NCBI RefSeq assembly: GCF_000143415.4 | Contig: NW_003314293.1 | Span: 1,022,062-1,086,061, forward strand | Origin: Selaginella moellendorffii | Taxonomy: Eukaryota; Plantae; Lycopodiophyta | DNA: 64,000 nucleotides | Reading direction: 5' to 3' | Part shown: piece by piece, positions 1 through 64,000 of the stretch | Layout: each line of letters starts with the position of its first letter | How positions within the stretch are numbered: the first letter of the stretch is position 1 | Notes under the pieces: model-generated | Told to the model about the DNA's origin: nothing | Database searches by the model: none | The model's input: only the letters and a program-made list of their open reading frames with translations | Translations under genes and position numbers: made by a program

Positions 1-2222
1 CAAGGTAGAGAGAAGAGTTGTGAATTTCATTGGGCAAAGAGTGTCAACGAACATTGCCGATGCATCAAATCTGACTTCCATCACGAGTTCAAGCAGCTTT
101 ATCGGGAATGGATGGATGCACCAATTAAAGAGGAGCACGAGGCAAAAGCAAATGAGATGCGCATATGGTGGCGTGAAGGAGACAAAGTGCCAATTGAACA
201 CCTTCCACAAATGGAGTGTTAGCTTGTTGTAAGCTCCTGAGTTTGGACTTCCCGGGAGGTCACCTAGCCCAGTACTATTCAAACCCAAGGACGCTTAACC
301 CCAAATATCCCAATACCCTTAACCAATTGGAAAAGGGGGTGCACTCTTGTTCATGGGCCCTTTCCCTCTATATTTGAACCCCATGGATCATCTCTCGAGT
401 CGTTCCCTTTGGTTGCTTACAATCCACCACGCTTTCCTGCAAGTTCACGCCCTCGTGAACGGAAGCTGAGAGCCGCAGCTCTCTCGAGAGCCCCGCTCTC
501 TTGACACCCTACCCCTCGGGTCGAGCCCAGCGGGAGGAAACTGGACCAGCCAGATGTCAATCAACATGTGGTGTGATTCCCTTAGCCAACCAACAAAGTT
601 GGACCCGAGACCGCTTCTCTAATACCAAATGTAAGCTCCTGAGTTTGGACTTCCCGGGAGGTCACCCAGCCCAGTACTATTCAAACCCAAGGACGCTTAA
701 CCCCAAATATCCCAAGACCCTTAACCGATTGGAAAAGGGGGTGCACTCTTGTTCATGGGCCCTTTCCCTCTATATTTGAACCCCATGGATCATCTCTCAA
801 GTCGTTCCCTTTGGTTGCTTACACTTGTATGGTGGGAAGTTCGAATGTTTCAATGGAGCCATTATATTCTCCATGTAAGTTTTCTCTAATTTTCTTTTTT
901 TGTCACATTCAAATGTTGCATTTTTCCTAGGATCAACCACTTGATGACATTGCACTTACACCAATAATTAATCTCTTTGAGAGCAAACATTGGAGTTGGA
1001 GAGCTTTTGAAGCAGGGAAAGGAAAAGTGTCCCTCTATGAAGCTACACTCTCCGACCTCACTAGATCTCTTGAGAAGTCATCAAAAGCTTTGGCTGCACA
1101 AGAAGCAAGGTTTGCTAGTACAGGTTCAAACTTAGACAAGCTTCGAGAGCGAGTTGGTAGAAGGACAACACCAGCAGCAAGGTCAATATCTAAGATGGTG
1201 GGGGAAGTTGTTACTGGAACTCCTATGGAATCAAGTTATGAACCACTTGGGGACATGAGGACAGCCCGTTTGAAACATCGACAGACATTTGATGGGCCCA
1301 ACACCACTCCTTCTAGCTCTCACCGTCCAAAGTTTGACTACCATTCTGTTCCACGACACCGAGAAGAACTAAGGAACATGGAGTGGAGGAGGTGCCAATT
1401 GTTACACAAGTAAATCCAGTGCCAGAGGTTGAGAAGATTATTGCTCGTGAGCCAGTTTCTCGTATCAACTGGGAAATTTGAAGAGTCAGTGCCAAGAGTA
1501 ATGCGCGTTGCTCTGGAATAATTGGGAGTCGAGGTCAGTGTCTTGCATTTGTGCGCTCAGGTTCAACTTCCTCAGCAGTACCATGTTTCTGGAGCTGTCG
1601 AGATCTAGGGGTAAAGGGCCGCCAGTCAAGTTGGATTTACTGTTGTGGGACTGATGTTACTCATACAAACCAGATCCACAGCTCAATTATCTCAAAGCCA
1701 GATTCTGTGCCAGAGGAGTGGCCAGTTAAGCGAAGCTGCAATATTTCAAAAGAAGAGATTGAAAGTCTGGAGAGAGCTGGTTTCAAGCTGAAGACTTCCT
1801 CAAATGTTGCTATTGATACTGCTATGCCACCAATGTCAACACTAGACCAGCATACACGACCAGCTAGAAATGGGAAGGCTGTACAATATAGGTCTTCCAT
1901 TTCAAAAGGTGCACAAGAGAAGATCAAGTTGGCAAAGGTGTTGAAATATACAATCACAAGGATAAACTACATCAGTGCCGTGGCTAAGGAGTTTGTTGTT
2001 GTGACTGAGTCATCAAAGGCTATGAGCTACACTATCAGAATCTGCAAAAATCCATCCTGTACCTATCCAGATTTTACACAGAGAGAGAACAAGGGAAAGG
2101 TATATTTAGCCTGCAAGCACATCTATTACATTTTTATGCAAGAACTAAACCAAGATCCTAAGGTTGACCATCACATCCATCAGGCAAGCCTTACAATTGC
2201 AGAGCTTGAGAAGTGTTTCTAG
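1..2222 (+). pseudogene. MULE transposase pseudogene with C-terminal SWIM zinc finger
   Basis: Frame 1 from base 1 reads KSCEFHWAKSVNEH (MULE CxxH motif). It continues across the Cassandra insertion as LVWWEVRMFQW, then a 56-nt GT-AG intron (875-930), then PIINLFESKH (third catalytic E region). ORF 1551-2222 has YTIRICKNPSCTYPDF...CKHIYYIF (degenerate SWIM). Stops and frameshifts are present. Confidence 0.75.
228..823 (-). mobile_element. Cassandra-type TRIM (non-autonomous LTR element with 5S rRNA-derived LTRs)
   Basis: 194-bp LTRs at 228-421 and 630-823 (TG...CA). 5-bp TSD CTTGT (223-227 / 824-828). Met-type PBS TGGTATTAGAG on the - strand just inside 630. The LTR - strand reads GTTAAGCGTCCTTGGG...TAGTACTGGGCTGGGTGACCTCCCGGGAAGTCC, matching the 5S rRNA internal promoter region. 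Confidence 0.93.
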
Positions 2223-2789
2223 ATCACTTTTGGTGTTCGGATCTTTATTTATATTTGTATTTTATTGATCAAATTTACTTGGAAATATAGATTAAATCAA
2301 AATTTGAAAAATGAAAAGATGTTGGTTCAGGACGAACCAATGTTTTCCTTGTGTTTGAAAACTCATGAGCTCAAAACCTACCTGGGCTCGTCTCTAAGTA
2401 GGAGAGATTATGCTCGTTAGAAGATGAATAAGGCCTGGTGACCCTTCGGTGTTAAACCATTGACAAATATTAGCTAACTGCCAAGGATAAAAAGGGTAAT
2501 ACATGCTAGTGTTACTTTATAAAATGGTTTATTGTTTGATGAGGACATTGAACTTCATCTATGGGTGGTGGAGTTATGAGCCCCAAAAGTGGAGCCAAAA
2601 GGGTGCCATGTGGTAGTGGCTGAAGTGGAAGCTAAACGAGAGTAACACGTTTAGACTAAAAACTCTGACTTGGACAGTCGAGAGTGGGAGTGGAACTCCC
2701 AACGAAGTGCTTGAGGAATGAGCATGAAGCAAGCAGTAAGTGAGTCTCTAGGAAAGGGATACAAAAGGGCCAACACATGGCACATGGAT

Positions 2790-3064
2790 AGAGTCTAAGA
2801 TGGAGTCCGAGATGGAGTCCGAAATGGAGTTTGAGATGGAGTCCGAGATGGAGTTTGAGATGGAGTCCGAGATGGACCCGAGATGGAGTTCGAGATGGAT
2901 CTGAGATGGAGTCTGAGATGGACTCGAGATGGAGTTTGAGATGGAGTCCGAGATGGACATGAAATGGAGTCCAAAATGGACCTGAGATGGAGTTTTAGAT
3001 GGAGTCTTAGATGGACCCAAGATGGAGTCTTAGATGGACCCAAGATGGAGTCCGAGATGGACCC
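2790..3064. repeat. 12-bp tandem repeat (GAGATGGAGTCC)n
   Basis: Directly visible degenerate tandem array; it explains the low-complexity ORFs at 2748-3043. Confidence 0.95.
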
Positions 3065-5477
3065 ATGTGTTGGGTGATGATATATCCACTAAGGAGTCCA
3101 AGGCTAGAGTGAATACGGATTGACAAGCAGGGTAGCTTGGTGAAGTGTTCAAGAGCCAGCCCTAATTCCTCTGAGAGATCAAACAATCGATACTCTAAGT
3201 CCAAGCGTGGGTGGCACTATCTACTTGGATACTTGGCGTGGCTTAACAAAACCTTGCTCTAGCCCCATAGCTAGAGCACCCAAAGGCAGAAGGTGGGGAG
3301 AGTACCCATGAGACTCATATAGAACCATGGTGCTTCGAAATGTTATCCCAAAGTCCTAGACTATGGAAAAGAAGAGGGGCAGTCCTCTGGTGTAGTGACC
3401 AAGGATATAGTCACATGGTGAAGAAGTCCCAAAGGATAGTGGGACTTAGTGGTCGAGCCAGTGGGTCTTGACCCAATAGCAATGTTGGTAAACATAGTCA
3501 TGGACCGAGAGGTATTTGGTGGGGACTGAAAAAAGGATATTTGGGAAGGCTATTCCCCATATCTGCAAGCATCCTAAGGATGCTAATGAGTGAATTTGAG
3601 ATGACCACTCATGGATGGATGACCTAGTCTTTGAGATACAAGATTGTGATGCAAGTGGTGTTGGACAACTAATGTGGCAAAAGTGAATGGGCATGGCCTT
3701 AGCGTAATGGGCTGATATGTTAGTGGTCCCTTTGGGTATCGGTTATGGGATCAGACACATGGAGCACTTGGACCAAGTGTAAAAGTTGAGTGGTAAAGAT
3801 GCCATTCTTGGGGCTAGCAAGCCCCAAGTCCAGAATAAAACTTATAATGCTCTATTTCATTAAAGTGGGATTTATTCAGTAAAATGGGACTAGGTACAAA
3901 TTTTCAAGTATTTGAAAATGACGTGAGATTATATGTTTTTTGTCCAGGGGCTAGACATATCTGGGGCATGGTGACTAGCTCGGTGACTTTGTGTCCAGAC
4001 TGAGTCCATCTGGTTGTATAATAAATCTCATTGTCAAGGTGAACAAGCCGAATCTGAAGCTAAAGAAGAGCGATGGCATGCGCGCACACATTATTTGTTT
4101 GTTCATTGAGCGTGTGGTGAGCTTTCCAAGATGAACGTCATTCCTATTAGCTAGACATATAACTTAATGGTGAGAACATTTAGATATTATTCAATGTTAT
4201 CTTTTTCTAACGAATCTAATTGTGAAGGTGTAGCAAGAGGCATTGCTAGTCTGGAGAAGTCATTTAACTCATTTGACCCTTAGTGTATTTTCATGAAACT
4301 AAATAACATTCATATTATTAAGGAATTTCTCTAGTACCTTTTTTTTACGACATAGAGGCTTGCATTTCTTTCAAAGGTGATTTAGTAAAAGGCCTGAGGG
4401 CACATGCCATTCTATTTCTCAGACCGGTATTAAGATATACTAGTGCAAAGGGAAAAAGGTATTTGGTGATCAAGTAAATGGCATGAGGGCACACGCCATT
4501 ATAAGCCTAAGCGCTAGTGGACACCTCCTTTTTGGTACTCTCAGCGGTACTATCATCCTTCTCCGGGTCAGTTGTTTTGCTTTGGATTGTTGTCTCTGAC
4601 ATTACTGGGGCGTTCTCGATAGTTGTTAATGTTGCCGTTTGTTCAGAAAAATGATCACCTGGAGTATAGTACGGGGAGTTTGGAAGACTTATATATTCTA
4701 CATCTTCACCTATCTCCTTCTCCGTCTCCTTTTCTGCCTCACTTACAGATTTTGTGCTTGCCATGAGAACGCTCTTCACCCTAAAATATGGAGTTCGTTG
4801 TGTTATAAAAGGAAATCAACACACACGCTGCAAGGGAATGATGGTACATAAAGCACGTAAGCCCACAATATGGGTTTATATGCCATTAATATAGGCCACA
4901 CGCCATATTATTAGATTTATGCACGTGTGATTGGTAAATGCATATGTCACATCATCTTTGTTTTACCTCACACACTATATCAGGCCTAATGAACCATATC
5001 ACATGTGCGCACATGCTATATATATGGAGAAGTATTATGCAAGGATAGAAAAATTCAATGCATGATTGTGGAGAGCAATGGCATGAAGCCACATGCTAAA
5101 TAACATTTTAGAGAAAGAATTAAAATAAAAACATGCAAACAGTACTGAGTGGACCAAGACTTAGAAGTGCACAATTGAATGAGGTATTTCTAATAAATAT
5201 TTCACTCACCTCATATAGGAATGGCTAACACTCTCAAATGGCGTATCGCCTCATTCCATCACCTCGCAATTTGTTATAACAATCCGATGAATTCATATTC
5301 GGCTTGTTCACCTTGAACTTTAAGTAAGATTTGCTAGAACAACTAAGAATTTATACTTGTTATTTGTATCATCTCACCTAGGAATGGCGTAAGGCCACAT
5401 GCCATCACGCCTCCTCTGATTCAGATTCGGATTGTTCACCTTGAAATAAAATACATTAGAAACTTAGTAAAGGAATA

Positions 5478-8471
5478 TTAATGAATCTCACCTTGAACCT
5501 GGGTTATGAATGCTCTTGCTGCATCTCTTGCATGGTCTGGCAAGGTGATGGTGGCACTCTGCTTCCGCATCCAACCATGCACAACATTATCCACCGATAT
5601 GCTCATGCTGGGATCCCTTGGATTCAGCACCCATCTCTTTTCTAGGCAATCCTTCGTATATCCGGAACTTGGCTTGAACCACTCCACAGTTACATTGAAG
5701 GAGTTAGTTTCCGCGTCCTCCTCTGCATCAGTGATGCAGCGCCCCACCCATATCATTTGTTTTTTATTACTGGGTCTGACAAGCACGACCATTCCTTTGC
5801 AGACCTGTACTGGATTGAATGCTGAATCCGGCTTCTTGTTCCTTGGCCCACAATAGTGATCATCAACATCGTTATCTGTCACTACATTTCCAGAGGACAT
5901 TGTTCCGCTACTATCTGGTGCTCTGGGTTCTGGCCAAAAGGACTCTTCCAATTCTTCATATACAACCGGCCCATTTTGGATAGCAGATATAATCTTCTCC
6001 CAGTATTCGATCAAAGGCTTGCACCTCTGAAAATAGGATTCTCCACCAAACACCAACCCCCTCTTCCAGAAGGCAATATGCTGTCTAATCCCGGCCACTA
6101 TACTTTCCTGGTCTTTGAGTCCATCTGGGTGCATCGGCCGTGGGGAACCCTGAGGAATCATAGGTTCCCCAGTTATGGGATCTCTCTTGAAGAGTTCAAT
6201 GCTGTCCACTGGCAGCCACACTGTGTCCCATTCTCTCATCTTGTATCCGTCCCTGATGTAGCCTCTTACAAACCCCTTAAAGTCTGGAACCTCTGTCACA
6301 AGTGCAGCTTCAACAGTGCCTTTGATGCAATTTTGGAATTCATCGTAGAGTTGTGAGAGGGTGAGGACATTGGATTGCCGGAGGGACTCTGCCAGGTGAC
6401 TGAACATGGCATCGACGTCTTCATGAGTGTGCCCAACCATGAGAAAGCCAAGTGTAACTGTTTCAAATATGCCTTTGGCAACAAGCATCGCCAAGTACGC
6501 GAAGACGTACATGTTTTTGTTCTCACTGCCAGCATTGTCTGTTTGGAGTAGAAGATGGGGTGGAAGGCCACATCGGCCGCAAGAACTTCCTTGAGATTCT
6601 GCTTCGTTTGGATGAGGCTGTGCATTCACCGGGCGACTAGCCTCGTCGGAATGGCATGAGGCCTCATGTGATAACCCTACAATCTGATGGCCAACATATT
6701 CACTGGGATGGCATGGGGCCCCACGCGATACTGCAAGCCTTTGCTCCTCCTCCAGCTAAACCCTATATGGGGTTCGATCGACAAGGGCCTTATGCAAGGG
6801 TTGGCTGTTCAGCTCAGTCTGAGCACTTTGCAGAGACCTTAAGTGTTTTGCTAGGGACGCAATCATCATGTTTGCACCCCCGCCACCCCATAGAGGTACA
6901 AAGAAGTTCCCATAGTTCTGGGCACCATGCCCATGAGCGATTATGCTAAACATAGACACAGGCAGCTGCATGGATGAAGAGATTGCCTTGGGGGCAGGAT
7001 TGAGTTGAGGTAAGCATGTCTTTTTTTGGTCCATTTTGTCGTGGATGATGCAGAGGTAAGAGTCAGGTCTCTCCATGGAGAGAATCCTGTTATGATAATA
7101 TGCAGTCCTGCAGCTTCTCTGCTCGATGTTGTGGTCGAGCCGCCTTCTAACCAACGTCTCTCGCTCTTGAGCGATGCAAGAATTCTTCGACAAAGCCATT
7201 TTGATAGCAGTGCACTCGTCACACTTTGAAAAGCTGGAGTACTTTCCTATACTCACATCCCTGAACCTATTGCTCCACAATCTACTAAATCTAGATTGGC
7301 TCAGCTTCCTGTAGCCATTACTCTGGAGTTCCCGATTCACATCTTCCAATATGGCCCCCTTGGTATACATGGAAGGGAGAACTCGTTGGGTGTCTCGAGT
7401 TCCATCTTCCAAGAGGCGGGTTTTATGTGGTTGCTGCTCGTTACATGTCTTGACAAACCTCTTGAAGATTGCCTCTCCATATACAACATGACCCCTGGTT
7501 TTGTGCGTACCGTCGTTCCCATGGACTGCCTGTTGAACCCTTTGTTCCTTGAACTCAGTTTTGATTCTGTAGAATGTGGTTCGAGGGACTCCATAAATGA
7601 TTCTCCATGCCTTCATGCAGACCAAACCCCTCTGGAAGACCATGCCCCCCACCTGATGTTCTGAAGCATCAACAGATGACCATAATGCCTCATACACAAA
7701 ATTGCGAGCTTCTTTCCAGGACAATGTCTTGTATCTTGCTCTCTCCTCTTCAATAGCATCCCAATCAGCATGTTGACAGCACCTCCTCTTGCAACAAGCA
7801 ACTGTCGAGACCATTCAAACCTCCATCGCCATTTTCTGCCTTTTCGGTTCATTGCTCAGATCCCTTTGGCTGCGCTTTAGGAAGGTGTACTTTCTTTTCC
7901 CATGAAGAGATGTTCTGTCATTAGTTGTAGTGGTGTTTGATTGTGAATCCTTCACATTCTCAAACACTAAGTGCCTCAATTTCCACCGCACAATGCTTCC
8001 AATAGTCAGACTGTTTTCTTCTGTGTCAACAACCTCTAAAATTGCAACTCCAATATCATCCGAGCCCAATTCTTGATTAGCAACCGCATCTCTTGGATCG
8101 ATGACTGTGGCTAAGCCCTCAGCTACCACCTCCCCCTCGGGGTTGTTTAGAAACACCTTTGCCTGAATCCATGTAGCACAGTTCTTAAGATCCACGGAGG
8201 GAACATGCGTTGCACTTGCGCTGTCCCCAACATCTGCTTTCTTCTGAAGATTTTTCAAGGCAACAACAACATTTACCCCGACGACCATCTCTCCTCGTTC
8301 AATAGCGACCACATTCCCATCGAAGACAGTCTCTACTGATACAGCAGCATTGCCTTCCCCAAGCCTTTGACAGTGTATAACAAAGTTCCGATCCATAGAC
8401 ACAAGGGTCGCTTTTGCAACTCTCTTCCCACCATTCAAAATGTAAACCTTTTCCCCAACCCTAAAGGCCAT
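5478..8471 (-). pseudogene. DDD transposase, Sola-like/DUF7869-type, ~997 codons with two in-frame stops
   Basis: ORFs 7815-8471, 6756-7814 and 5478-6629 are one frame broken by TGA (7815-7817) and TAG (6756-6758). Motifs: CCKRRCC, VCMKAWRIIYGV, FSKCDEC..H, IIHDKMDQKKTCLP, LLLQTDNAGSENKN, FLMVGHTHEDVDAMFS (D-D-D triad). A splice acceptor (TTCTGCACTTTCAG) lies one base before the ATG. Confidence 0.82.
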
Positions 8472-8817
8472 TCTGAAAGTGCAGAAAAGAAGTTAAGACC
8501 ATACAAAAAATGATTGGAGAATGGCCTAAATCATAACATACCAAAAAACCTCAATAGCATGAGGCCACATGCCATTATTCAAACATGCTATTGACACCCA
8601 CGTGAAATTTCGCATTCACAAAATTGGCATGAGGCCTCATGCCATCTTGATATACACACAGCTGCAGGCAAGTAAAAACATACATGACAATACGCTAGCC
8701 ATGAAATTGCAAGGGCCCAAGATGGCATGTGGCCTCATGCCATTTCTAAATGTGGTCCTAAGCCATTCCATGGTGAACATACCAGGAAGCACAAGTGCCG
8801 AATATCAAGAGGAAGCG

Positions 8818-8960
8818 GTAGCCACACCAAAGACAGTGCCGCTCGCAACACCGCAACTACTCGTAGCGCCGCTCGCAACACCGCAACTGCTCGTAGCGCC
8901 GCTCGCACAAACTGCCACTCGCATAAACTGCCGCTCGCAATGCCGCAACCGCTCGTAGAC
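8818..8960. repeat. CpG-rich ~30-bp tandem repeat upstream of the transposase
   Basis: GCCGCTCGCAACACCGCAACTRCTCGTAGC occurs twice, followed by degenerate units. Confidence 0.85.
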
Positions 8961-9079
8961 GCATAAACCACAACTCACAACGCCGCTTACACAAGCAGCG
9001 CTCACTGCGCTCAGCGGAACCAAGAACACGGCGCACAAAAATGATAGACCTAGGAATGAGTTCGAGAATTCAAAAATAA

Positions 9080-11006
9080 CACACGCTTGAACGTCACATC
9101 AAATCCTCTAACAAACCAGATCTTATGATTCCTCTGACAAATTTCAAACTGAGTAGCTTCTAGACTTTGCTGTCGGAGGTTGAACTTTGTCACATCATGT
9201 CCTTGCCTCGATCGAGTTGTGCCATATCAGTGATTCGAACTTTGCCATGCCATGTCAGCGATCCACGCCAAGATTATTCGCCGTGTAAAGGAATAATTAT
9301 GCTCTGTGTGTACGTCCATTTATGGCAATATAAGGCCACACACCATTCAAAGAATAATGCTAGTCGAGCATTTTTTGGTGCATTTTTGGGTTCAAAATTG
9401 CATGAGCCCACACGCTATAAAGTTTACCTGTACCAAAAATAGAAACAGCTTTATTTACTTGGGAATTTAAGTGGTTGAGGCATTTTTAAACTTACAAACA
9501 CATGCCCTACTTACATTCCTTTGGTTGCTTAAAATTCAAAAATATTATAAACCTTTCTTTTTGCATTTTCAATGTTTTCAATTATGGTTTTTGATTTTCG
9601 TAGGACCAGCCTAGTAATCTATTTGCATCCCGTCATGTTTATAGCTAGCTTTCGTTTGTCCCCTTCGCTAGCCTGAGATACATGTGCTCGGCATCTGCCT
9701 CTTACAGCATTTGCCCAGAAAGGGCATCTTTCTTCACGCAGCATTTGCCACATGTTTAGGGTTTAGGGTTTAGCAATTCAGTAGCTTGATAAACATGCAA
9801 ATACAGAACTTGATGCAAAATCTTTTGATATGTCACAATGCCCCTAGGACCATAAACACATTTCAATAGAGAGGGTCCTTTCATTTCATAACTCCTTACG
9901 TAGATCTTGGTGAAACCAGAGTTAGTGAAGTTGGTTTCTTGTGATCCCGCATCTGATTGTGATGTCCCTTTGCAGTGTCGATGGAAAGGTCAATGCACAC
10001 CAAACTGTAGAATCTTGGAGCAAAATAACGGTCGGATCTATGGCAAATGCCCCTGAAACATTGTAAGGCTCATGTGGTCTCATGTGGTGTCCGATCGAGA
10101 TGCTTCTTTCCAGGGTCATCAAGAAAGACATTGTATACCATTCTGTAAAATTTAGTTGCGATCTAACGGTTGGATCTCCAGAAAACTCAAAAAAATCAAC
10201 TGCGTGTCAGAATATTCTAGGAATATACTCCTATGTGCCCTTGAAAATGGCATGCGGCCCCACGCCATTCAAGAGATAACGCCAGATGACGCCGAGCATT
10301 TTTTGGTGTATTTTTTGGGATCAAAATTGCATGAGCCCACACGCTTGAATGTCACATCAAATCCTCTGACAAACCAGATCTTATAATTCCTCTGACAAAT
10401 TTCAAACTGAGTAGCTTCTAGACTTTGCTGTCGGACGTTGAACTTTGTCACATCATGTCCTTGCCTCGATCCAGCTGTGCCATGTCAGTGATTCGAACTT
10501 TGCCATGCTATGTCAGTGATCCGCGCCAAGATTATTTGCCGTGTAACTGCTCGGCATCTGCCTCTTACAGCATTTGCCCAGAAAGGGCATCTTTCTTCAC
10601 GCAGCATTTGCCACATGTTTAGGGTTTAGGGTTTAGCAATTCAGTAGCTTGATAAACATGCAAATACAGAACTTGATGCAAAATCCTTTGATATGTCACA
10701 ATGCCCCTAGGACCATAAACACATTTCAATAGAGAGGGTCCTTTCATTTCATAACTCCTTACGTAGATCTTGGTGAAACCAGAGTTAGTGAAGTTGGTTT
10801 CTTATGATCCCGCATCTGATTATGATGTCCCTTTGCAGTGTCGATGGAAAGGTCAATGCACACCAAACTGTAGAATCTTGGAGCAAAATAACGGTCGGAT
10901 CTATGGCAAATGCCCCTGAAATATTGTAAGGCTCGTGTGGTCTCATGTGGTGTCCGATCAAGATGCTTCTTTGCAGGGTCATCAAGAAGGACATTGTATA
11001 CCATTC
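9080..11006. repeat. Internal direct duplications in the intergenic spacer of the transposon
   Basis: About 9080-9290 matches about 10338-10547, and about 9686-10143 matches about 10548-11006. The second pair each carry TTTAGGGTTTAGGGTTTAG (9755-9773, 10618-10636). Confidence 0.85.
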
Positions 11007-11072
11007 TTTATTTAGTTGAACATCTGGCATTTTTGGAAATACAAGATGCTTTGGAATATCCAATCACCCATA

Positions 11073-14000
11073 AGTAACACCCGACATCGCAGACGTGATC
11101 CCCTACTACCGAACAATGAAGGGCGAGACGAGGTTTCCAGACTTGATCAATAAGAAGGTGTTGGACGATCAGAACATCCGGTTCTATGCCATCTCCGGGC
11201 AGCATTCTAGCTTGGCGATGCAAGAGATAGTTGTGGATATTATGGTGGGCGAGGAGGTGAAGAAAGTCTTCAAGACAAGAGTTGTCCGCCTGATAAAAGG
11301 CAACTCGCCCCTCCGATCTATCATATACATCTCCCACGCGCAGAATGTCAAGCAAGAAACGTGCTACAAATTGGGTCTGCACGAGACATTGGCACGAACA
11401 CGGAAGCTCTGGGTTCAACTGAAGAAGCCACAAAAACCAGGACAAGGACGTGCACTAGCAACTAGCGCCTGGCAGGTAAGCCTCGTTGCATGTGGCATAG
11501 CATGTGGCCTCATGCCATTTCCATTGCAGGAATTCTCGAGTCTTCTCTCGAAAACACTGGGGGTCAATGACACACTCAGCATCCATAACATTCTACTCAC
11601 AACAAAAGTTGTTTTTGACAAATGGGTAGATGTGCTGAGGAGGTACCATGACGGGGAGTTGCTAAACTCAATGGGTGTGGAGGACGGCCGAAAGCCCAAT
11701 GATTTGAAGCTCAACGCCTTGCGTTTCTCGCGGTCTCTAGACAATGACAACCTTCTGACAGTGGCTAATGCTCTTCTACGTGGTGAGGTAGTCTTCAACA
11801 AGACCAAAATGACTCTCGGCCATATTGTGACATACGAGGACTTGTGCACGACTCTGAGAGCTCGTGCGCTATTGAAGGATTGGATCTTCGAGCAAGTGGC
11901 CGTGGAGAGGGTGAGCATCGACACCACGCAAGAGATGATGGAAGAGCTGGAGTTGTCAAATGAAGACATCGACGAGTACGTGAAGGGGGCCCCCAAGTTC
12001 ATCGATCTGCTGCGGGATGCCACAAAAAGTAAAGTTGAGAAGTTGGATCAGTATCCAAATTTCATTAAGAGGGATGTCGACCGCCGGCTTCAGAAACAGC
12101 TCGACCCCGCAGCAGAGGCCTATCAAGAACCTTACCGGGTATACGTGAATTCGGATGAGGATCAAAGGTGGAGGAGCATCGTTTCCCGCGGAGATGAGCA
12201 GATCAAGAACATCTTTTGTGTGATGGACTTCACAAACGAGGAGATCACTCATGTAGACGAAGTCAGCTCCATCATTAACTTAATGGTGGGACTTGCGGAG
12301 GTGGAATCTTCAGTCCACTATATGATCTACGACTCCGAATCCTATCTCAAGTTCTGGAAGGCCTTGAACGAGGTGAAGGCTCGGTTGAAAGGCAAGGAGA
12401 TGTAGGAGATCCATGGGATAATGGCTAAGAAGAAGATACCGACGAATGTCCGCATCTTCACACTCGCCCTTGTTATTGGTCCTGCAGCAGAGTGGGACTG
12501 GAGTGACTTCCCAGCTTCGCTTGACAAGGCCGATCGAATTGACCTGAGGGAGGTCAATTTACCCGTGCCTGAGGAACTGAAGACGGCTATGGAGCTTTCA
12601 AATCCAGAGAAAGCTCCAGGTGCAGCATGGGAAATGCTTAGTTGGGTCTTCAACGCAATAGCGGGTGGGTCACCTGCTTCCGACTCTAAGGGCAAATGCG
12701 TTGTCGAGTACAATTGCGGCGGACTATTCTTTCGAGCCGCACTACTCAAGGGTGTCCCGTGTGTTGCGGTGACAAACTCCATTGAAGAGGTGACTTCAAT
12801 GGAGCATATAATTACAATTGCCAAAGAAAAACAGTATCTTCTCTGCGAACCTAGTGAGTACGCACTTTAAGTTTAAATGTTATCTCACAAGCTCTGTATG
12901 CAGGAGCGTGGCCACCCCCAGATGCTGAAACAGCGTTAACAGCTACTGTTGAAGATACCCATGTTGGGCCGAGCTCACAACCTGCACAAGGTAAGGTCAC
13001 GTGAGGCCTCACGCCATTTTGATTATAGATCGTTGTGAATATTCAGACACGAGGACTGAAAAGCGCACTGATGGCGCGTCGAAGAAGGACAAACAGACAA
13101 GCAATAGGAAAAAAGGAGGTACAAATTATATTTGCAATGGCGTGTGGTCTCATGCCATTCTTTGCAGGAGACACTTCTTCAAAGGCAAAACAGGCAAGCA
13201 CCAGCCAAGCTCAAACTGACAGTGGTCATAAAAAGCGAAAGCACGTTGGATAGTCGTCGGGATCAGAGGCGTTTGATTCGAAAAGGAAGAAGGGCAACGA
13301 AAAGATGATAGGTAATGCCTCGCGATTATGGCGTGTGTGCTCATGCCATTCATTGCAGATCAAGGGCTGAGTGAAAGCAGCCAGTCACCACCTCCTAACT
13401 CAGATTCCTATAGCAGACTCCCCTTCCCCAATCTCAATGGAGAGGTACAATGGATGAGGGATGCTTTTCAAGTCAGGGCCACGTTTTTCTCATCTCGTCG
13501 TCTTCGAAGGGTGCAAGAATGTGCAGAAACCATGTTAAGACAGTCGGGTGAGGATACGGTCCTAGGTCATGCACTAAAACAGGCTATGGATGTCTTGTAT
13601 TTTGAGATGGAGACTCGGCCAGATGATTTTCCCAAGATGGTCCTGGAAGAACAAGCCATCCAGCCTGAGCAGCCTATGGAAGAAATGAAGGAGGGGGATG
13701 AGGAGCCAGAGAAAGATAATGAGCAGGAAGAGCAGAAGGACGAAGAGGAGGACAAAGAAGAGGAGGACGAAGAAGAGGAGGACGAAGAGGACTTGGATGG
13801 TCCTCACAATGGTGACGATCACAATAACGACGACGACGATGATGACGACGATGGCCAGCCTGAGGTGGCCAAAGAGCAGCAGAGGAAGGTCATACAAGAC
13901 AAACCATCAGGTAAATAATAGTACATCCATTCCTAACCTTTTACCATTTCTAACATTGTCCATGTAGGTCGCAGAGCAAATGGTAAGTAGAGATTATTCA

Positions 14001-14474
14001 GTTGAATTAAGATACAAACTCTAGCCTTTAGTGTCGAGGAAGGATAGTGCCAAGCAAGGGTCGAAACGTATGTCCAATCCTTCAGAATCAGTAGTGTGCC
14101 CAAGTGATATTGGTCCTAGTTCCTCAATAGCAGTTGATGGTAAATACAGTATAGTCGATTCAATGTGCTAATGAGTTTGTTTTTAGTAGCACGGGAGGAT
14201 ACCATCTCAATCGAAGGGAGATATTTGGACATGCATATGGATCCGCCAGTGGACTCTACTTGCCTGCAAGAGTCATCAGAGCTGGTGGAGGCTACTATCC
14301 ATATCAACGCCAAACAAGCTGACCACGCTCCACTTGATGCTGCCCATACCACTGAGTCAATCTTGTCCACGTATCCAACTGACGGTGACCAGGCGCCATT
14401 GGACCCGCATGAGGCCACCCCAGCCGCCAAGCCGGTCGTATCCTCATTTCCAACGGATTCAACGTGTGCCCAAT
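11073..14474 (+). pseudogene. Cargo gene copy 1 (5'- and 3'-deleted): partial ParB-like, MTase-like and acidic regions
   Basis: Colinear with 49342-52743 at constant offset 38269, with the same short introns. It lacks the equivalents of ~47712-49341 and 52744-54166. Confidence 0.85.
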
Positions 14475-15669
14475 ATTAAAAGGATGGAAAGAAATTGGAC
14501 GACGATGACAAAGAGAAGAAAGAGGTGAAGCAGTGGCAGGGGGAGGAGAAGTGATTGAGTAGACATTTCCTTGTTTAAAATAAAATGGCATGTGCCTCAA
14601 TGCAGTTGAATTTTGTTATATTTATATACTATATAAAGGTTTGGAAACCTTATTTTACAAGTGGGATAATGATAATTCCCACTTTAACGAAATAGAGCTT
14701 TATGGAGGTTTTGAGTGAGACTCCTCCAAATAGTCGGAAGTGTGTTGAAGTGGCTAAAGTAGAATTGGAAAATTAAGTTGCTTACAAGCTAAATGTTTCA
14801 TTTGAACTTGTTATGGTTATCCTCACTCCACAATCCATGTCATTCATCTTCGCTCCACTTTCATATTCATTTGTCCTCACTCCATAGTTGGGGCCAAACT
14901 CTTGTCTATCTCCTCTACCCCCTCCTCTAAAGAAAACAATGTTTGAAGTGTGGAAGTAGAAAAGAGAAAATGAAAAAAATTGAGGAAAAACAATTGTGAA
15001 AGATATAAAAGTGGATAAAGAAGTATCAGAAGAGGAATTTGCAGTAGTTGGTAATGTAAAAATGGGGAAATCAAAAGGACATATGCTCAAAGCTTGGAAA
15101 ATAAGGGACTTTTTATTATAAAATACTTGTCACCACAATATAAACAAAAGATTCACACTACTCAACCTCCTCAACACATAATTCAACACTTGAGATAGAA
15201 AAATTAATAACAACATCCACATTCTCAAGGGAATATATAAACTCTTCAGTAACAATAAAAAAGCAAAGGCTCTTAACGGCACTCACAAGTGGGGATATAC
15301 ATTTAACTTGAAACTCCAGCCAAAGTGATTCAACCTTTGGAACAGGGGAATACTTAACACCGGAACTGATCAAAAACTCTATTAATGAGATACAAGCAAG
15401 ATTCTCAACTTCATGCATACACTTAATGTCCAGATTAGTAGGAGGAGGATAGAAAGCACTCAACTCAACACTAGATTAAGAATGAGAATTATCAAAGTTA
15501 TAAATGATTGATGTGCTAGGAGAAGAAAACACTACAGATGAAGACAAAATACTAGGAGAAATAAGAAAAGATTGGGAAAAAGTAAAAGGTAAAGAGAAAG
15601 GATTAAATGGTAGATTGAAAGATTGACATTTATTTTGTGAAATCTCCACTTCATTTCTAAAGCTATCTC

Positions 15670-18600
15670 TATCAGGAAGCCCCCTTCCTACCACCAGATT
15701 CCTTACCATTACTGATTTCCCAAGTTATTATTCTAACCATTATCTTAGCCATTAACCAATGGTTTCCTAAGTTTGATTCCTATTCTTTGGGGTGGTCCAC
15801 ATGGCTCAGGCAACATGAACCATTAATTTAGGAGCTCAAGACCAATGGTCCTCATTCTTCCATTTGCATTTTAAAGGCCTAATAGCTACTGTAAAAATTT
15901 ATCCACAATCAATACTAGTCTTGGGGCTAACTTTACTTTGATTTTCTTTTGTCAATTCCCCTTTTTTTCCTTGATTTTGGAGTTGGTTCTTGACAGTTTG
16001 ATTGTGGATACTCACTTTTTCCTAGTCTCTCATCTAGTTTCTTCTCCTTTTTGTTTTTTTATTTTATTTTTTGTTAATTTCTTTTGTGATTCTTTTTTCT
16101 GGGTCCTTTCCTTTTAATTCCATGGTCAATCAATCTACTTCCCCCCACCATCGAATAGGCTGTCATCAATTTTCAAGCAGAGAATCAACAATTTCACAAT
16201 GCCCTCATTGTTCTTCAATAAGAGCTCGTAGCACTCTCTACAGCTCCAACTCGTGCTTCTTCATCGGAGCCCAAGGTGAGCTTTCCTTCCAAGTTCATTG
16301 GGAAGTGAGATGAGTTGCGGGGCTTCCTCAACAAGATGGATCTCATTTTCAAGATACAACCTCAGCACTACTCAATGGTGGAGTCTCAAATCGGTGCTAT
16401 TGGCACTCTCCTCGACGGTCCTGCTCTCTCATGGTTCTCCCCACTCTTGGAGAAGGATCTTGTTTCGGACGCCATTTCTCTTCTCCAACACCTCGTCTGG
16501 CCATCACAACTCCCACCTCAACACCCTCTACAGCAACTCCAATGGAGATTGACATCGGCACAATGCCTTTCACCAATCGCTGCTGCCTCTCTCCAGCTGA
16601 GTGTCAATGCCGTATGGACCTGAACCTTTGTCTCTACTATGAGGACTCAGGACATAGGGCGGTTGGATGTCCTTGGAAGCCGCCCTGTCTTTTGCAAATG
16701 GAGTTGCCATCTTCGCCTATTAAGGAGCCTGAAACATCCATGCCGAGAAACAGGGATGTCCAATTAGAGTAGGAGCTGCCATTGTGCAAGGAATAAAATG
16801 TCTCTTTGTTCAACATCAAGCTCCTCCACCTCCACTTCTCTTTCCATTCCATTCTTGTTTGCAACCACAATCTCCGTCAACTTCCACCTTTTTGTGACTC
16901 TGAGGATTCCTAGTTCTTGGTCACCAGTGCTGCATACCACGATTCTACTGGACTCTAGAGCAACTTCATGTTTCATGGATGAATCTTTTTTCTAGTGGCA
17001 TTGGATCCCCATCTCAACATTTGTTTGTGCGACTCAAACTGTTGAAGGTAGTGGAGACCATGTTATTTCTCCTTCAATGGGGCTTCTGGCCACAATTCCT
17101 CTCTGAGTTCAGGTGGGGGATCTTTGCACTGATGTTGCCTTCAACATCATCTCTAGCAAGCATACTGCTGTGGTTCTTATGCTCCTATGGTTCCGTCTTC
17201 ATAACCCGCGGATTGATTGGGAACACTTGCAGCTTGCTCCATTGCCCTCAATGCTTGCTGCTGATTCAAGCTCAGGTTCTGCATCTACACCAGAGGTTTG
17301 GGGTCCTACTCAGTTGTGCAGCTAGCATGTCACTAGCGCTTGGCACTCCTTCAATGGGGACCCATGTAACAACCATTGTCAAAGGTGCTGCCGATGACCC
17401 ACGACCCTGCCGGCCATTGTAAGCGGTTGTACAATACTCTTCTCCAAATCTATCTGTAAATAAGTTGTGTCTCCCACTCCATTTTGCCCCTCCATTACCT
17501 TTTCCATCCATTGACAAGTTGGTTCTTCCCGTTTCCACTTCCTGTCCAGCCGTTTCACTGCCATTATCAAACCCTCGACCCATTCTTGACCTTAGCCCAT
17601 GTCCTTCCCATTTCTACCATCACCATGAAAGAGTTAGTCCACGAGTCTGAACCCCTTCAGTTGTTTGCTTTGATTGTTAATCTTGTTTGTCATTCCATTG
17701 AGTCAACTATTTTCTTGCCGGTGAAGTATTAGGATTTCCAAGATGTTTTTGACAAGGGAAAAGCTAGTGGTTTGCCTCCTTATTGTCCTTATAACTGTGC
17801 TATTGAGTTATAGGAGGGTGCTTATAGCCCCCATGGGGACCCATCTACAGTCTCTTGCCATTGGAGCTGGCTGCCCTCAAGGAGTATGTGGACACTAATC
17901 TGGAATTTGGCTTCATCTGGCACTCTCAGTCACCTACGAAGGCTCTCATCTTCTTCATCAAGAAGAAGGAGCTGGTAGTTGACTACCACAGCCTCAATAA
18001 AGTCACTGTGCAGAACTGGTACCCATTGCCTTTAATCCCAGAGTTGCTGGAATGGCTGGGTGGGGCTTGGTTTTTCACCAAGATCGACCTTTGAGGAGCT
18101 TACAATCTCATGAGGATCAAGCCTGGGGACAAGTGGAAGATGGCTTTCCAGAGCCGTTATGGCCATTTTGAGTACACGGTGATGCCATTTGATCTCACCA
18201 ATGCCCCTACTATTTTTCAACATTTGGCAAACGACGTCCTCCGAGAGTTTTTGGATCAGTTTGTGGTTGTGTATCTTGATGATATTCTGGTTTTCTCTCG
18301 CACTTAGGAGGAGCAGTACAGCAAGTGTTGGCCAAGCTCCGGGAACACAGCCTTTATGCAAAGCTAGAGAAGTGTTTCTTTGATCAGGATTCTGTTGAGT
18401 ATCTGGGGTACATTATGTCTCCACAAGGGGTTGCAATGGATTTTGCAAAGGTAAAAACAATCCAGGAATGGGAGGTGCCGAAGACCATCACCAACGTGTA
18501 GTGTTTTCTCGGTTTTACTAACTTTTACCATAAATTCATTGATGGGTATTCTGCCCTGGTGTTGCCATTGATAGCTCTGACGCACAAGGACATGCCATTC

Positions 18601-20922
18601 TAGTGGTCCAGCTTGGTGATGATAAGGAGCTTCATCTGGTCGCATTCCATTCTCGGAAGTTCCATGCAGTTGAGATCAACTACAAGATCCATAACAAGGA
18701 GCTCCTTGGCATTGTAGGCTCATTCCATGAGTGGTGCCATTTCTTGGAGGGTGCTGTGCATCAGATCAGTGTGGACAGATCATAAGAACCTGGAGTTCCT
18801 CTCTTCAACTCAGGTTTTGAGCCATTGACAAGCATAGTGGGCTTAGTTTCTCTCAATTTGATTTTGATATCTGTTACAGGCCGGGAAAGCAACAAGGGTT
18901 GATGGATGCTCTTTCCCGTCGGTCCTACCTTGGCCTCCAGGCTGGTGACCCAGCCTTCAACGACTAAAACCAGGTTCTTCTAGGGCCAAACTGGCTCCAA
19001 GTTTTGGCCATCTCAATGGCTCTGCTGAACCCAGCCATTACAGCGGCCATTTGGCAGGATCTCCAACTAGATGACTTTGCTTTGGATGTGTTTCCTTACC
19101 TTCAACCTGGTCATCCTCCTTCTGCCTGCACCTGGCTCGACAACTCCACCTTGCTGGATGACCTCTTGTTCAACTGTATGTTCCTGTTGGTGATGCTCAG
19201 CGGCTTGTTCTTCAACAGCGACATGATGATCAAGCATCTGGCCATTATGGTGAGCATAAGACTTTTGAGTTGGTTTCTAGGGATTATTGGTGGCCAAAGA
19301 TGCAGGAGTTTGTCAAGCACTTCGTGGATTCCTGTGACACATGTACCCAAAACAAGCTCCTACGCCATTCACCATCAGAGTTACTCCACTCACTGCCAGT
19401 GCCAACGGCTCCTTGAGAGTCCATTTCGATGGACTTCTTGATTGATCTTCCACCTTCCCATGGTTTTGATTCCATCATTATGGTGGTGGATCGATTCACC
19501 AAAATGGCCCATTTTTTGCTGTGCTTGAAGTCCATCATTGGCACAGCAACAGCCACCTTGGTGCTCTCAAGGAGGTGTTCTGGCTTCACAGCCTGCCAAT
19601 GGACATTGTCACCAATAGGGGACCTCAGTTCATCTCCAGGTACTGGCACCATTTTCTCGAGCTGCTCAGTGTTCATGGCAACCTCTCATCGGCTTATCAT
19701 CCTTAAATTGATGGCCAAACCGAGTGCACCATTTAATCACTAGAGCTATATCTTCGCTGCTTCATTAGCTATCAGCAAGATGACTAGGTGGACCTTTTGC
19801 TCCTCATGGAGTTCTCTTACAACAACTCTCATCACTCTTCCACTCGGTACTCTCCATTCTTTGCCTATACCGGTCATCACCCCCATTTTGATCTCTCTCA
19901 CCCCCTTTTTTCCACCACTTCGGCCATTCCATAGGCTGATGATTTTTTCACTCATCTCCAGACCATTCACACCACCATCTCCCATCATCTCTAGCCTGCC
20001 ATTAAATCCCATAAGCACTTTGTTGATCATCATTGTCAACTGGCTCCCCTATATGCTATTGGAGATTGTGTCTGGCTCCTTTGCCACAACATCTCTATAG
20101 ATCAACCTTCTAGCAAGCTAGACTTCAAGCACCTTGGCCCATTTTCCATCTCCAAGGTACTTAGTCTTGTTTCTTTTCGTCTTGCTTTGCTTGCTTCCTA
20201 CCATTTGCACCCTGTTTTTCACTCCTCTCTTCTTGAACCTTACATTTCCAACACCATTCCCAACCACACTTCTCCACCACCTCCTCTTATTGTCTTCCAT
20301 GACGAGCCTGAGTTCAAAGATGCTTCCATTCTTGACTTCAAAATCTCCCACAACTGGCTCTTTTATCTTGTTGACTGGCTTGGTTATGGCCCTAAAGACC
20401 ATTCCTGGGAGCTAGCCTAGCATCTGGCTCATTCCCCTCTTAAACTCCATGATTTTCACACTCGCTATCCTCATAAACCTAGCCTTCATTCCCTCTCCTT
20501 CCTCCTTCCTCTCCCTTGGCTAATCCTTGCACTCGCTCCACTTGTCATTGGGGGTGGGGGGGGGGCGGGGGGGGGGGGGTTTATTGTCAGGAAACCCCCT
20601 TCTTGCCACCAGATTCCTTGCCATTATTGATTTCCTAGACTATTATTCTAGCCATTATCTTAGCTATTATCCAATGGCTTCCTTTGAGATTGATTCCTAT
20701 TCTTTGGGGTGGTCCACGTGGCTTGGGCAACATGAACCATTAATTCGGGAGCTTGAAACCAATGGTCCTCATTCTTCTATTTGCATTATAAAGGCCTAAT
20801 AGCTGCTGTAAAACTTTATCTATAATCAACACTAGTCTTGGGGCTAACTTTCCCTTGACTTTTCTTATTTTCTCTTGTCGATTCCGCTTTATTTTCCTTG
20901 ATTTTGGAGTTGCTCCTCATCA
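15670..20922 (+). mobile_element. Degenerate Ty3/Gypsy chromovirus (Tcn1/Tf1-like)
   Basis: LTRs ~15670-15995 and ~20585-20922, with a G-rich PPT before the 3' LTR. gag (~16250-16700), protease ILLDSRATSCF, RT FTKIDL...[11 protein letters not shown], RNase H VAFHSRKF..EINYKIHNKELL, integrase [18 protein letters not shown], chromodomain YLVDWLGYGPKDHSWE (~20300-20420). Many stops; no clear TSD. Confidence 0.88.
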
Positions 20923-21550
20923 CAATTCATAATCCATTCAATCTTATAAACATTATCTTCCCATAAACTCGATCCTTGAACATTCTTCAAGAACCAGATT
21001 GCATCATCCATAGCTCACCCATTAATGTCACAATCATGCTCCATATCAACAAAAGGTGGCAAAACACTAAGAATAGAACAAGCTGTATAATTATATCCCA
21101 CAAAAGTTGGAGATGGGTACACGCCAAAGATGGGCACAACACTAATATGATCACACCCTATAGCACCAAAAGTTCAATCTAATAGAACAATATTAACAAC
21201 CTCAAGTGACATACTCCTTGATTAATGACAACATGATATGGTAGAAAAAGAAAATGCAATGAAGATCAAAAGAAAGAGCATATTAATAGCTAAATTTTTA
21301 AATCTTACAAAAGATCTAAATCTAAAAGAGAATGAAGAAATAAGAATATAAAACATGATCTTGAATACTAGAGTAAAGCATTACCAAAAATCTTTGCCCT
21401 TCAAAGACAGATTGCAATGCCCCTCACTTTCACCAATGTGAGCATTCAGGATATAGAAATAGATAAATTAAGTAAGGTTTAGACCTCTGCTTATATACAA
21501 GAATAAATGGACTAGATTCAATCTTAAATAGATAGTCTATATACTATAAT

Positions 21551-22991
21551 AGGACCCGAGATGGAGTCCGAGATGGACCCGAGATGAAGATGGACCAGAG
21601 ATGGAGTTCGAGATGGAGTCTGAGATGGAGTCTGAGATGGAATTGGAGATGGAGTCCGAGATGGACCCAAGATGGAGTCCGAGATGAATCCGAGATGGAG
21701 TTCGAGATGGAGCCCGAGATGGACCCAAGATGGAGTCTGAGATGGAGTTTGAGATGGACCCGAGATAGAGTCCGAGATGGACCCGAGATGGAGTCCGAGA
21801 TGAACTCGAGATGGAGTCCGAGATGGAGTCCGAGATGGAGTCCAAGATGGAACCCGAGATGGAGTCCGAGATGGAACCGAGACCGAGACCGAGACCAAGT
21901 CTGAGTCCGAAATTGGGACCGAGACTGAGTCCGAGTTTGAGTTCGAGTCCGAGTCCGAATACTAATACAGGCAGTTGGGTGAAAGCCCAAAGCGATTGTC
22001 CCCCAGGAGGGGGGGGGGGGGGGGGGCTACGGGTGGTTCCAAAAGTATAGTAGGGAGAGTGTGGGGGTTGGAGCCCAGTGGAGCCAGTTTGGCCAGGAAA
22101 GGCTAGTTTGGCCCAGGAAAGCCATACCCAGCTATCGGGTGATGGGATGACCACTGGGAAGTCTAAGACTAAAGTGAATACGGACCGATAAGCGGGGTAG
22201 CTTGGTGAAGTGTTCAAGAGTCGGCTCTAGTTCCCTCGGGAGATTGACTAGCCGATGTTCCCAGTCCAAGTGTGGGTGGCACTACCTACTTGGATACCAG
22301 GCGTGGCTCAATGGAACCTCGCTCTAAGCCCATGGCTAGAGCACCCAAGGGCAGAAGGCAGGGAAAGTACCCAGGTGGCTCGCGTAAGGCCACGGTGTTC
22401 TGAAATGTTGCCCCAAAGTCCCAGACTGTGGGAAGGAAGAGGAGCAGACCTCTGGCATAGTGAGTAAGGACATAGTCACATGGTGAGGAAGTCCCAGAGG
22501 ACCGTGGGACTTAGTGGTCATGCTTGTGGGCCTTGATCTTGTGGCAGTGTTGGCAAACACAGCCATGGACAGAAAGGGACTTGGTGAGGACCGGAAAAAG
22601 GATATTGGGGAAGGCTATTCCCCATGTCTGTGGGCATCCTAAGGATGCTAAGGAGTGGATCTGAAATGATCACTCATGGACGGATGGCCCAGTCCTTGAG
22701 AGACGGGACTATGATGCAAGTGGTGTTAGACCACCGATGTGACCAAGGTAAAGGGGCATGTCCTTAGTGTAACAGGCTGATATGTCAATGGTACCTTGGG
22801 GTGTCGGTCATGGGATCGGACATGTGGAGCATTTGGATCAAGTGCAAAGGTTGAGTGGCGGGGATGCCATTCTTGGGGCTAGCAAGCCCAAGTCTGAAAT
22901 AGGACTTATGGAGGTTGTGAGTGAGACTTCTCTAAGTGGTTGGACGTCTGGGTAAGTGACTAAAGTAGAAAGGAAAATTTAATCGCTTACA
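21551..22991. repeat. Second copy of the LTR-like repeat, with GAGATGGAGTCC satellite (21553-21960); contains the empty site for the Sola-like insertion
   Basis: Homologous to 2790-3846 + 14701-14786; ends in AATCGCTTACA. Confidence 0.75.
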
Positions 22992-23085
22992 ATGTTAAAT
23001 AACCATCCCAATCCGAATGCTAAAAGTTCACATACTTCGCGATCATCCCTTTGAACGTCCGAACGAGCCATTCCACCAAACCATC

Positions 23086-26000
23086 TGTTATGATCCGGCA
23101 CAAAAAGACAGAGATCTAGTCGCCCTAGACTATGCTACACCACCTCTTGAGGTTCCTCACCACCCAACCACCCCCGAGCTACCTCAAAAGCTCCACTACG
23201 CTGCCGCTCCACTGTGAGCCCTAGGGTAGGTTAGGTCCCTTACCCTAACATGCCTTAATATACCCTTGAGCCTCCCTTTGACCGATGTTGACCACGTAGT
23301 CAAAGCTGGCGCCTAACAATTCTTCCCCCCCANNNNNNNNNNNNNNNNNNNNNNNNNNNNNNNNNNNNNNNNNNNNNNNNNNNNNNNNNNNNNNNNNNNN
23401 NNNNNNNNNNNNNNNNNNNNNNNNNNNNNNNNTTCCACAGCCGTATACATCAAGGAGGCATTGGGCCCGTCACTCCGAGATAGTACACCTTTCAACTGGC
23501 TGACATAAAATACTGGATGAATTTTCACCCCAGCTGGCAGCCGCACCTGATAAGCCGCTTTACCAATGCGCTCCAGCAGTTCATATGGACCAGCATATCG
23601 ATGGAAAAGTTTATCACTCTTCCCTGTCTGTAAAGGCACCAAGGTGTTCTGCCGCTAACTTGACGAAAGATCACTCGCACAAAGACGAGATCACCCACTT
23701 TATATTCCCGGAATTAGCGATGCTCATTGGCAAACTTCTCCACTCTATCCTGAGCTGCTTGCAAATTCCATTTGCACACCACCAAAATCTCATCAAGTTC
23801 TGTGGCCAAATCAATTGCCTCGGAATCAAGCTTATCTTGAACGTCCTTACTCAAATGCAAACCCAACTCCACCGCTGTTCGAGGATGCCTTCCAAACATG
23901 GCAAAATAAGGACTTAGTTTGGTTCCACTGTGTTGGCTATTATTGTAAGCAAACTGCACCAACGGAAGATATAGATGCCACTGTCCTTGCGTTTGACCAA
24001 TGCTACAACGTAGCATATCCTCCACCACCTAATTCACACGCTCGGTTTGCCCATCCGTCTGAGGATGATCTCCACTCGAGAGTTTCAAAGTCACTTGCAT
24101 AGCTTTTGCAAAGCTTTTCCAAAATCCACTAGTGAACTTTGAATCTTGATCACTAATGATATCCTCTGGCAAACTAAAATCAGGAAAAACCTTCTCCAAG
24201 TAAACCATAGCCAAGTCTGAGGCAGTGACAGTCTTCCAAAGAGCCAACAACCGCACATACTTCGTCAACCGATCCACTATGACCCATACTTGCTCCTTTT
24301 GCCTCTATGTTCGTGGCAAACAAGTGATGAAGTCCATAGAGATACTACACCAACGGCTCTGAAGAATAGGTAAAGGTTGCAAAAGTCCCCCCGGCTTCTC
24401 CTGTGGCACCTTGACCCATTGACAAAGCTCACATGATTTACAATACTTGAGGATATCAGCCTTCATATTCCTCTAATAAAAGTTGCGCTTAATCAACTCA
24501 TACATCCTTTTCCCCCCAAAATGACCAGCCTGTAAACGATCATGATAGTGGAATAAAACTTGAGTAATTAACGCATCCACCCGTGGCAAATATACACAGC
24601 CATTGTAGTAGAGAATCCCATCCACCAATGAGAAAGGAGCTTCCATTTGGTCTCGCAAAGAGGCCACCTCAGCATCCTGAGCCTGAGCATGCTCAACCAA
24701 CTGCCCAAACTCGCTGACCACCTTACTCAAATGATGACAAAATCGTGTTTGTAACGTCGTCACATGACGAACACGAGATAACGCATCTGCCACCACATTT
24801 GATTTTCCCGGACGATGCTTAATAGGAAACTGTTCAACTCCTTCTGTGTGAAAAGATACACAAGTGGTTTGTGATCTGTCAACACCACAAACACTGCACC
24901 ATAAAGATAGTGCCGCCACGTCCGCAAAGCATGAACAATAGAGAGTAACTCTTGCTCATATGTGGAATAGCATTGCTCCGCGGAATTCAAAGTTCGACTC
25001 TCATATGCAATAGGCTGTCCCTCTTGCATGAGAACTCCTCCTAGTGCATAACCACTCGTATCGCATGTCACCTCGTAAGGTTTCGATGGATCAGCAATGC
25101 GAAGCACTGGAGTCTCGCTCAACAATCGCTTCAGCACCACAAAACTCTCTTTTTGTGGCTTCTTCCATTCGAATGGCACAATCTTGCGTAACAACCGCGT
25201 CAAAGGAATAGCCACCTCTGCAAACTTATGCTGGAAACGTCGGTAGTAACTAACCATACCAAGAAAACTGCGCAACTCGGCCACCATAGTCGGTGTAGGC
25301 CAATTTTCCACCACAGCCACCTTCCTTGGATCTGTCTTGACACCCTTAGATGTCACACTTTGGCCTAGATATTCCACCTCCGACTTTGCAAATTCACATT
25401 TGCTCTTCTTCGCATAAAGTTTGCTGTCTCGGAGTAACAAAAGAACCTTGCGCAAATGCACCCTATGCTCCTCCATATTCTTGCTAAAAACAAGAATATC
25501 GTCCAAGAAAATCTCTACAAACTCATGAAGATAACACCCAAATACCTCCGTCATTAACCGAGTAAATGTGGCCGATGCATTCGTCAAACCAAACGGCATA
25601 ACTGTAAACTCAAAATGTCCGAAGCTTGTGTTGAATGCCGTCTTGGAGATAGATGCATCATCCATTGCAATCTGATGATATCCACTCCGCAAATCAATCT
25701 TGGTAAACACTCGTGCTTCACCAAGCTTGTCCAGGATATCATCCACACGTGGCATTGGCATCTTATCCTTCACTGTCTTCTTGTTCAAAGCGCAGTAGTC
25801 AATACACATCCGCATTGAACCATCCTTCTTCTTCACAAGCAAGACCGGAGCACCAAACGGAGACTTACTTGGTTGAATAAATCCAAACTCAAGTAACTCC
25901 TTGACTTGTCGTTGAACTTCTTGCTCCTCTGCATAACTTAACCGAAATGGACGCCGGTAAATTAGTCGTGTCCCCAGCTCCAATGTAATCCCATGCTCCA

Positions 26001-27961
26001 CACCTCGTAACGAAGGCAACCCATGAGGAAGTTCAGATGGAAAAACATCAGAAAACTCGTTCAGTACATCCCGTACTGCTGCTTCTCCCCCACACGTGCC
26101 TTGGTCCCCCAAGTCACGAACAAACAGCAAGTAACTCGAAAGTGCTTTTCCATTACGACAAGCCCGCTTCAAAAATGTAGCAGAGCATAACAACTGGTGG
26201 TTGAACGCCCTCGCCAAACCACACATCTTTAACGCCACCATACTCCAGCAAGATATGCTTAATACTCCACTTTATCTTTGGATCCACCTTCACCAACCAT
26301 GGCATCCCGAGAATGAGATTCACACGATGGATATCCATGAGATAAAAAGTCTCCACAAGTGTGGTTTTGCCAACCAACACTTCCAGCCCCTCGACACAAG
26401 CATCGAAATGCTGAGAAGAGGTAGCTACACCTTCCACTGTGTATGGAAGAACGCTGCATGTGACCAGGCCATGCTCTGCAACAAACTTTGCCGAAACAAA
26501 GTTGTCATCGCTCCCACTATCTAGTAAAATCCGCATTGGATCATCACGGAACACGCCCTCCAGCATTAAAGCTGATTCACGCATATCCTCGAGCTCCATC
26601 TTGTTCCACACAGTTGAGTTGACGAGCAACAATCGAAAGTCGCTTCCTCCGACTGTGGAATGGTCTTTCTCCTCATCCTCACGCTGCAAAGTTTGCAACT
26701 TTTTAATATCTGACTTACCGTGAGAAGAAGATTGGCCATTCTTCTTGTCCTGCTGCTTGTTCTTCAACTGCGGACAATTAGCCTTGTAGTGTCCAAGTTC
26801 CCCGCAATGATGACAACCCTGTCTATAATTCTTCACAAAGAACTTCTACTTCTTGGACCCCTTTGCATCCGAAGTAGTCACCACCGACTTCAACTTGTGA
26901 TGCTTGTTCCCATCCTTGTGTCCACGGCGATCATCACGACAATTCTCGACAAAAGGACTCTGGGAACACTTGCGAGACTTGTGTTTCTCATTGTCAAGTC
27001 GACGAGCCGCATCAAAGAGCTCCTCCAAACTCTTTGTAGGCTGAGAATGACGCAAGTGTTGCCGCATGCTCTCACTATATAGGCCATCAATGAAGTAGGA
27101 CTTGTTCTGATCTGGATCCTTTATTGGAACATGACTAATCAAGCGAGTAAGCTTCTCAATATAGTCCCCAAGTGTCATTTTCCCTTGCTGGAAATGTCGA
27201 AGTTCCGTACGAGCATTCTCCACATCGTAATGAGGGGCAAAACATAAACGGAAAGCAGCCTCAAATTCATCCATGGTCTAGTGGTTTCTTATCCGCAACA
27301 CGGGACTCCTCAAGCCAATTCCACCATCGAAGACCCGTATCACGCAAAACCATCGGAATAGCCACTAAAGCCTCTGCATCTAGAGTTCCTCTAGCAGCCA
27401 AGAACTTCTTCACATTGGCTAGCCAAGCGAGACACTCGTTCACACCACCATCACCGGAAAAAGTTGGAATCTTGAGTCGATATACCAAAGAAGGCTTACT
27501 TGGAGCGCTACCCCGTCCAGCCTCGAGTGCCTTAACACGCCCACGCATGGTATCCATCATGCCATACATCTCGTCTTGCATCTCTTGCTGATTTCGGTTA
27601 AGGGCTCGCAGCTCATGAACCACATCTTGAATGGTCCAAATCTCCGCAGTTTCGTCGGCACCACCATTGACAATAGGATTCCAGCATTCAGCTTGGTCGG
27701 CCATCGCAACCAACTTCTTTGATACCAATGTTATAATCCGGCGCAAAAAGACAGAGATCTAGTCGCCCTAGACTATGCTACGCCACCTCTTGAGGTTCCT
27801 CACCACCCAACCACCCCCGAGCTACCTCAAAAGCTCCACTGCGCCGCCGCTCCACTGTGAGCCCTAGGGTAGGTTAAGTCCCTTACCCTAACATGCCTTA
27901 ATATACCCTTGAGCCTCCCTTTGACTGACGTTGACCACGTAGTCAAAGCTGGCGCCTAACA
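23086..27961 (-). mobile_element. Near-complete Ty3/Gypsy LTR retrotransposon
   Basis: 233-bp LTRs 23086-23318 and 27729-27961; TSD CCATC; PBS TGGTATCAAAG; PPT GGGGGGAAGAAT. gag with CHHCGELGHYKANC knuckle, protease [18 protein letters not shown], RNase H CDTSGYALG, integrase. Several stops and frameshifts. Confidence 0.95.
23333..23432. other. Assembly gap (100 N)
   Basis: Run of n. Confidence 1.
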
Positions 27962-30900
27962 CCATCTGACTATGGATGATAAGCACTTGTAAAAGTGTGG
28001 CGTATCCCAAACCAAGATGTCAAAACATGGAATGCCTCAGCCATAAATGCGGGACCATTATCCAAAAGAATTCGCTCTGGACAAGAATGCTGGAACACCA
28101 CTCGATTGAGGAGGAAATATCTAACAGCTATTGTAGAGGTGCTAGCACTCCTAGACGAGGATTCTGTGCCAACGGCGGTTGATGTACTTGACCGTAGGAG
28201 TCAAGTAGTCAGAAGCAATAATAACATACTCATTACCAATAGTCAACCATGGAAAAGGTCCCATCAAATCAAATGCCACCAACTCAAATGAACGGGAAAC
28301 TACAATCGACTCCAACCATCCTTCCGCGGCACAAGGGGTAGTATTATGAGCTTGGCACCAAACGCAACTACATACATACTGGATAATATCACGTCACATC
28401 TTTGGCCAATAGAAAGACCTGCATAGCTTCTCGGTCACACGATGATGTCCCATATGCCCACCTAGAAGAAGAGAATCATGGTAGGCATGGAGAAACCGCA
28501 GAATAAAGACAAAAGGCACCACCAACCATAAATGATCATCAAGATTTGTCCCCACAAAATAAAGAAGGCCATCTTCAAGGTGATATTGAGAATGTAAATG
28601 CCGGAAAGGTAAATCATTAGCAAGTGATGCAGAATTTTCAAACCCATCTCTAAGCCTTCGAATCCACGGCTCAATCTTTTGAGCCTCGCGAACCTCATCA
28701 AGAGAAGGTACATCTTGCTCTGCACCTTATGGATACTGAATATCAAGTATAGCAACCACCGTCGGCACAGAATCTTCGTCTAGAAAATCCATAGATGCTG
28801 GAACAATAAGCTCATCAGAAACATGAGAAGAGAGTGGAGAAGGAAGAAGAGCTCGAGAAAGGGCATCAGCATCAACCATAGAACTCCCTGGGCGATGAAC
28901 AACATCAAAATCATTTATCTGAAGTTTCAAAGCCCACCAAGCAGTACGACCAAGCAAGTTCTTCCGCTTCAATAATGAAGTAACAGCAACATAATCACCA
29001 TCAAGTAACGTCCGAGAACCATGTAGATATGCATAAAGTTTCTTGAAACCCCAAACTGCTGCTAAACACTACTTCTTTGTCGTGGAGTAGTTCATCTCTG
29101 CAGGTTGTAATGTACGGCTTATATACACAATGGGATGGCACTGACCAGGCACACTCGAGCTCTCTTGCATCAACAAACCTCCAAGACCAATGTCAGAAGC
29201 ATTCATGCACAAAATAAAAGGTCGAGTGTAGTTGGGATATGCCAAAAAAGGAGGAGTCATCAATAGCTCTTTAAGATCCACAAACACCCACTCACAATCC
29301 GAAGACCAGATGAAAGACGACATTGATGACTTCAACAACGCTCACAATGGTGCAATGTGATCAGAAAGATGATCCATAAAACAACCAAGATATTGCACCT
29401 TGCCCAAGAAGCACTACACATCATTCACACACTTTGGAGTAGGAAACTTTAGAACAGCCACAAGTTTGTCAAGATCAACTTGCAAACCCTCACGAAAAAT
29501 ACAGTACCCAAAATAAGTTGTGTCCTTGGACCCAAACATGCACTTCGACCGCTTCAGCTTTAAACCTATATCGTGTAACTAATCCAACACTTTAAAAATA
29601 TCATGAATGTGCTCCTCCCACATCCCCTCCGAGTGGATCATCAATGAAGTCAGCAGTCACCTCTAGCATATCGCAAAGAACCTTGTCCATCATTCGATGG
29701 AAAGTTGCTGGAGCATTGTTCAAACCAAATAGCATCACTAAGAACTCGTACAAATCGAATGGTGTACGAAAAGCAGTCTTAGGAATATCTTCTTCGGCCA
29801 TCGGTACTTGCTAGTACCCAAAAGCAAAGTCTAGCTTGGTGAACCAATGATTTTGCCCCAGACGATCCAAGAGATTAGTAGTGTGAGGGAGAGGGTACAC
29901 ATCCGGGATCATCACTTCGTTTAACGAATGATAGTCGATGCAGAAACGAATACTCCCATCAGGCTTCATCACAAGATGAGGTTCACATGCCCAAGGACTC
30001 CGCGACTTCCAAATAACACCCTTCTCCAACATCTCTTTGACATTTGCACATAAAATCTTGATCTCCTTTGGTGACCGATGACGAACATGAACCTTGATTG
30101 GATGAGCATCCCCGGTTGGAATCGGATGACGTGTGGCAATCTTAGCCCTAAATGATAGGTCAATTTCAAAGAGATCAAAATACTTCTTCATGAGCCAGTC
30201 AACCGCTGCAACACAAAGATCGTTGGAGGGATCAGAAAAGGGAAGAGCAGAACAAGAGGGAAATATAGGAGGAAACATAAGGGGAACAAAAATAATGGAA
30301 GCAGAGGTAAAAGTAGAGGGACAAAGAAGTACACAAGTGAGAGGAATGGATGAAATATAAGGAAGTATGAAACAAGGGGGAGAAGCCTTAAAGTCACACT
30401 TGGCATGATTATGCTGCAACCAATCCTTACCAAGAATGAGGTCAAAAGATTGACTCAACACCACTTGCAATGACTACTCAAGCTTGAGATTGCCCACACG
30501 CACAACCAGGTCCGCCTCATCCCATGCACATGCATGTGTACGGCCATTGCCATAAAGAATGAAAACTGGTTCCGCCGCACGATACAAGTGTAGATGACAA
30601 TGTGTGGCAACAGGTCGAGTAATAGAAGATAAACTCGAACCTGTATCATGACCACATCCTCGCCCTTGTCCTTGGACTTGAGCAGCAGCAGCATCAACCT
30701 CTATTGGAATAGGACTATCACTCATAGGAAGTAGAACTGAAGGACGTGCAATGAGAAGTGGAAGAGGCAACATCTCATAACGTTGTACCAAACGAAGAGC
30801 ATCATCAAGGGTGGCAGGAGCAAGTGCATGCACAAGTCCAACAAGATCTTGACGAAGTGCTAGCCACAACATTCCTAGCTTGATCCGCTCTAACATATTG

Positions 30901-31279
30901 GGCTTCGCACGAAGCAAAAGACTTCGGAAATGAATGCCAAATTGCATCACCGACTTAAATGGCCCTTGGCGAAGATGATGCAATTGTTTTAAGGCATTAT
31001 CACAGTCGTTGGCATGTTCAAAGGCGTGTTTGAAGATGTCTAGGAGAACACTCCAATCCCCACGAGTGGCTGCGCTCAAATCATTGTAGCACTACAATGC
31101 TGTCCCTTGGAGACACGTGGGAAACTCACGCAAACGTTGAGCATCATCCCAAGAATGATATGTGGCAATCACCGTGAAGTGATCGAACTAATGGTACTCA
31201 TCATCTCCGGGATTCCTGCAAAAGAACTCTGGCCGAACGCGAGGATTGGCACGAAGAGCAGGAGGAGTTGTACCACGTG

Positions 31280-34200
31280 TGTTAGGCGCCAGCTTTGACT
31301 ACGTGGTCAACATCAGTCAAAGGGAGGTTCAAGGGTATATTAAGGCATGTTAGGGTAAGGGACTAACCTACCCTAGGGCTCACAGTGGAGCGGCGGCGCA
31401 ATGGAGCTTTTGAGGTAGCTCGGGGGTGGTTGGGTGGTGAGGAACCTCAAGAGGTGGCGTAGCATAGTCTAAGGCGACTAGATCTCTGTCTTTTTGCACC
31501 GGATCATAACATTGGTATTAGAGGAGTTGGTTGCAATGGCCGACCAAGATGAACGCTGGAATCCTATTGTTGATGGTGGTGCCAACAATGGTGCCAACGA
31601 AGCTGCGAAGATTTGGACCATTCAAGATGTGGTTCATGAGCTGCGAGCCCTTAACCGAAATCAGCAAGAGATGCAAGACGAGATGCATGGCATGATGGAT
31701 ACCATGCGTGGGCATGTTGAGGCACTCGAGGCTGGACGGGGTAGCGCTCCAAGTAAGCCTTCTTTGGTAGATCGACTCAAGATTCCAACTTTTTCCGGTG
31801 ATGGTGGTGTGAACGAGTGTCTCGCTTGGCTAGCCAATGTGAAGAAGTTCTTGGCTGCTAGAGGAACTCTAGATGCAAAGGCTTTAGTGGCTATTCCGAT
31901 GGTTTTGCGTGATGCAGGTCTTCGATCGTGGAATTGGCTTGAGGAGTCCTGTGTTGTGGATAAGAAACCACCAGTCTACCATGGATGAGTTTGAGACTGC
32001 TTTCTGTTTATGTTTTGCCCCTCATTATAACGTGGAGAATGCTCGTACAGAACTTCGACATTTCTAGCAAGGGAAAATGACGCTTGGGGACTATATTGAG
32101 AAGCTTACTCGCTTGATTAGTCATGTTCCAACAAAGGATCCAGATCAGAACAAGTCCTACTTCATTGATGGCCTACATAGTGAGAGCATGCGGCAAAACT
32201 TGCGTCATTCTCAGCCTACAAAGTGTTTGGAGGAGCTCTTTTATGCGGCTCGTTGACTTGACAATGATAAACACAAGTCTCGCAAGCGTTCCCAGAGTCC
32301 TTCTGTTGAGAATCGTCGTGATGATCGCCGTGGACACAAGGATGGGAACAGGCATCACAAGTTGAAGTCAGTGGTGACTACTTCGGATGCAAAGGGGTCC
32401 AAAAAGCAGAAGTTCTTTGTGAAGAATTATAGACAGGGTTGTCATCATTGCGGGGAACTTGGACACTACAAGGCTAATTGTCCGCAGTTGAAGAACAAGC
32501 AGCAGGACAAGAAGAATGGCCAATCTTCTTCTCACGGTAAGTCAGATATTAAAAAGTTGCAAACTTTGCAGCGTGAGGATGAGGAGAACGACCATTCCAG
32601 TCGGAGGAAGCGACTTTCAATCGTTGCTCGTCAACTCAACTGTGTGGAACAAGATGGAGCTCGAGGATATGCATGAATCAGCTTTAATGTTGGAGGGCGT
32701 GTTCCGTGGCGATTCAGTGTGGATTTTACTGGATAGTGGGAGCGATGACAACTTTGTTTCGGCAAAGTTTGTTGCTGAGCATGGCTTGGTCACACGCGGA
32801 GTTCTTCCATACACAGTGGAAGGTGCAGCTACCTCTGCTCAGCATTTCGATGCTTGTGTTGAGGGGCTGGAAGTGTTGGTTGGCAAAACCACACTTGTGG
32901 AGACTTTTTATCTTGCGGATATCCATCGTGTGGATGTCATCCTTGGGATGCCATAGTTGGTGAAGGTGGATCCAGAGATAAAGTGGAGTATTAAGCATAT
33001 CTCGCTGGAGTATGGTGGCGTTAAAGACGTGTGGTTTGGCGAGGGCGTTCAACCCCCAGTTGTTATGCTGTCTACTACATCTTTGAAGTTGGTTTGTCGT
33101 AATCGAAAAGCACTTTCTAGTTACTTGCTGTTTGTTCGTGACTTAGGGGACCAAGGCACATGTGGGGGAGAAGCAGCAATACGGGATGTACTAGATGAGC
33201 TTTCTGATGTTTTTCCACATGAAGTTCCTCATGGGTTGCCTCCGTTACGAGGTGTGGAGCATGGGATTACATTGGAGCCGGGGATGCGGCCAATTTACCG
33301 GCGTCTATTTCAGTTAAGTTATGCGGAGGAGCAAGAAGTTCAATGACAAGTCAAGGAGTTACTTGAGTTTAGATTCATTCAGCCAAGTAAGTCCCCGTTT
33401 GGTGCTCCGGTCTTGCTTGTGAAGAAGAAGGATGGTTCAATGTGGATGTGTATTGACTACCGCACTTTGAAAAAGAAGACAATGAAGGATAAGATGCCGA
33501 TGCCACGTGTGGATGATATCTTGGACAAGCTTGGTGAAGCACGAGTGTTTACCAAGATTGATCTGAGGAGTGGATATCATCAGATTGCAATGGATGATGC
33601 ATCTATCTCCAAGACGGCATTCAACACAAGCTTCAGACATTTTGAGTTTACAGTTATGCCGTTTGGTTTGACGAATGCACCGAACAGTTTCCTATTAAGC
33701 ATCGTCCGGGAAAATCAAATGTGGTGGCAGATGCGTTATCTCGTGTTCGTCATGTGACAACGTTACAAACACGATTTTGTCATCATTTGAGTAAGGTGGT
33801 CAGCGAGTTTGGGCAGTTGGTTGAGCATGCTTAGGCTCAGGATGCTGAGGTGGCCTCTTTGCGAGACCAAATGGAAGCTCCTTTCTCATTGGTGGATGGG
33901 ATTCTCTACTACAATGGCTGTGTATATTTGCCACAGGTGGATGCGTTAATTACTCAAGTTTTATTCCACTATCATGATCGTTTACAGGCTGGTCATTTTG
34001 GGGGGAAAAGGATGTATGAGTTGATTAAGCACAGCTTTTATTAGAGGAATATGAAGGCTGATATCCTCAAGTATTGTAAATCATGTGAGCTTTGTCAGCG
34101 GGTTAAGGTGCCATGGGAGAAGCCGGGGGGACTTCTGCAACCTTTACCTATTCCTCAGAGCCGTTGGTGTAGTATCTCTATGGACTTCATCACTTGTTTG

Positions 34201-35404
34201 CCACGAACACAGAGGCAAAAGGAGCAAGTATGGGTCATAGTGGATCGGTTGACAAAGTATGTGCGGTTGTTGGCTCTTCGGAAGACTGTCATTGCCTCAG
34301 ACTTGGCTGCGGTTTACTTGGAGAAGGTTTTTCCTGATTTTGGTTTGCCGGAGGATATCATTAGTGATCGAGATTCAAAGTTCACTAATGGATTTTGGAA
34401 AAGCTTTGCAAAGGCTATGCAAGTGACTTTGAAACTCTCGAGTGGAGATCATCCTCAGATGGATGGGCAAACTGAGCGTGTGAATCAGGTGGTGGAGGAT
34501 ATGCTACGTTGTAGCATTGGTCAAAGGCAAGGACAATGGGATTTATATCTTTTGTTGGTGCAATTTTCTTACAACAATAGCTAGTGGAACCAAGCTAAGT
34601 CCTTATTTTGCCATGTTTGGAAGGCATCCTCAAAGCGCGGTGGAGTTGGGTTTGCATTTGAGTAAGAACGTTCAAGATAAGCTTGATTTCGAGGCAACTG
34701 ATTTGGCCATAGAACTTGATGAGATTTTGGTGGTGTGCAAACGGAATTTGCAAGAAGCTCAGGATAGAGCGGAGAAGTTTGCCAATGAGCATCATCAATT
34801 CCGGGAATACAAGGTGGGTGATCTCGTCTTTGTGCGAGTGATCTTTCCGTCAAGTGAGCAGCAGAACACCTTGGTGCCTTTACAGACAGGGAAGAGTGAT
34901 AAGCTTTCCCATCGATATGCTAGTCCATATGAAGTGCTGGAGCGCATTAGTAAAGCGGCTTATCGGGTGTGGCTGCCAGCTGGGGTGAAAATTCATCCGG
35001 TATTTTATGTTAGCCAGTTGAAAGGTGTACTATCTCGAAGTGACGGGCCTAATGCCTCCTTGATGTAGACGGCTGTGGAAGATGGATCAGGAGCTTGAGC
35101 AGGGTTCCCCAAAAAGGGTGATCACCAGTACAACTCGTCCTTGGGACAAGGACTTTGTTGGGGGGGAAGAATTGTTAAGCGCCAGCTTTGACTATGTGGT
35201 CAACGTCAGTCAAAGAGAGGCTCAAGGGTATATTAAGGCATGTTAGGTTAAGGGACTAACCTACCCTAGGGCTCACAGTGGAGTGGTGGCACAGTGGAGC
35301 TTTTGAGGTAGCTCGGGGGTGGTTGGGTGGTGAGGAACCTCAAGAGGTGGTGTAGCATAGTCTAGGGTGATTAGATCTTTGTCTTTTTGCGCCAGATCAT
35401 AATA
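31280..35404 (+). mobile_element. Ty3/Gypsy LTR retrotransposon, same family as 23086-27961, inverted, with an RT/RNase H deletion
   Basis: LTRs 31280-31511 and 35173-35404; TSD ACGTG/ATGTG (CpG decay); PBS TGGTATTAGAG; PPT GGGGGGGAAGAAT. RT joins directly to the end of RNase H at ~33682. Confidence 0.95.
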
Positions 35405-35929
35405 ATGTGCTGTGAATGCCACCATCAATTGAGTTTGGTTGTTCAATTGCAAGCGTATAGCATCAAGCAATTGGACCAACTATTCTGCAGAGTCAAAGGA
35501 GGAGATTGCTGATCTGCCATGAAGATGAACGAAAAAGAAAGAGCAAAAGAAGAGAATTGACAAAAAGCTAAAAGGAAATGGTAGATTTAGACAATACGAA
35601 AAACTAGATCTAAACCAAAATCCTGAAAGGGAAGAACAAAAGAAAGGAAATAGAAAAAACTAGATCTAGATGATGCAAAAGCTAGATCTAAACCAAAATC
35701 CCAAATTCAAGCACTCCTCTAGGACAATCAAAGGTGCCCCTCATCTCCACCAATGTGAATGCTTGGAATATGGAAAGGGAATATAAAAAATGTGCATATC
35801 CATTAGCCCAGAAAACCCTAACTTATATACAGGAGCAAGTAGTCCGGATTTAAATCAATCTGACAGCTACTAAAATCCTAATACGCTAATATTAGTATAC
35901 GGCATCGTAGCTATACACTTGGCCCTCAC

Positions 35930-36104
35930 ACACATACACACACAGACACAGAGATATATATATATGTATATATATGTATATATGTATGTATGTATATATG
36001 GTTGTATGTATGTATGTATGTGTATATGTGTATATGTATATATGTGTATGTATGTATATATGTGTATGTATGTATATATGTGTATGTATATATATATGTG
36101 TATG

Positions 36105-36137
<33 letters not shown>

Positions 36138-36185
36138 CTGTGTGTGTGTGTGTGTGTGTATATGTATATGTATGTATGTATGTAT
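35930..36185. repeat. Compound (TA/TATG/TG)n microsatellite
   Basis: Directly visible. Confidence 0.95.
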
Positions 36186-37069
36186 TTATAAACCTTACAA
36201 CTATTTTTTAATATAAAACTATAAAAATAAATAATGCTACCAATTAGTAATAAAGAACAAATTCAGCAAATGATTGTAATTCTAAATGATTTAATTAAAC
36301 TTGTAGATTAAGTTTAAAATATATGATGTTATAAAGTTCATGGTTTGCACATTTCAAGTGTAATTATTTTATTTATTTATTATTAAATTTTATAGAAACA
36401 TATAATACACAATTAGTTATGTGGTACTATATTTTTCTTCATTTTTTACTTTCATTTTAACTTGAAGTGATAACTTCATTATTCACTCAAATATATACAA
36501 CTAAATGAAATTTCACTTTCATTTCTAACAAGTATATGTATCTATAATACAGTACCTTTTCTACTTTTCCCAGGATCGTTTTTAGTATCATACTCCCTTC
36601 AGTAAATCTGCTTTTTGTGTCACTTATTCTTGTTTTAGAATATTATTTATGAATATGCTTTCAATTGGAAGGTTAATATTTGAAAGCTTTGGATTAAAAC
36701 CCTATGCCAAAAAGCGCTTCAGTTCAAGCTCTCTCCTTTGACAGGATCTTCATCATTTCAATAGGTTATAGTTTCTGGGCTGCATTTTGCATTCAACACA
36801 GTTACTCCCGATAGAAATTGCAATGGCAGCAGATAGGAGTGTTTGGCACAAGCAACTCAAGGTATTTAACAAGTGTGGATTTTTGTCGTATGTCAAAGGT
36901 GAGCCTTCTTAGAACAAAAGAAACCATTTTTGGCTCTCAACTAAGCCAAAGGACATGCTAGTGCATAGATTCAAATTGGAAAAAGACTTTGGCCTTCCAA
37001 TGGTGGAACTATGACAGATCGAAGCCTTGGAATCATTAAAGATTCTAAAGTCTTCTAGATCTGTAAGAA

Positions 37070-37071
<2 letters not shown>

Positions 37072-37107
<36 letters not shown>
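37072..37107. repeat. (CT)n microsatellite
   Basis: Directly visible. Confidence 0.95.
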
Positions 37108-37110
<3 letters not shown>

Positions 37111-37700
37111 TGTGTTGTTATATTATATTATGCCAGGAGTCTTGGACAAGGATTCCTTGAGACATGTGCTCAATTTACACTTAGTGTGTGAAAATGTTAC
37201 ATATCAAAACATTCCTTTTTTCCTTTCCTTTCTCCCAAAGAGGGGTGTTACCATAGTCTCTCTCTCTCCCCTTTTATTTCTGTACATTGTTTTACTCTAT
37301 ACGTTCCCAAGATCTCTCCATATCACTTGCCAACTCTATTGGGGGAGGTAGTCCCTTATGTGCCATTGCATACCATATGGTATACAGGAGAGGAAGGCAC
37401 TAAATAGTAGATTTCCATGTTCAAAAATCCAGTTTTTTGTTGATGATCCAAGTATCACTCAAGTTCCAAGCTCTGAAACAGCATGAGGATATAAAAGCAT
37501 ACAAATACAAAAATTTGAAAGTAAATAATGCAACTCACTCCATCCCAGTCCAGTAATCATAGTGATCACCCCAGGGGCACAGGATCATAGTACTAAAAGA
37601 CTGAGTGCTTCAGCCAATAGTGTTGGGGGGAGGTGCCTCCCCCAACGCTCGCTCAAACACAAGAAGTGCTTCAATACTCTTCACAAAAATGTCCCCCCCC

Positions 37701-37987
37701 ATGCTTTATTTCGTTAAAGTGGAACTTTTCATTATCCCACTTATGGTGTGTGGCCACATGCCATTTTTATAACAACAATAAAAAATTGAAGTTTTAGCTT
37801 TATAATTTATAAATTAAAAACTTTTCATATGATTTTGTGTTATAATATTGTGAAATATAAAAAATAAATTAAAAAACTGATAGAAATATTAATAAATATT
37901 AATTAAGTACTAGGAAATGGCATGTGGACACATGCTAATTAATGTCCCACTTTACTGAGTAAGTTCCACTTTAACGAAATAAAGCAT
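37701..37987. mobile_element. MITE of the Sola-like family
   Basis: Perfect 27-bp TIRs ATGCTTTATTTCGTTAAAGTGGAACTT, near-identical to the large element's TIRs. Inserted in a poly-C run of the LTR and absent from the sister LTR (~56073). Carries two family palindromes (37743, 37917). Confidence 0.92.
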
Positions 37988-40900
37988 CCCCCCCCCCCCC
38001 CCCCCCTTGCCCTTGTGGGGCAAGGGTTTTATACAAGGAAGATGGGGAATATTCTGAGGACCAAAAATATTCCTCTCTCTCTCTCTCACTCTCTCGATGG
38101 CCACGCCCTAACATGTGACCATAGTGGATCGCGCTGGCTCTAGATGCATGAGAACCCACCGAAGAGTGTAAAGTGTACCTCTACTACTAATGCCAAGTGT
38201 TGGTAGTTGTGTGAAATAGTAGAAACTCTAGAAAACAAAGTGGAAAAGAAATAAAAGAGGTAGGTGTGAAGTTTGGAGACAGGGAAGAAACCCGGTGGGA
38301 AACCCTATAGTCAAACTAGACCCTAAAGTTAAAGAAAAGTGCAGAAAAAGTGTGAAAAGAGGAGGAAAATAGAGGAAAAAGAGTGAGAACCCAAAGAACT
38401 TAACCTGTACCTAGATTTTGTCTCAGGAAAGTGTAATATGCAAATGCAGCCTCTTGATGACTTCCGGTATGCTCCAAGGATTGGCCAAAATCGAGAAAGC
38501 AAGAGAGGTAGAAGTGGGGATGCGTTGCCCAAGGGTGGTAAGTGTGGAAATGATGAAAAATGGAGTGGTATAGTGGAGTGCCAAGATGGTGGTGGCACTC
38601 TGAAAAGGTGGCCATTGATAACCGTTGGCCCGTAGAGTAAGTGTTGACCTCTCGGAGTAGCCGGTAACCGGTAACTAGTAACTAGTAACCAGTAACTAGG
38701 GGCCTGTAACCGGTAACCACCTGCTCTCACTCCTACTCCTGCACCTACTCTAGCACCGATATGGTGGAGTGATATGATGGAGCGCCGAGATGGTGGTGGC
38801 ACTCTAAGAAGGTGGCCATCTTTGAAATAAGAGTAACTGAAAAAGGCAGCAACTGAAAAGGATGGTGTGGTCGCTGGGTTGCCGGTAAAGGAAGGTGGCA
38901 TGTGTCCACTAAGCGCTGGAGCAAAAGAAAGTCACTTCGGCTTCTATGGCCTCACCTAAAGATCCACCTAGGTGCCTTAAGTGAACAGGTTCACCCGGTT
39001 GGAAGAAAGTCGCTCCAAAAAAGCTCGTGCATCGTCGGCAAATGGTCATAAGGATATCTCGGAAACAGCACGTCCAAATGAGGTGGTGTCTTTTGCTACT
39101 GGTGCACGTGACATGATGTAAATGTGACCTCAAATAGAGATATGAATGATGGTGAAAGAATGAAAGATGCAAGATGGGCATCTAGATGGAATTGTGAGTG
39201 TAGATGATATGGAATGGGTGAGGGGAATGTGTGGAGTGTAGTAATGGTAAGGGAAGGGCCAAAGAACTTGGAACATAGACCGGGCCAAGTGAGGAACCTC
39301 CATACAAATAGCAATGTAGCTTGAGCACAAAATCCAAGGCATGGGCCATGGTCCAATGGAGAAACACCCTCTGAAAGTAAGAAAAGGAGTCATGAAAGTA
39401 AAGTGAAAGAAAAGAGAAAAAAGAAAAAGAAGAGAAGAGGAATGCCTCACCGAATGAAGCGTTTGAGGTGAGAGTGGTTATGAGCGTGTGGGAGCTCACG
39501 TCCATCAACATCAACTAGCACATATGCTCCACCTCCGATATGTTGTTGGATAAAGTAGGGGCTGGTCCAGCAAGGGGAGAACTTTGAAGGCGGCGTAAAC
39601 TCCTTGAGTAGAACAAGATCACCATCCTCGAATGGTTCTGCAGACCGCTGGTGACCAATGACTGACTTGATCTTCTACTTGCCTCGAAGGAGATGTTCCG
39701 ATGTGGATCGTCACTGTTCTTCCAAGGCAAGAACCTCCAAGTCACATGCATAAAGCTTGTTCTCATCGCTAAGCTACATCGCTGCTGCGTATTGAAGTGA
39801 AAGTGGGAGTGATGGCACTTGTATCTCCATTGGAAGCACGGCCTCTGTCCCATAGACAAGGGAGAATGGGGTTGCAGAGATGGATGTCTTGAAGGACATC
39901 CAAAAGGCCCACAACGCAATAACCAAGTGCTCATGCCAATGCCTTGGGTGATCCTCCACAAGCTTTGAGATGACTGTCTTCAATATCTTGTTGCTGGACT
40001 TCGCCTGGCCATTGCACTCAGAATAATAGCTGTTGCTCTTCACGTGCTTGACCTACAGCTGTTGGAGAAGATGTTGCATATCCTGTCCAAGGAAGCCGTT
40101 GCCACGATTGGAAATCAAAATAGCAAGAACTCCGAATTGGCAAATGATGTACTCGTAGACAAACTTTACTATAGATTGTTGATATTCCTATCATAGAGGG
40201 GTGGCCTCAACCCATTTTGTGAAATGGTCCATCGCCACGATAATGTATCGTTGTCCTTTTGAGCTCGGTGGGTTGATCGGGCCGACGAAGTCAAATCTCC
40301 ACTGGAAAAAGGGGCCCGGAGAAGTGATGAGCTGAAAAGGAAGACGTGTAACATGGCTTCGAGGGTTGAACCATTGGCACTGCTCATAGGTCTTGGCATA
40401 GGCCAAGCTGTCCTGGTGAATTCGAGGCCAAAAGTAGTCATGGCACAAGAGAAGCTGTGTTGTGACCCGTCCCAAGAAATGCCCCACACAAGAGTGGAAA
40501 GCGCGAAAGAGCTCAGGGACCTCATGTTCATCCACACACCACAACAAAACTTCCTGAGAAGTCCTCCTGTAAAGGTGTCCATCGAGAAGGCAAAACCCCT
40601 GTGCTCAGATCTCTAATGCCTTTTGTTGCACTGGTGAGGAATCTGCTAGGAACTGACCTGAATCCAGGTACACTGCAATGTCCTGTAATGCTGCTGGGAC
40701 CACAAAGGAAGTAGCTTTAGCAACCAGGAACTCACTCAGATCCATCACACACTTCTGCCACATGTGAAAAGTTGGCTGGAACTCTTGGATGGTCACAATC
40801 CAAGATAAAGTATGAGGACTGTGAACTAGTCGCTATAAAAGAAAGGTTAGCACATTGAAATAGACGTGGAAATGGATACAGGCTCTAGTGAGAAAGTGAC

Positions 40901-41886
40901 AAAATCACTCTAAGGTGTAAACAACAACCATTGCTTCTTTTTCCGCATCCATATACTTCTTCTCAGTCTCCTTGAACGAATGTGAGGCATACTATGTCAC
41001 ATGTGGGGGCTTGCCAGGCTGTGAACATTGGCAAAGGCATACTCCAAAAGCCTCTATACCCGTTGTGATGTAAATGTCAAAAGGAAGTTGTCGCTCTGGT
41101 GGTTAAAGTACCGGGGCTGTGCGGAGTGACTGCTTCAGTGATTCAAAGGCTTGTTTCTGGGACTCACCCCCAGACAAATGGAACATTGTGTTGTAGTAGA
41201 GCTATCAAGGGCCGTGAACATGCAGCATAGTTGTGGAGGAAACAGCGAAAGAAACCCATTTGCCCGAGGAAGTTGCGAAGTTGCTTCACGTTGGTTGGTG
41301 GGTTCCAATCCAGAATCTCCTAAGCCTTGGCTACCTAGGGCTTGATCCCATCCTATGAGACATCAAAGCCCAACAGCTGGCCTTTAGTCACCTCGAATTT
41401 ACACTTTTCCGGGTTTAATGAAAACTTATGTTGTCGGCAGCGAGTGAAGATCTACTCCAAGTGCACAAGGTGGTCCTCAAAGGAGTTAGAGGTTGTGCAC
41501 AGATCATCCATATACACCCTCAAGGCACCTCCAATCAAGTCGTGAAAGGCGTGGGTCATAAAGGGCTGAAAAGTAGCTCCAGTGTTACACAAGCCAAATG
41601 AGAGGAAGTTGAAAGCGAAGACGCCATAAAGTGTCCGAAAGGCCGTAAGATCTCGATAATCGGGATGAATGAAAATCTGGTTGTACTCTGAAAAGCCATA
41701 CATGAAAGAGTAGTAATGGTGTCCAGCCATCTCATCCACAATCGCATTAATAAATGGAGTCGGAAAGTGATCTTTCGCAATTGCCTTGTTCAAGTCTCGA
41801 AAGTCAACGTAGAGGCAGAGTTTTCCATTTGCCTTGTGTGCAGGAACAAGATTGGCCACCCACTCTGAGCTCTCCAAAGGGTAAAT

Positions 41887-44800
41887 GCTCAGAGTGGGTG
41901 GCCAAAGTAAATGCCCAAACCATAGGCCTGTTGAACATCTATGCCCCGGCATCCCGCTCCACCTCACGAGCACACTTCTTCCGAATTCTGCAGCGTCGTC
42001 TTCCAACCGGAATCAAAGATTGGATCCTGGCTGGTGACTTCAATTTTGTGGACCACGAGGAGGATAAACTGGGAGGCATAATCCAGGATAGACGTACACG
42101 TGCGGAACGCCTTGCATGGAACTCGTTCCTCTTACAGATTGGCATCTGCGACACTTACAAGATCCCAGGTCTTGTGACACATGAACTGCACTTCACATGG
42201 CGAGAACGTCAATGCAGAGGCATACAACGTCGTCTGGACCACTTCTACCTCACCATGGACCTGTGCATGCAAGGGGGGAAGTTGGACATCGTCAACACCT
42301 ACACGGACTTCTCGGACCACCATCCAATTAGACTCACACTTCCCTTTTGAAGATCGAGAGGCCCAAGGAAGCCAGTTGGCATACCCAAGAAGTTCTTTGA
42401 GGAGCAAGTCAACAATAACCAGACGCACGAGCAATGGGAAAAACACAAGGGGAACCTACACTCCTTCACCCTTCAAATCACTCAAGAGGCTCGAGCCAAG
42501 ATCCGGAAAGATAGGAGAGGTGTCTTTAACATTGTCCAAAAGGTTTGGAGAGTCCTGGCCTCGATCAACACTGACCTTCGCAGTAACCTGGATGACTCGT
42601 GGCTACAAGCTCAAAAAATCCAGGTTAAGCGCCAACTGGAAAGGATAGAGGCCGACAAGATGGAAGCTTTTCTAAAAGTAGGACACATCAAATGGCACGC
42701 AAGCGAGCTCGCGCTGAACAGGGAGTTCTATCGATCCATAAGATCTAAAGTGGTCTCCTCACCAATGTTCAGATTGAAGGATGAACAAGGGCAACTGCAC
42801 ACAAAGATTGACGGCATGCACAACATGGCAGAACACTACTACTCCCAGCTTTTCAAGGAGGAACCATGGGATGAGGTCAGGCAAGAGAAACTTGAATGAG
42901 TGCTGGAGCATATCCCAACCAAGTACACCCCAGCAATGAACACCAGACTAATGAGACCTTTCATGCTGTGAGAATTAAAGGATGCCCTGGATGACCTCAA
43001 GGACGACAAGATGCCAGGGGAGGATGGCATGCCACCAGCCTTCTACAAACAAAACTAGGAATGGATTGGACCAGAAGTTCTCAAGATGTGGCAAGAAACC
43101 ATGCGAGCTGGGAAGTGGCTGGAAGGAGCTATAGATGGGATCATTGCGCTGATACCAAAAAAAGGAGATATGTCCCACCTCAAGAACTGGAGGCCCATCT
43201 CTATGCTGAACACCATGTACAAGATTGTAGCAAAAGCCTTAGCATCACGCTTCAAGTCTCTGCTCCCAGAAACGATCAAGGAGACACAGAACGGATTCGT
43301 GGATGGCAGGAAAATCATGGACAATCTCCTAACAGTCCTTTTGGCGCAAGAACACACCAAAGACATGGCCGAGCAGATCGCAATCATTCTCCTGGACTTC
43401 GAAAAAGCTTATGACCGGGTGGATTGGAAAGTTCTCCAGGCCATAATGATCAAGCAAGGAGTCCCTCTGCAGTTCGTGGAATGGACAGCATCCTTGCACC
43501 ACTCGGCATCGAGCAGGGTTACAATCAATGGAACCATGGGACAGTCTTTCAAACTTGAAAGATCGGTCCACCAAGGCTGCCCCCTCGCACCATACCTATT
43601 CCTGTTTGTTGCGGATGCTCTAGCCTACTACCTCGCCCGACCAAAGGGCCCGAAAGGTATGCCCCTTCCAGGCTGTGGCTCCGTGCTTCAGGACATGAAC
43701 GAAGCCTCAAAGGAGGACCTCCTATCATCAGCCTTTGCAGACGACACAAGCCTGATCGTGGAGGGATCACCGGAGAACCTCTCAAACGCAAAAGGGACCT
43801 GGACTTCTTCAATGAGGCCATGGGATAAAAAATAAACTAGCAGAAATCGGTAGGACTATGGCTCCCCCCCAGCAGACCTCCAACATGGGGCACGGAGCTG
43901 GGCTTCAAATGGCTGGACACAAAGGAGACCACCCACTACCTTGGTTTCCAAGTCGGACACCAGTATGATCCAGAACCTCAGAACCAAAAAGCAGTTACAA
44001 ATCTAAGGGATCAACTCAAGTTCTGGACGAGCAGAAAACTATCATTCTCAGCACACTATGTGGTGGCAAACAGCATCCTGCTTGGAGCAATCTGGTTCCT
44101 TGCAGCATGCTGGAACATGGACAAGCGAACGATCCAGGAAATGAACCAACTCATTCAAACCTATGTCTGGAAAGGCTCCTCTTGCGTCTCACGTGGTGGA
44201 GCAAAGGTCAACTGGTAGTCAGTAACACTTCCGAAGCATGAAGGGGGCCTCAATATTATTGACATCGAAGAACAATGCAAGGCTCTCCTCTTCAAGATTT
44301 TCACGAGGATGCTCATGCCTGGCAACCAACCATGGAGAACACTGCTGCGAGCACAACTTTTGAAAGTCCTCCTAGACAGGAATGAGCACACTAGACAAAA
44401 TTGGGCGACAGATGAACAATGGCTCTTCTCGGAAACCAAACTCAAAATGACAAAGGCTCACACATTCTCAGGAAAGCTGTTCAAGCTCTGGAGGCAATTC
44501 AAATGCAAGCTGGAATGTAAACCACCTCGTACCAAAGAACAATTGGACCGACAGCCAATTTTCCTGAGCAAACTCTTCGTTGTCAATGGTAAAATGCTCG
44601 GAGCTTCAAAGGATCACGGCCTGGACCAGACATGCAGAGACCTGCACAGAGCATGGATGAGAACCTTTGTAGAGGCAGACACCATGATCCAGCCCAACTA
44701 GACGGCCAACAACTGTGACCGAATCAGTGCCTTCTATGGATTAACCATCTCGGAACACAGGATGCGTAAATTCCAGACAGCCTTTTTAGCAGCCAAACAC

Positions 44801-46148
44801 CCATGCCTTGAATGACTAAACCTGCAAGAAGACCAATACCATCGATGGTGGAAGGTGGACGAGTTGATTGTATGTGCCCTCCCCAACATGGCATCGGGAC
44901 TAATCTTTGAGGCAGAACAGGCTGGACGCTTGTACCCCATCATCACCCCTGAGTACGAGGACCTCCCAGATATGAGAAGAGCTAAACCGATCAGAGTGAT
45001 TCAAATGGAGAAAAAAACTGTCAACATTGATCCATTGATCCCAGAAAAACAATATGCTCGCCTCTACTGGTTCCGCCAACAAACCCTGGATGAACTCAAG
45101 TGGGATCCTGCAGAGTGGCATTGGAGAGGAACCACATGCAAGGACTTCTTCCAGTACGAGACCAAGCTGGGCCGAAAACTGATCAGGGTGCCAACTCGAT
45201 CCTCCCTCTTCCAAAAAGCAAAGGCCCAACAGATCCACTCCAGGAACCACTCACACTGCATCAACAAGATCTGGAAGGGGCACTGGTCAGCTAAGAACCG
45301 CTACTTCATGTGGTTGGCCCAACAAGAACGTGTTCCCTCTATGGCGGCCATACATCTCCCGAACACAGCCTGCAAGACCTGTGGCGCCACAGAAACACAG
45401 CGACACATCTTATAGGAATGTCCGGCAGCACAGGAAGTATGGGAAGGTGCAGCAGCAGTACTCAAACGAACGTCAACCGGAGGAGCTGCAATCACATACG
45501 AATTAGCGCTCTGGGGTAGCTTCATCCAGGGAAAAACAAAGAATCCTGATGCATGGAAGTGGAGACACAACGAGGCCCCACACTTTGATCAACTCAACCA
45601 AACCCAGACACACATTAAGCATCTCCACTAGGAGCTCTTCGATGTGCTTCGGGGATGCACACTAGCAGAGATATGGAAGGCTCGCTGGGCCAGGTTGTTC
45701 GATGACATGGACCCCTTGGCTTGAGAAACTATCTCAAAGGTTTGGTCCAAATTGATCGTCTCACTCACGGCCCGCCTGGACATACTGATCAAACGAGGCG
45801 AGGAAGGGAAGATAGCGAAGGAAAAGGAGTTGTGGCCATTTTTTAGAGGAAGAAGCGAGGCTGGAGAAGAAGAATGGACGTGGAAACCACCAATATGGAT
45901 TTGGCAGCACATGTTCAAAAACGACAGTACATGTACCTCCCTGAGTTGACAGAGTTCAACACCAGGAACTTTGGAAGCTTGGAGATCGGACATCACAGAC
46001 TCGAGTACCAGTTCTACTTTGTCCCCCTCGTCCCACCCCCCCTAAAAATCTTGAAGAGCTCTTTCCCGGTTTCGAGTAGGTCGAAATCGGACTCTATGGT
46101 CTATAGAGGATAAATTAAAGCCCCATTGACAAAGGGCATAAATAAAAA
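41887..46148 (+). mobile_element. 5'-truncated L1/Tx1-like LINE (ORF2: APE endonuclease, RT, zf-RVT), degenerate
   Basis: Endonuclease NIYAP, ILAGDFN, RRLDHFY, SDHHPI; RT NWRPISMLN, LDFEKAYDRV, QGCPLAPYLF, AFADD; zinc finger CKTCGATETQRHIL*EC; A-rich tail ~46140-46147. Confidence 0.92.
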
Positions 46149-46666
46149 CTCAGACACACATTAAGCATCTCCACCAGGAGCTCTTTGATGTGCTTCGGGG
46201 ATGCACACTAGCAGAGATATGGAAGGCTCGCTGCACTAGGCTATTTGATGACACGGACCCCTCGGCTCAAGCAACTATCTCAAAGGTTTGGTCCAGATTG
46301 ATCGTCTCACTTGCGGCCCGCCTGGACACGCTGATCAAACGAGGCGAGGAAGGGAAGATAGTGAAGGAGAAGAAGCTATGGCCGTTTTTTAGAGGAAGAA
46401 GCGAGGCTGGAGAAGAAGAATGGACGTGGAAACCACCAATATGGATTTGGCAGCACATGTTCAAGAATGACGGTACGTGTACCTCTCCGAGTCAACAGAG
46501 TTCAACACCAGGAACTTCAGAAGCTTTGAGATCGGATGTCACGGACCCAAGTACCAGTTCTACTTTGTCCCCCTCGTCCCACCCCCCCTAAAAATCTTGA
46601 AGAGCTCTTTCCCGGTTTCGAGCAGGTCGAAATCAGTTTATAGAGGATAAATTAAAACCCCATTGA
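46149..46666 (+). mobile_element. Second, diverged 3' fragment of the same LINE family in tandem
   Basis: Repeats ~45603-46130 with many substitutions. Followed by CAAAGGGTAAAT (46667-46678), which duplicates 41875-41886 (TSD). Confidence 0.88.
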
Positions 46667-47406
46667 CAAAGGGTAAATAAAGCCGGCTACCAGAAGTCGC
46701 TTGATCTCCAACTTCATCTCTGAGTGAGCTACAAGGCTGAAACGTTGCATCTTTTGACAGACTGGTTTGGCTGACTCTGAAAGCACAATACTGTGCATGA
46801 TTGTGTCCATGGGAACTCCTAGAAGCTGGCTGTAGTCCCAAGCAAACATGTCCTTGAAACAGTGGAGGCAATCTAAGAGCTTTGCTGCGTTTGTTGAAGT
46901 AAATGATGTGGCAATAAAGACCAAGTCTTTATCATCACCTAGGAAAACAGCATGAACCTTGGAGTCTAGAAAAACCTTGGGCTTAGAGGGCTCATCTATC
47001 TTAGATTCCTCCTTGGCCTTGGAAACCAAAGAGTAGGGAGTGCCTTTTGCCTCTTGCATCATGGTGATTGCTTGCTGTGATAACCTGTCTACCCAAAAGT
47101 TTTCTTCAGGAGGGACACTTTGAAAATTCACCTGAGAGAACTCATCCTTCAGGTTGATCGCTTGCTGCCATAGCTCTTTTAGGTTCTCTTTGCGGACTTG
47201 GTATTCTCCAGTAAGTTGGCGTATGATGAGTTGCGCATCTCCAATGAAAGTGACTCATCTAAACTTGAGATCTGTGGCCAACTTCATGGCACTGATAGCT
47301 GCCAAGTACTCTGCTTCATTAGCTGATGTTGCTGGCAAAGTGATAGAGAGGTTGGCTACTTTGTTCTCCGCAGAATCAATCATCCAAACTCCAATGCCGG
47401 CACTCT

Positions 47407-50400
47407 GATCAAGATGCTTCTTTGCAGGGTCATCAAGAAAGACATTGTATACTATTCTGTAAAATCTAGTTGCGATCTAACGGTTGGATCTCCAGAAAAC
47501 TCAAAAAAATCTCGCGCATATCAGAATATTCTAGGAATATACTCCTATGTGCCCCTTAAAATAGCATGCGGCCCCACGCCATTCAAGAGATAACGCCAGA
47601 TGACGCCGAGCATTTTTTGGTGCATTTTTTGGGATTTTTTGTATACCATTCTTTATTTAGTTGAACATCTGGCATTTTTGGAAATACAAGATGCTTTGGA
47701 ATATCCAATCATGCATGGTGTAAATATAGCGAGGGTATTAAATGATATCCCAATCATGATCTTTTTTTTGGATTTCGCGTGCATGCAGTCCGAGGAATGA
47801 TGACGTTGCGGATTTCTTTTGGATTTCACGTGCATGCATGCGCGCGGCGATCCAGAAATTAATGGTGGCGCCCAAGTCCGAGGAATGATGACATGGCGGG
47901 ATTACCAACCGTCGTGACATTTCGCGCGTGTGAGGTTAGGTTTTGCATTTTGCTTCGTACTCGCGCTCGCATCGCACTCCCACTCGCGATCACGCTCACA
48001 TTCGCGCTCATCTACCTTCTGTACAGGTTTCTCGTGTGCATCGGCGTCCACTCGCGCTTGCATCACACTCGTGCTCGCATCGCGCTCGCATCGAGCTCGT
48101 GTGCATCGGCATCCACTTCAAGACACACCCAGTTTGTAACTTCGCCGCCAACTCCGCCGCCCACTCCGCCACCCACACGCAGCCCACTTGGCGTCCCGGG
48201 AGATTTCAGCACCACTCTCCAACTGTAAGTGGCAGAGTAGCTTTGCTGCTACGATCCGCTGCACACACAGTGCACATTTGCCAGCGAGTCCGGCTTCGAT
48301 TGTCACGCCTCCATTCGGCTTTAAATGGTAAGTCTTTTAGGCCAAGTAGAAAATGGCATGAGGCCACATGCCATTCAGTAGCAACATTGGCATGCACCGA
48401 TTGGGCTCTCAAGTGCAATCCGGTTACAGATGGCGTGTAGCCTCATGCCATCTTAGGATGCAGCCTCAAGACATCTGATGCAGTGGTGAATGGCGTGTGG
48501 CCTCACGTTATTTCCAGCTGCTAGCTTTTCATCTGTCAGCTCTAATTGTTGTGCATTTCTGAACAGGCGAGGAATTGCGTTCTTCTTCCAGCCACTGTCA
48601 ATGTGGATGCAGAGAAGGGGGAGGAGCTCACCAGTTGGACTTTTGGGATGGAAGGCGAGGATCTGAGGCTGTACAACACAGATGGTGGGAGAAAAGAATG
48701 CATGGGGATCCTCATCCAAGTGATAGACACTCCATGCAGTTCCATGCAAGAATATGGACTGGCACTTGTGGTAGAGACAGCGTTCGCCTTCAAGATCCAC
48801 CTTGCACATCCTAGCGGCTTCCCGGAGGGGGGCAGCAGCTATGAGGAATTCCTAGAGGGAGCTAGGGAGAGGTTGTCCAGGAGGCCCACAATTTCAAAGA
48901 CGCTGCGGGTCTATGAAGATCACATGGAATCCACGGACCTCACCTACGGCGATGTTCAAAAACTATATTCCAACATTGAGCTGTTGAGAGTGCCTCCAGT
49001 TCGCGAAGCGAAGGGGAAGGGGGTCGATCTGGAAACTACCCCGAAGCAGAAAGGGTGGTCAAGCTCAAGCCGACGTCCGACTCTTTTGCTGCAAAAAAGA
49101 AGCTACTCGGTGATGCCATTGCCTCGGGTTCGAACACTACACCCACCAAAAGGAAGAGCCGCAAAAAGCAGAAAGAGCAAGAAAAGGCAGCAAAAATCGT
49201 CGCAGATAATAGTACTTGTTACTATTCTAACAAAGTATATACAATCGACGTGAGCCGTATCGACATCCAAAGCAAATACAACCACAGGCTAGTATTTGAT
49301 GAGTGGGTGGAGAAACTGAAGCAGAAGATGCTAGCAAGTCCAGTAACACCCGACATCGCAGACGTGATCCCCTACTACCGAACAATAAAGGGCGAGACGA
49401 GGTTTCCAGACTTGATCAATAGGAAGGTGTTGGACGATCAGAACATCCGGTTCTATGCCGTCTCCGGGCAGCATTCTAGCTTGGTGATGCAAGAGATAGT
49501 TGTGGATATTATGGTGGGCGAGGAGGTGAAGAAAGTCTTCAAGACAAGAGTTGTCCGCCTGATAAAAGGCAACTCGCCCCTCCGATCTATCATATACATC
49601 TCCCACGCGCAGAATGTCAAGCAAGAAACGTGCTACAAATCGGGTCTGCACGAGACATTGGCACGAACAAGGAAGCTCTGGGTTCAACTGAAGAAGCCAC
49701 AAAAACCAGGAAAAGGACGTGCACTAGCAACTAGCGCCTGGCAGGTAAGCCTCGTTGCATGTGGCATAGCATATGGCCTCACGCCATTTCCATTGCAGGA
49801 ATTCTTGAATCTTCTCTCGAAAACACTGGGGGTCAATGACACACTCAGCATCCATAACATTCTACTCGCGACAAAAGTTGTTTTTGACAAATGGGTAGAT
49901 GTGCTGAGGAGGTACCATGACGGGGAGTTGCTAAACTCAATGGGTGTGGAGGACGGCCGGAAGCCCAATGATTTGAAGCTCAACGCCTTGCGTTTCTCGC
50001 GGTCTCTAGACGACGACGACCTTCTGACAGTGGCTAATGCTCTTCTACGTGGTGAGGTAGTCTTCAACAAGACCAAAATGACTCCCGGCCATATTATGAC
50101 ATACGAGGACTTGTGCACGACTCTGAGAGCTCGTGCGCTATTGAAGGATTGGATCTTCGAGCAAGTGGCCGTGGAGAGGGTGAGCATCGACACCACGCAA
50201 GAGATGATGGAAGAGCTAGAGTTGTCAAATGAAGACATCGACGAGTACGTGAAGGGGGCCCCCAAGTTCATCGATCTGCTGCGGGATGCCACGAAAAGTA
50301 AAGCTGAGAAGTTGGATCAGTATCCAAATTTCATTAAGAGGGATGTCGACCGCCGGCTTCAGAAACAGCTCAACCCCGCAGCAGAGGCCTATCGAGAACC

Positions 50401-53400
50401 TTACCGGGTATACGTGAATTCAGATGAGGATCAAAGGTGGAGGAGCATCGTTTCCTGCGGAGATGAGCAGGTCAAGAACATCTTTTGTGTGATGGACTTC
50501 ACAAACGAGGAGATCACTCATGCAGATGAAGTCAGCTCCATCATTAACTTAATGGTGGGACTTGCGGAGGTGGAATCTTCAGTCCACTATATGATCTATG
50601 ACTCCGAATCCTATCTCAAGTTCTAGAAGGCCTTGAACGAGGTGAAGGCTCGGTTGAAAGGCAAGGAGATGTAGGAGATCCATGGGATAATGGCTAAGAA
50701 GAAGATACCGACGAATGTCCGCATCTTCACACTCGCCCTTGTTATTGGTCCTGCAGCAGAGTGGGACTGGAGTGACTTCCCAGCTTCGTTCAACAAGGCC
50801 TATCGAATTGATCTGAGGGAGGTCAATTTACCCATGCCTGAGGAACTGAAGACGGCTATGGAGCTTTTGAATCCAAAGAAAGCTCCAGGTGCAGCATGGG
50901 AAATGCTCAACTGGGTCTTCAACGCAATAGCCGGTGGGTCACCTGCTTCCGACTCCAAGGGCAAATGCGTTATCGAGTACAATTGCGGCGGACTATTCTT
51001 TCGAGCCGCACTACTCAAGGGTGTCCCGTGTGTTGCGGTGACAAACTCCATTGAAGAGGTGACTTCGAAGGAGCATATAATTACAGTTGCCAAAGAAAAA
51101 CAGTATCTTCTCTGCGAACTTGGTGAGTACGCACTTTAAGTTTAAATGTTATCTCACAAGCTCTATATGCAGGAGCGTGGCCAGCCCCAGATGCTGAAAC
51201 GGCGTTAACAGCTACTGTTGAAGATACCCATGTTGGGCCGAGCTCACAACCTGCACAAGGTAAGGTCACGTGAGGCCTCACGCCATTTTGATTATAGATC
51301 GTTGTGAATATTCAGACACGAGGACTGAAAAGCGCACTGGTAGCGCGTCGAAGAAGGACAAACAGACAAGCAATAGGAAAAAAGGAGGTACAAATTATAT
51401 TTGCAATGGCGTGTGGTCTCATGCCATTCCTTGCAGGAGACACTTCTTCAAAGGCAAAACAGGCAAGCACCAACCAAGCTCAAACTGACAGTGGTCATAA
51501 AAAGCGAAAGCACGTTGGACAGTCGTCGGGATCAGAGGCGTTTGATTCGAAAAGGAAGAAGGGCAACGAAAAGATGATAGGTAATGCCTCGCGGTTATGG
51601 CGTGTGTGCTCATGCCATTCATTGCAGATCAAGGGCTGAGTGAAAGCAGCCAGTCACCACCTCCTGACTCAGATTCCTATGGCGGACTCCCCTTCCCCAA
51701 TCTCAATGGAGAGGTACAATGGATGAGGGATGCTTTTCAAGTTAGGGCCACGTTTTTCTCATCTCGTCGTCTTCGAAGGGTGCAAGAACGTGCAGAAACC
51801 ATGTTAAGACAGTCGGGTGAGGATACGGTCCTAGGTCATGCACTAAAACAGGCTATGGATGTCTTGTATTTTGAGATGGAGACTCGGCCAGATGATTTTC
51901 CCAAGATGGTCCTGGAAGAACAAGCCATCCAGCCTGAGCAGCCTATGGAAGAAATGCAGGAGGGGGATGAGGAGCTAGAGAAAGATAATGAGCAGGAAGA
52001 GCAGAAGGACGAAGAGGAGGAGAAAGAAGAGGAGGACGAAGAAGAGGAGGACGAAGAGGACTTGGATGGTCCTCACAATGGTGACGATCACAATAACGAC
52101 GACGACGATGATGACGACGATGGCCAGCCTAAGGTGGCCAAAGAGTAGCGGAGGAAGGTCATACAAGACAAACCATCAGGTAAATAATAGTACATCCATT
52201 CCTAACCTTTTACCATTTCTAACATTGTCCATGTAGGTCGCAGAGCAAATGGTAAGTAGAGATTATTCAGTTGAATTAAGATACAAACTCTAGCCTTTAG
52301 TGTCGAGGAAGGATAGTGCCAAGCAAGGGTCGAAACGTATGTCCAATCCTTCAGAATCAGCAGTGCGCCCAAGTGATATCGGTCCTAGTTCCTCAATAGC
52401 AGTTGATGGTAAATACAGTATAGTCGATTCAATGTGCTAATGAGTTTGTTTTTAGTAGCACGGGAGGATACCATCTCAATCGAAGGGAGATATTTGGACA
52501 TGCATATGGATCCGCCAGTGGACTCTACTTGCCTGCAAGAGTTATCAGAGCTGGTGGAGGCTATTATCCATATCAACGCCAAACAAGCTGACCATGCTCC
52601 ACTTGATGCTACCCATACCACTGAGTCAATCTTGTCCACGTATCCAACTGACGGTGACCAGGCGCCATTGGACCCGCATGAGGCCGCCCCAGCCGCCGAG
52701 CCGGTCGTATCCTCATTTCCAACGAACTCAACGTGTGCCCAATCGTCTGACTACGTGCCGTTGGAACCTCCCTACACCGCCCCTACTGCCTGTTCGGTCA
52801 TGTCCACTTTGCTAACGGAGGCACCAGCTGAAATGGCGTGTGATCACACGCCATCGGAACCACCCCATGCCACTGTTGAGCCAATTGTACCAGAGTCTAC
52901 AGCTGAAATGGCATGTGCCCACACGCCATCGGATGCGATTGACCCCACATTGCAGAGGAGAGTATTTCCGCCCTTCACGTTTCCTCGACCAAAACCCTCT
53001 CAACGACCATCGGGAGCACCATTCCCTAATATTGTAGATGGTAAAATTGACTTGTACCATTTTTTATGCTGACGCATTTCATTTCAGAGTTACGGCGAAG
53101 GTACTGTATCGTTTTTGATCTGAACGGTGTCCTTTTCTCCCATGAGCGTGGTTCGTCCTCGAATGTCACTGCACCCTCCAAATCCTGCGGTCGCAAGTTG
53201 GTCAAAAGAGACAGATTCACATTAATCACACGGGAGAAACTGCGGGATCTAATATTGACCATGCGACACTTAAAACAGAGGGCCGGGTTCAATTTGCAAT
53301 TGGGAGTTTGGACATCCATGATGCGCCACAATGCATTAACGTTGCTACAGATGATGCACGATCAGACGCGAATAATATTACCATTTGACTTTCTCCTAAT

Positions 53401-54392
53401 GCAGGAGGATTGCTTGACTATGGTCCATGTGAGGGGTAGCAAGCCCATCTTCGTCAAGCCAGAGGCTGTAGTGATGAACCGGACTGCTAGGTCAAATGAA
53501 ATCCTCATCATCGATGACTCGCCGATTAAAACTGCAGCGAACACGCACACATATGCAGTGCACCCCATCTCTTGCAGTATGGAAACTAGGGAGAAGAAAC
53601 CATATGTTCTGGGGGACCTTGCAAAACGGCTTGGAGCGATGGTGATAGAGAACCGGCCAGTCTAGGAGGTGGCTGCAGAAATCAACCAAATGGCAGATGG
53701 AACGGTATATCAGAAGCCATTTGATCGGACAGACACCAGTCATCATTTATGGCATGTATATTGTCTAGCCAAGCACTATCCGCATCTCCATAATCTGCTC
53801 AACCAGATGGGTTCTTCGACCACTGAACATGAGCGTGGACGTATTAGAGAAGAGATGGCATTACTATTGGGTTTAAATCCTGATAGTGTGGAGAGTGATG
53901 AAATTCCAAGATTATTGTATAGGCATTGGAGGCAAAAAATAACAGTCTGAGATGGCATGTATTTATTTAAAAATGTAACTTATTATGGCATGGGGTTCCA
54001 TGCCATTGTATTAATATTAAAAGACAATTCTTTGAGAGGATTTGCATTATACTAGAAGTGTTACAGCATGTTATTGGAAGTCTACGAAGTTGTTTTATTA
54101 ATAAGGGGAAAGTAAAGATTGAATGGGGACTTGGGCTCCACCTAGACTCGGAGCAACTGAGCCAATATTAAAAGGATGGAAAGAAATTGGACGACGATGA
54201 CAAGGAGAAGAGAGAGGTGAAGCAGTGGCAGGAGGAGGAGAAGTGATTGAGTAGACATTTCCTTGTTTAAAATAAAATGGCATGTGCCTCAATGCAGTTG
54301 AATTTTGTTATATTTATATACTATATAAAGGTTTGGAAACCTTATTTTACAAGTGGGATAATGACAATTCCCACTTTAACGAAATAGAGCTT
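47407..54392. mobile_element. Sola-like transposon copy 2: left half missing, full cargo gene and right TIR retained
   Basis: Starts abruptly in spacer sequence (GATCAAGATGCTTC, compare ~10956). Ends TCCCACTTTAACGAAATAGAGCTT, identical to copy 1's right TIR. Confidence 0.88.
48325..53950 (+). pseudogene. 11-exon cargo gene (~1640 codons): ParB/Srx-like domain, degenerate N6/N4-MTase-like fold, acidic tract, FCP1/NIF-type HAD phosphatase
   Basis: Exons 48325-48327, 48567-49744, 49799-51122, 51173-51259, 51316-51387, 51437-51580, 51628-52179, 52237-52251, 52301-52408, 52456-53040, 53088-53950. All 10 GT-AG introns keep frame. One frameshift near 49050 and TAG stops at 50624, 50672, 52146 and 53663. 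Motifs: FYAVSGQHS; PKKAPGAAWEML..CVIEYNCGG..AALLKGVPCVAV; IVFDLNGVL, VWTS, LIIDDSPIK. Confidence 0.8.
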
Positions 54393-56649
54393 TTATGAGC
54401 ACCCTGCCGCAACGAAAAGAGGTCAACAAGTAGCTGACTTGTGGGTTTTTCCTCAACGAAACATTCTCTGAAAGAAGCAAGTAGTGTCTAAAAGTCTGTT
54501 CGGTCCTCTAGGAGGAGAGAATCTACCCAAGTTGCTGCTTTGCCTTCAAGAGACTGCAAGAAGTCACGGCACATACAATCATCATCGACGATCATGTTTG
54601 TGGTGCAGTAATAATCAAAATGACTGATATGTGATGTTGGAGAGACTGTTTTAACACCTAAGAAGGTCGGCAGATCACTCCCCTTCTGCAAAACATGGAG
54701 CTGAGGTCAAGCTAAAAGTGGCTGTGCCATAGCTCATAGATTTAAGTCACTAGAATTTGCAAGAGGACTTGGCTTGAGAAGGTGTAGTGTCATACCTAAA
54801 CTGCCTTTGGATGTTAGAAAGTTTACTTCGTACCTTAGGGCCTTGAGCTATGGTAAAAGGGTGCCAATTTGTCGCACATCTAGTTTGTACCGGCATCAAA
54901 TACCCTGAACACTGTAAATGCCCAGCCAAGGCAACTGGGTTGACAGAAGCAGGAAGACTGTAGACTTGTGCTCAAGCCACTCAAAGTTGCCTAAAATGCT
55001 TGTGACAAAGAGAAATAAAGGTCGAAATGGAAAGAGATGTAAGCCACAAACACACGTAACCATTGACCTGTAGGGTAACTGCCGGAGTAACTGCTGGAGT
55101 AGTTGCTGGAGTAGCCGCTGGAATAGCCGGTAACCGGTAACTCGTAACCAATAACTAGGGACCTGTAACCTGTAACCGGTAACCCCTTGCTCTCACTCCT
55201 ACTTCTGCGTCTGCTCCTACCGTCCTTGTTCCTACGCCAACTCTTGTTCTTGCTCCTCCTATTCTTGTTCCTACGCCAACTCTGTTCTTGCTCCTCCTGT
55301 TCCTTGAAGATTGCTTCGTTTCCAAGGAACTCCCAACAAAGTTTAGCCCGAAAGAGAAAAATGAGTGGGTTCGTTGGAAAGGGCTTAGCCCTATCTACCC
55401 TCTATTGCAGGAATTTATGAAGAAACTGCCTTAATATTCCCCGAAATCCAAGAAGAGGTAGCCCAAAACACCAATATTGTGGAAAAACATGTGCATGTCA
55501 CTGATGTAGATCGATATTAAGGCATTGTTAGTATTTTCAAAAAGCCTAGGACCAAGAGCACCTCTAGAAACAAACAGCATCCAAAACAAAGCCTGGAATA
55601 GCATAAATTCCTACTACAAAGATGACCCAATCTAGCCGGAGAAGAAAATCCTTTTGCATGCGGCCAATTTGGCCAAATCTAACACCAAGAATCACCACTA
55701 CTCATAGATCCAGGCCAGATATACAAGCCCAAATGCACTACTTTGAGAAATTGGGCTGAGGATTTAGCCCTAAACTGTTTTTCAAATCGAGCCAAGAAAC
55801 GTTGTATTTTTTCAAATATTGCACGGCTTGATGAGCGCCATACCTTCCTAGAAAGAGGAGCTCCAAACCTATCTAACACGCCCAAGATCAAACAAAACCA
55901 CCGCAAGACGAACAAAGAATTCCTTCCCAAAGTCTGCAACCAAAAGAAAAAGAGAGAAATGACACATCAAAAAGTGTTATGCGTCATGCTAGGTTCACCA
56001 TTTGTTGGGGGAAGGAAGGGCCCTAATTCTTGCTCAAACACAAAAAATGCTTCAATGCCCTTCACAAAAATGCCCCCCCTCCCACTGCCCTTTTGGGGCA
56101 AGGGTTTTATACAAGGAAGATGGGGAATATTCCTTCTCTCTCTCTCACTCTCTCGGTGGCCACACTCTAACAATAGTTAGCAAGGATCTTGTGCTGGTTA
56201 GCAAACCAAACACCTCCAATGGTCTACTTTCAATGCAGGTGATGCTAAGAGTAATCATAGTGAGCCCAGCTGAAATGAAGTGTAAGAAGACAAAAAACAA
56301 AAATACACATGAAGGAAATCATTCAAGAAAGGCAATGCAAAGGCAAACCAAAGCGATTTGAAACAGAGAGAAATCAACTTTAATCATCAACATTAAAAAC
56401 TGACTAAATGAAGAATGGAAGAAAACTGACCATTTCCATTGTCTCCTGCCTCCATGACCAATTGGTATAAAATGGGGCCAAAGGATGAGCAATCCCGACA
56501 GTTGGACACAAGCAAAGCATGATCTAGCTCTGACACAGCACCAGGCCTGTTGAGAATTCTAACATAGACCAGCAGAGTTTAGTAGCAAAAAGAAAACCAA
56601 ATAAGAATGAAACTAGATATCAACTAAGTATACCAAGTAGACTTGAATA

Positions 56650-58150
56650 TGATCACAAGAAGTAGTGGCTACCGTTTATCGGATTTGGCAATGCATGTCC
56701 TGTGAGCTCTGCAAGACGATAAGAGTTAGTACCTACAGTATGAAGTACCTGATAGGGACCAATCCAAGGAGATTGGAACTCGCATGGTGTCTAGTTGCTG
56801 CATCAAACCGCCAGACCAAATCTCCAGGCAGAAATGTCTTCCCTTGCTGGCGAGAATGACCCAAGGCAGCCTGATGTGATATCTGAATACGCAACATCAC
56901 AAGCTCTCGATCCTCATCCTGTTCCGCTTGCTGTGTAGTGGAAGTGACTGATGTTGACGAAGATGGATCCGCTTCCTCTGTAGAGACTCTATATGTTGGC
57001 AAGCACAGCTGGATCGGCAACAGTGCCTCAAGGCCATACACGAAACGAAATGGTGTAAAACCTGTTGGCAGCTTCTCTGTTGTACGATATGACCAGAGGG
57101 CATGAGGCAAGAACAATGGCCAGGATCTTGGATTATCTTGGACCAGCTTCTGAAGGATAGGCTTCAGTGATTTATTCATGATCTCTGCAATACAAACTTG
57201 ACTTCAAGTGTGAAACTCCCAGCTTCTGGACCAATTCAGCCACTACTGAGCCAAGAAAGTGTGATCCACAACCGGACAGGAGGATACGAGGTACTCCGAT
57301 ATGATAAAGTGTCCTGTGGTAACTTCATCTGCTGCGCACAGGAGATCGCCTCAACCCATTTGGTAACAGTCAGTATGTATGCATGATGATTAGAAGCCAA
57401 TGGGAAAGGTCCTGCGTAATCAAGGCTCCACCTTGAGAATGGTGCCTCTGGTGCAATAGGATGTAATGGGAGCTTTCCCTTCAGGTGGACAACCTCAAAT
57501 CGCTAGCAAGGTTGGCAGCGTTGAACAAAACGAAGACTATCCACATATAGAGTCAGCCAGAAATAGCCTGCCTGCAACACCTTTTGCTGGTCAGAAAAAT
57601 GACCACCACAGTCATGGACAGCAGCTAGCACCTTCTCTGCTTCCTCTGCATCAATGCATCGTAATAAAGTGCCACCCTCTTGTCCGCAGTACAGAATATC
57701 ACCCACTAGGAGGAATTTAGCCGCTCGCTGAAAAAGTTGACGTCATTCCCATTTTGATAAATGTGAGAAAAGAACAGCCAGTAAATCTGTGTACCAAGGG
57801 CGATGCACAACAACATATGTAGTCTCCAAACTCAGGTCAGTGTTGGAAGGGATGGCAGTGACTGCCAAAAGAGATGCCAAAGATGTGGGATTTAACACTC
57901 GTTCATTCTCTGTGAGGATGACAAAATCAAAAACTTGGAGTCCTTGCACACCGGGTGACTGAGCAGGTATGAGAGCAGGTTGACTGTGTGTGAACCACCA
58001 TTAGTGGCCAACCTTTGATCGAGTCTCCCAGATAATGTTGGAGCTTATGAAAAATCGCTGCACAATACTGCTCAACTTTGGGCTTGGCCAACTCTGTGCG
58101 TTTCAAATTCCACCCCGTAAAATAGATTGCAGAAAATGCAGATGAAAGCA
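56650..58150 (-). mobile_element. Degenerate non-chromoviral Ty3/Gypsy RNase H-integrase remnant
   Basis: LLRCIDAEEAEKVLAAVHDCGGHFS..AGYFW; ILQKLVQDNPRSWPLFLPHALWSYRTT..TGFTPFRFVYGLEALLP. Confidence 0.8.
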
Positions 58151-60553
58151 TCATAAGTTGTGGTTGATACAAGGCTTGCAGCAGTAGAATCAATTCAAGA
58201 GGGGCAATCTTCAGCAGCAACTAGTGAAGCTCATGAAGAAGATCCAATTGGATTTTTACCTAGTTTGAATTCTAAGCTTGCTTCAACTAGAGAGATACAT
58301 GATTGGAAGAGAACATTCAAGCAAAATGAGAGAAAGCTGAGAGCAAAAGGGAGGAAAGACAAGTTTGGATTGTTTTTATATGACCAAGATGGATGCACTC
58401 ACTTCAAAATCATTTGTTAGGTGTGTGGAACTTTTTATGGAGGAGACCTGAAAGACATTACAATTTCATTTCAAAGCACTGCAGTGGAGCTAGGCATGAA
58501 GCAAACTACACAAAAAATCAGCTGCAGCAAGAGAAAGATGATCGGGAAGAAGCTAACGTGGAAAGTCCTGTTGAAGGTGCTAAACTTGCTAGTCATGAGG
58601 AAATAAAAAATGAAGTGGAGAAGCTGATAAATGGAACCATGGAAAGGTTTTGCAATGAAAATAACATTCGCTTCACTCTCTACCAACCAAGTGTAGGAAA
58701 TTTTGAGAGGAGGAATAACATTCAAGTTTGTTGTGAGCATTGTGAGAAAACGTTAATGTTTTTTCCTCCTGCTGAGATTCTCTTGAACAATCTGATGGTT
58801 CACATTTCTGGGAATAAGCACAAGAATGCTGGCCGAGAAAGAAGCACTAGAGGTCAGCCAGCTAAAGTTGCAAACACTAACAATAAACAAGGAAACCTCC
58901 TTAGCTATTTCACACAAAGTAAGAAATTGTATTCCAGTTTTTGTAAAGTAATAATGTGTATTGTTTAAATTTGTTAAGGAAAAGGAGTCCTGTCAAGTAG
59001 TTCTTCTTAGAACTTCATAGCATCTCTAGATGAGTCTTCAAAGTAAGTAGCATTTCATATGCTTTACATAGTGTGATTGCTTGTATAGTGTGATCTATTG
59101 TATGTTGATAGGAATTGAAAGACTTTGCTTTGGATACTGGAAAAATGATTAAAAATACAGCTTGAGTTTTGTGAATGTTCATCCTCTTCTCCAAGATGTA
59201 AAAGAGGGAGGTCGTTGGTTCTGTGATCCAAACTTCAAAGCAGCAGCAAATGGTGTTATTATTAATAGAACATTCAGATCAAAACAGTGTCTAAGAGTGA
59301 CAAACAACATTTGTGGATTCAAGAACAAGCAGTGCAAGTATTTTATGACAGTACCAGCTTGTAGTGACTTCAAAGGATATGCTTTATGGGAAAGCAAAGT
59401 GACAATACCACAAGGATAAAGATTGAAGAGGCGTGGAATGAGACTTGACTACATGACTACAGCTGAGAACATAGATATAGCAGTAGGCTAGTGCAAGTGG
59501 AGAATAGAAAGTTGCCATTGGAACTATTGACCATAAGATGCAGGATAGCAGCTCTTTCAATTCATTGCCGGAGCTTAAAAGAAGGAAAGCACCATTTGTA
59601 AGGATATCAGAAAATTCAACTCTAACCTCAAACAAGCTTGGCAACAAGGCAAATTTAAGGGCAAAGAGATAGTTCTTCACGTGATGTAAGATTTGCTGTA
59701 GGGAATAACCAGGAAAAAACAATATTTATCTAAATTTTTTTCCTTACGCTCTTTACACATTGAAACCACGAAATGGATTTTTGCAAGTAACAAAAATGTG
59801 AGGGGGGGAGCGGGTTTAAAACTTCCTTCACTTGAACCTTGGATTGCCAAGTTTGTCAACAATAAAGCGTGACATGAAAAAAAACTTCAGATACACAATA
59901 GGTTTGCAATCTGAGATATTTTTGAACCTTTCTAAGGTTTACAAGTTCAAGATGGAGAGTTTACAGCTTGAGCTAGGGAAAACTGTTATTAAAAGGATGA
60001 TCAGATGGATTGCTCATGATGATGTTTTGCTCGGGTTTTGTGGAAAGAAGGGGGAGGGTCACAAGTGTGTGAATGGTTTCGTCATGAAAGTTGGGAATGG
60101 AGAAGCAGGTTATGAACAGATCACTCACGTGTTTGGTTCTTTCTATTTAGCTTACTTGTAATCGGTTTACAGCTTCAGATGTTCAAAAACTATGGAACTT
60201 GATCCATCAAATATGGGGACAACATCTTCACAATGTTGTTGGCCCCTTGATTGGCCATTCATCAGATGGAGATTAGAGATGGCATAGACTAATGCTTGAA
60301 GACATGAGTTTGGGGGATACAGCAACAGGAACTTAACTCTGTACCTTGGTTAGGGTGGCTATTTTCTGGAAAGTGGAACTCAATAGGGAACCTTCTGATA
60401 CATGATCAAGACTATGTGCGTAATGGGAAGAAGCTGACCAATCCATTGCATAGTGCAATAAGATAACTGTTTCTAGGAGATGAGTTTGTGCATTTCAATG
60501 ACATTTGGGAAGTTTTTGAAAACTTTCATAGTAAACACAGACTGCAACTCGGG
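58150..60553 (+). pseudogene. Degraded DNA-transposase-like gene (possibly P-element-related) with N-terminal C2H2-like fingers; truncated by the MULE
   Basis: CCEHCEK...HISGNKH; NLGLPSLSTIKR; LLGFCG; fragments GPLIGHSSDGD and HDQDYVRNGKKLTNPL across stops and frameshifts. Confidence 0.45.
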
Positions 60554-60730
60554 GAGCCTGGGTAGGTTTTGAGCTCATGAGCTCACGAGCTGAGCTCACG
60601 GCCTCTTAAACATAAGGGAAACATTGGTTCGTCCCGAACCAACATCTTTTCATTTTTCAAATTTTGATTTAATCTATATTTCTAAGTAAATTCGACCAAT
60701 AAAATACAAATATAAATATAGATCTGAACA

Positions 60731-61675
60731 CTAAAAGCAATCGAAAAACANNNNNNNNNNNNNNNNNNNNNNNNNNNNNNNNNNNNNNNNNNNNNNNNNN
60801 NNNNNNNNNNNNNNNNNNNNNNNNNNNNNNNNNNNNNNNNNNNNNNNNNNAAATATACCTTTCCCCTGTTCTCCCGCTATGTAAAATCTAGACAAGTACA
60901 TAATGGATTTTCGCAAAGTTTGATAGTGTAGCTCGTACCCTTTGATGACTTAGTCATAATAACAAACTCCTTAGCCACAGCACTGATGTAGTTTGTCTTT
61001 GTGATTGTGCACTTCAGCTCTTTTGCCAGCTTGATCTTTACTTGTGCACCTTTTGAAATGGAAGATCTGTATTGTACAGCCTTCCCATTCCTAACTGGTC
61101 GTGTATGCCAGTCTAGTGTTAATATTGGTGGCATAGCAGTACTAACAGCAACATTTGAGGAAGTCTTTAGCTTGAAACATGCTCTCTCTAGACTTTCAAT
61201 CTCTTCTTTCAAAAGATTGCAGCTTCGCTCAACAGGCCACGCCTCTAGCATAGAATCTGGCTTCAAAATAATTGAGCTGTGGATCGGCTTGTATGAGTAA
61301 CATCAGTCCCACAACAGTAAATCCAGCTTGACTGGCGGCCCTTCACTCCTAGATCTCGACAGCCCCAAAAACATGGCACTGCTGAAGTTGTCTCCTTCAC
61401 GCCACCATATGCACATCTCATTTGCCTTTGCCTCATGCTGGAAACTCGAAGAATATATTCCCATTATAGGAAGAAGGAAGCTCCTCACCTCTCATGTACT
61501 GGAACTCCTTCAATTCCAACTGTAATGATTGAGATTGCCGAAATGCCTTATCCACCGCTTCAAAAACTGGTCCAAAAGGAACACACCTACTTGTTTGGGA
61601 AGCTATGTCGGGAAGCTCATCTTTTTCATTTTCGTCACTGGAGAGAATAACAACTTCATCCTTCACTCCTTGCAC
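60731..61675 (-). pseudogene. Internally deleted MULE transposase (N-terminus, fragment, SWIM)
   Basis: ELPSSYNGNIFFEFP joins HEAKANEMCIWWREGD (equivalent to ~135-185), then the equivalent of 1570-2110 including YTIKLCENPLCTCLDF. Confidence 0.75.
60751..60850. other. Assembly gap (100 N)
   Basis: Run of n. Confidence 1.
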
Positions 61676-62525
61676 AGTTAGCTATGAAACTGATGCGCTC
61701 TCCTCTACTCGCTTTGGAGATCCTGTAACTAGAATCTCCTGACCTATACATCTATCAAGATCCCATTGAATCCCATTCTCTCCCACACCACTGTCAAGAA
61801 GAATGGATTTTTTTATCTGATTACCCTTATCATGACATACATTCTCCAAACTAACTGATCCCGACTTCAGCTTGAATCTTCTGCAGAGGAAGCTCTATCC
61901 TATAACACTCTTAGAAAAAACAATTGGAGGCTCTTGATCGAACTTCAAATAGAATTCTCTCATATCTTCTCCTTGCTCGAGCACTTAGAAAAAATTTGGG
62001 GAGAAACTGATAAGAAAGAATAAAGATATTTTTTTGTATTGTGAGCATTAATTAGCTATGTCCTTGTAAAGGACAAATTAACTATTTTAACAAATTATAT
62101 AACCGTTAAGAATCTAGAGAGATATGAGAATCTTAAAGAGCCATATTAATTGTATAATTGATTGTGAGAGAAATAATATTGTTGAAATGAATGTAGTTTT
62201 GAGTGAGAAGTGCCAGTCAATCACAAAAGTTGTAGCATTGATTGCTTGTTCTCCCTCTCATCTCTATGCTCTCTTCCCTTCAAGAGAGTTTCATTCTTTT
62301 GTGACAAATGAGAGAGAGTCAAGCTCGGAAAGGTTGGTTCGTAGGTGGTTTTTTTGCCATCAAAGAGAATGAAAATCATGGCCATTGATCGTGACTGTTG
62401 ATTGCGTCCGTTGATTTTTAGGGTTTTACACCTAAGGCATGCTTGAGCAGAGAAGGGCGAGAGAAAGGAGCTTCAACCTAGCAATGTGCTTCAAGACACT
62501 CCTCAAACAAGGTATGCTTCCTTGA

Positions 62526-63058
62526 GAAGGTTGGTCCGTGCGCGAACCGACGTCTCCTCACTTTTTTTCTTCCATGAGAAATTTTCTGTTTTCTCGACTT
62601 TTGTTTTCTCTTGAGGGATAGAGATGTTGGTTCTTGTGCGAACCGACATCTCCTAGCATTCTATTTCATTTTCTGTTTAGCATTTTGCCCATCTTTGCCT
62701 GGTTTTTTTTAATTTTTTTCCTTGTTGAAGGGGTGGGAAAGATCGGTTCGCGCGCGAATTGACGTCTCCCCACCTTCATTTTTTCTAGAAGCGAGCTTTC
62801 TTGGTTTTTTTCATGTTTCTAGTGGTGAGATCTCTATATTTTCGAAAATAAAGAGAGATAGAAATGTCGGTTCTTGTGCAAATCGACATCTTCAAGATTT
62901 TTTTTATAATTTCATTGACTTGATAAGGCATTTCATGTGAAAATTAGAGGGTGGAAGATGTCAATTCTTGCACGAACCAACCTCTCCCGTATTCTTGTTG
63001 TGTTTTTCCTTTTTCTCAAGAGGTAGGGTGAGGTCGGTTCTCGCGCGAACCAACCTTT
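62526..63058. repeat. Cluster of six ~30-bp palindromes AGATGTYGGTTC-N6-GAACCRACATCT
   Basis: Sites start at 62526, 62622, 62738, 62862, 62956 and 63029, in T-rich intron-like DNA after a donor AAG|GTATG near 62512. Confidence 0.85.
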
Positions 63059-63266
63059 CCTAGTGACTTGTGTTTTTTTCCTTTGCATTTCTTGTAGTTT
63101 ATAATTTATTTTTCATATCTTTTACTTACAAACTTTTCTTGTGTGAGCAGATATAAATCAAGCTTGACTGCCTAAAACTTCCAACAAGGGACTTGAACTT
63201 AAAATGCCACAAGTTTGCTTTACATTACAAGTTCGATGTTATAATATTTTTGCTTTTTATTTTAGA

Positions 63267-63826
63267 GGAAGCGCCGAGGCCAACCTCAATGGTCTCGGTC
63301 TCCAAGAAAAGGCAGCCGCCTTGATCGTTATGGGCTTGGTGGATTGAGTGGAGATTCATCTCAAGTATCCAATGAAGTTTCTACTAGTCGTGCTGGAGGC
63401 AACAATAAACATAACAATAATGTGGATGTTGAGATGGACATTCAAATTGATGTTGGTGTTATTGAGGCTGTTGGTACTAGTGCTCATGAGGCTGCGGCTA
63501 CTGGTGGTGGGGTACTTACATTTGATGTTGGTGATGGTGGGGGTGCTATGCCTTCGGTTGCTGAGGTTGCTCACAACGAGGTAGATGAACTAGTTGAGGA
63601 AGTTATTAGTAGCATTGTAGGTGGATCTACTACAACGGCTATTGGGGGCATAATAGCTGCTCCTAGTGCTCCTCAGGCTAGTGGTGCAGGGGGAGCTAGT
63701 GGTGGTGAGGGATTATGCATGCATGATTCTGACACCATCTTGAATGATCGTGTTCAGGACACGATTATCCAACCTCAAGAATGGACAGTTAGTAAAGTGT
63801 TACAAGAAACCCTCATCGATTTCTAG
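63267..63826 (+). CDS. Possible exon of a second, divergently oriented MULE-borne gene (low complexity, acidic/Gly-rich), function unknown
   Basis: ORF 63344-63826 lies downstream of a strong acceptor (TTTTTATTTTAG at ~63265). No recognisable domain. Confidence 0.35.
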
Positions 63827-64000
63827 TTCCTTTGGTTCAAAGCCATTGGGTGCACTTAGCTTACAACCTCAATATGGCTATCTACAGCTCATTTTCCGAG
63901 GTCGGGTTTGGGAGCACAACTGGTACCTTCATCGTTTCACCAACTTTCCCTGGAACTGGCCAGACAGAGTTAGTGACTACTGAACTTGAGAAAAAATGGG

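Follow-up and report, generated by a model that had tools for sequence, protein, structure and literature searches.

The window, the whole 64,000-nucleotide stretch of Selaginella DNA analysed, contains two copies of a large DNA transposon. The copies are best explained as members of a land-plant Sola1 family of approximately 13 kb, in which a DDD transposase gene stands head to head with an old ParB-like accessory gene and which is studded with private palindromes. A probability of about 0.82 was assigned to this reading.

RESULTS

Two dead copies and a miniature derivative

The features identified in the window are listed in Table 1. Copy 1 was delimited by terminal inverted repeats of approximately 25 nt with 3 mismatches, reading (A)ATGCTCTATTTCATTAAAGTGGGA on the left and, in opposite-strand reading, AAGCTCTATTTCGTTAAAGTGGGA on the right. 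An element-free paralog of its flanks was 80% identical over 785 bp to 3061-3845 and 79% identical over 107 bp to 14689-14794. At the junction (~22905) the paralog read ACTTATGGAGG (~22896-22909), with TTAT present once. By comparison with this empty site the target duplication of copy 1 was 4 bp, either TTAT (element ends 3847-14699) or TATG with one G>A change (element ends 3848-14700). The end sequences and the empty site confirmed the terminal repeats and probable 4-bp duplication proposed in an earlier note on this DNA, and the frame map confirmed the head-to-head arrangement it gave for a minus-strand transposase and a plus-strand accessory gene.

Copy 1 was damaged by two stop codons in the transposase, two deletions in the accessory gene and one internal duplication. 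The accessory gene of this copy had been described as deleted, and its two losses were found to correspond to 47712-49341 and 52744-54161 of copy 2, the latter with CCAAT microhomology at its bounds. Given the internal duplication, the ancestral element was nearer 13.2 kb than the 13.9 kb reconstructed earlier.

Copy 2 matched copy 1 in two segments by self-BLAST (11073-14474 with 49342-52743, 97.6% identity; 14470-14701 with 54162-54393, 98%), which upheld the correspondences and the common right terminal repeat previously claimed for the two copies. The claim that the accessory gene of copy 2 is whole was contradicted: relative to other genomic copies (reads), 1 bp was missing after 49049, breaking the frame, and the TGG codon of copy 1 corresponded to a TAG stop at 50624-50626. 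Transitions accounted for 74 of the 82 differences between the copies. Copies 1 and 2 are both dead, relics in which C>T and G>A transitions have accumulated.

The miniature derivative had perfect terminal repeats of 27 bp with one palindrome of the kind described below beside each (37743, 37917). It lies in a poly-C tract, so that the length of its target duplication is unreadable; an empty-site paralog was present at 56021-56172. An assembly gap (23333-23432) was located outside both copies and inside an unrelated inverted duplication, the partner arm of which has 78 nt there, with both sides collinear.

Table 1. Positions of the transposon copies, their component parts and related features in the window.
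Feature	Position	Strand	Basis or remark
Copy 1, defective element bounded by terminal inverted repeats	3847-14700		Self-BLAST, end sequences, empty-site paralog alignment
Target site duplication TTAT (4 bp), left copy	3843-3846		Right copy 14700-14703
Copy 1, 17 palindrome sites	4389-14606		Pattern count vs shuffles
Sola1-type DDD transposase gene, one long frame, ~998 codons	5478-8471	-	Frame map
Internal duplication specific to copy 1, 672 bp	10322-10993		From 9080-9288 and 9685-10158; self-BLAST, junction sequences
Accessory gene remnant, copy 1	11073-14474	+	5′ 1630 bp lost; 1418 bp including NIF domain lost
Element-free paralog of copy 1 flanks (empty site)	22126-23000		Self-BLAST
Miniature derivative of the same family, 287 bp	37701-37987	-	BLAST to both copy 1 ends, 86-90% identity
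Copy 2, 5′-truncated, accessory gene and right terminal repeat	47404-54391		Lacks transposase and left terminal repeat
Copy 2, 10 palindrome sites	47561-54298		Pattern count vs shuffles
Main accessory coding block: ParB/Srx, helical region, N-terminal half of methyltransferase-like domain	48546-50623	+	Frame map
C-terminal half of methyltransferase-like domain, motif-I-like VIEYNCGG	50675-51136	+	Alignment
Acidic Asp/Glu-rich linker block	51585-52145	+	Translation; repeat family D4
FCP1/NIF-type HAD phosphatase-like domain	53051-53947	+	Pfam NIF E=8e-6

A transposase of the Sola1 type

The transposase frame of copy 1 was interrupted by two C>T stops (TGA 7815-7817 and TAG 6756-6758). P0059, the protein of another copy, was 96% identical and open at both positions, with Arg and Gln there; an intronic location of the TAG was ruled out, as P0059 reads straight through it with Gln.

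The protein matched Pfam DUF7869 (E=6e-36), and its motifs IIHD, QTDNAGSENKN and MVGHTHEDVD (MVGHTHEDVDAMFS) matched those of the published element Sola1-1_Ec32. Across the core QTDNAGSENKNMY...TVTLGFLMVGHTHEDVDAMFS, 27 of 52 residues, counted by eye, were identical to Sola1-1_Ec32 with identical spacing. CCx3C and CxxC motifs were common to both proteins, and a Sola2 fragment in the same published sequence file was without the ENKN motif. The Sola1 features of a DDD core, a 4-bp target duplication and terminal inverted repeats were all present. What had been called a Sola-like DDD transposase is thus, by core identity, DUF7869 and the 4-bp duplication, assigned specifically to Sola1 on comparison by eye with one published sequence. 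From an enzyme of this kind (~1000 residues) one would predict terminal-repeat binding, excision of the element and its reinsertion with duplication of 4 bp of target.

The ParB/Srx domain of the accessory gene

The accessory protein was composed of a ParB/Srx fold, a beta-class amino-methyltransferase fold, an acidic linker and an FCP1/NIF domain, in that order. Its main coding block in copy 2 ends at the TAG noted above, and a second TAG (50672-50674) was common to both copies. A mini-intron of 33 or 55 nt around 50620-50674 that removes the shared TAG was unsupported; it was rejected because the 55-nt version would shift the reading frame and plant introns are seldom as short as 33 nt. No spliced contigs or junctions were found for either gene of the element, the only possible RNA run (X20) consisting of unspliced pieces without joints, which speaks neither for nor against the predicted 11-exon structure of the earlier note.

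The main block gave no match in Pfam or NCBIfam at E up to 10, and the accessory protein profile retrieved nothing relevant from PDB sequences. An ESM Atlas score of 0.95 for DUF3723, a Starship accessory family, was not confirmed by Pfam. Fold searches with the ParB/Srx domain returned PadC (Z 9.6), KorB (9.0), pNOB8 ParB (8.6) and sulfiredoxin (7.4); the best 8 VIA rows scored Z 6.1-9.6 versus ≤4.7 in unrelated rows, and nearly all of the best 35 Foldseek rows were ParB, Noc, KorB or sulfiredoxin proteins. The arginine-rich GERR box of CTP-binding chromosomal ParB was absent from the accessory protein, and at the corresponding place stood ISGQHS, a motif kept across the family, with one relative reading VDGQHT. 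We take these motifs to resemble the DGQHR/DndB-type branch of the ParB/Srx superfamily. The domain may accordingly be named as a candidate DGQHR type (ISGQHS), followed by helices.

No paralogs of the accessory gene were found elsewhere in the window, 60554-64000 included, by tblastn and HMM searches. An exhaustive protein search yielded 15 matches at E≤0.001, all weak (best E=3e-8), and those with a traced source were land-plant proteins (Selaginella, Calypogeia, Adiantum and Riccia).

Loss of catalytic motifs in the methyltransferase-like and phosphatase-like domains

For the methyltransferase fold, a model of the Selaginella homolog P0029 stood in for the window protein. Confidence in this domain of the model was moderate (pLDDT 54-81 in the better parts, <50 for residues 291-384), and all of its top 11 structural matches were beta-class N6A/N4C methyltransferases (Z 8.8-11.3). 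Motif IV preceded motif I, D-x-x-x being upstream of (V/I)(I/L)(D/E)x(N/F)xGG. Riccia homologs, with the motifs HPASK...VLDFFSGG, matched Pfam N6_N4_Mtase at E=0.03 and 5.8e-4; the better of these, P0102, reached 20.3 bits, under the gathering score of 26.7.

The predicted fold, together with retention of a motif-I-like glycine loop and an HPxxK-like motif, would be compatible with catalytic activity, the accessory protein then being a DNA N6A/N4C methyltransferase that modifies the palindromes of its own element, a role suggested in print for the algal proteins (PMC12477816). This is improbable for the present family, since the catalytic (D/S)PPY motif was replaced in every member examined, by DFTN in the window, DLTH in Riccia, DAAH in Adiantum, and by DSAN and DLRR. 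Moreover, N6_N4_Mtase gave no match in the window accessory pieces, and no family member reached the Pfam threshold. As DPPY is replaced throughout the family, the methyltransferase-like domain is probably inactive and does not methylate.

The FCP1/NIF domain in the window scored 26.1 bits versus the Pfam gathering cut-off of 21.8, and that of Adiantum P0058 scored 61.9 bits. In place of the DxDx(T/V) phosphatase motif stood DLNGVL (window) or DLNGLL (Adiantum), with Asn at the position of the second Asp. Judged from these motifs, both enzyme-like domains look inactivated in the land-plant branch, with the FCP1/NIF module added. This combination would suit a protein that binds or scaffolds better than one that modifies DNA.

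Palindromes private to each lineage

The palindrome of the window family is 22 bp long with an 8-N6-8 architecture (consensus ATGGCRTG-N6-CAYGCCAT; arms ATGGCATG-N6-CATGCCAT). The window held 29 matches versus 0.56 expected from shuffles, and 27 of the 29 lay inside copies 1 and 2. In copy 1 the sites began at 4389, 4478, 4998, 5078, 5238, 5384, 6651, 6708, 8554, 8624, 8722, 9397, 10247, 11497, 13137, 13328 and 14585; in copy 2 they began at 47561, 48353, 48430, 49766, 51406, 51597, 52833, 52908, 53985 and 54277.

At the Riccia locus L004 the head-to-head pair was found as in the window: the accessory gene ran from 4391 to 1140 (minus strand) and the transposase gene from 7787 to 11854 (plus strand), and the encoded proteins were 25-31% identical to those of the window family. 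A different 22-bp palindrome occurred 30 times at this locus versus 0 expected, so the palindrome sequence is private to each lineage.

A dimeric protein encoded by the element would be expected to dock on such sites, and the ParB-like accessory protein is the likeliest candidate. The palindromes could also be docking sites for the transposase, through its N-terminal 225-residue or Cys-rich domain, with the ParB-like protein unrelated to them. Arrays were present at the liverwort transposase loci L005, L003 and L006, where no accessory gene was found in the sequence searched, and from such loci it follows that the transposase could be the binder. Riccia L005 carried 28 private 22-bp palindromes with no accessory gene detected in 7 kb upstream, and an hhalign comparison of the accessory profile with the L005 upstream ORF was negative. 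The miniature derivative, too, retains palindromes right beside its terminal repeats, the arrangement expected of sites needed in cis for transposition. However, the arrays at L005 extend up to the limit of the searched sequence, and an accessory gene may lie beyond; the locus L007 in Riccia, which has the accessory gene only, keeps its palindromes; palindromic sites are the classical targets of ParB-family dimers; and the terminal repeat, the obligatory transposase site, has no sequence relationship to the palindrome. Docking by the transposase was therefore regarded as possible but on the unlikely side, and the accessory protein is retained as the favoured binder.

Conservation of the gene pair and of the accessory domain order

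The domain order of the window accessory protein was collinear with Riccia P0102 and Adiantum P0058, that is, equal in liverwort, fern and the window plant. With the Riccia L004 pair, this substantiates the proposal of a two-gene lineage with an accessory second protein. Among the liverwort transposase loci examined, an accessory gene lay within 10 kb at 1 of 4.

Some loci would suit a one-off Pack-type capture of an ordinary host gene with no role in the biology of the element, the case named in the earlier note as a refutation. Calypogeia L002 and Riccia L007 have the accessory gene with no transposase nearby, and the closest Selaginella homolog, P0029 (D8RBM5), has ordinary neighbours (ArfGap, VQ) and no transposase gene within 10 kb. 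Such a capture is nonetheless highly improbable: the same pair, so diverged in protein sequence and with its own palindromes, recurs at Riccia L004, the domain order is shared among the three lineages, a like pair has been published for an Ectocarpus Sola1 element (PMC12477816), and the domains of the accessory protein are of bacterial or phage type, unlike a normal plant gene. The second gene would instead be an ancient accessory component, derived from bacteria or phages and inherited vertically. A single-copy gene in Selaginella is possibly a domesticated descendant of the family.

DISCUSSION

The two-gene layout is real and old, yet it is precedented by algal transposons published in 2025. 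Sola1-1_Ec32 of Ectocarpus is 21.5 kb long with 282-bp terminal repeats and a 4-bp target duplication, and a gene opposite its transposase strand encodes a protein of 1104 aa with ParB-like and DNA methyltransferase domains (PMC12477816, Genome Biol 2025). The window family resembles it in the transposase catalytic motifs, the 4-bp duplication, large size and the opposite-strand ParB-methyltransferase gene. Indeed, the features of the algal class were found here, namely an opposite-strand gene (copy 1 and Riccia L004) and a ParB domain followed by a methyltransferase fold. The accessory proteins were likened by domain layout. The elements differ in host and dimensions, the one being from a brown alga and the other from land plants with ~13 kb and ~25-bp repeats; a phosphatase domain, loss of catalytic motifs and dispersed palindromes, all found in the window family, are unreported for Sola1-1_Ec32.

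In the red alga Bostrychia, Plavaka elements (CACTA-related) carry the accessory genes PAG2 and PAG3, ParB-domain genes lie beside inverted-repeat arrays, and the accessory protein was proposed to bind its own element (Petroll et al. 2025, 10.1101/2025.02.11.637652). Common to both systems are an N-terminal ParB domain in the accessory protein and inverted repeats near its gene. Plavaka differs in that its transposase belongs to another superfamily, its ParB domain is fused to a 2OG oxygenase, with the methyltransferase in a separate SET-domain protein, and its repeats form tandem arrays beside the gene, whereas the palindromes of the window family are spread through the whole element. With these two precedents, the statement in the earlier note that the layout is undescribed no longer stands; the note's own refuting case, a family already catalogued with such a second gene, applies at the level of the superfamily.

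Other DNA transposons, such as PIF/Harbinger (with a Myb-like gene) and KDZ (TET/JBP), have kept a second gene over long periods. They share with the window family a long-kept non-transposase gene and differ in both transposase and second protein. ParB-N6_N4 methyltransferase fusions are reportedly known from bacteria and phages (Iyer, Abhiman and Aravind, 2011). These resemble the accessory protein in having both domains, likewise ordered, and in the placing of motif IV before motif I, but they keep DPPY, are thought to be active, and are without the acidic linker and FCP1/NIF domain.

In the CACTA element En/Spm of maize, a transposase is accompanied by a second DNA-binding protein that recognises many short internal repeated sites and acts in both transposition and epigenetic control of the element. 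TnpA and TnpD are made from one alternatively spliced transcript, and the TnpA sites are 12-bp subterminal motifs. The likeness lies in a two-protein design in which the second protein recognises repeated sites within the element; the proteins themselves are unrelated, and the window family has divergent genes rather than one transcript. By analogy with TnpA, the accessory protein may be a self-recognition factor that aids transposition or controls the chromatin or transcription of its own element.

A more specific proposal, which we consider unlikely as it stands, is that the accessory protein docks on the private palindromes and brings a CTD-phosphatase-type module to the family's own copies, steering their transcription or escaping silencing, with binding specificity and palindrome changing together across land plants. 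If true, this would be a eukaryotic transposon-borne counterpart of ParB/parS; the phosphatase fusion appeared in no paper among the literature searched.

With this family, the recently recognised class of transposons that pair ParB accessory genes with palindromic sites of their own reaches beyond algae into land plants (traced relatives in a liverwort, a fern and a lycophyte). It also provides testable material in the form of lineage-specific palindromes, miniatures that keep the palindrome, and a possibly domesticated descendant in Selaginella.

Two defective copies and their flanks

Self-comparison bore out the presence of two related Sola1-like transposon copies, copy 1 (3847 to ~14700) and copy 2 (47404 to ~54391). 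Copy 1 positions 11073-14474 correspond to copy 2 positions 49342-52743 at 97.6% identity (82 differences), the final 232 bp are common to both at 98%, and short spacer pieces are likewise shared. The two ends of copy 1 form the predicted terminal inverted repeat, of ~25 nt; copy 2 breaks off abruptly at 47404 and its left end is absent. The expected partial deletion of the cargo gene in copy 1 was evident as two gaps relative to copy 2, one of 1630 bp (with CCCATA as filler where the ends join) and one of 1418 bp (flanked on each side by CCAAT microhomology). In each case copy 1 lost sequence; copy 2 did not gain it. An internal duplication of 672 bp was also present in copy 1.

A paralog (22126-23000) 80% identical to both flanks of copy 1 is without the element and reads ACTTATGGAGG. 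Because this paralog shows the empty site, insertion of copy 1 is seen to have duplicated 4 bp, as proposed in the earlier note: TTAT or, if the canonical ATGC...GCAT termini are taken, TATG that has since undergone a single G>A change. The source of the empty site is a segmental duplication (2765-3845 / 21566-22909, ~80% identity) that is older than the insertion and includes 12-nt tandem repeats (GAGATGGAGTCC-like).

The two-copy finding is independent of the assembly gap at 23333-23432, which lies outside both copies within an unrelated inverted duplication (23086-27962 / 31279-35407; arms ~4.9 kb, 93-98% identity). The partner arm has 78 nt opposite the gap and is collinear on either side. 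Another inverted repeat (1572-2373 / 60591-61385, 87-93% identity) spans almost the entire window, with a second assembly gap (60751-60850) in its right arm.

Of the 82 differences that separate the copies, 74 are transitions. Where the window copy departs from the bulk of genomic copies, it mostly has A/T replacing G/C, the pattern that deamination of methylated cytosines would be expected to leave in silenced repeats. The DNA run showed the family to be highly repeated; neither a spliced contig nor a certain RNA run was found.

The transposase

On the minus strand of copy 1, a single frame that opens with the ATG at 8471 and closes with the stop at 5478-5480 is broken by TGA (7815-7817) and TAG (6756-6758). 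P0059, a 764-aa database protein encoded by a different copy of this family, is 96% identical, with Arg and Gln at the two stops, fitting CGA>TGA and CAG>TAG. Because P0059 is collinear and open through both positions, the gene is, judged from this comparison, one long intronless ORF with two nonsense mutations in copy 1.

The transposase core belongs to Pfam family DUF7869 (E=6e-36). A stretch of the Ectocarpus Sola1-1_Ec32 transposase, printed in the supplement of PMC12477816, aligns without gaps to one in that of the window (QVDNTVAENKNNY...TVTLCFMMVGHTHIQIDQIFS and QTDNAGSENKNMY...TVTLGFLMVGHTHEDVDAMFS, respectively; 27 of 52 residues identical by our count). Further upstream, CCx3C and CxxC motifs correspond between the two proteins, as does the first Asp (MMD and IIHD, respectively). 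Sola1-1_Ec32 has a 4-bp target duplication and its best match is Repbase Sola1-1_PPa (PMC12477816). From these features and the core alignment, the transposase, previously called Sola-like, may be filed under Sola1, on the strength of alignment to one published sequence. Relatives were also found, at 23-41% identity, in a sea anemone and in two liverworts, Riccia and Calypogeia.

A run of ~75 in-frame codons (6590-6760), placed after the first catalytic Asp and before the second, holds two palindromes and is without counterpart in the Ectocarpus protein; at the equivalent place in Riccia, the protein alignment has a gap of 830 bp holding four palindromes.

The cargo gene

The copy 2 cargo gene had been described as whole; it is broken too, given a missing A after 49049 and a TAG at 50624-50626. 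Other genomic copies have one additional A after 49049, which unites the 48546 and 48980 frames, and copy 1 has TGG in place of the TAG. Some "introns" of the predicted 11-exon model may merely bridge the frameshift and stop.

Coordinates of cargo coding blocks and related features
Feature	Sequence	Coordinates	Strand	Remarks
Cargo coding block	Window, copy 2	48546-50623	+	Main block
Cargo coding block	Window, copy 2	50675-51136	+	
Cargo coding block	Window, copy 2	51585-52145	+	Acidic
Cargo coding block	Window, copy 2	52413-53069	+	
Cargo coding block	Window, copy 2	53051-53662	+	
Cargo coding block	Window, copy 2	53666-53947	+	
Miniature non-autonomous derivative	Window	37701-37987		287 bp; perfect 27-bp terminal repeats; in poly-C tract
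Cargo homolog D8RBM5 (L001)	Selaginella moellendorffii GL377575.1	10001-11425		Helical and methyltransferase-like parts, without ParB domain

Sequence searches with the cargo gene were nearly blind. Pfam returned NIF only (26.1 bits; cut-off 21.8), and 15 weak matches came from searching 1.8 billion representatives exhaustively, those traced including Selaginella, Calypogeia and Adiantum proteins; Riccia P0102 (1064 aa) was traced via a 90% cluster common with match P0043. The AlphaFold model of the main block has a ParB/Srx fold at residues ~79-217 (PadC, Z 9.6; KorB, 9.0; pNOB8 ParB, 8.6; unrelated rows, ≤4.7), and ParB, Noc, KorB or sulfiredoxin proteins filled almost every one of the first 35 rows from Foldseek. 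The family motif is ISGQHS (VDGQHT in one relative).

A methyltransferase fold was read from the model of the Selaginella homolog, in the equivalent of the main block end and the next block; its top 11 matches (Z 8.8-11.3) were all beta-class N6A/N4C DNA methyltransferases. Hints at the level of sequence come from the Riccia proteins, which contain HPASK...VLDFFSGG and match Pfam N6_N4_Mtase with E-values of 0.03 and 5.8e-4. Across members the catalytic DPPY position reads DFTN, DLTH, DAAH, DSAN or DLRR, and the first motif of the NIF domain is DLNG, not DxDx. The domains follow one another collinearly in the window protein, P0102 and Adiantum P0058.

Pairing of the two genes across plants

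The proposed two-gene lineage gained support from Riccia locus L004, where a cargo homolog (minus strand, 4391->1140) and a transposase homolog (plus strand, 7787->11854) have the same head-to-head arrangement at 25-31% protein identity. The pair is thus a family trait, though the cargo is not universal: it was not detected within the DNA examined around liverwort transposase loci L003, L005 and L006 (for L005, in 7 kb upstream), and cargo homologs L001, L002 and L007 are without a neighbouring transposase (for L007, within 10 kb). The D8RBM5 gene, flanked by ordinary genes (ArfGap and VQ) and found on both haplotype scaffolds, may have descended from the transposon gene, either domesticated or as a relic.

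Palindromes and proposed mechanism

The palindrome ATGGCRTG-N6-CAYGCCAT occurs 29 times in the window (0.56 expected), 27 times in copies 1 and 2 and twice in the miniature element, where one directly adjoins each terminal repeat. The paralogous empty site of the miniature lies 18 kb away (56021-56172). Retention of the palindromes by this element suggests that they are candidate cis-acting mobility sites. Riccia L004 has a different 22-bp palindrome (TCATNGNGAC-GCGTCNCNATGA; 30 copies, 0 expected), in spacer arrays and as single sites within genes.

Two further Riccia sorocarpa loci have palindromes of their own. L005 (CM100799.1, 76-9001), a second Sola1-like transposase locus, holds regular arrays of a private palindrome (AGTAAGGAC...GTCCTTACT), 28 copies in all. 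L007 (CM100801.1, 13855-14151) holds six (GCTTCGGGACGCGTCCCGAAGC) at a spacing of 58-60 bp; they lie where two blocks of the P0102 cargo gene are separated by an unaligned gap, probably an intron.

Beyond the established anatomy, folds, conserved linkage, palindrome enrichment and decay, the transposase would act by cut and paste via the terminal repeats, and a dimeric element-encoded protein would bind the palindromes. We favor the ParB-like accessory protein as this binder (probability roughly 55%); the transposase is a possible but less probable candidate. The accessory protein would serve as a binding or scaffolding factor, not an enzyme.

Relation to known elements

The layout had been thought undescribed, but it is known, because PMC12477816 and Petroll et al. 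2025 describe such accessory genes. The 21.5-kb Sola1-1_Ec32 has, on the strand opposite its transposase, a gene for a protein with ParB-like and DNA methyltransferase domains (PMC12477816), and accessory genes of the red-algal Plavaka elements include a ParB-2OG oxygenase protein beside tandem inverted-repeat arrays (Petroll et al. 2025). The literature search found no publication joining ParB, transposon and FCP1. In the land-plant branch the catalytic motifs are degenerate, an FCP1/NIF module has been added and palindromes lie throughout the element; this variant seems not to have been described before.

In an ESM Atlas feature search, the main cargo block (48980-50623) lay nearest to DUF3723, a fungal Starship accessory family (score 0.95, without Pfam confirmation). 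If true, this placement would link two transposon accessory families.
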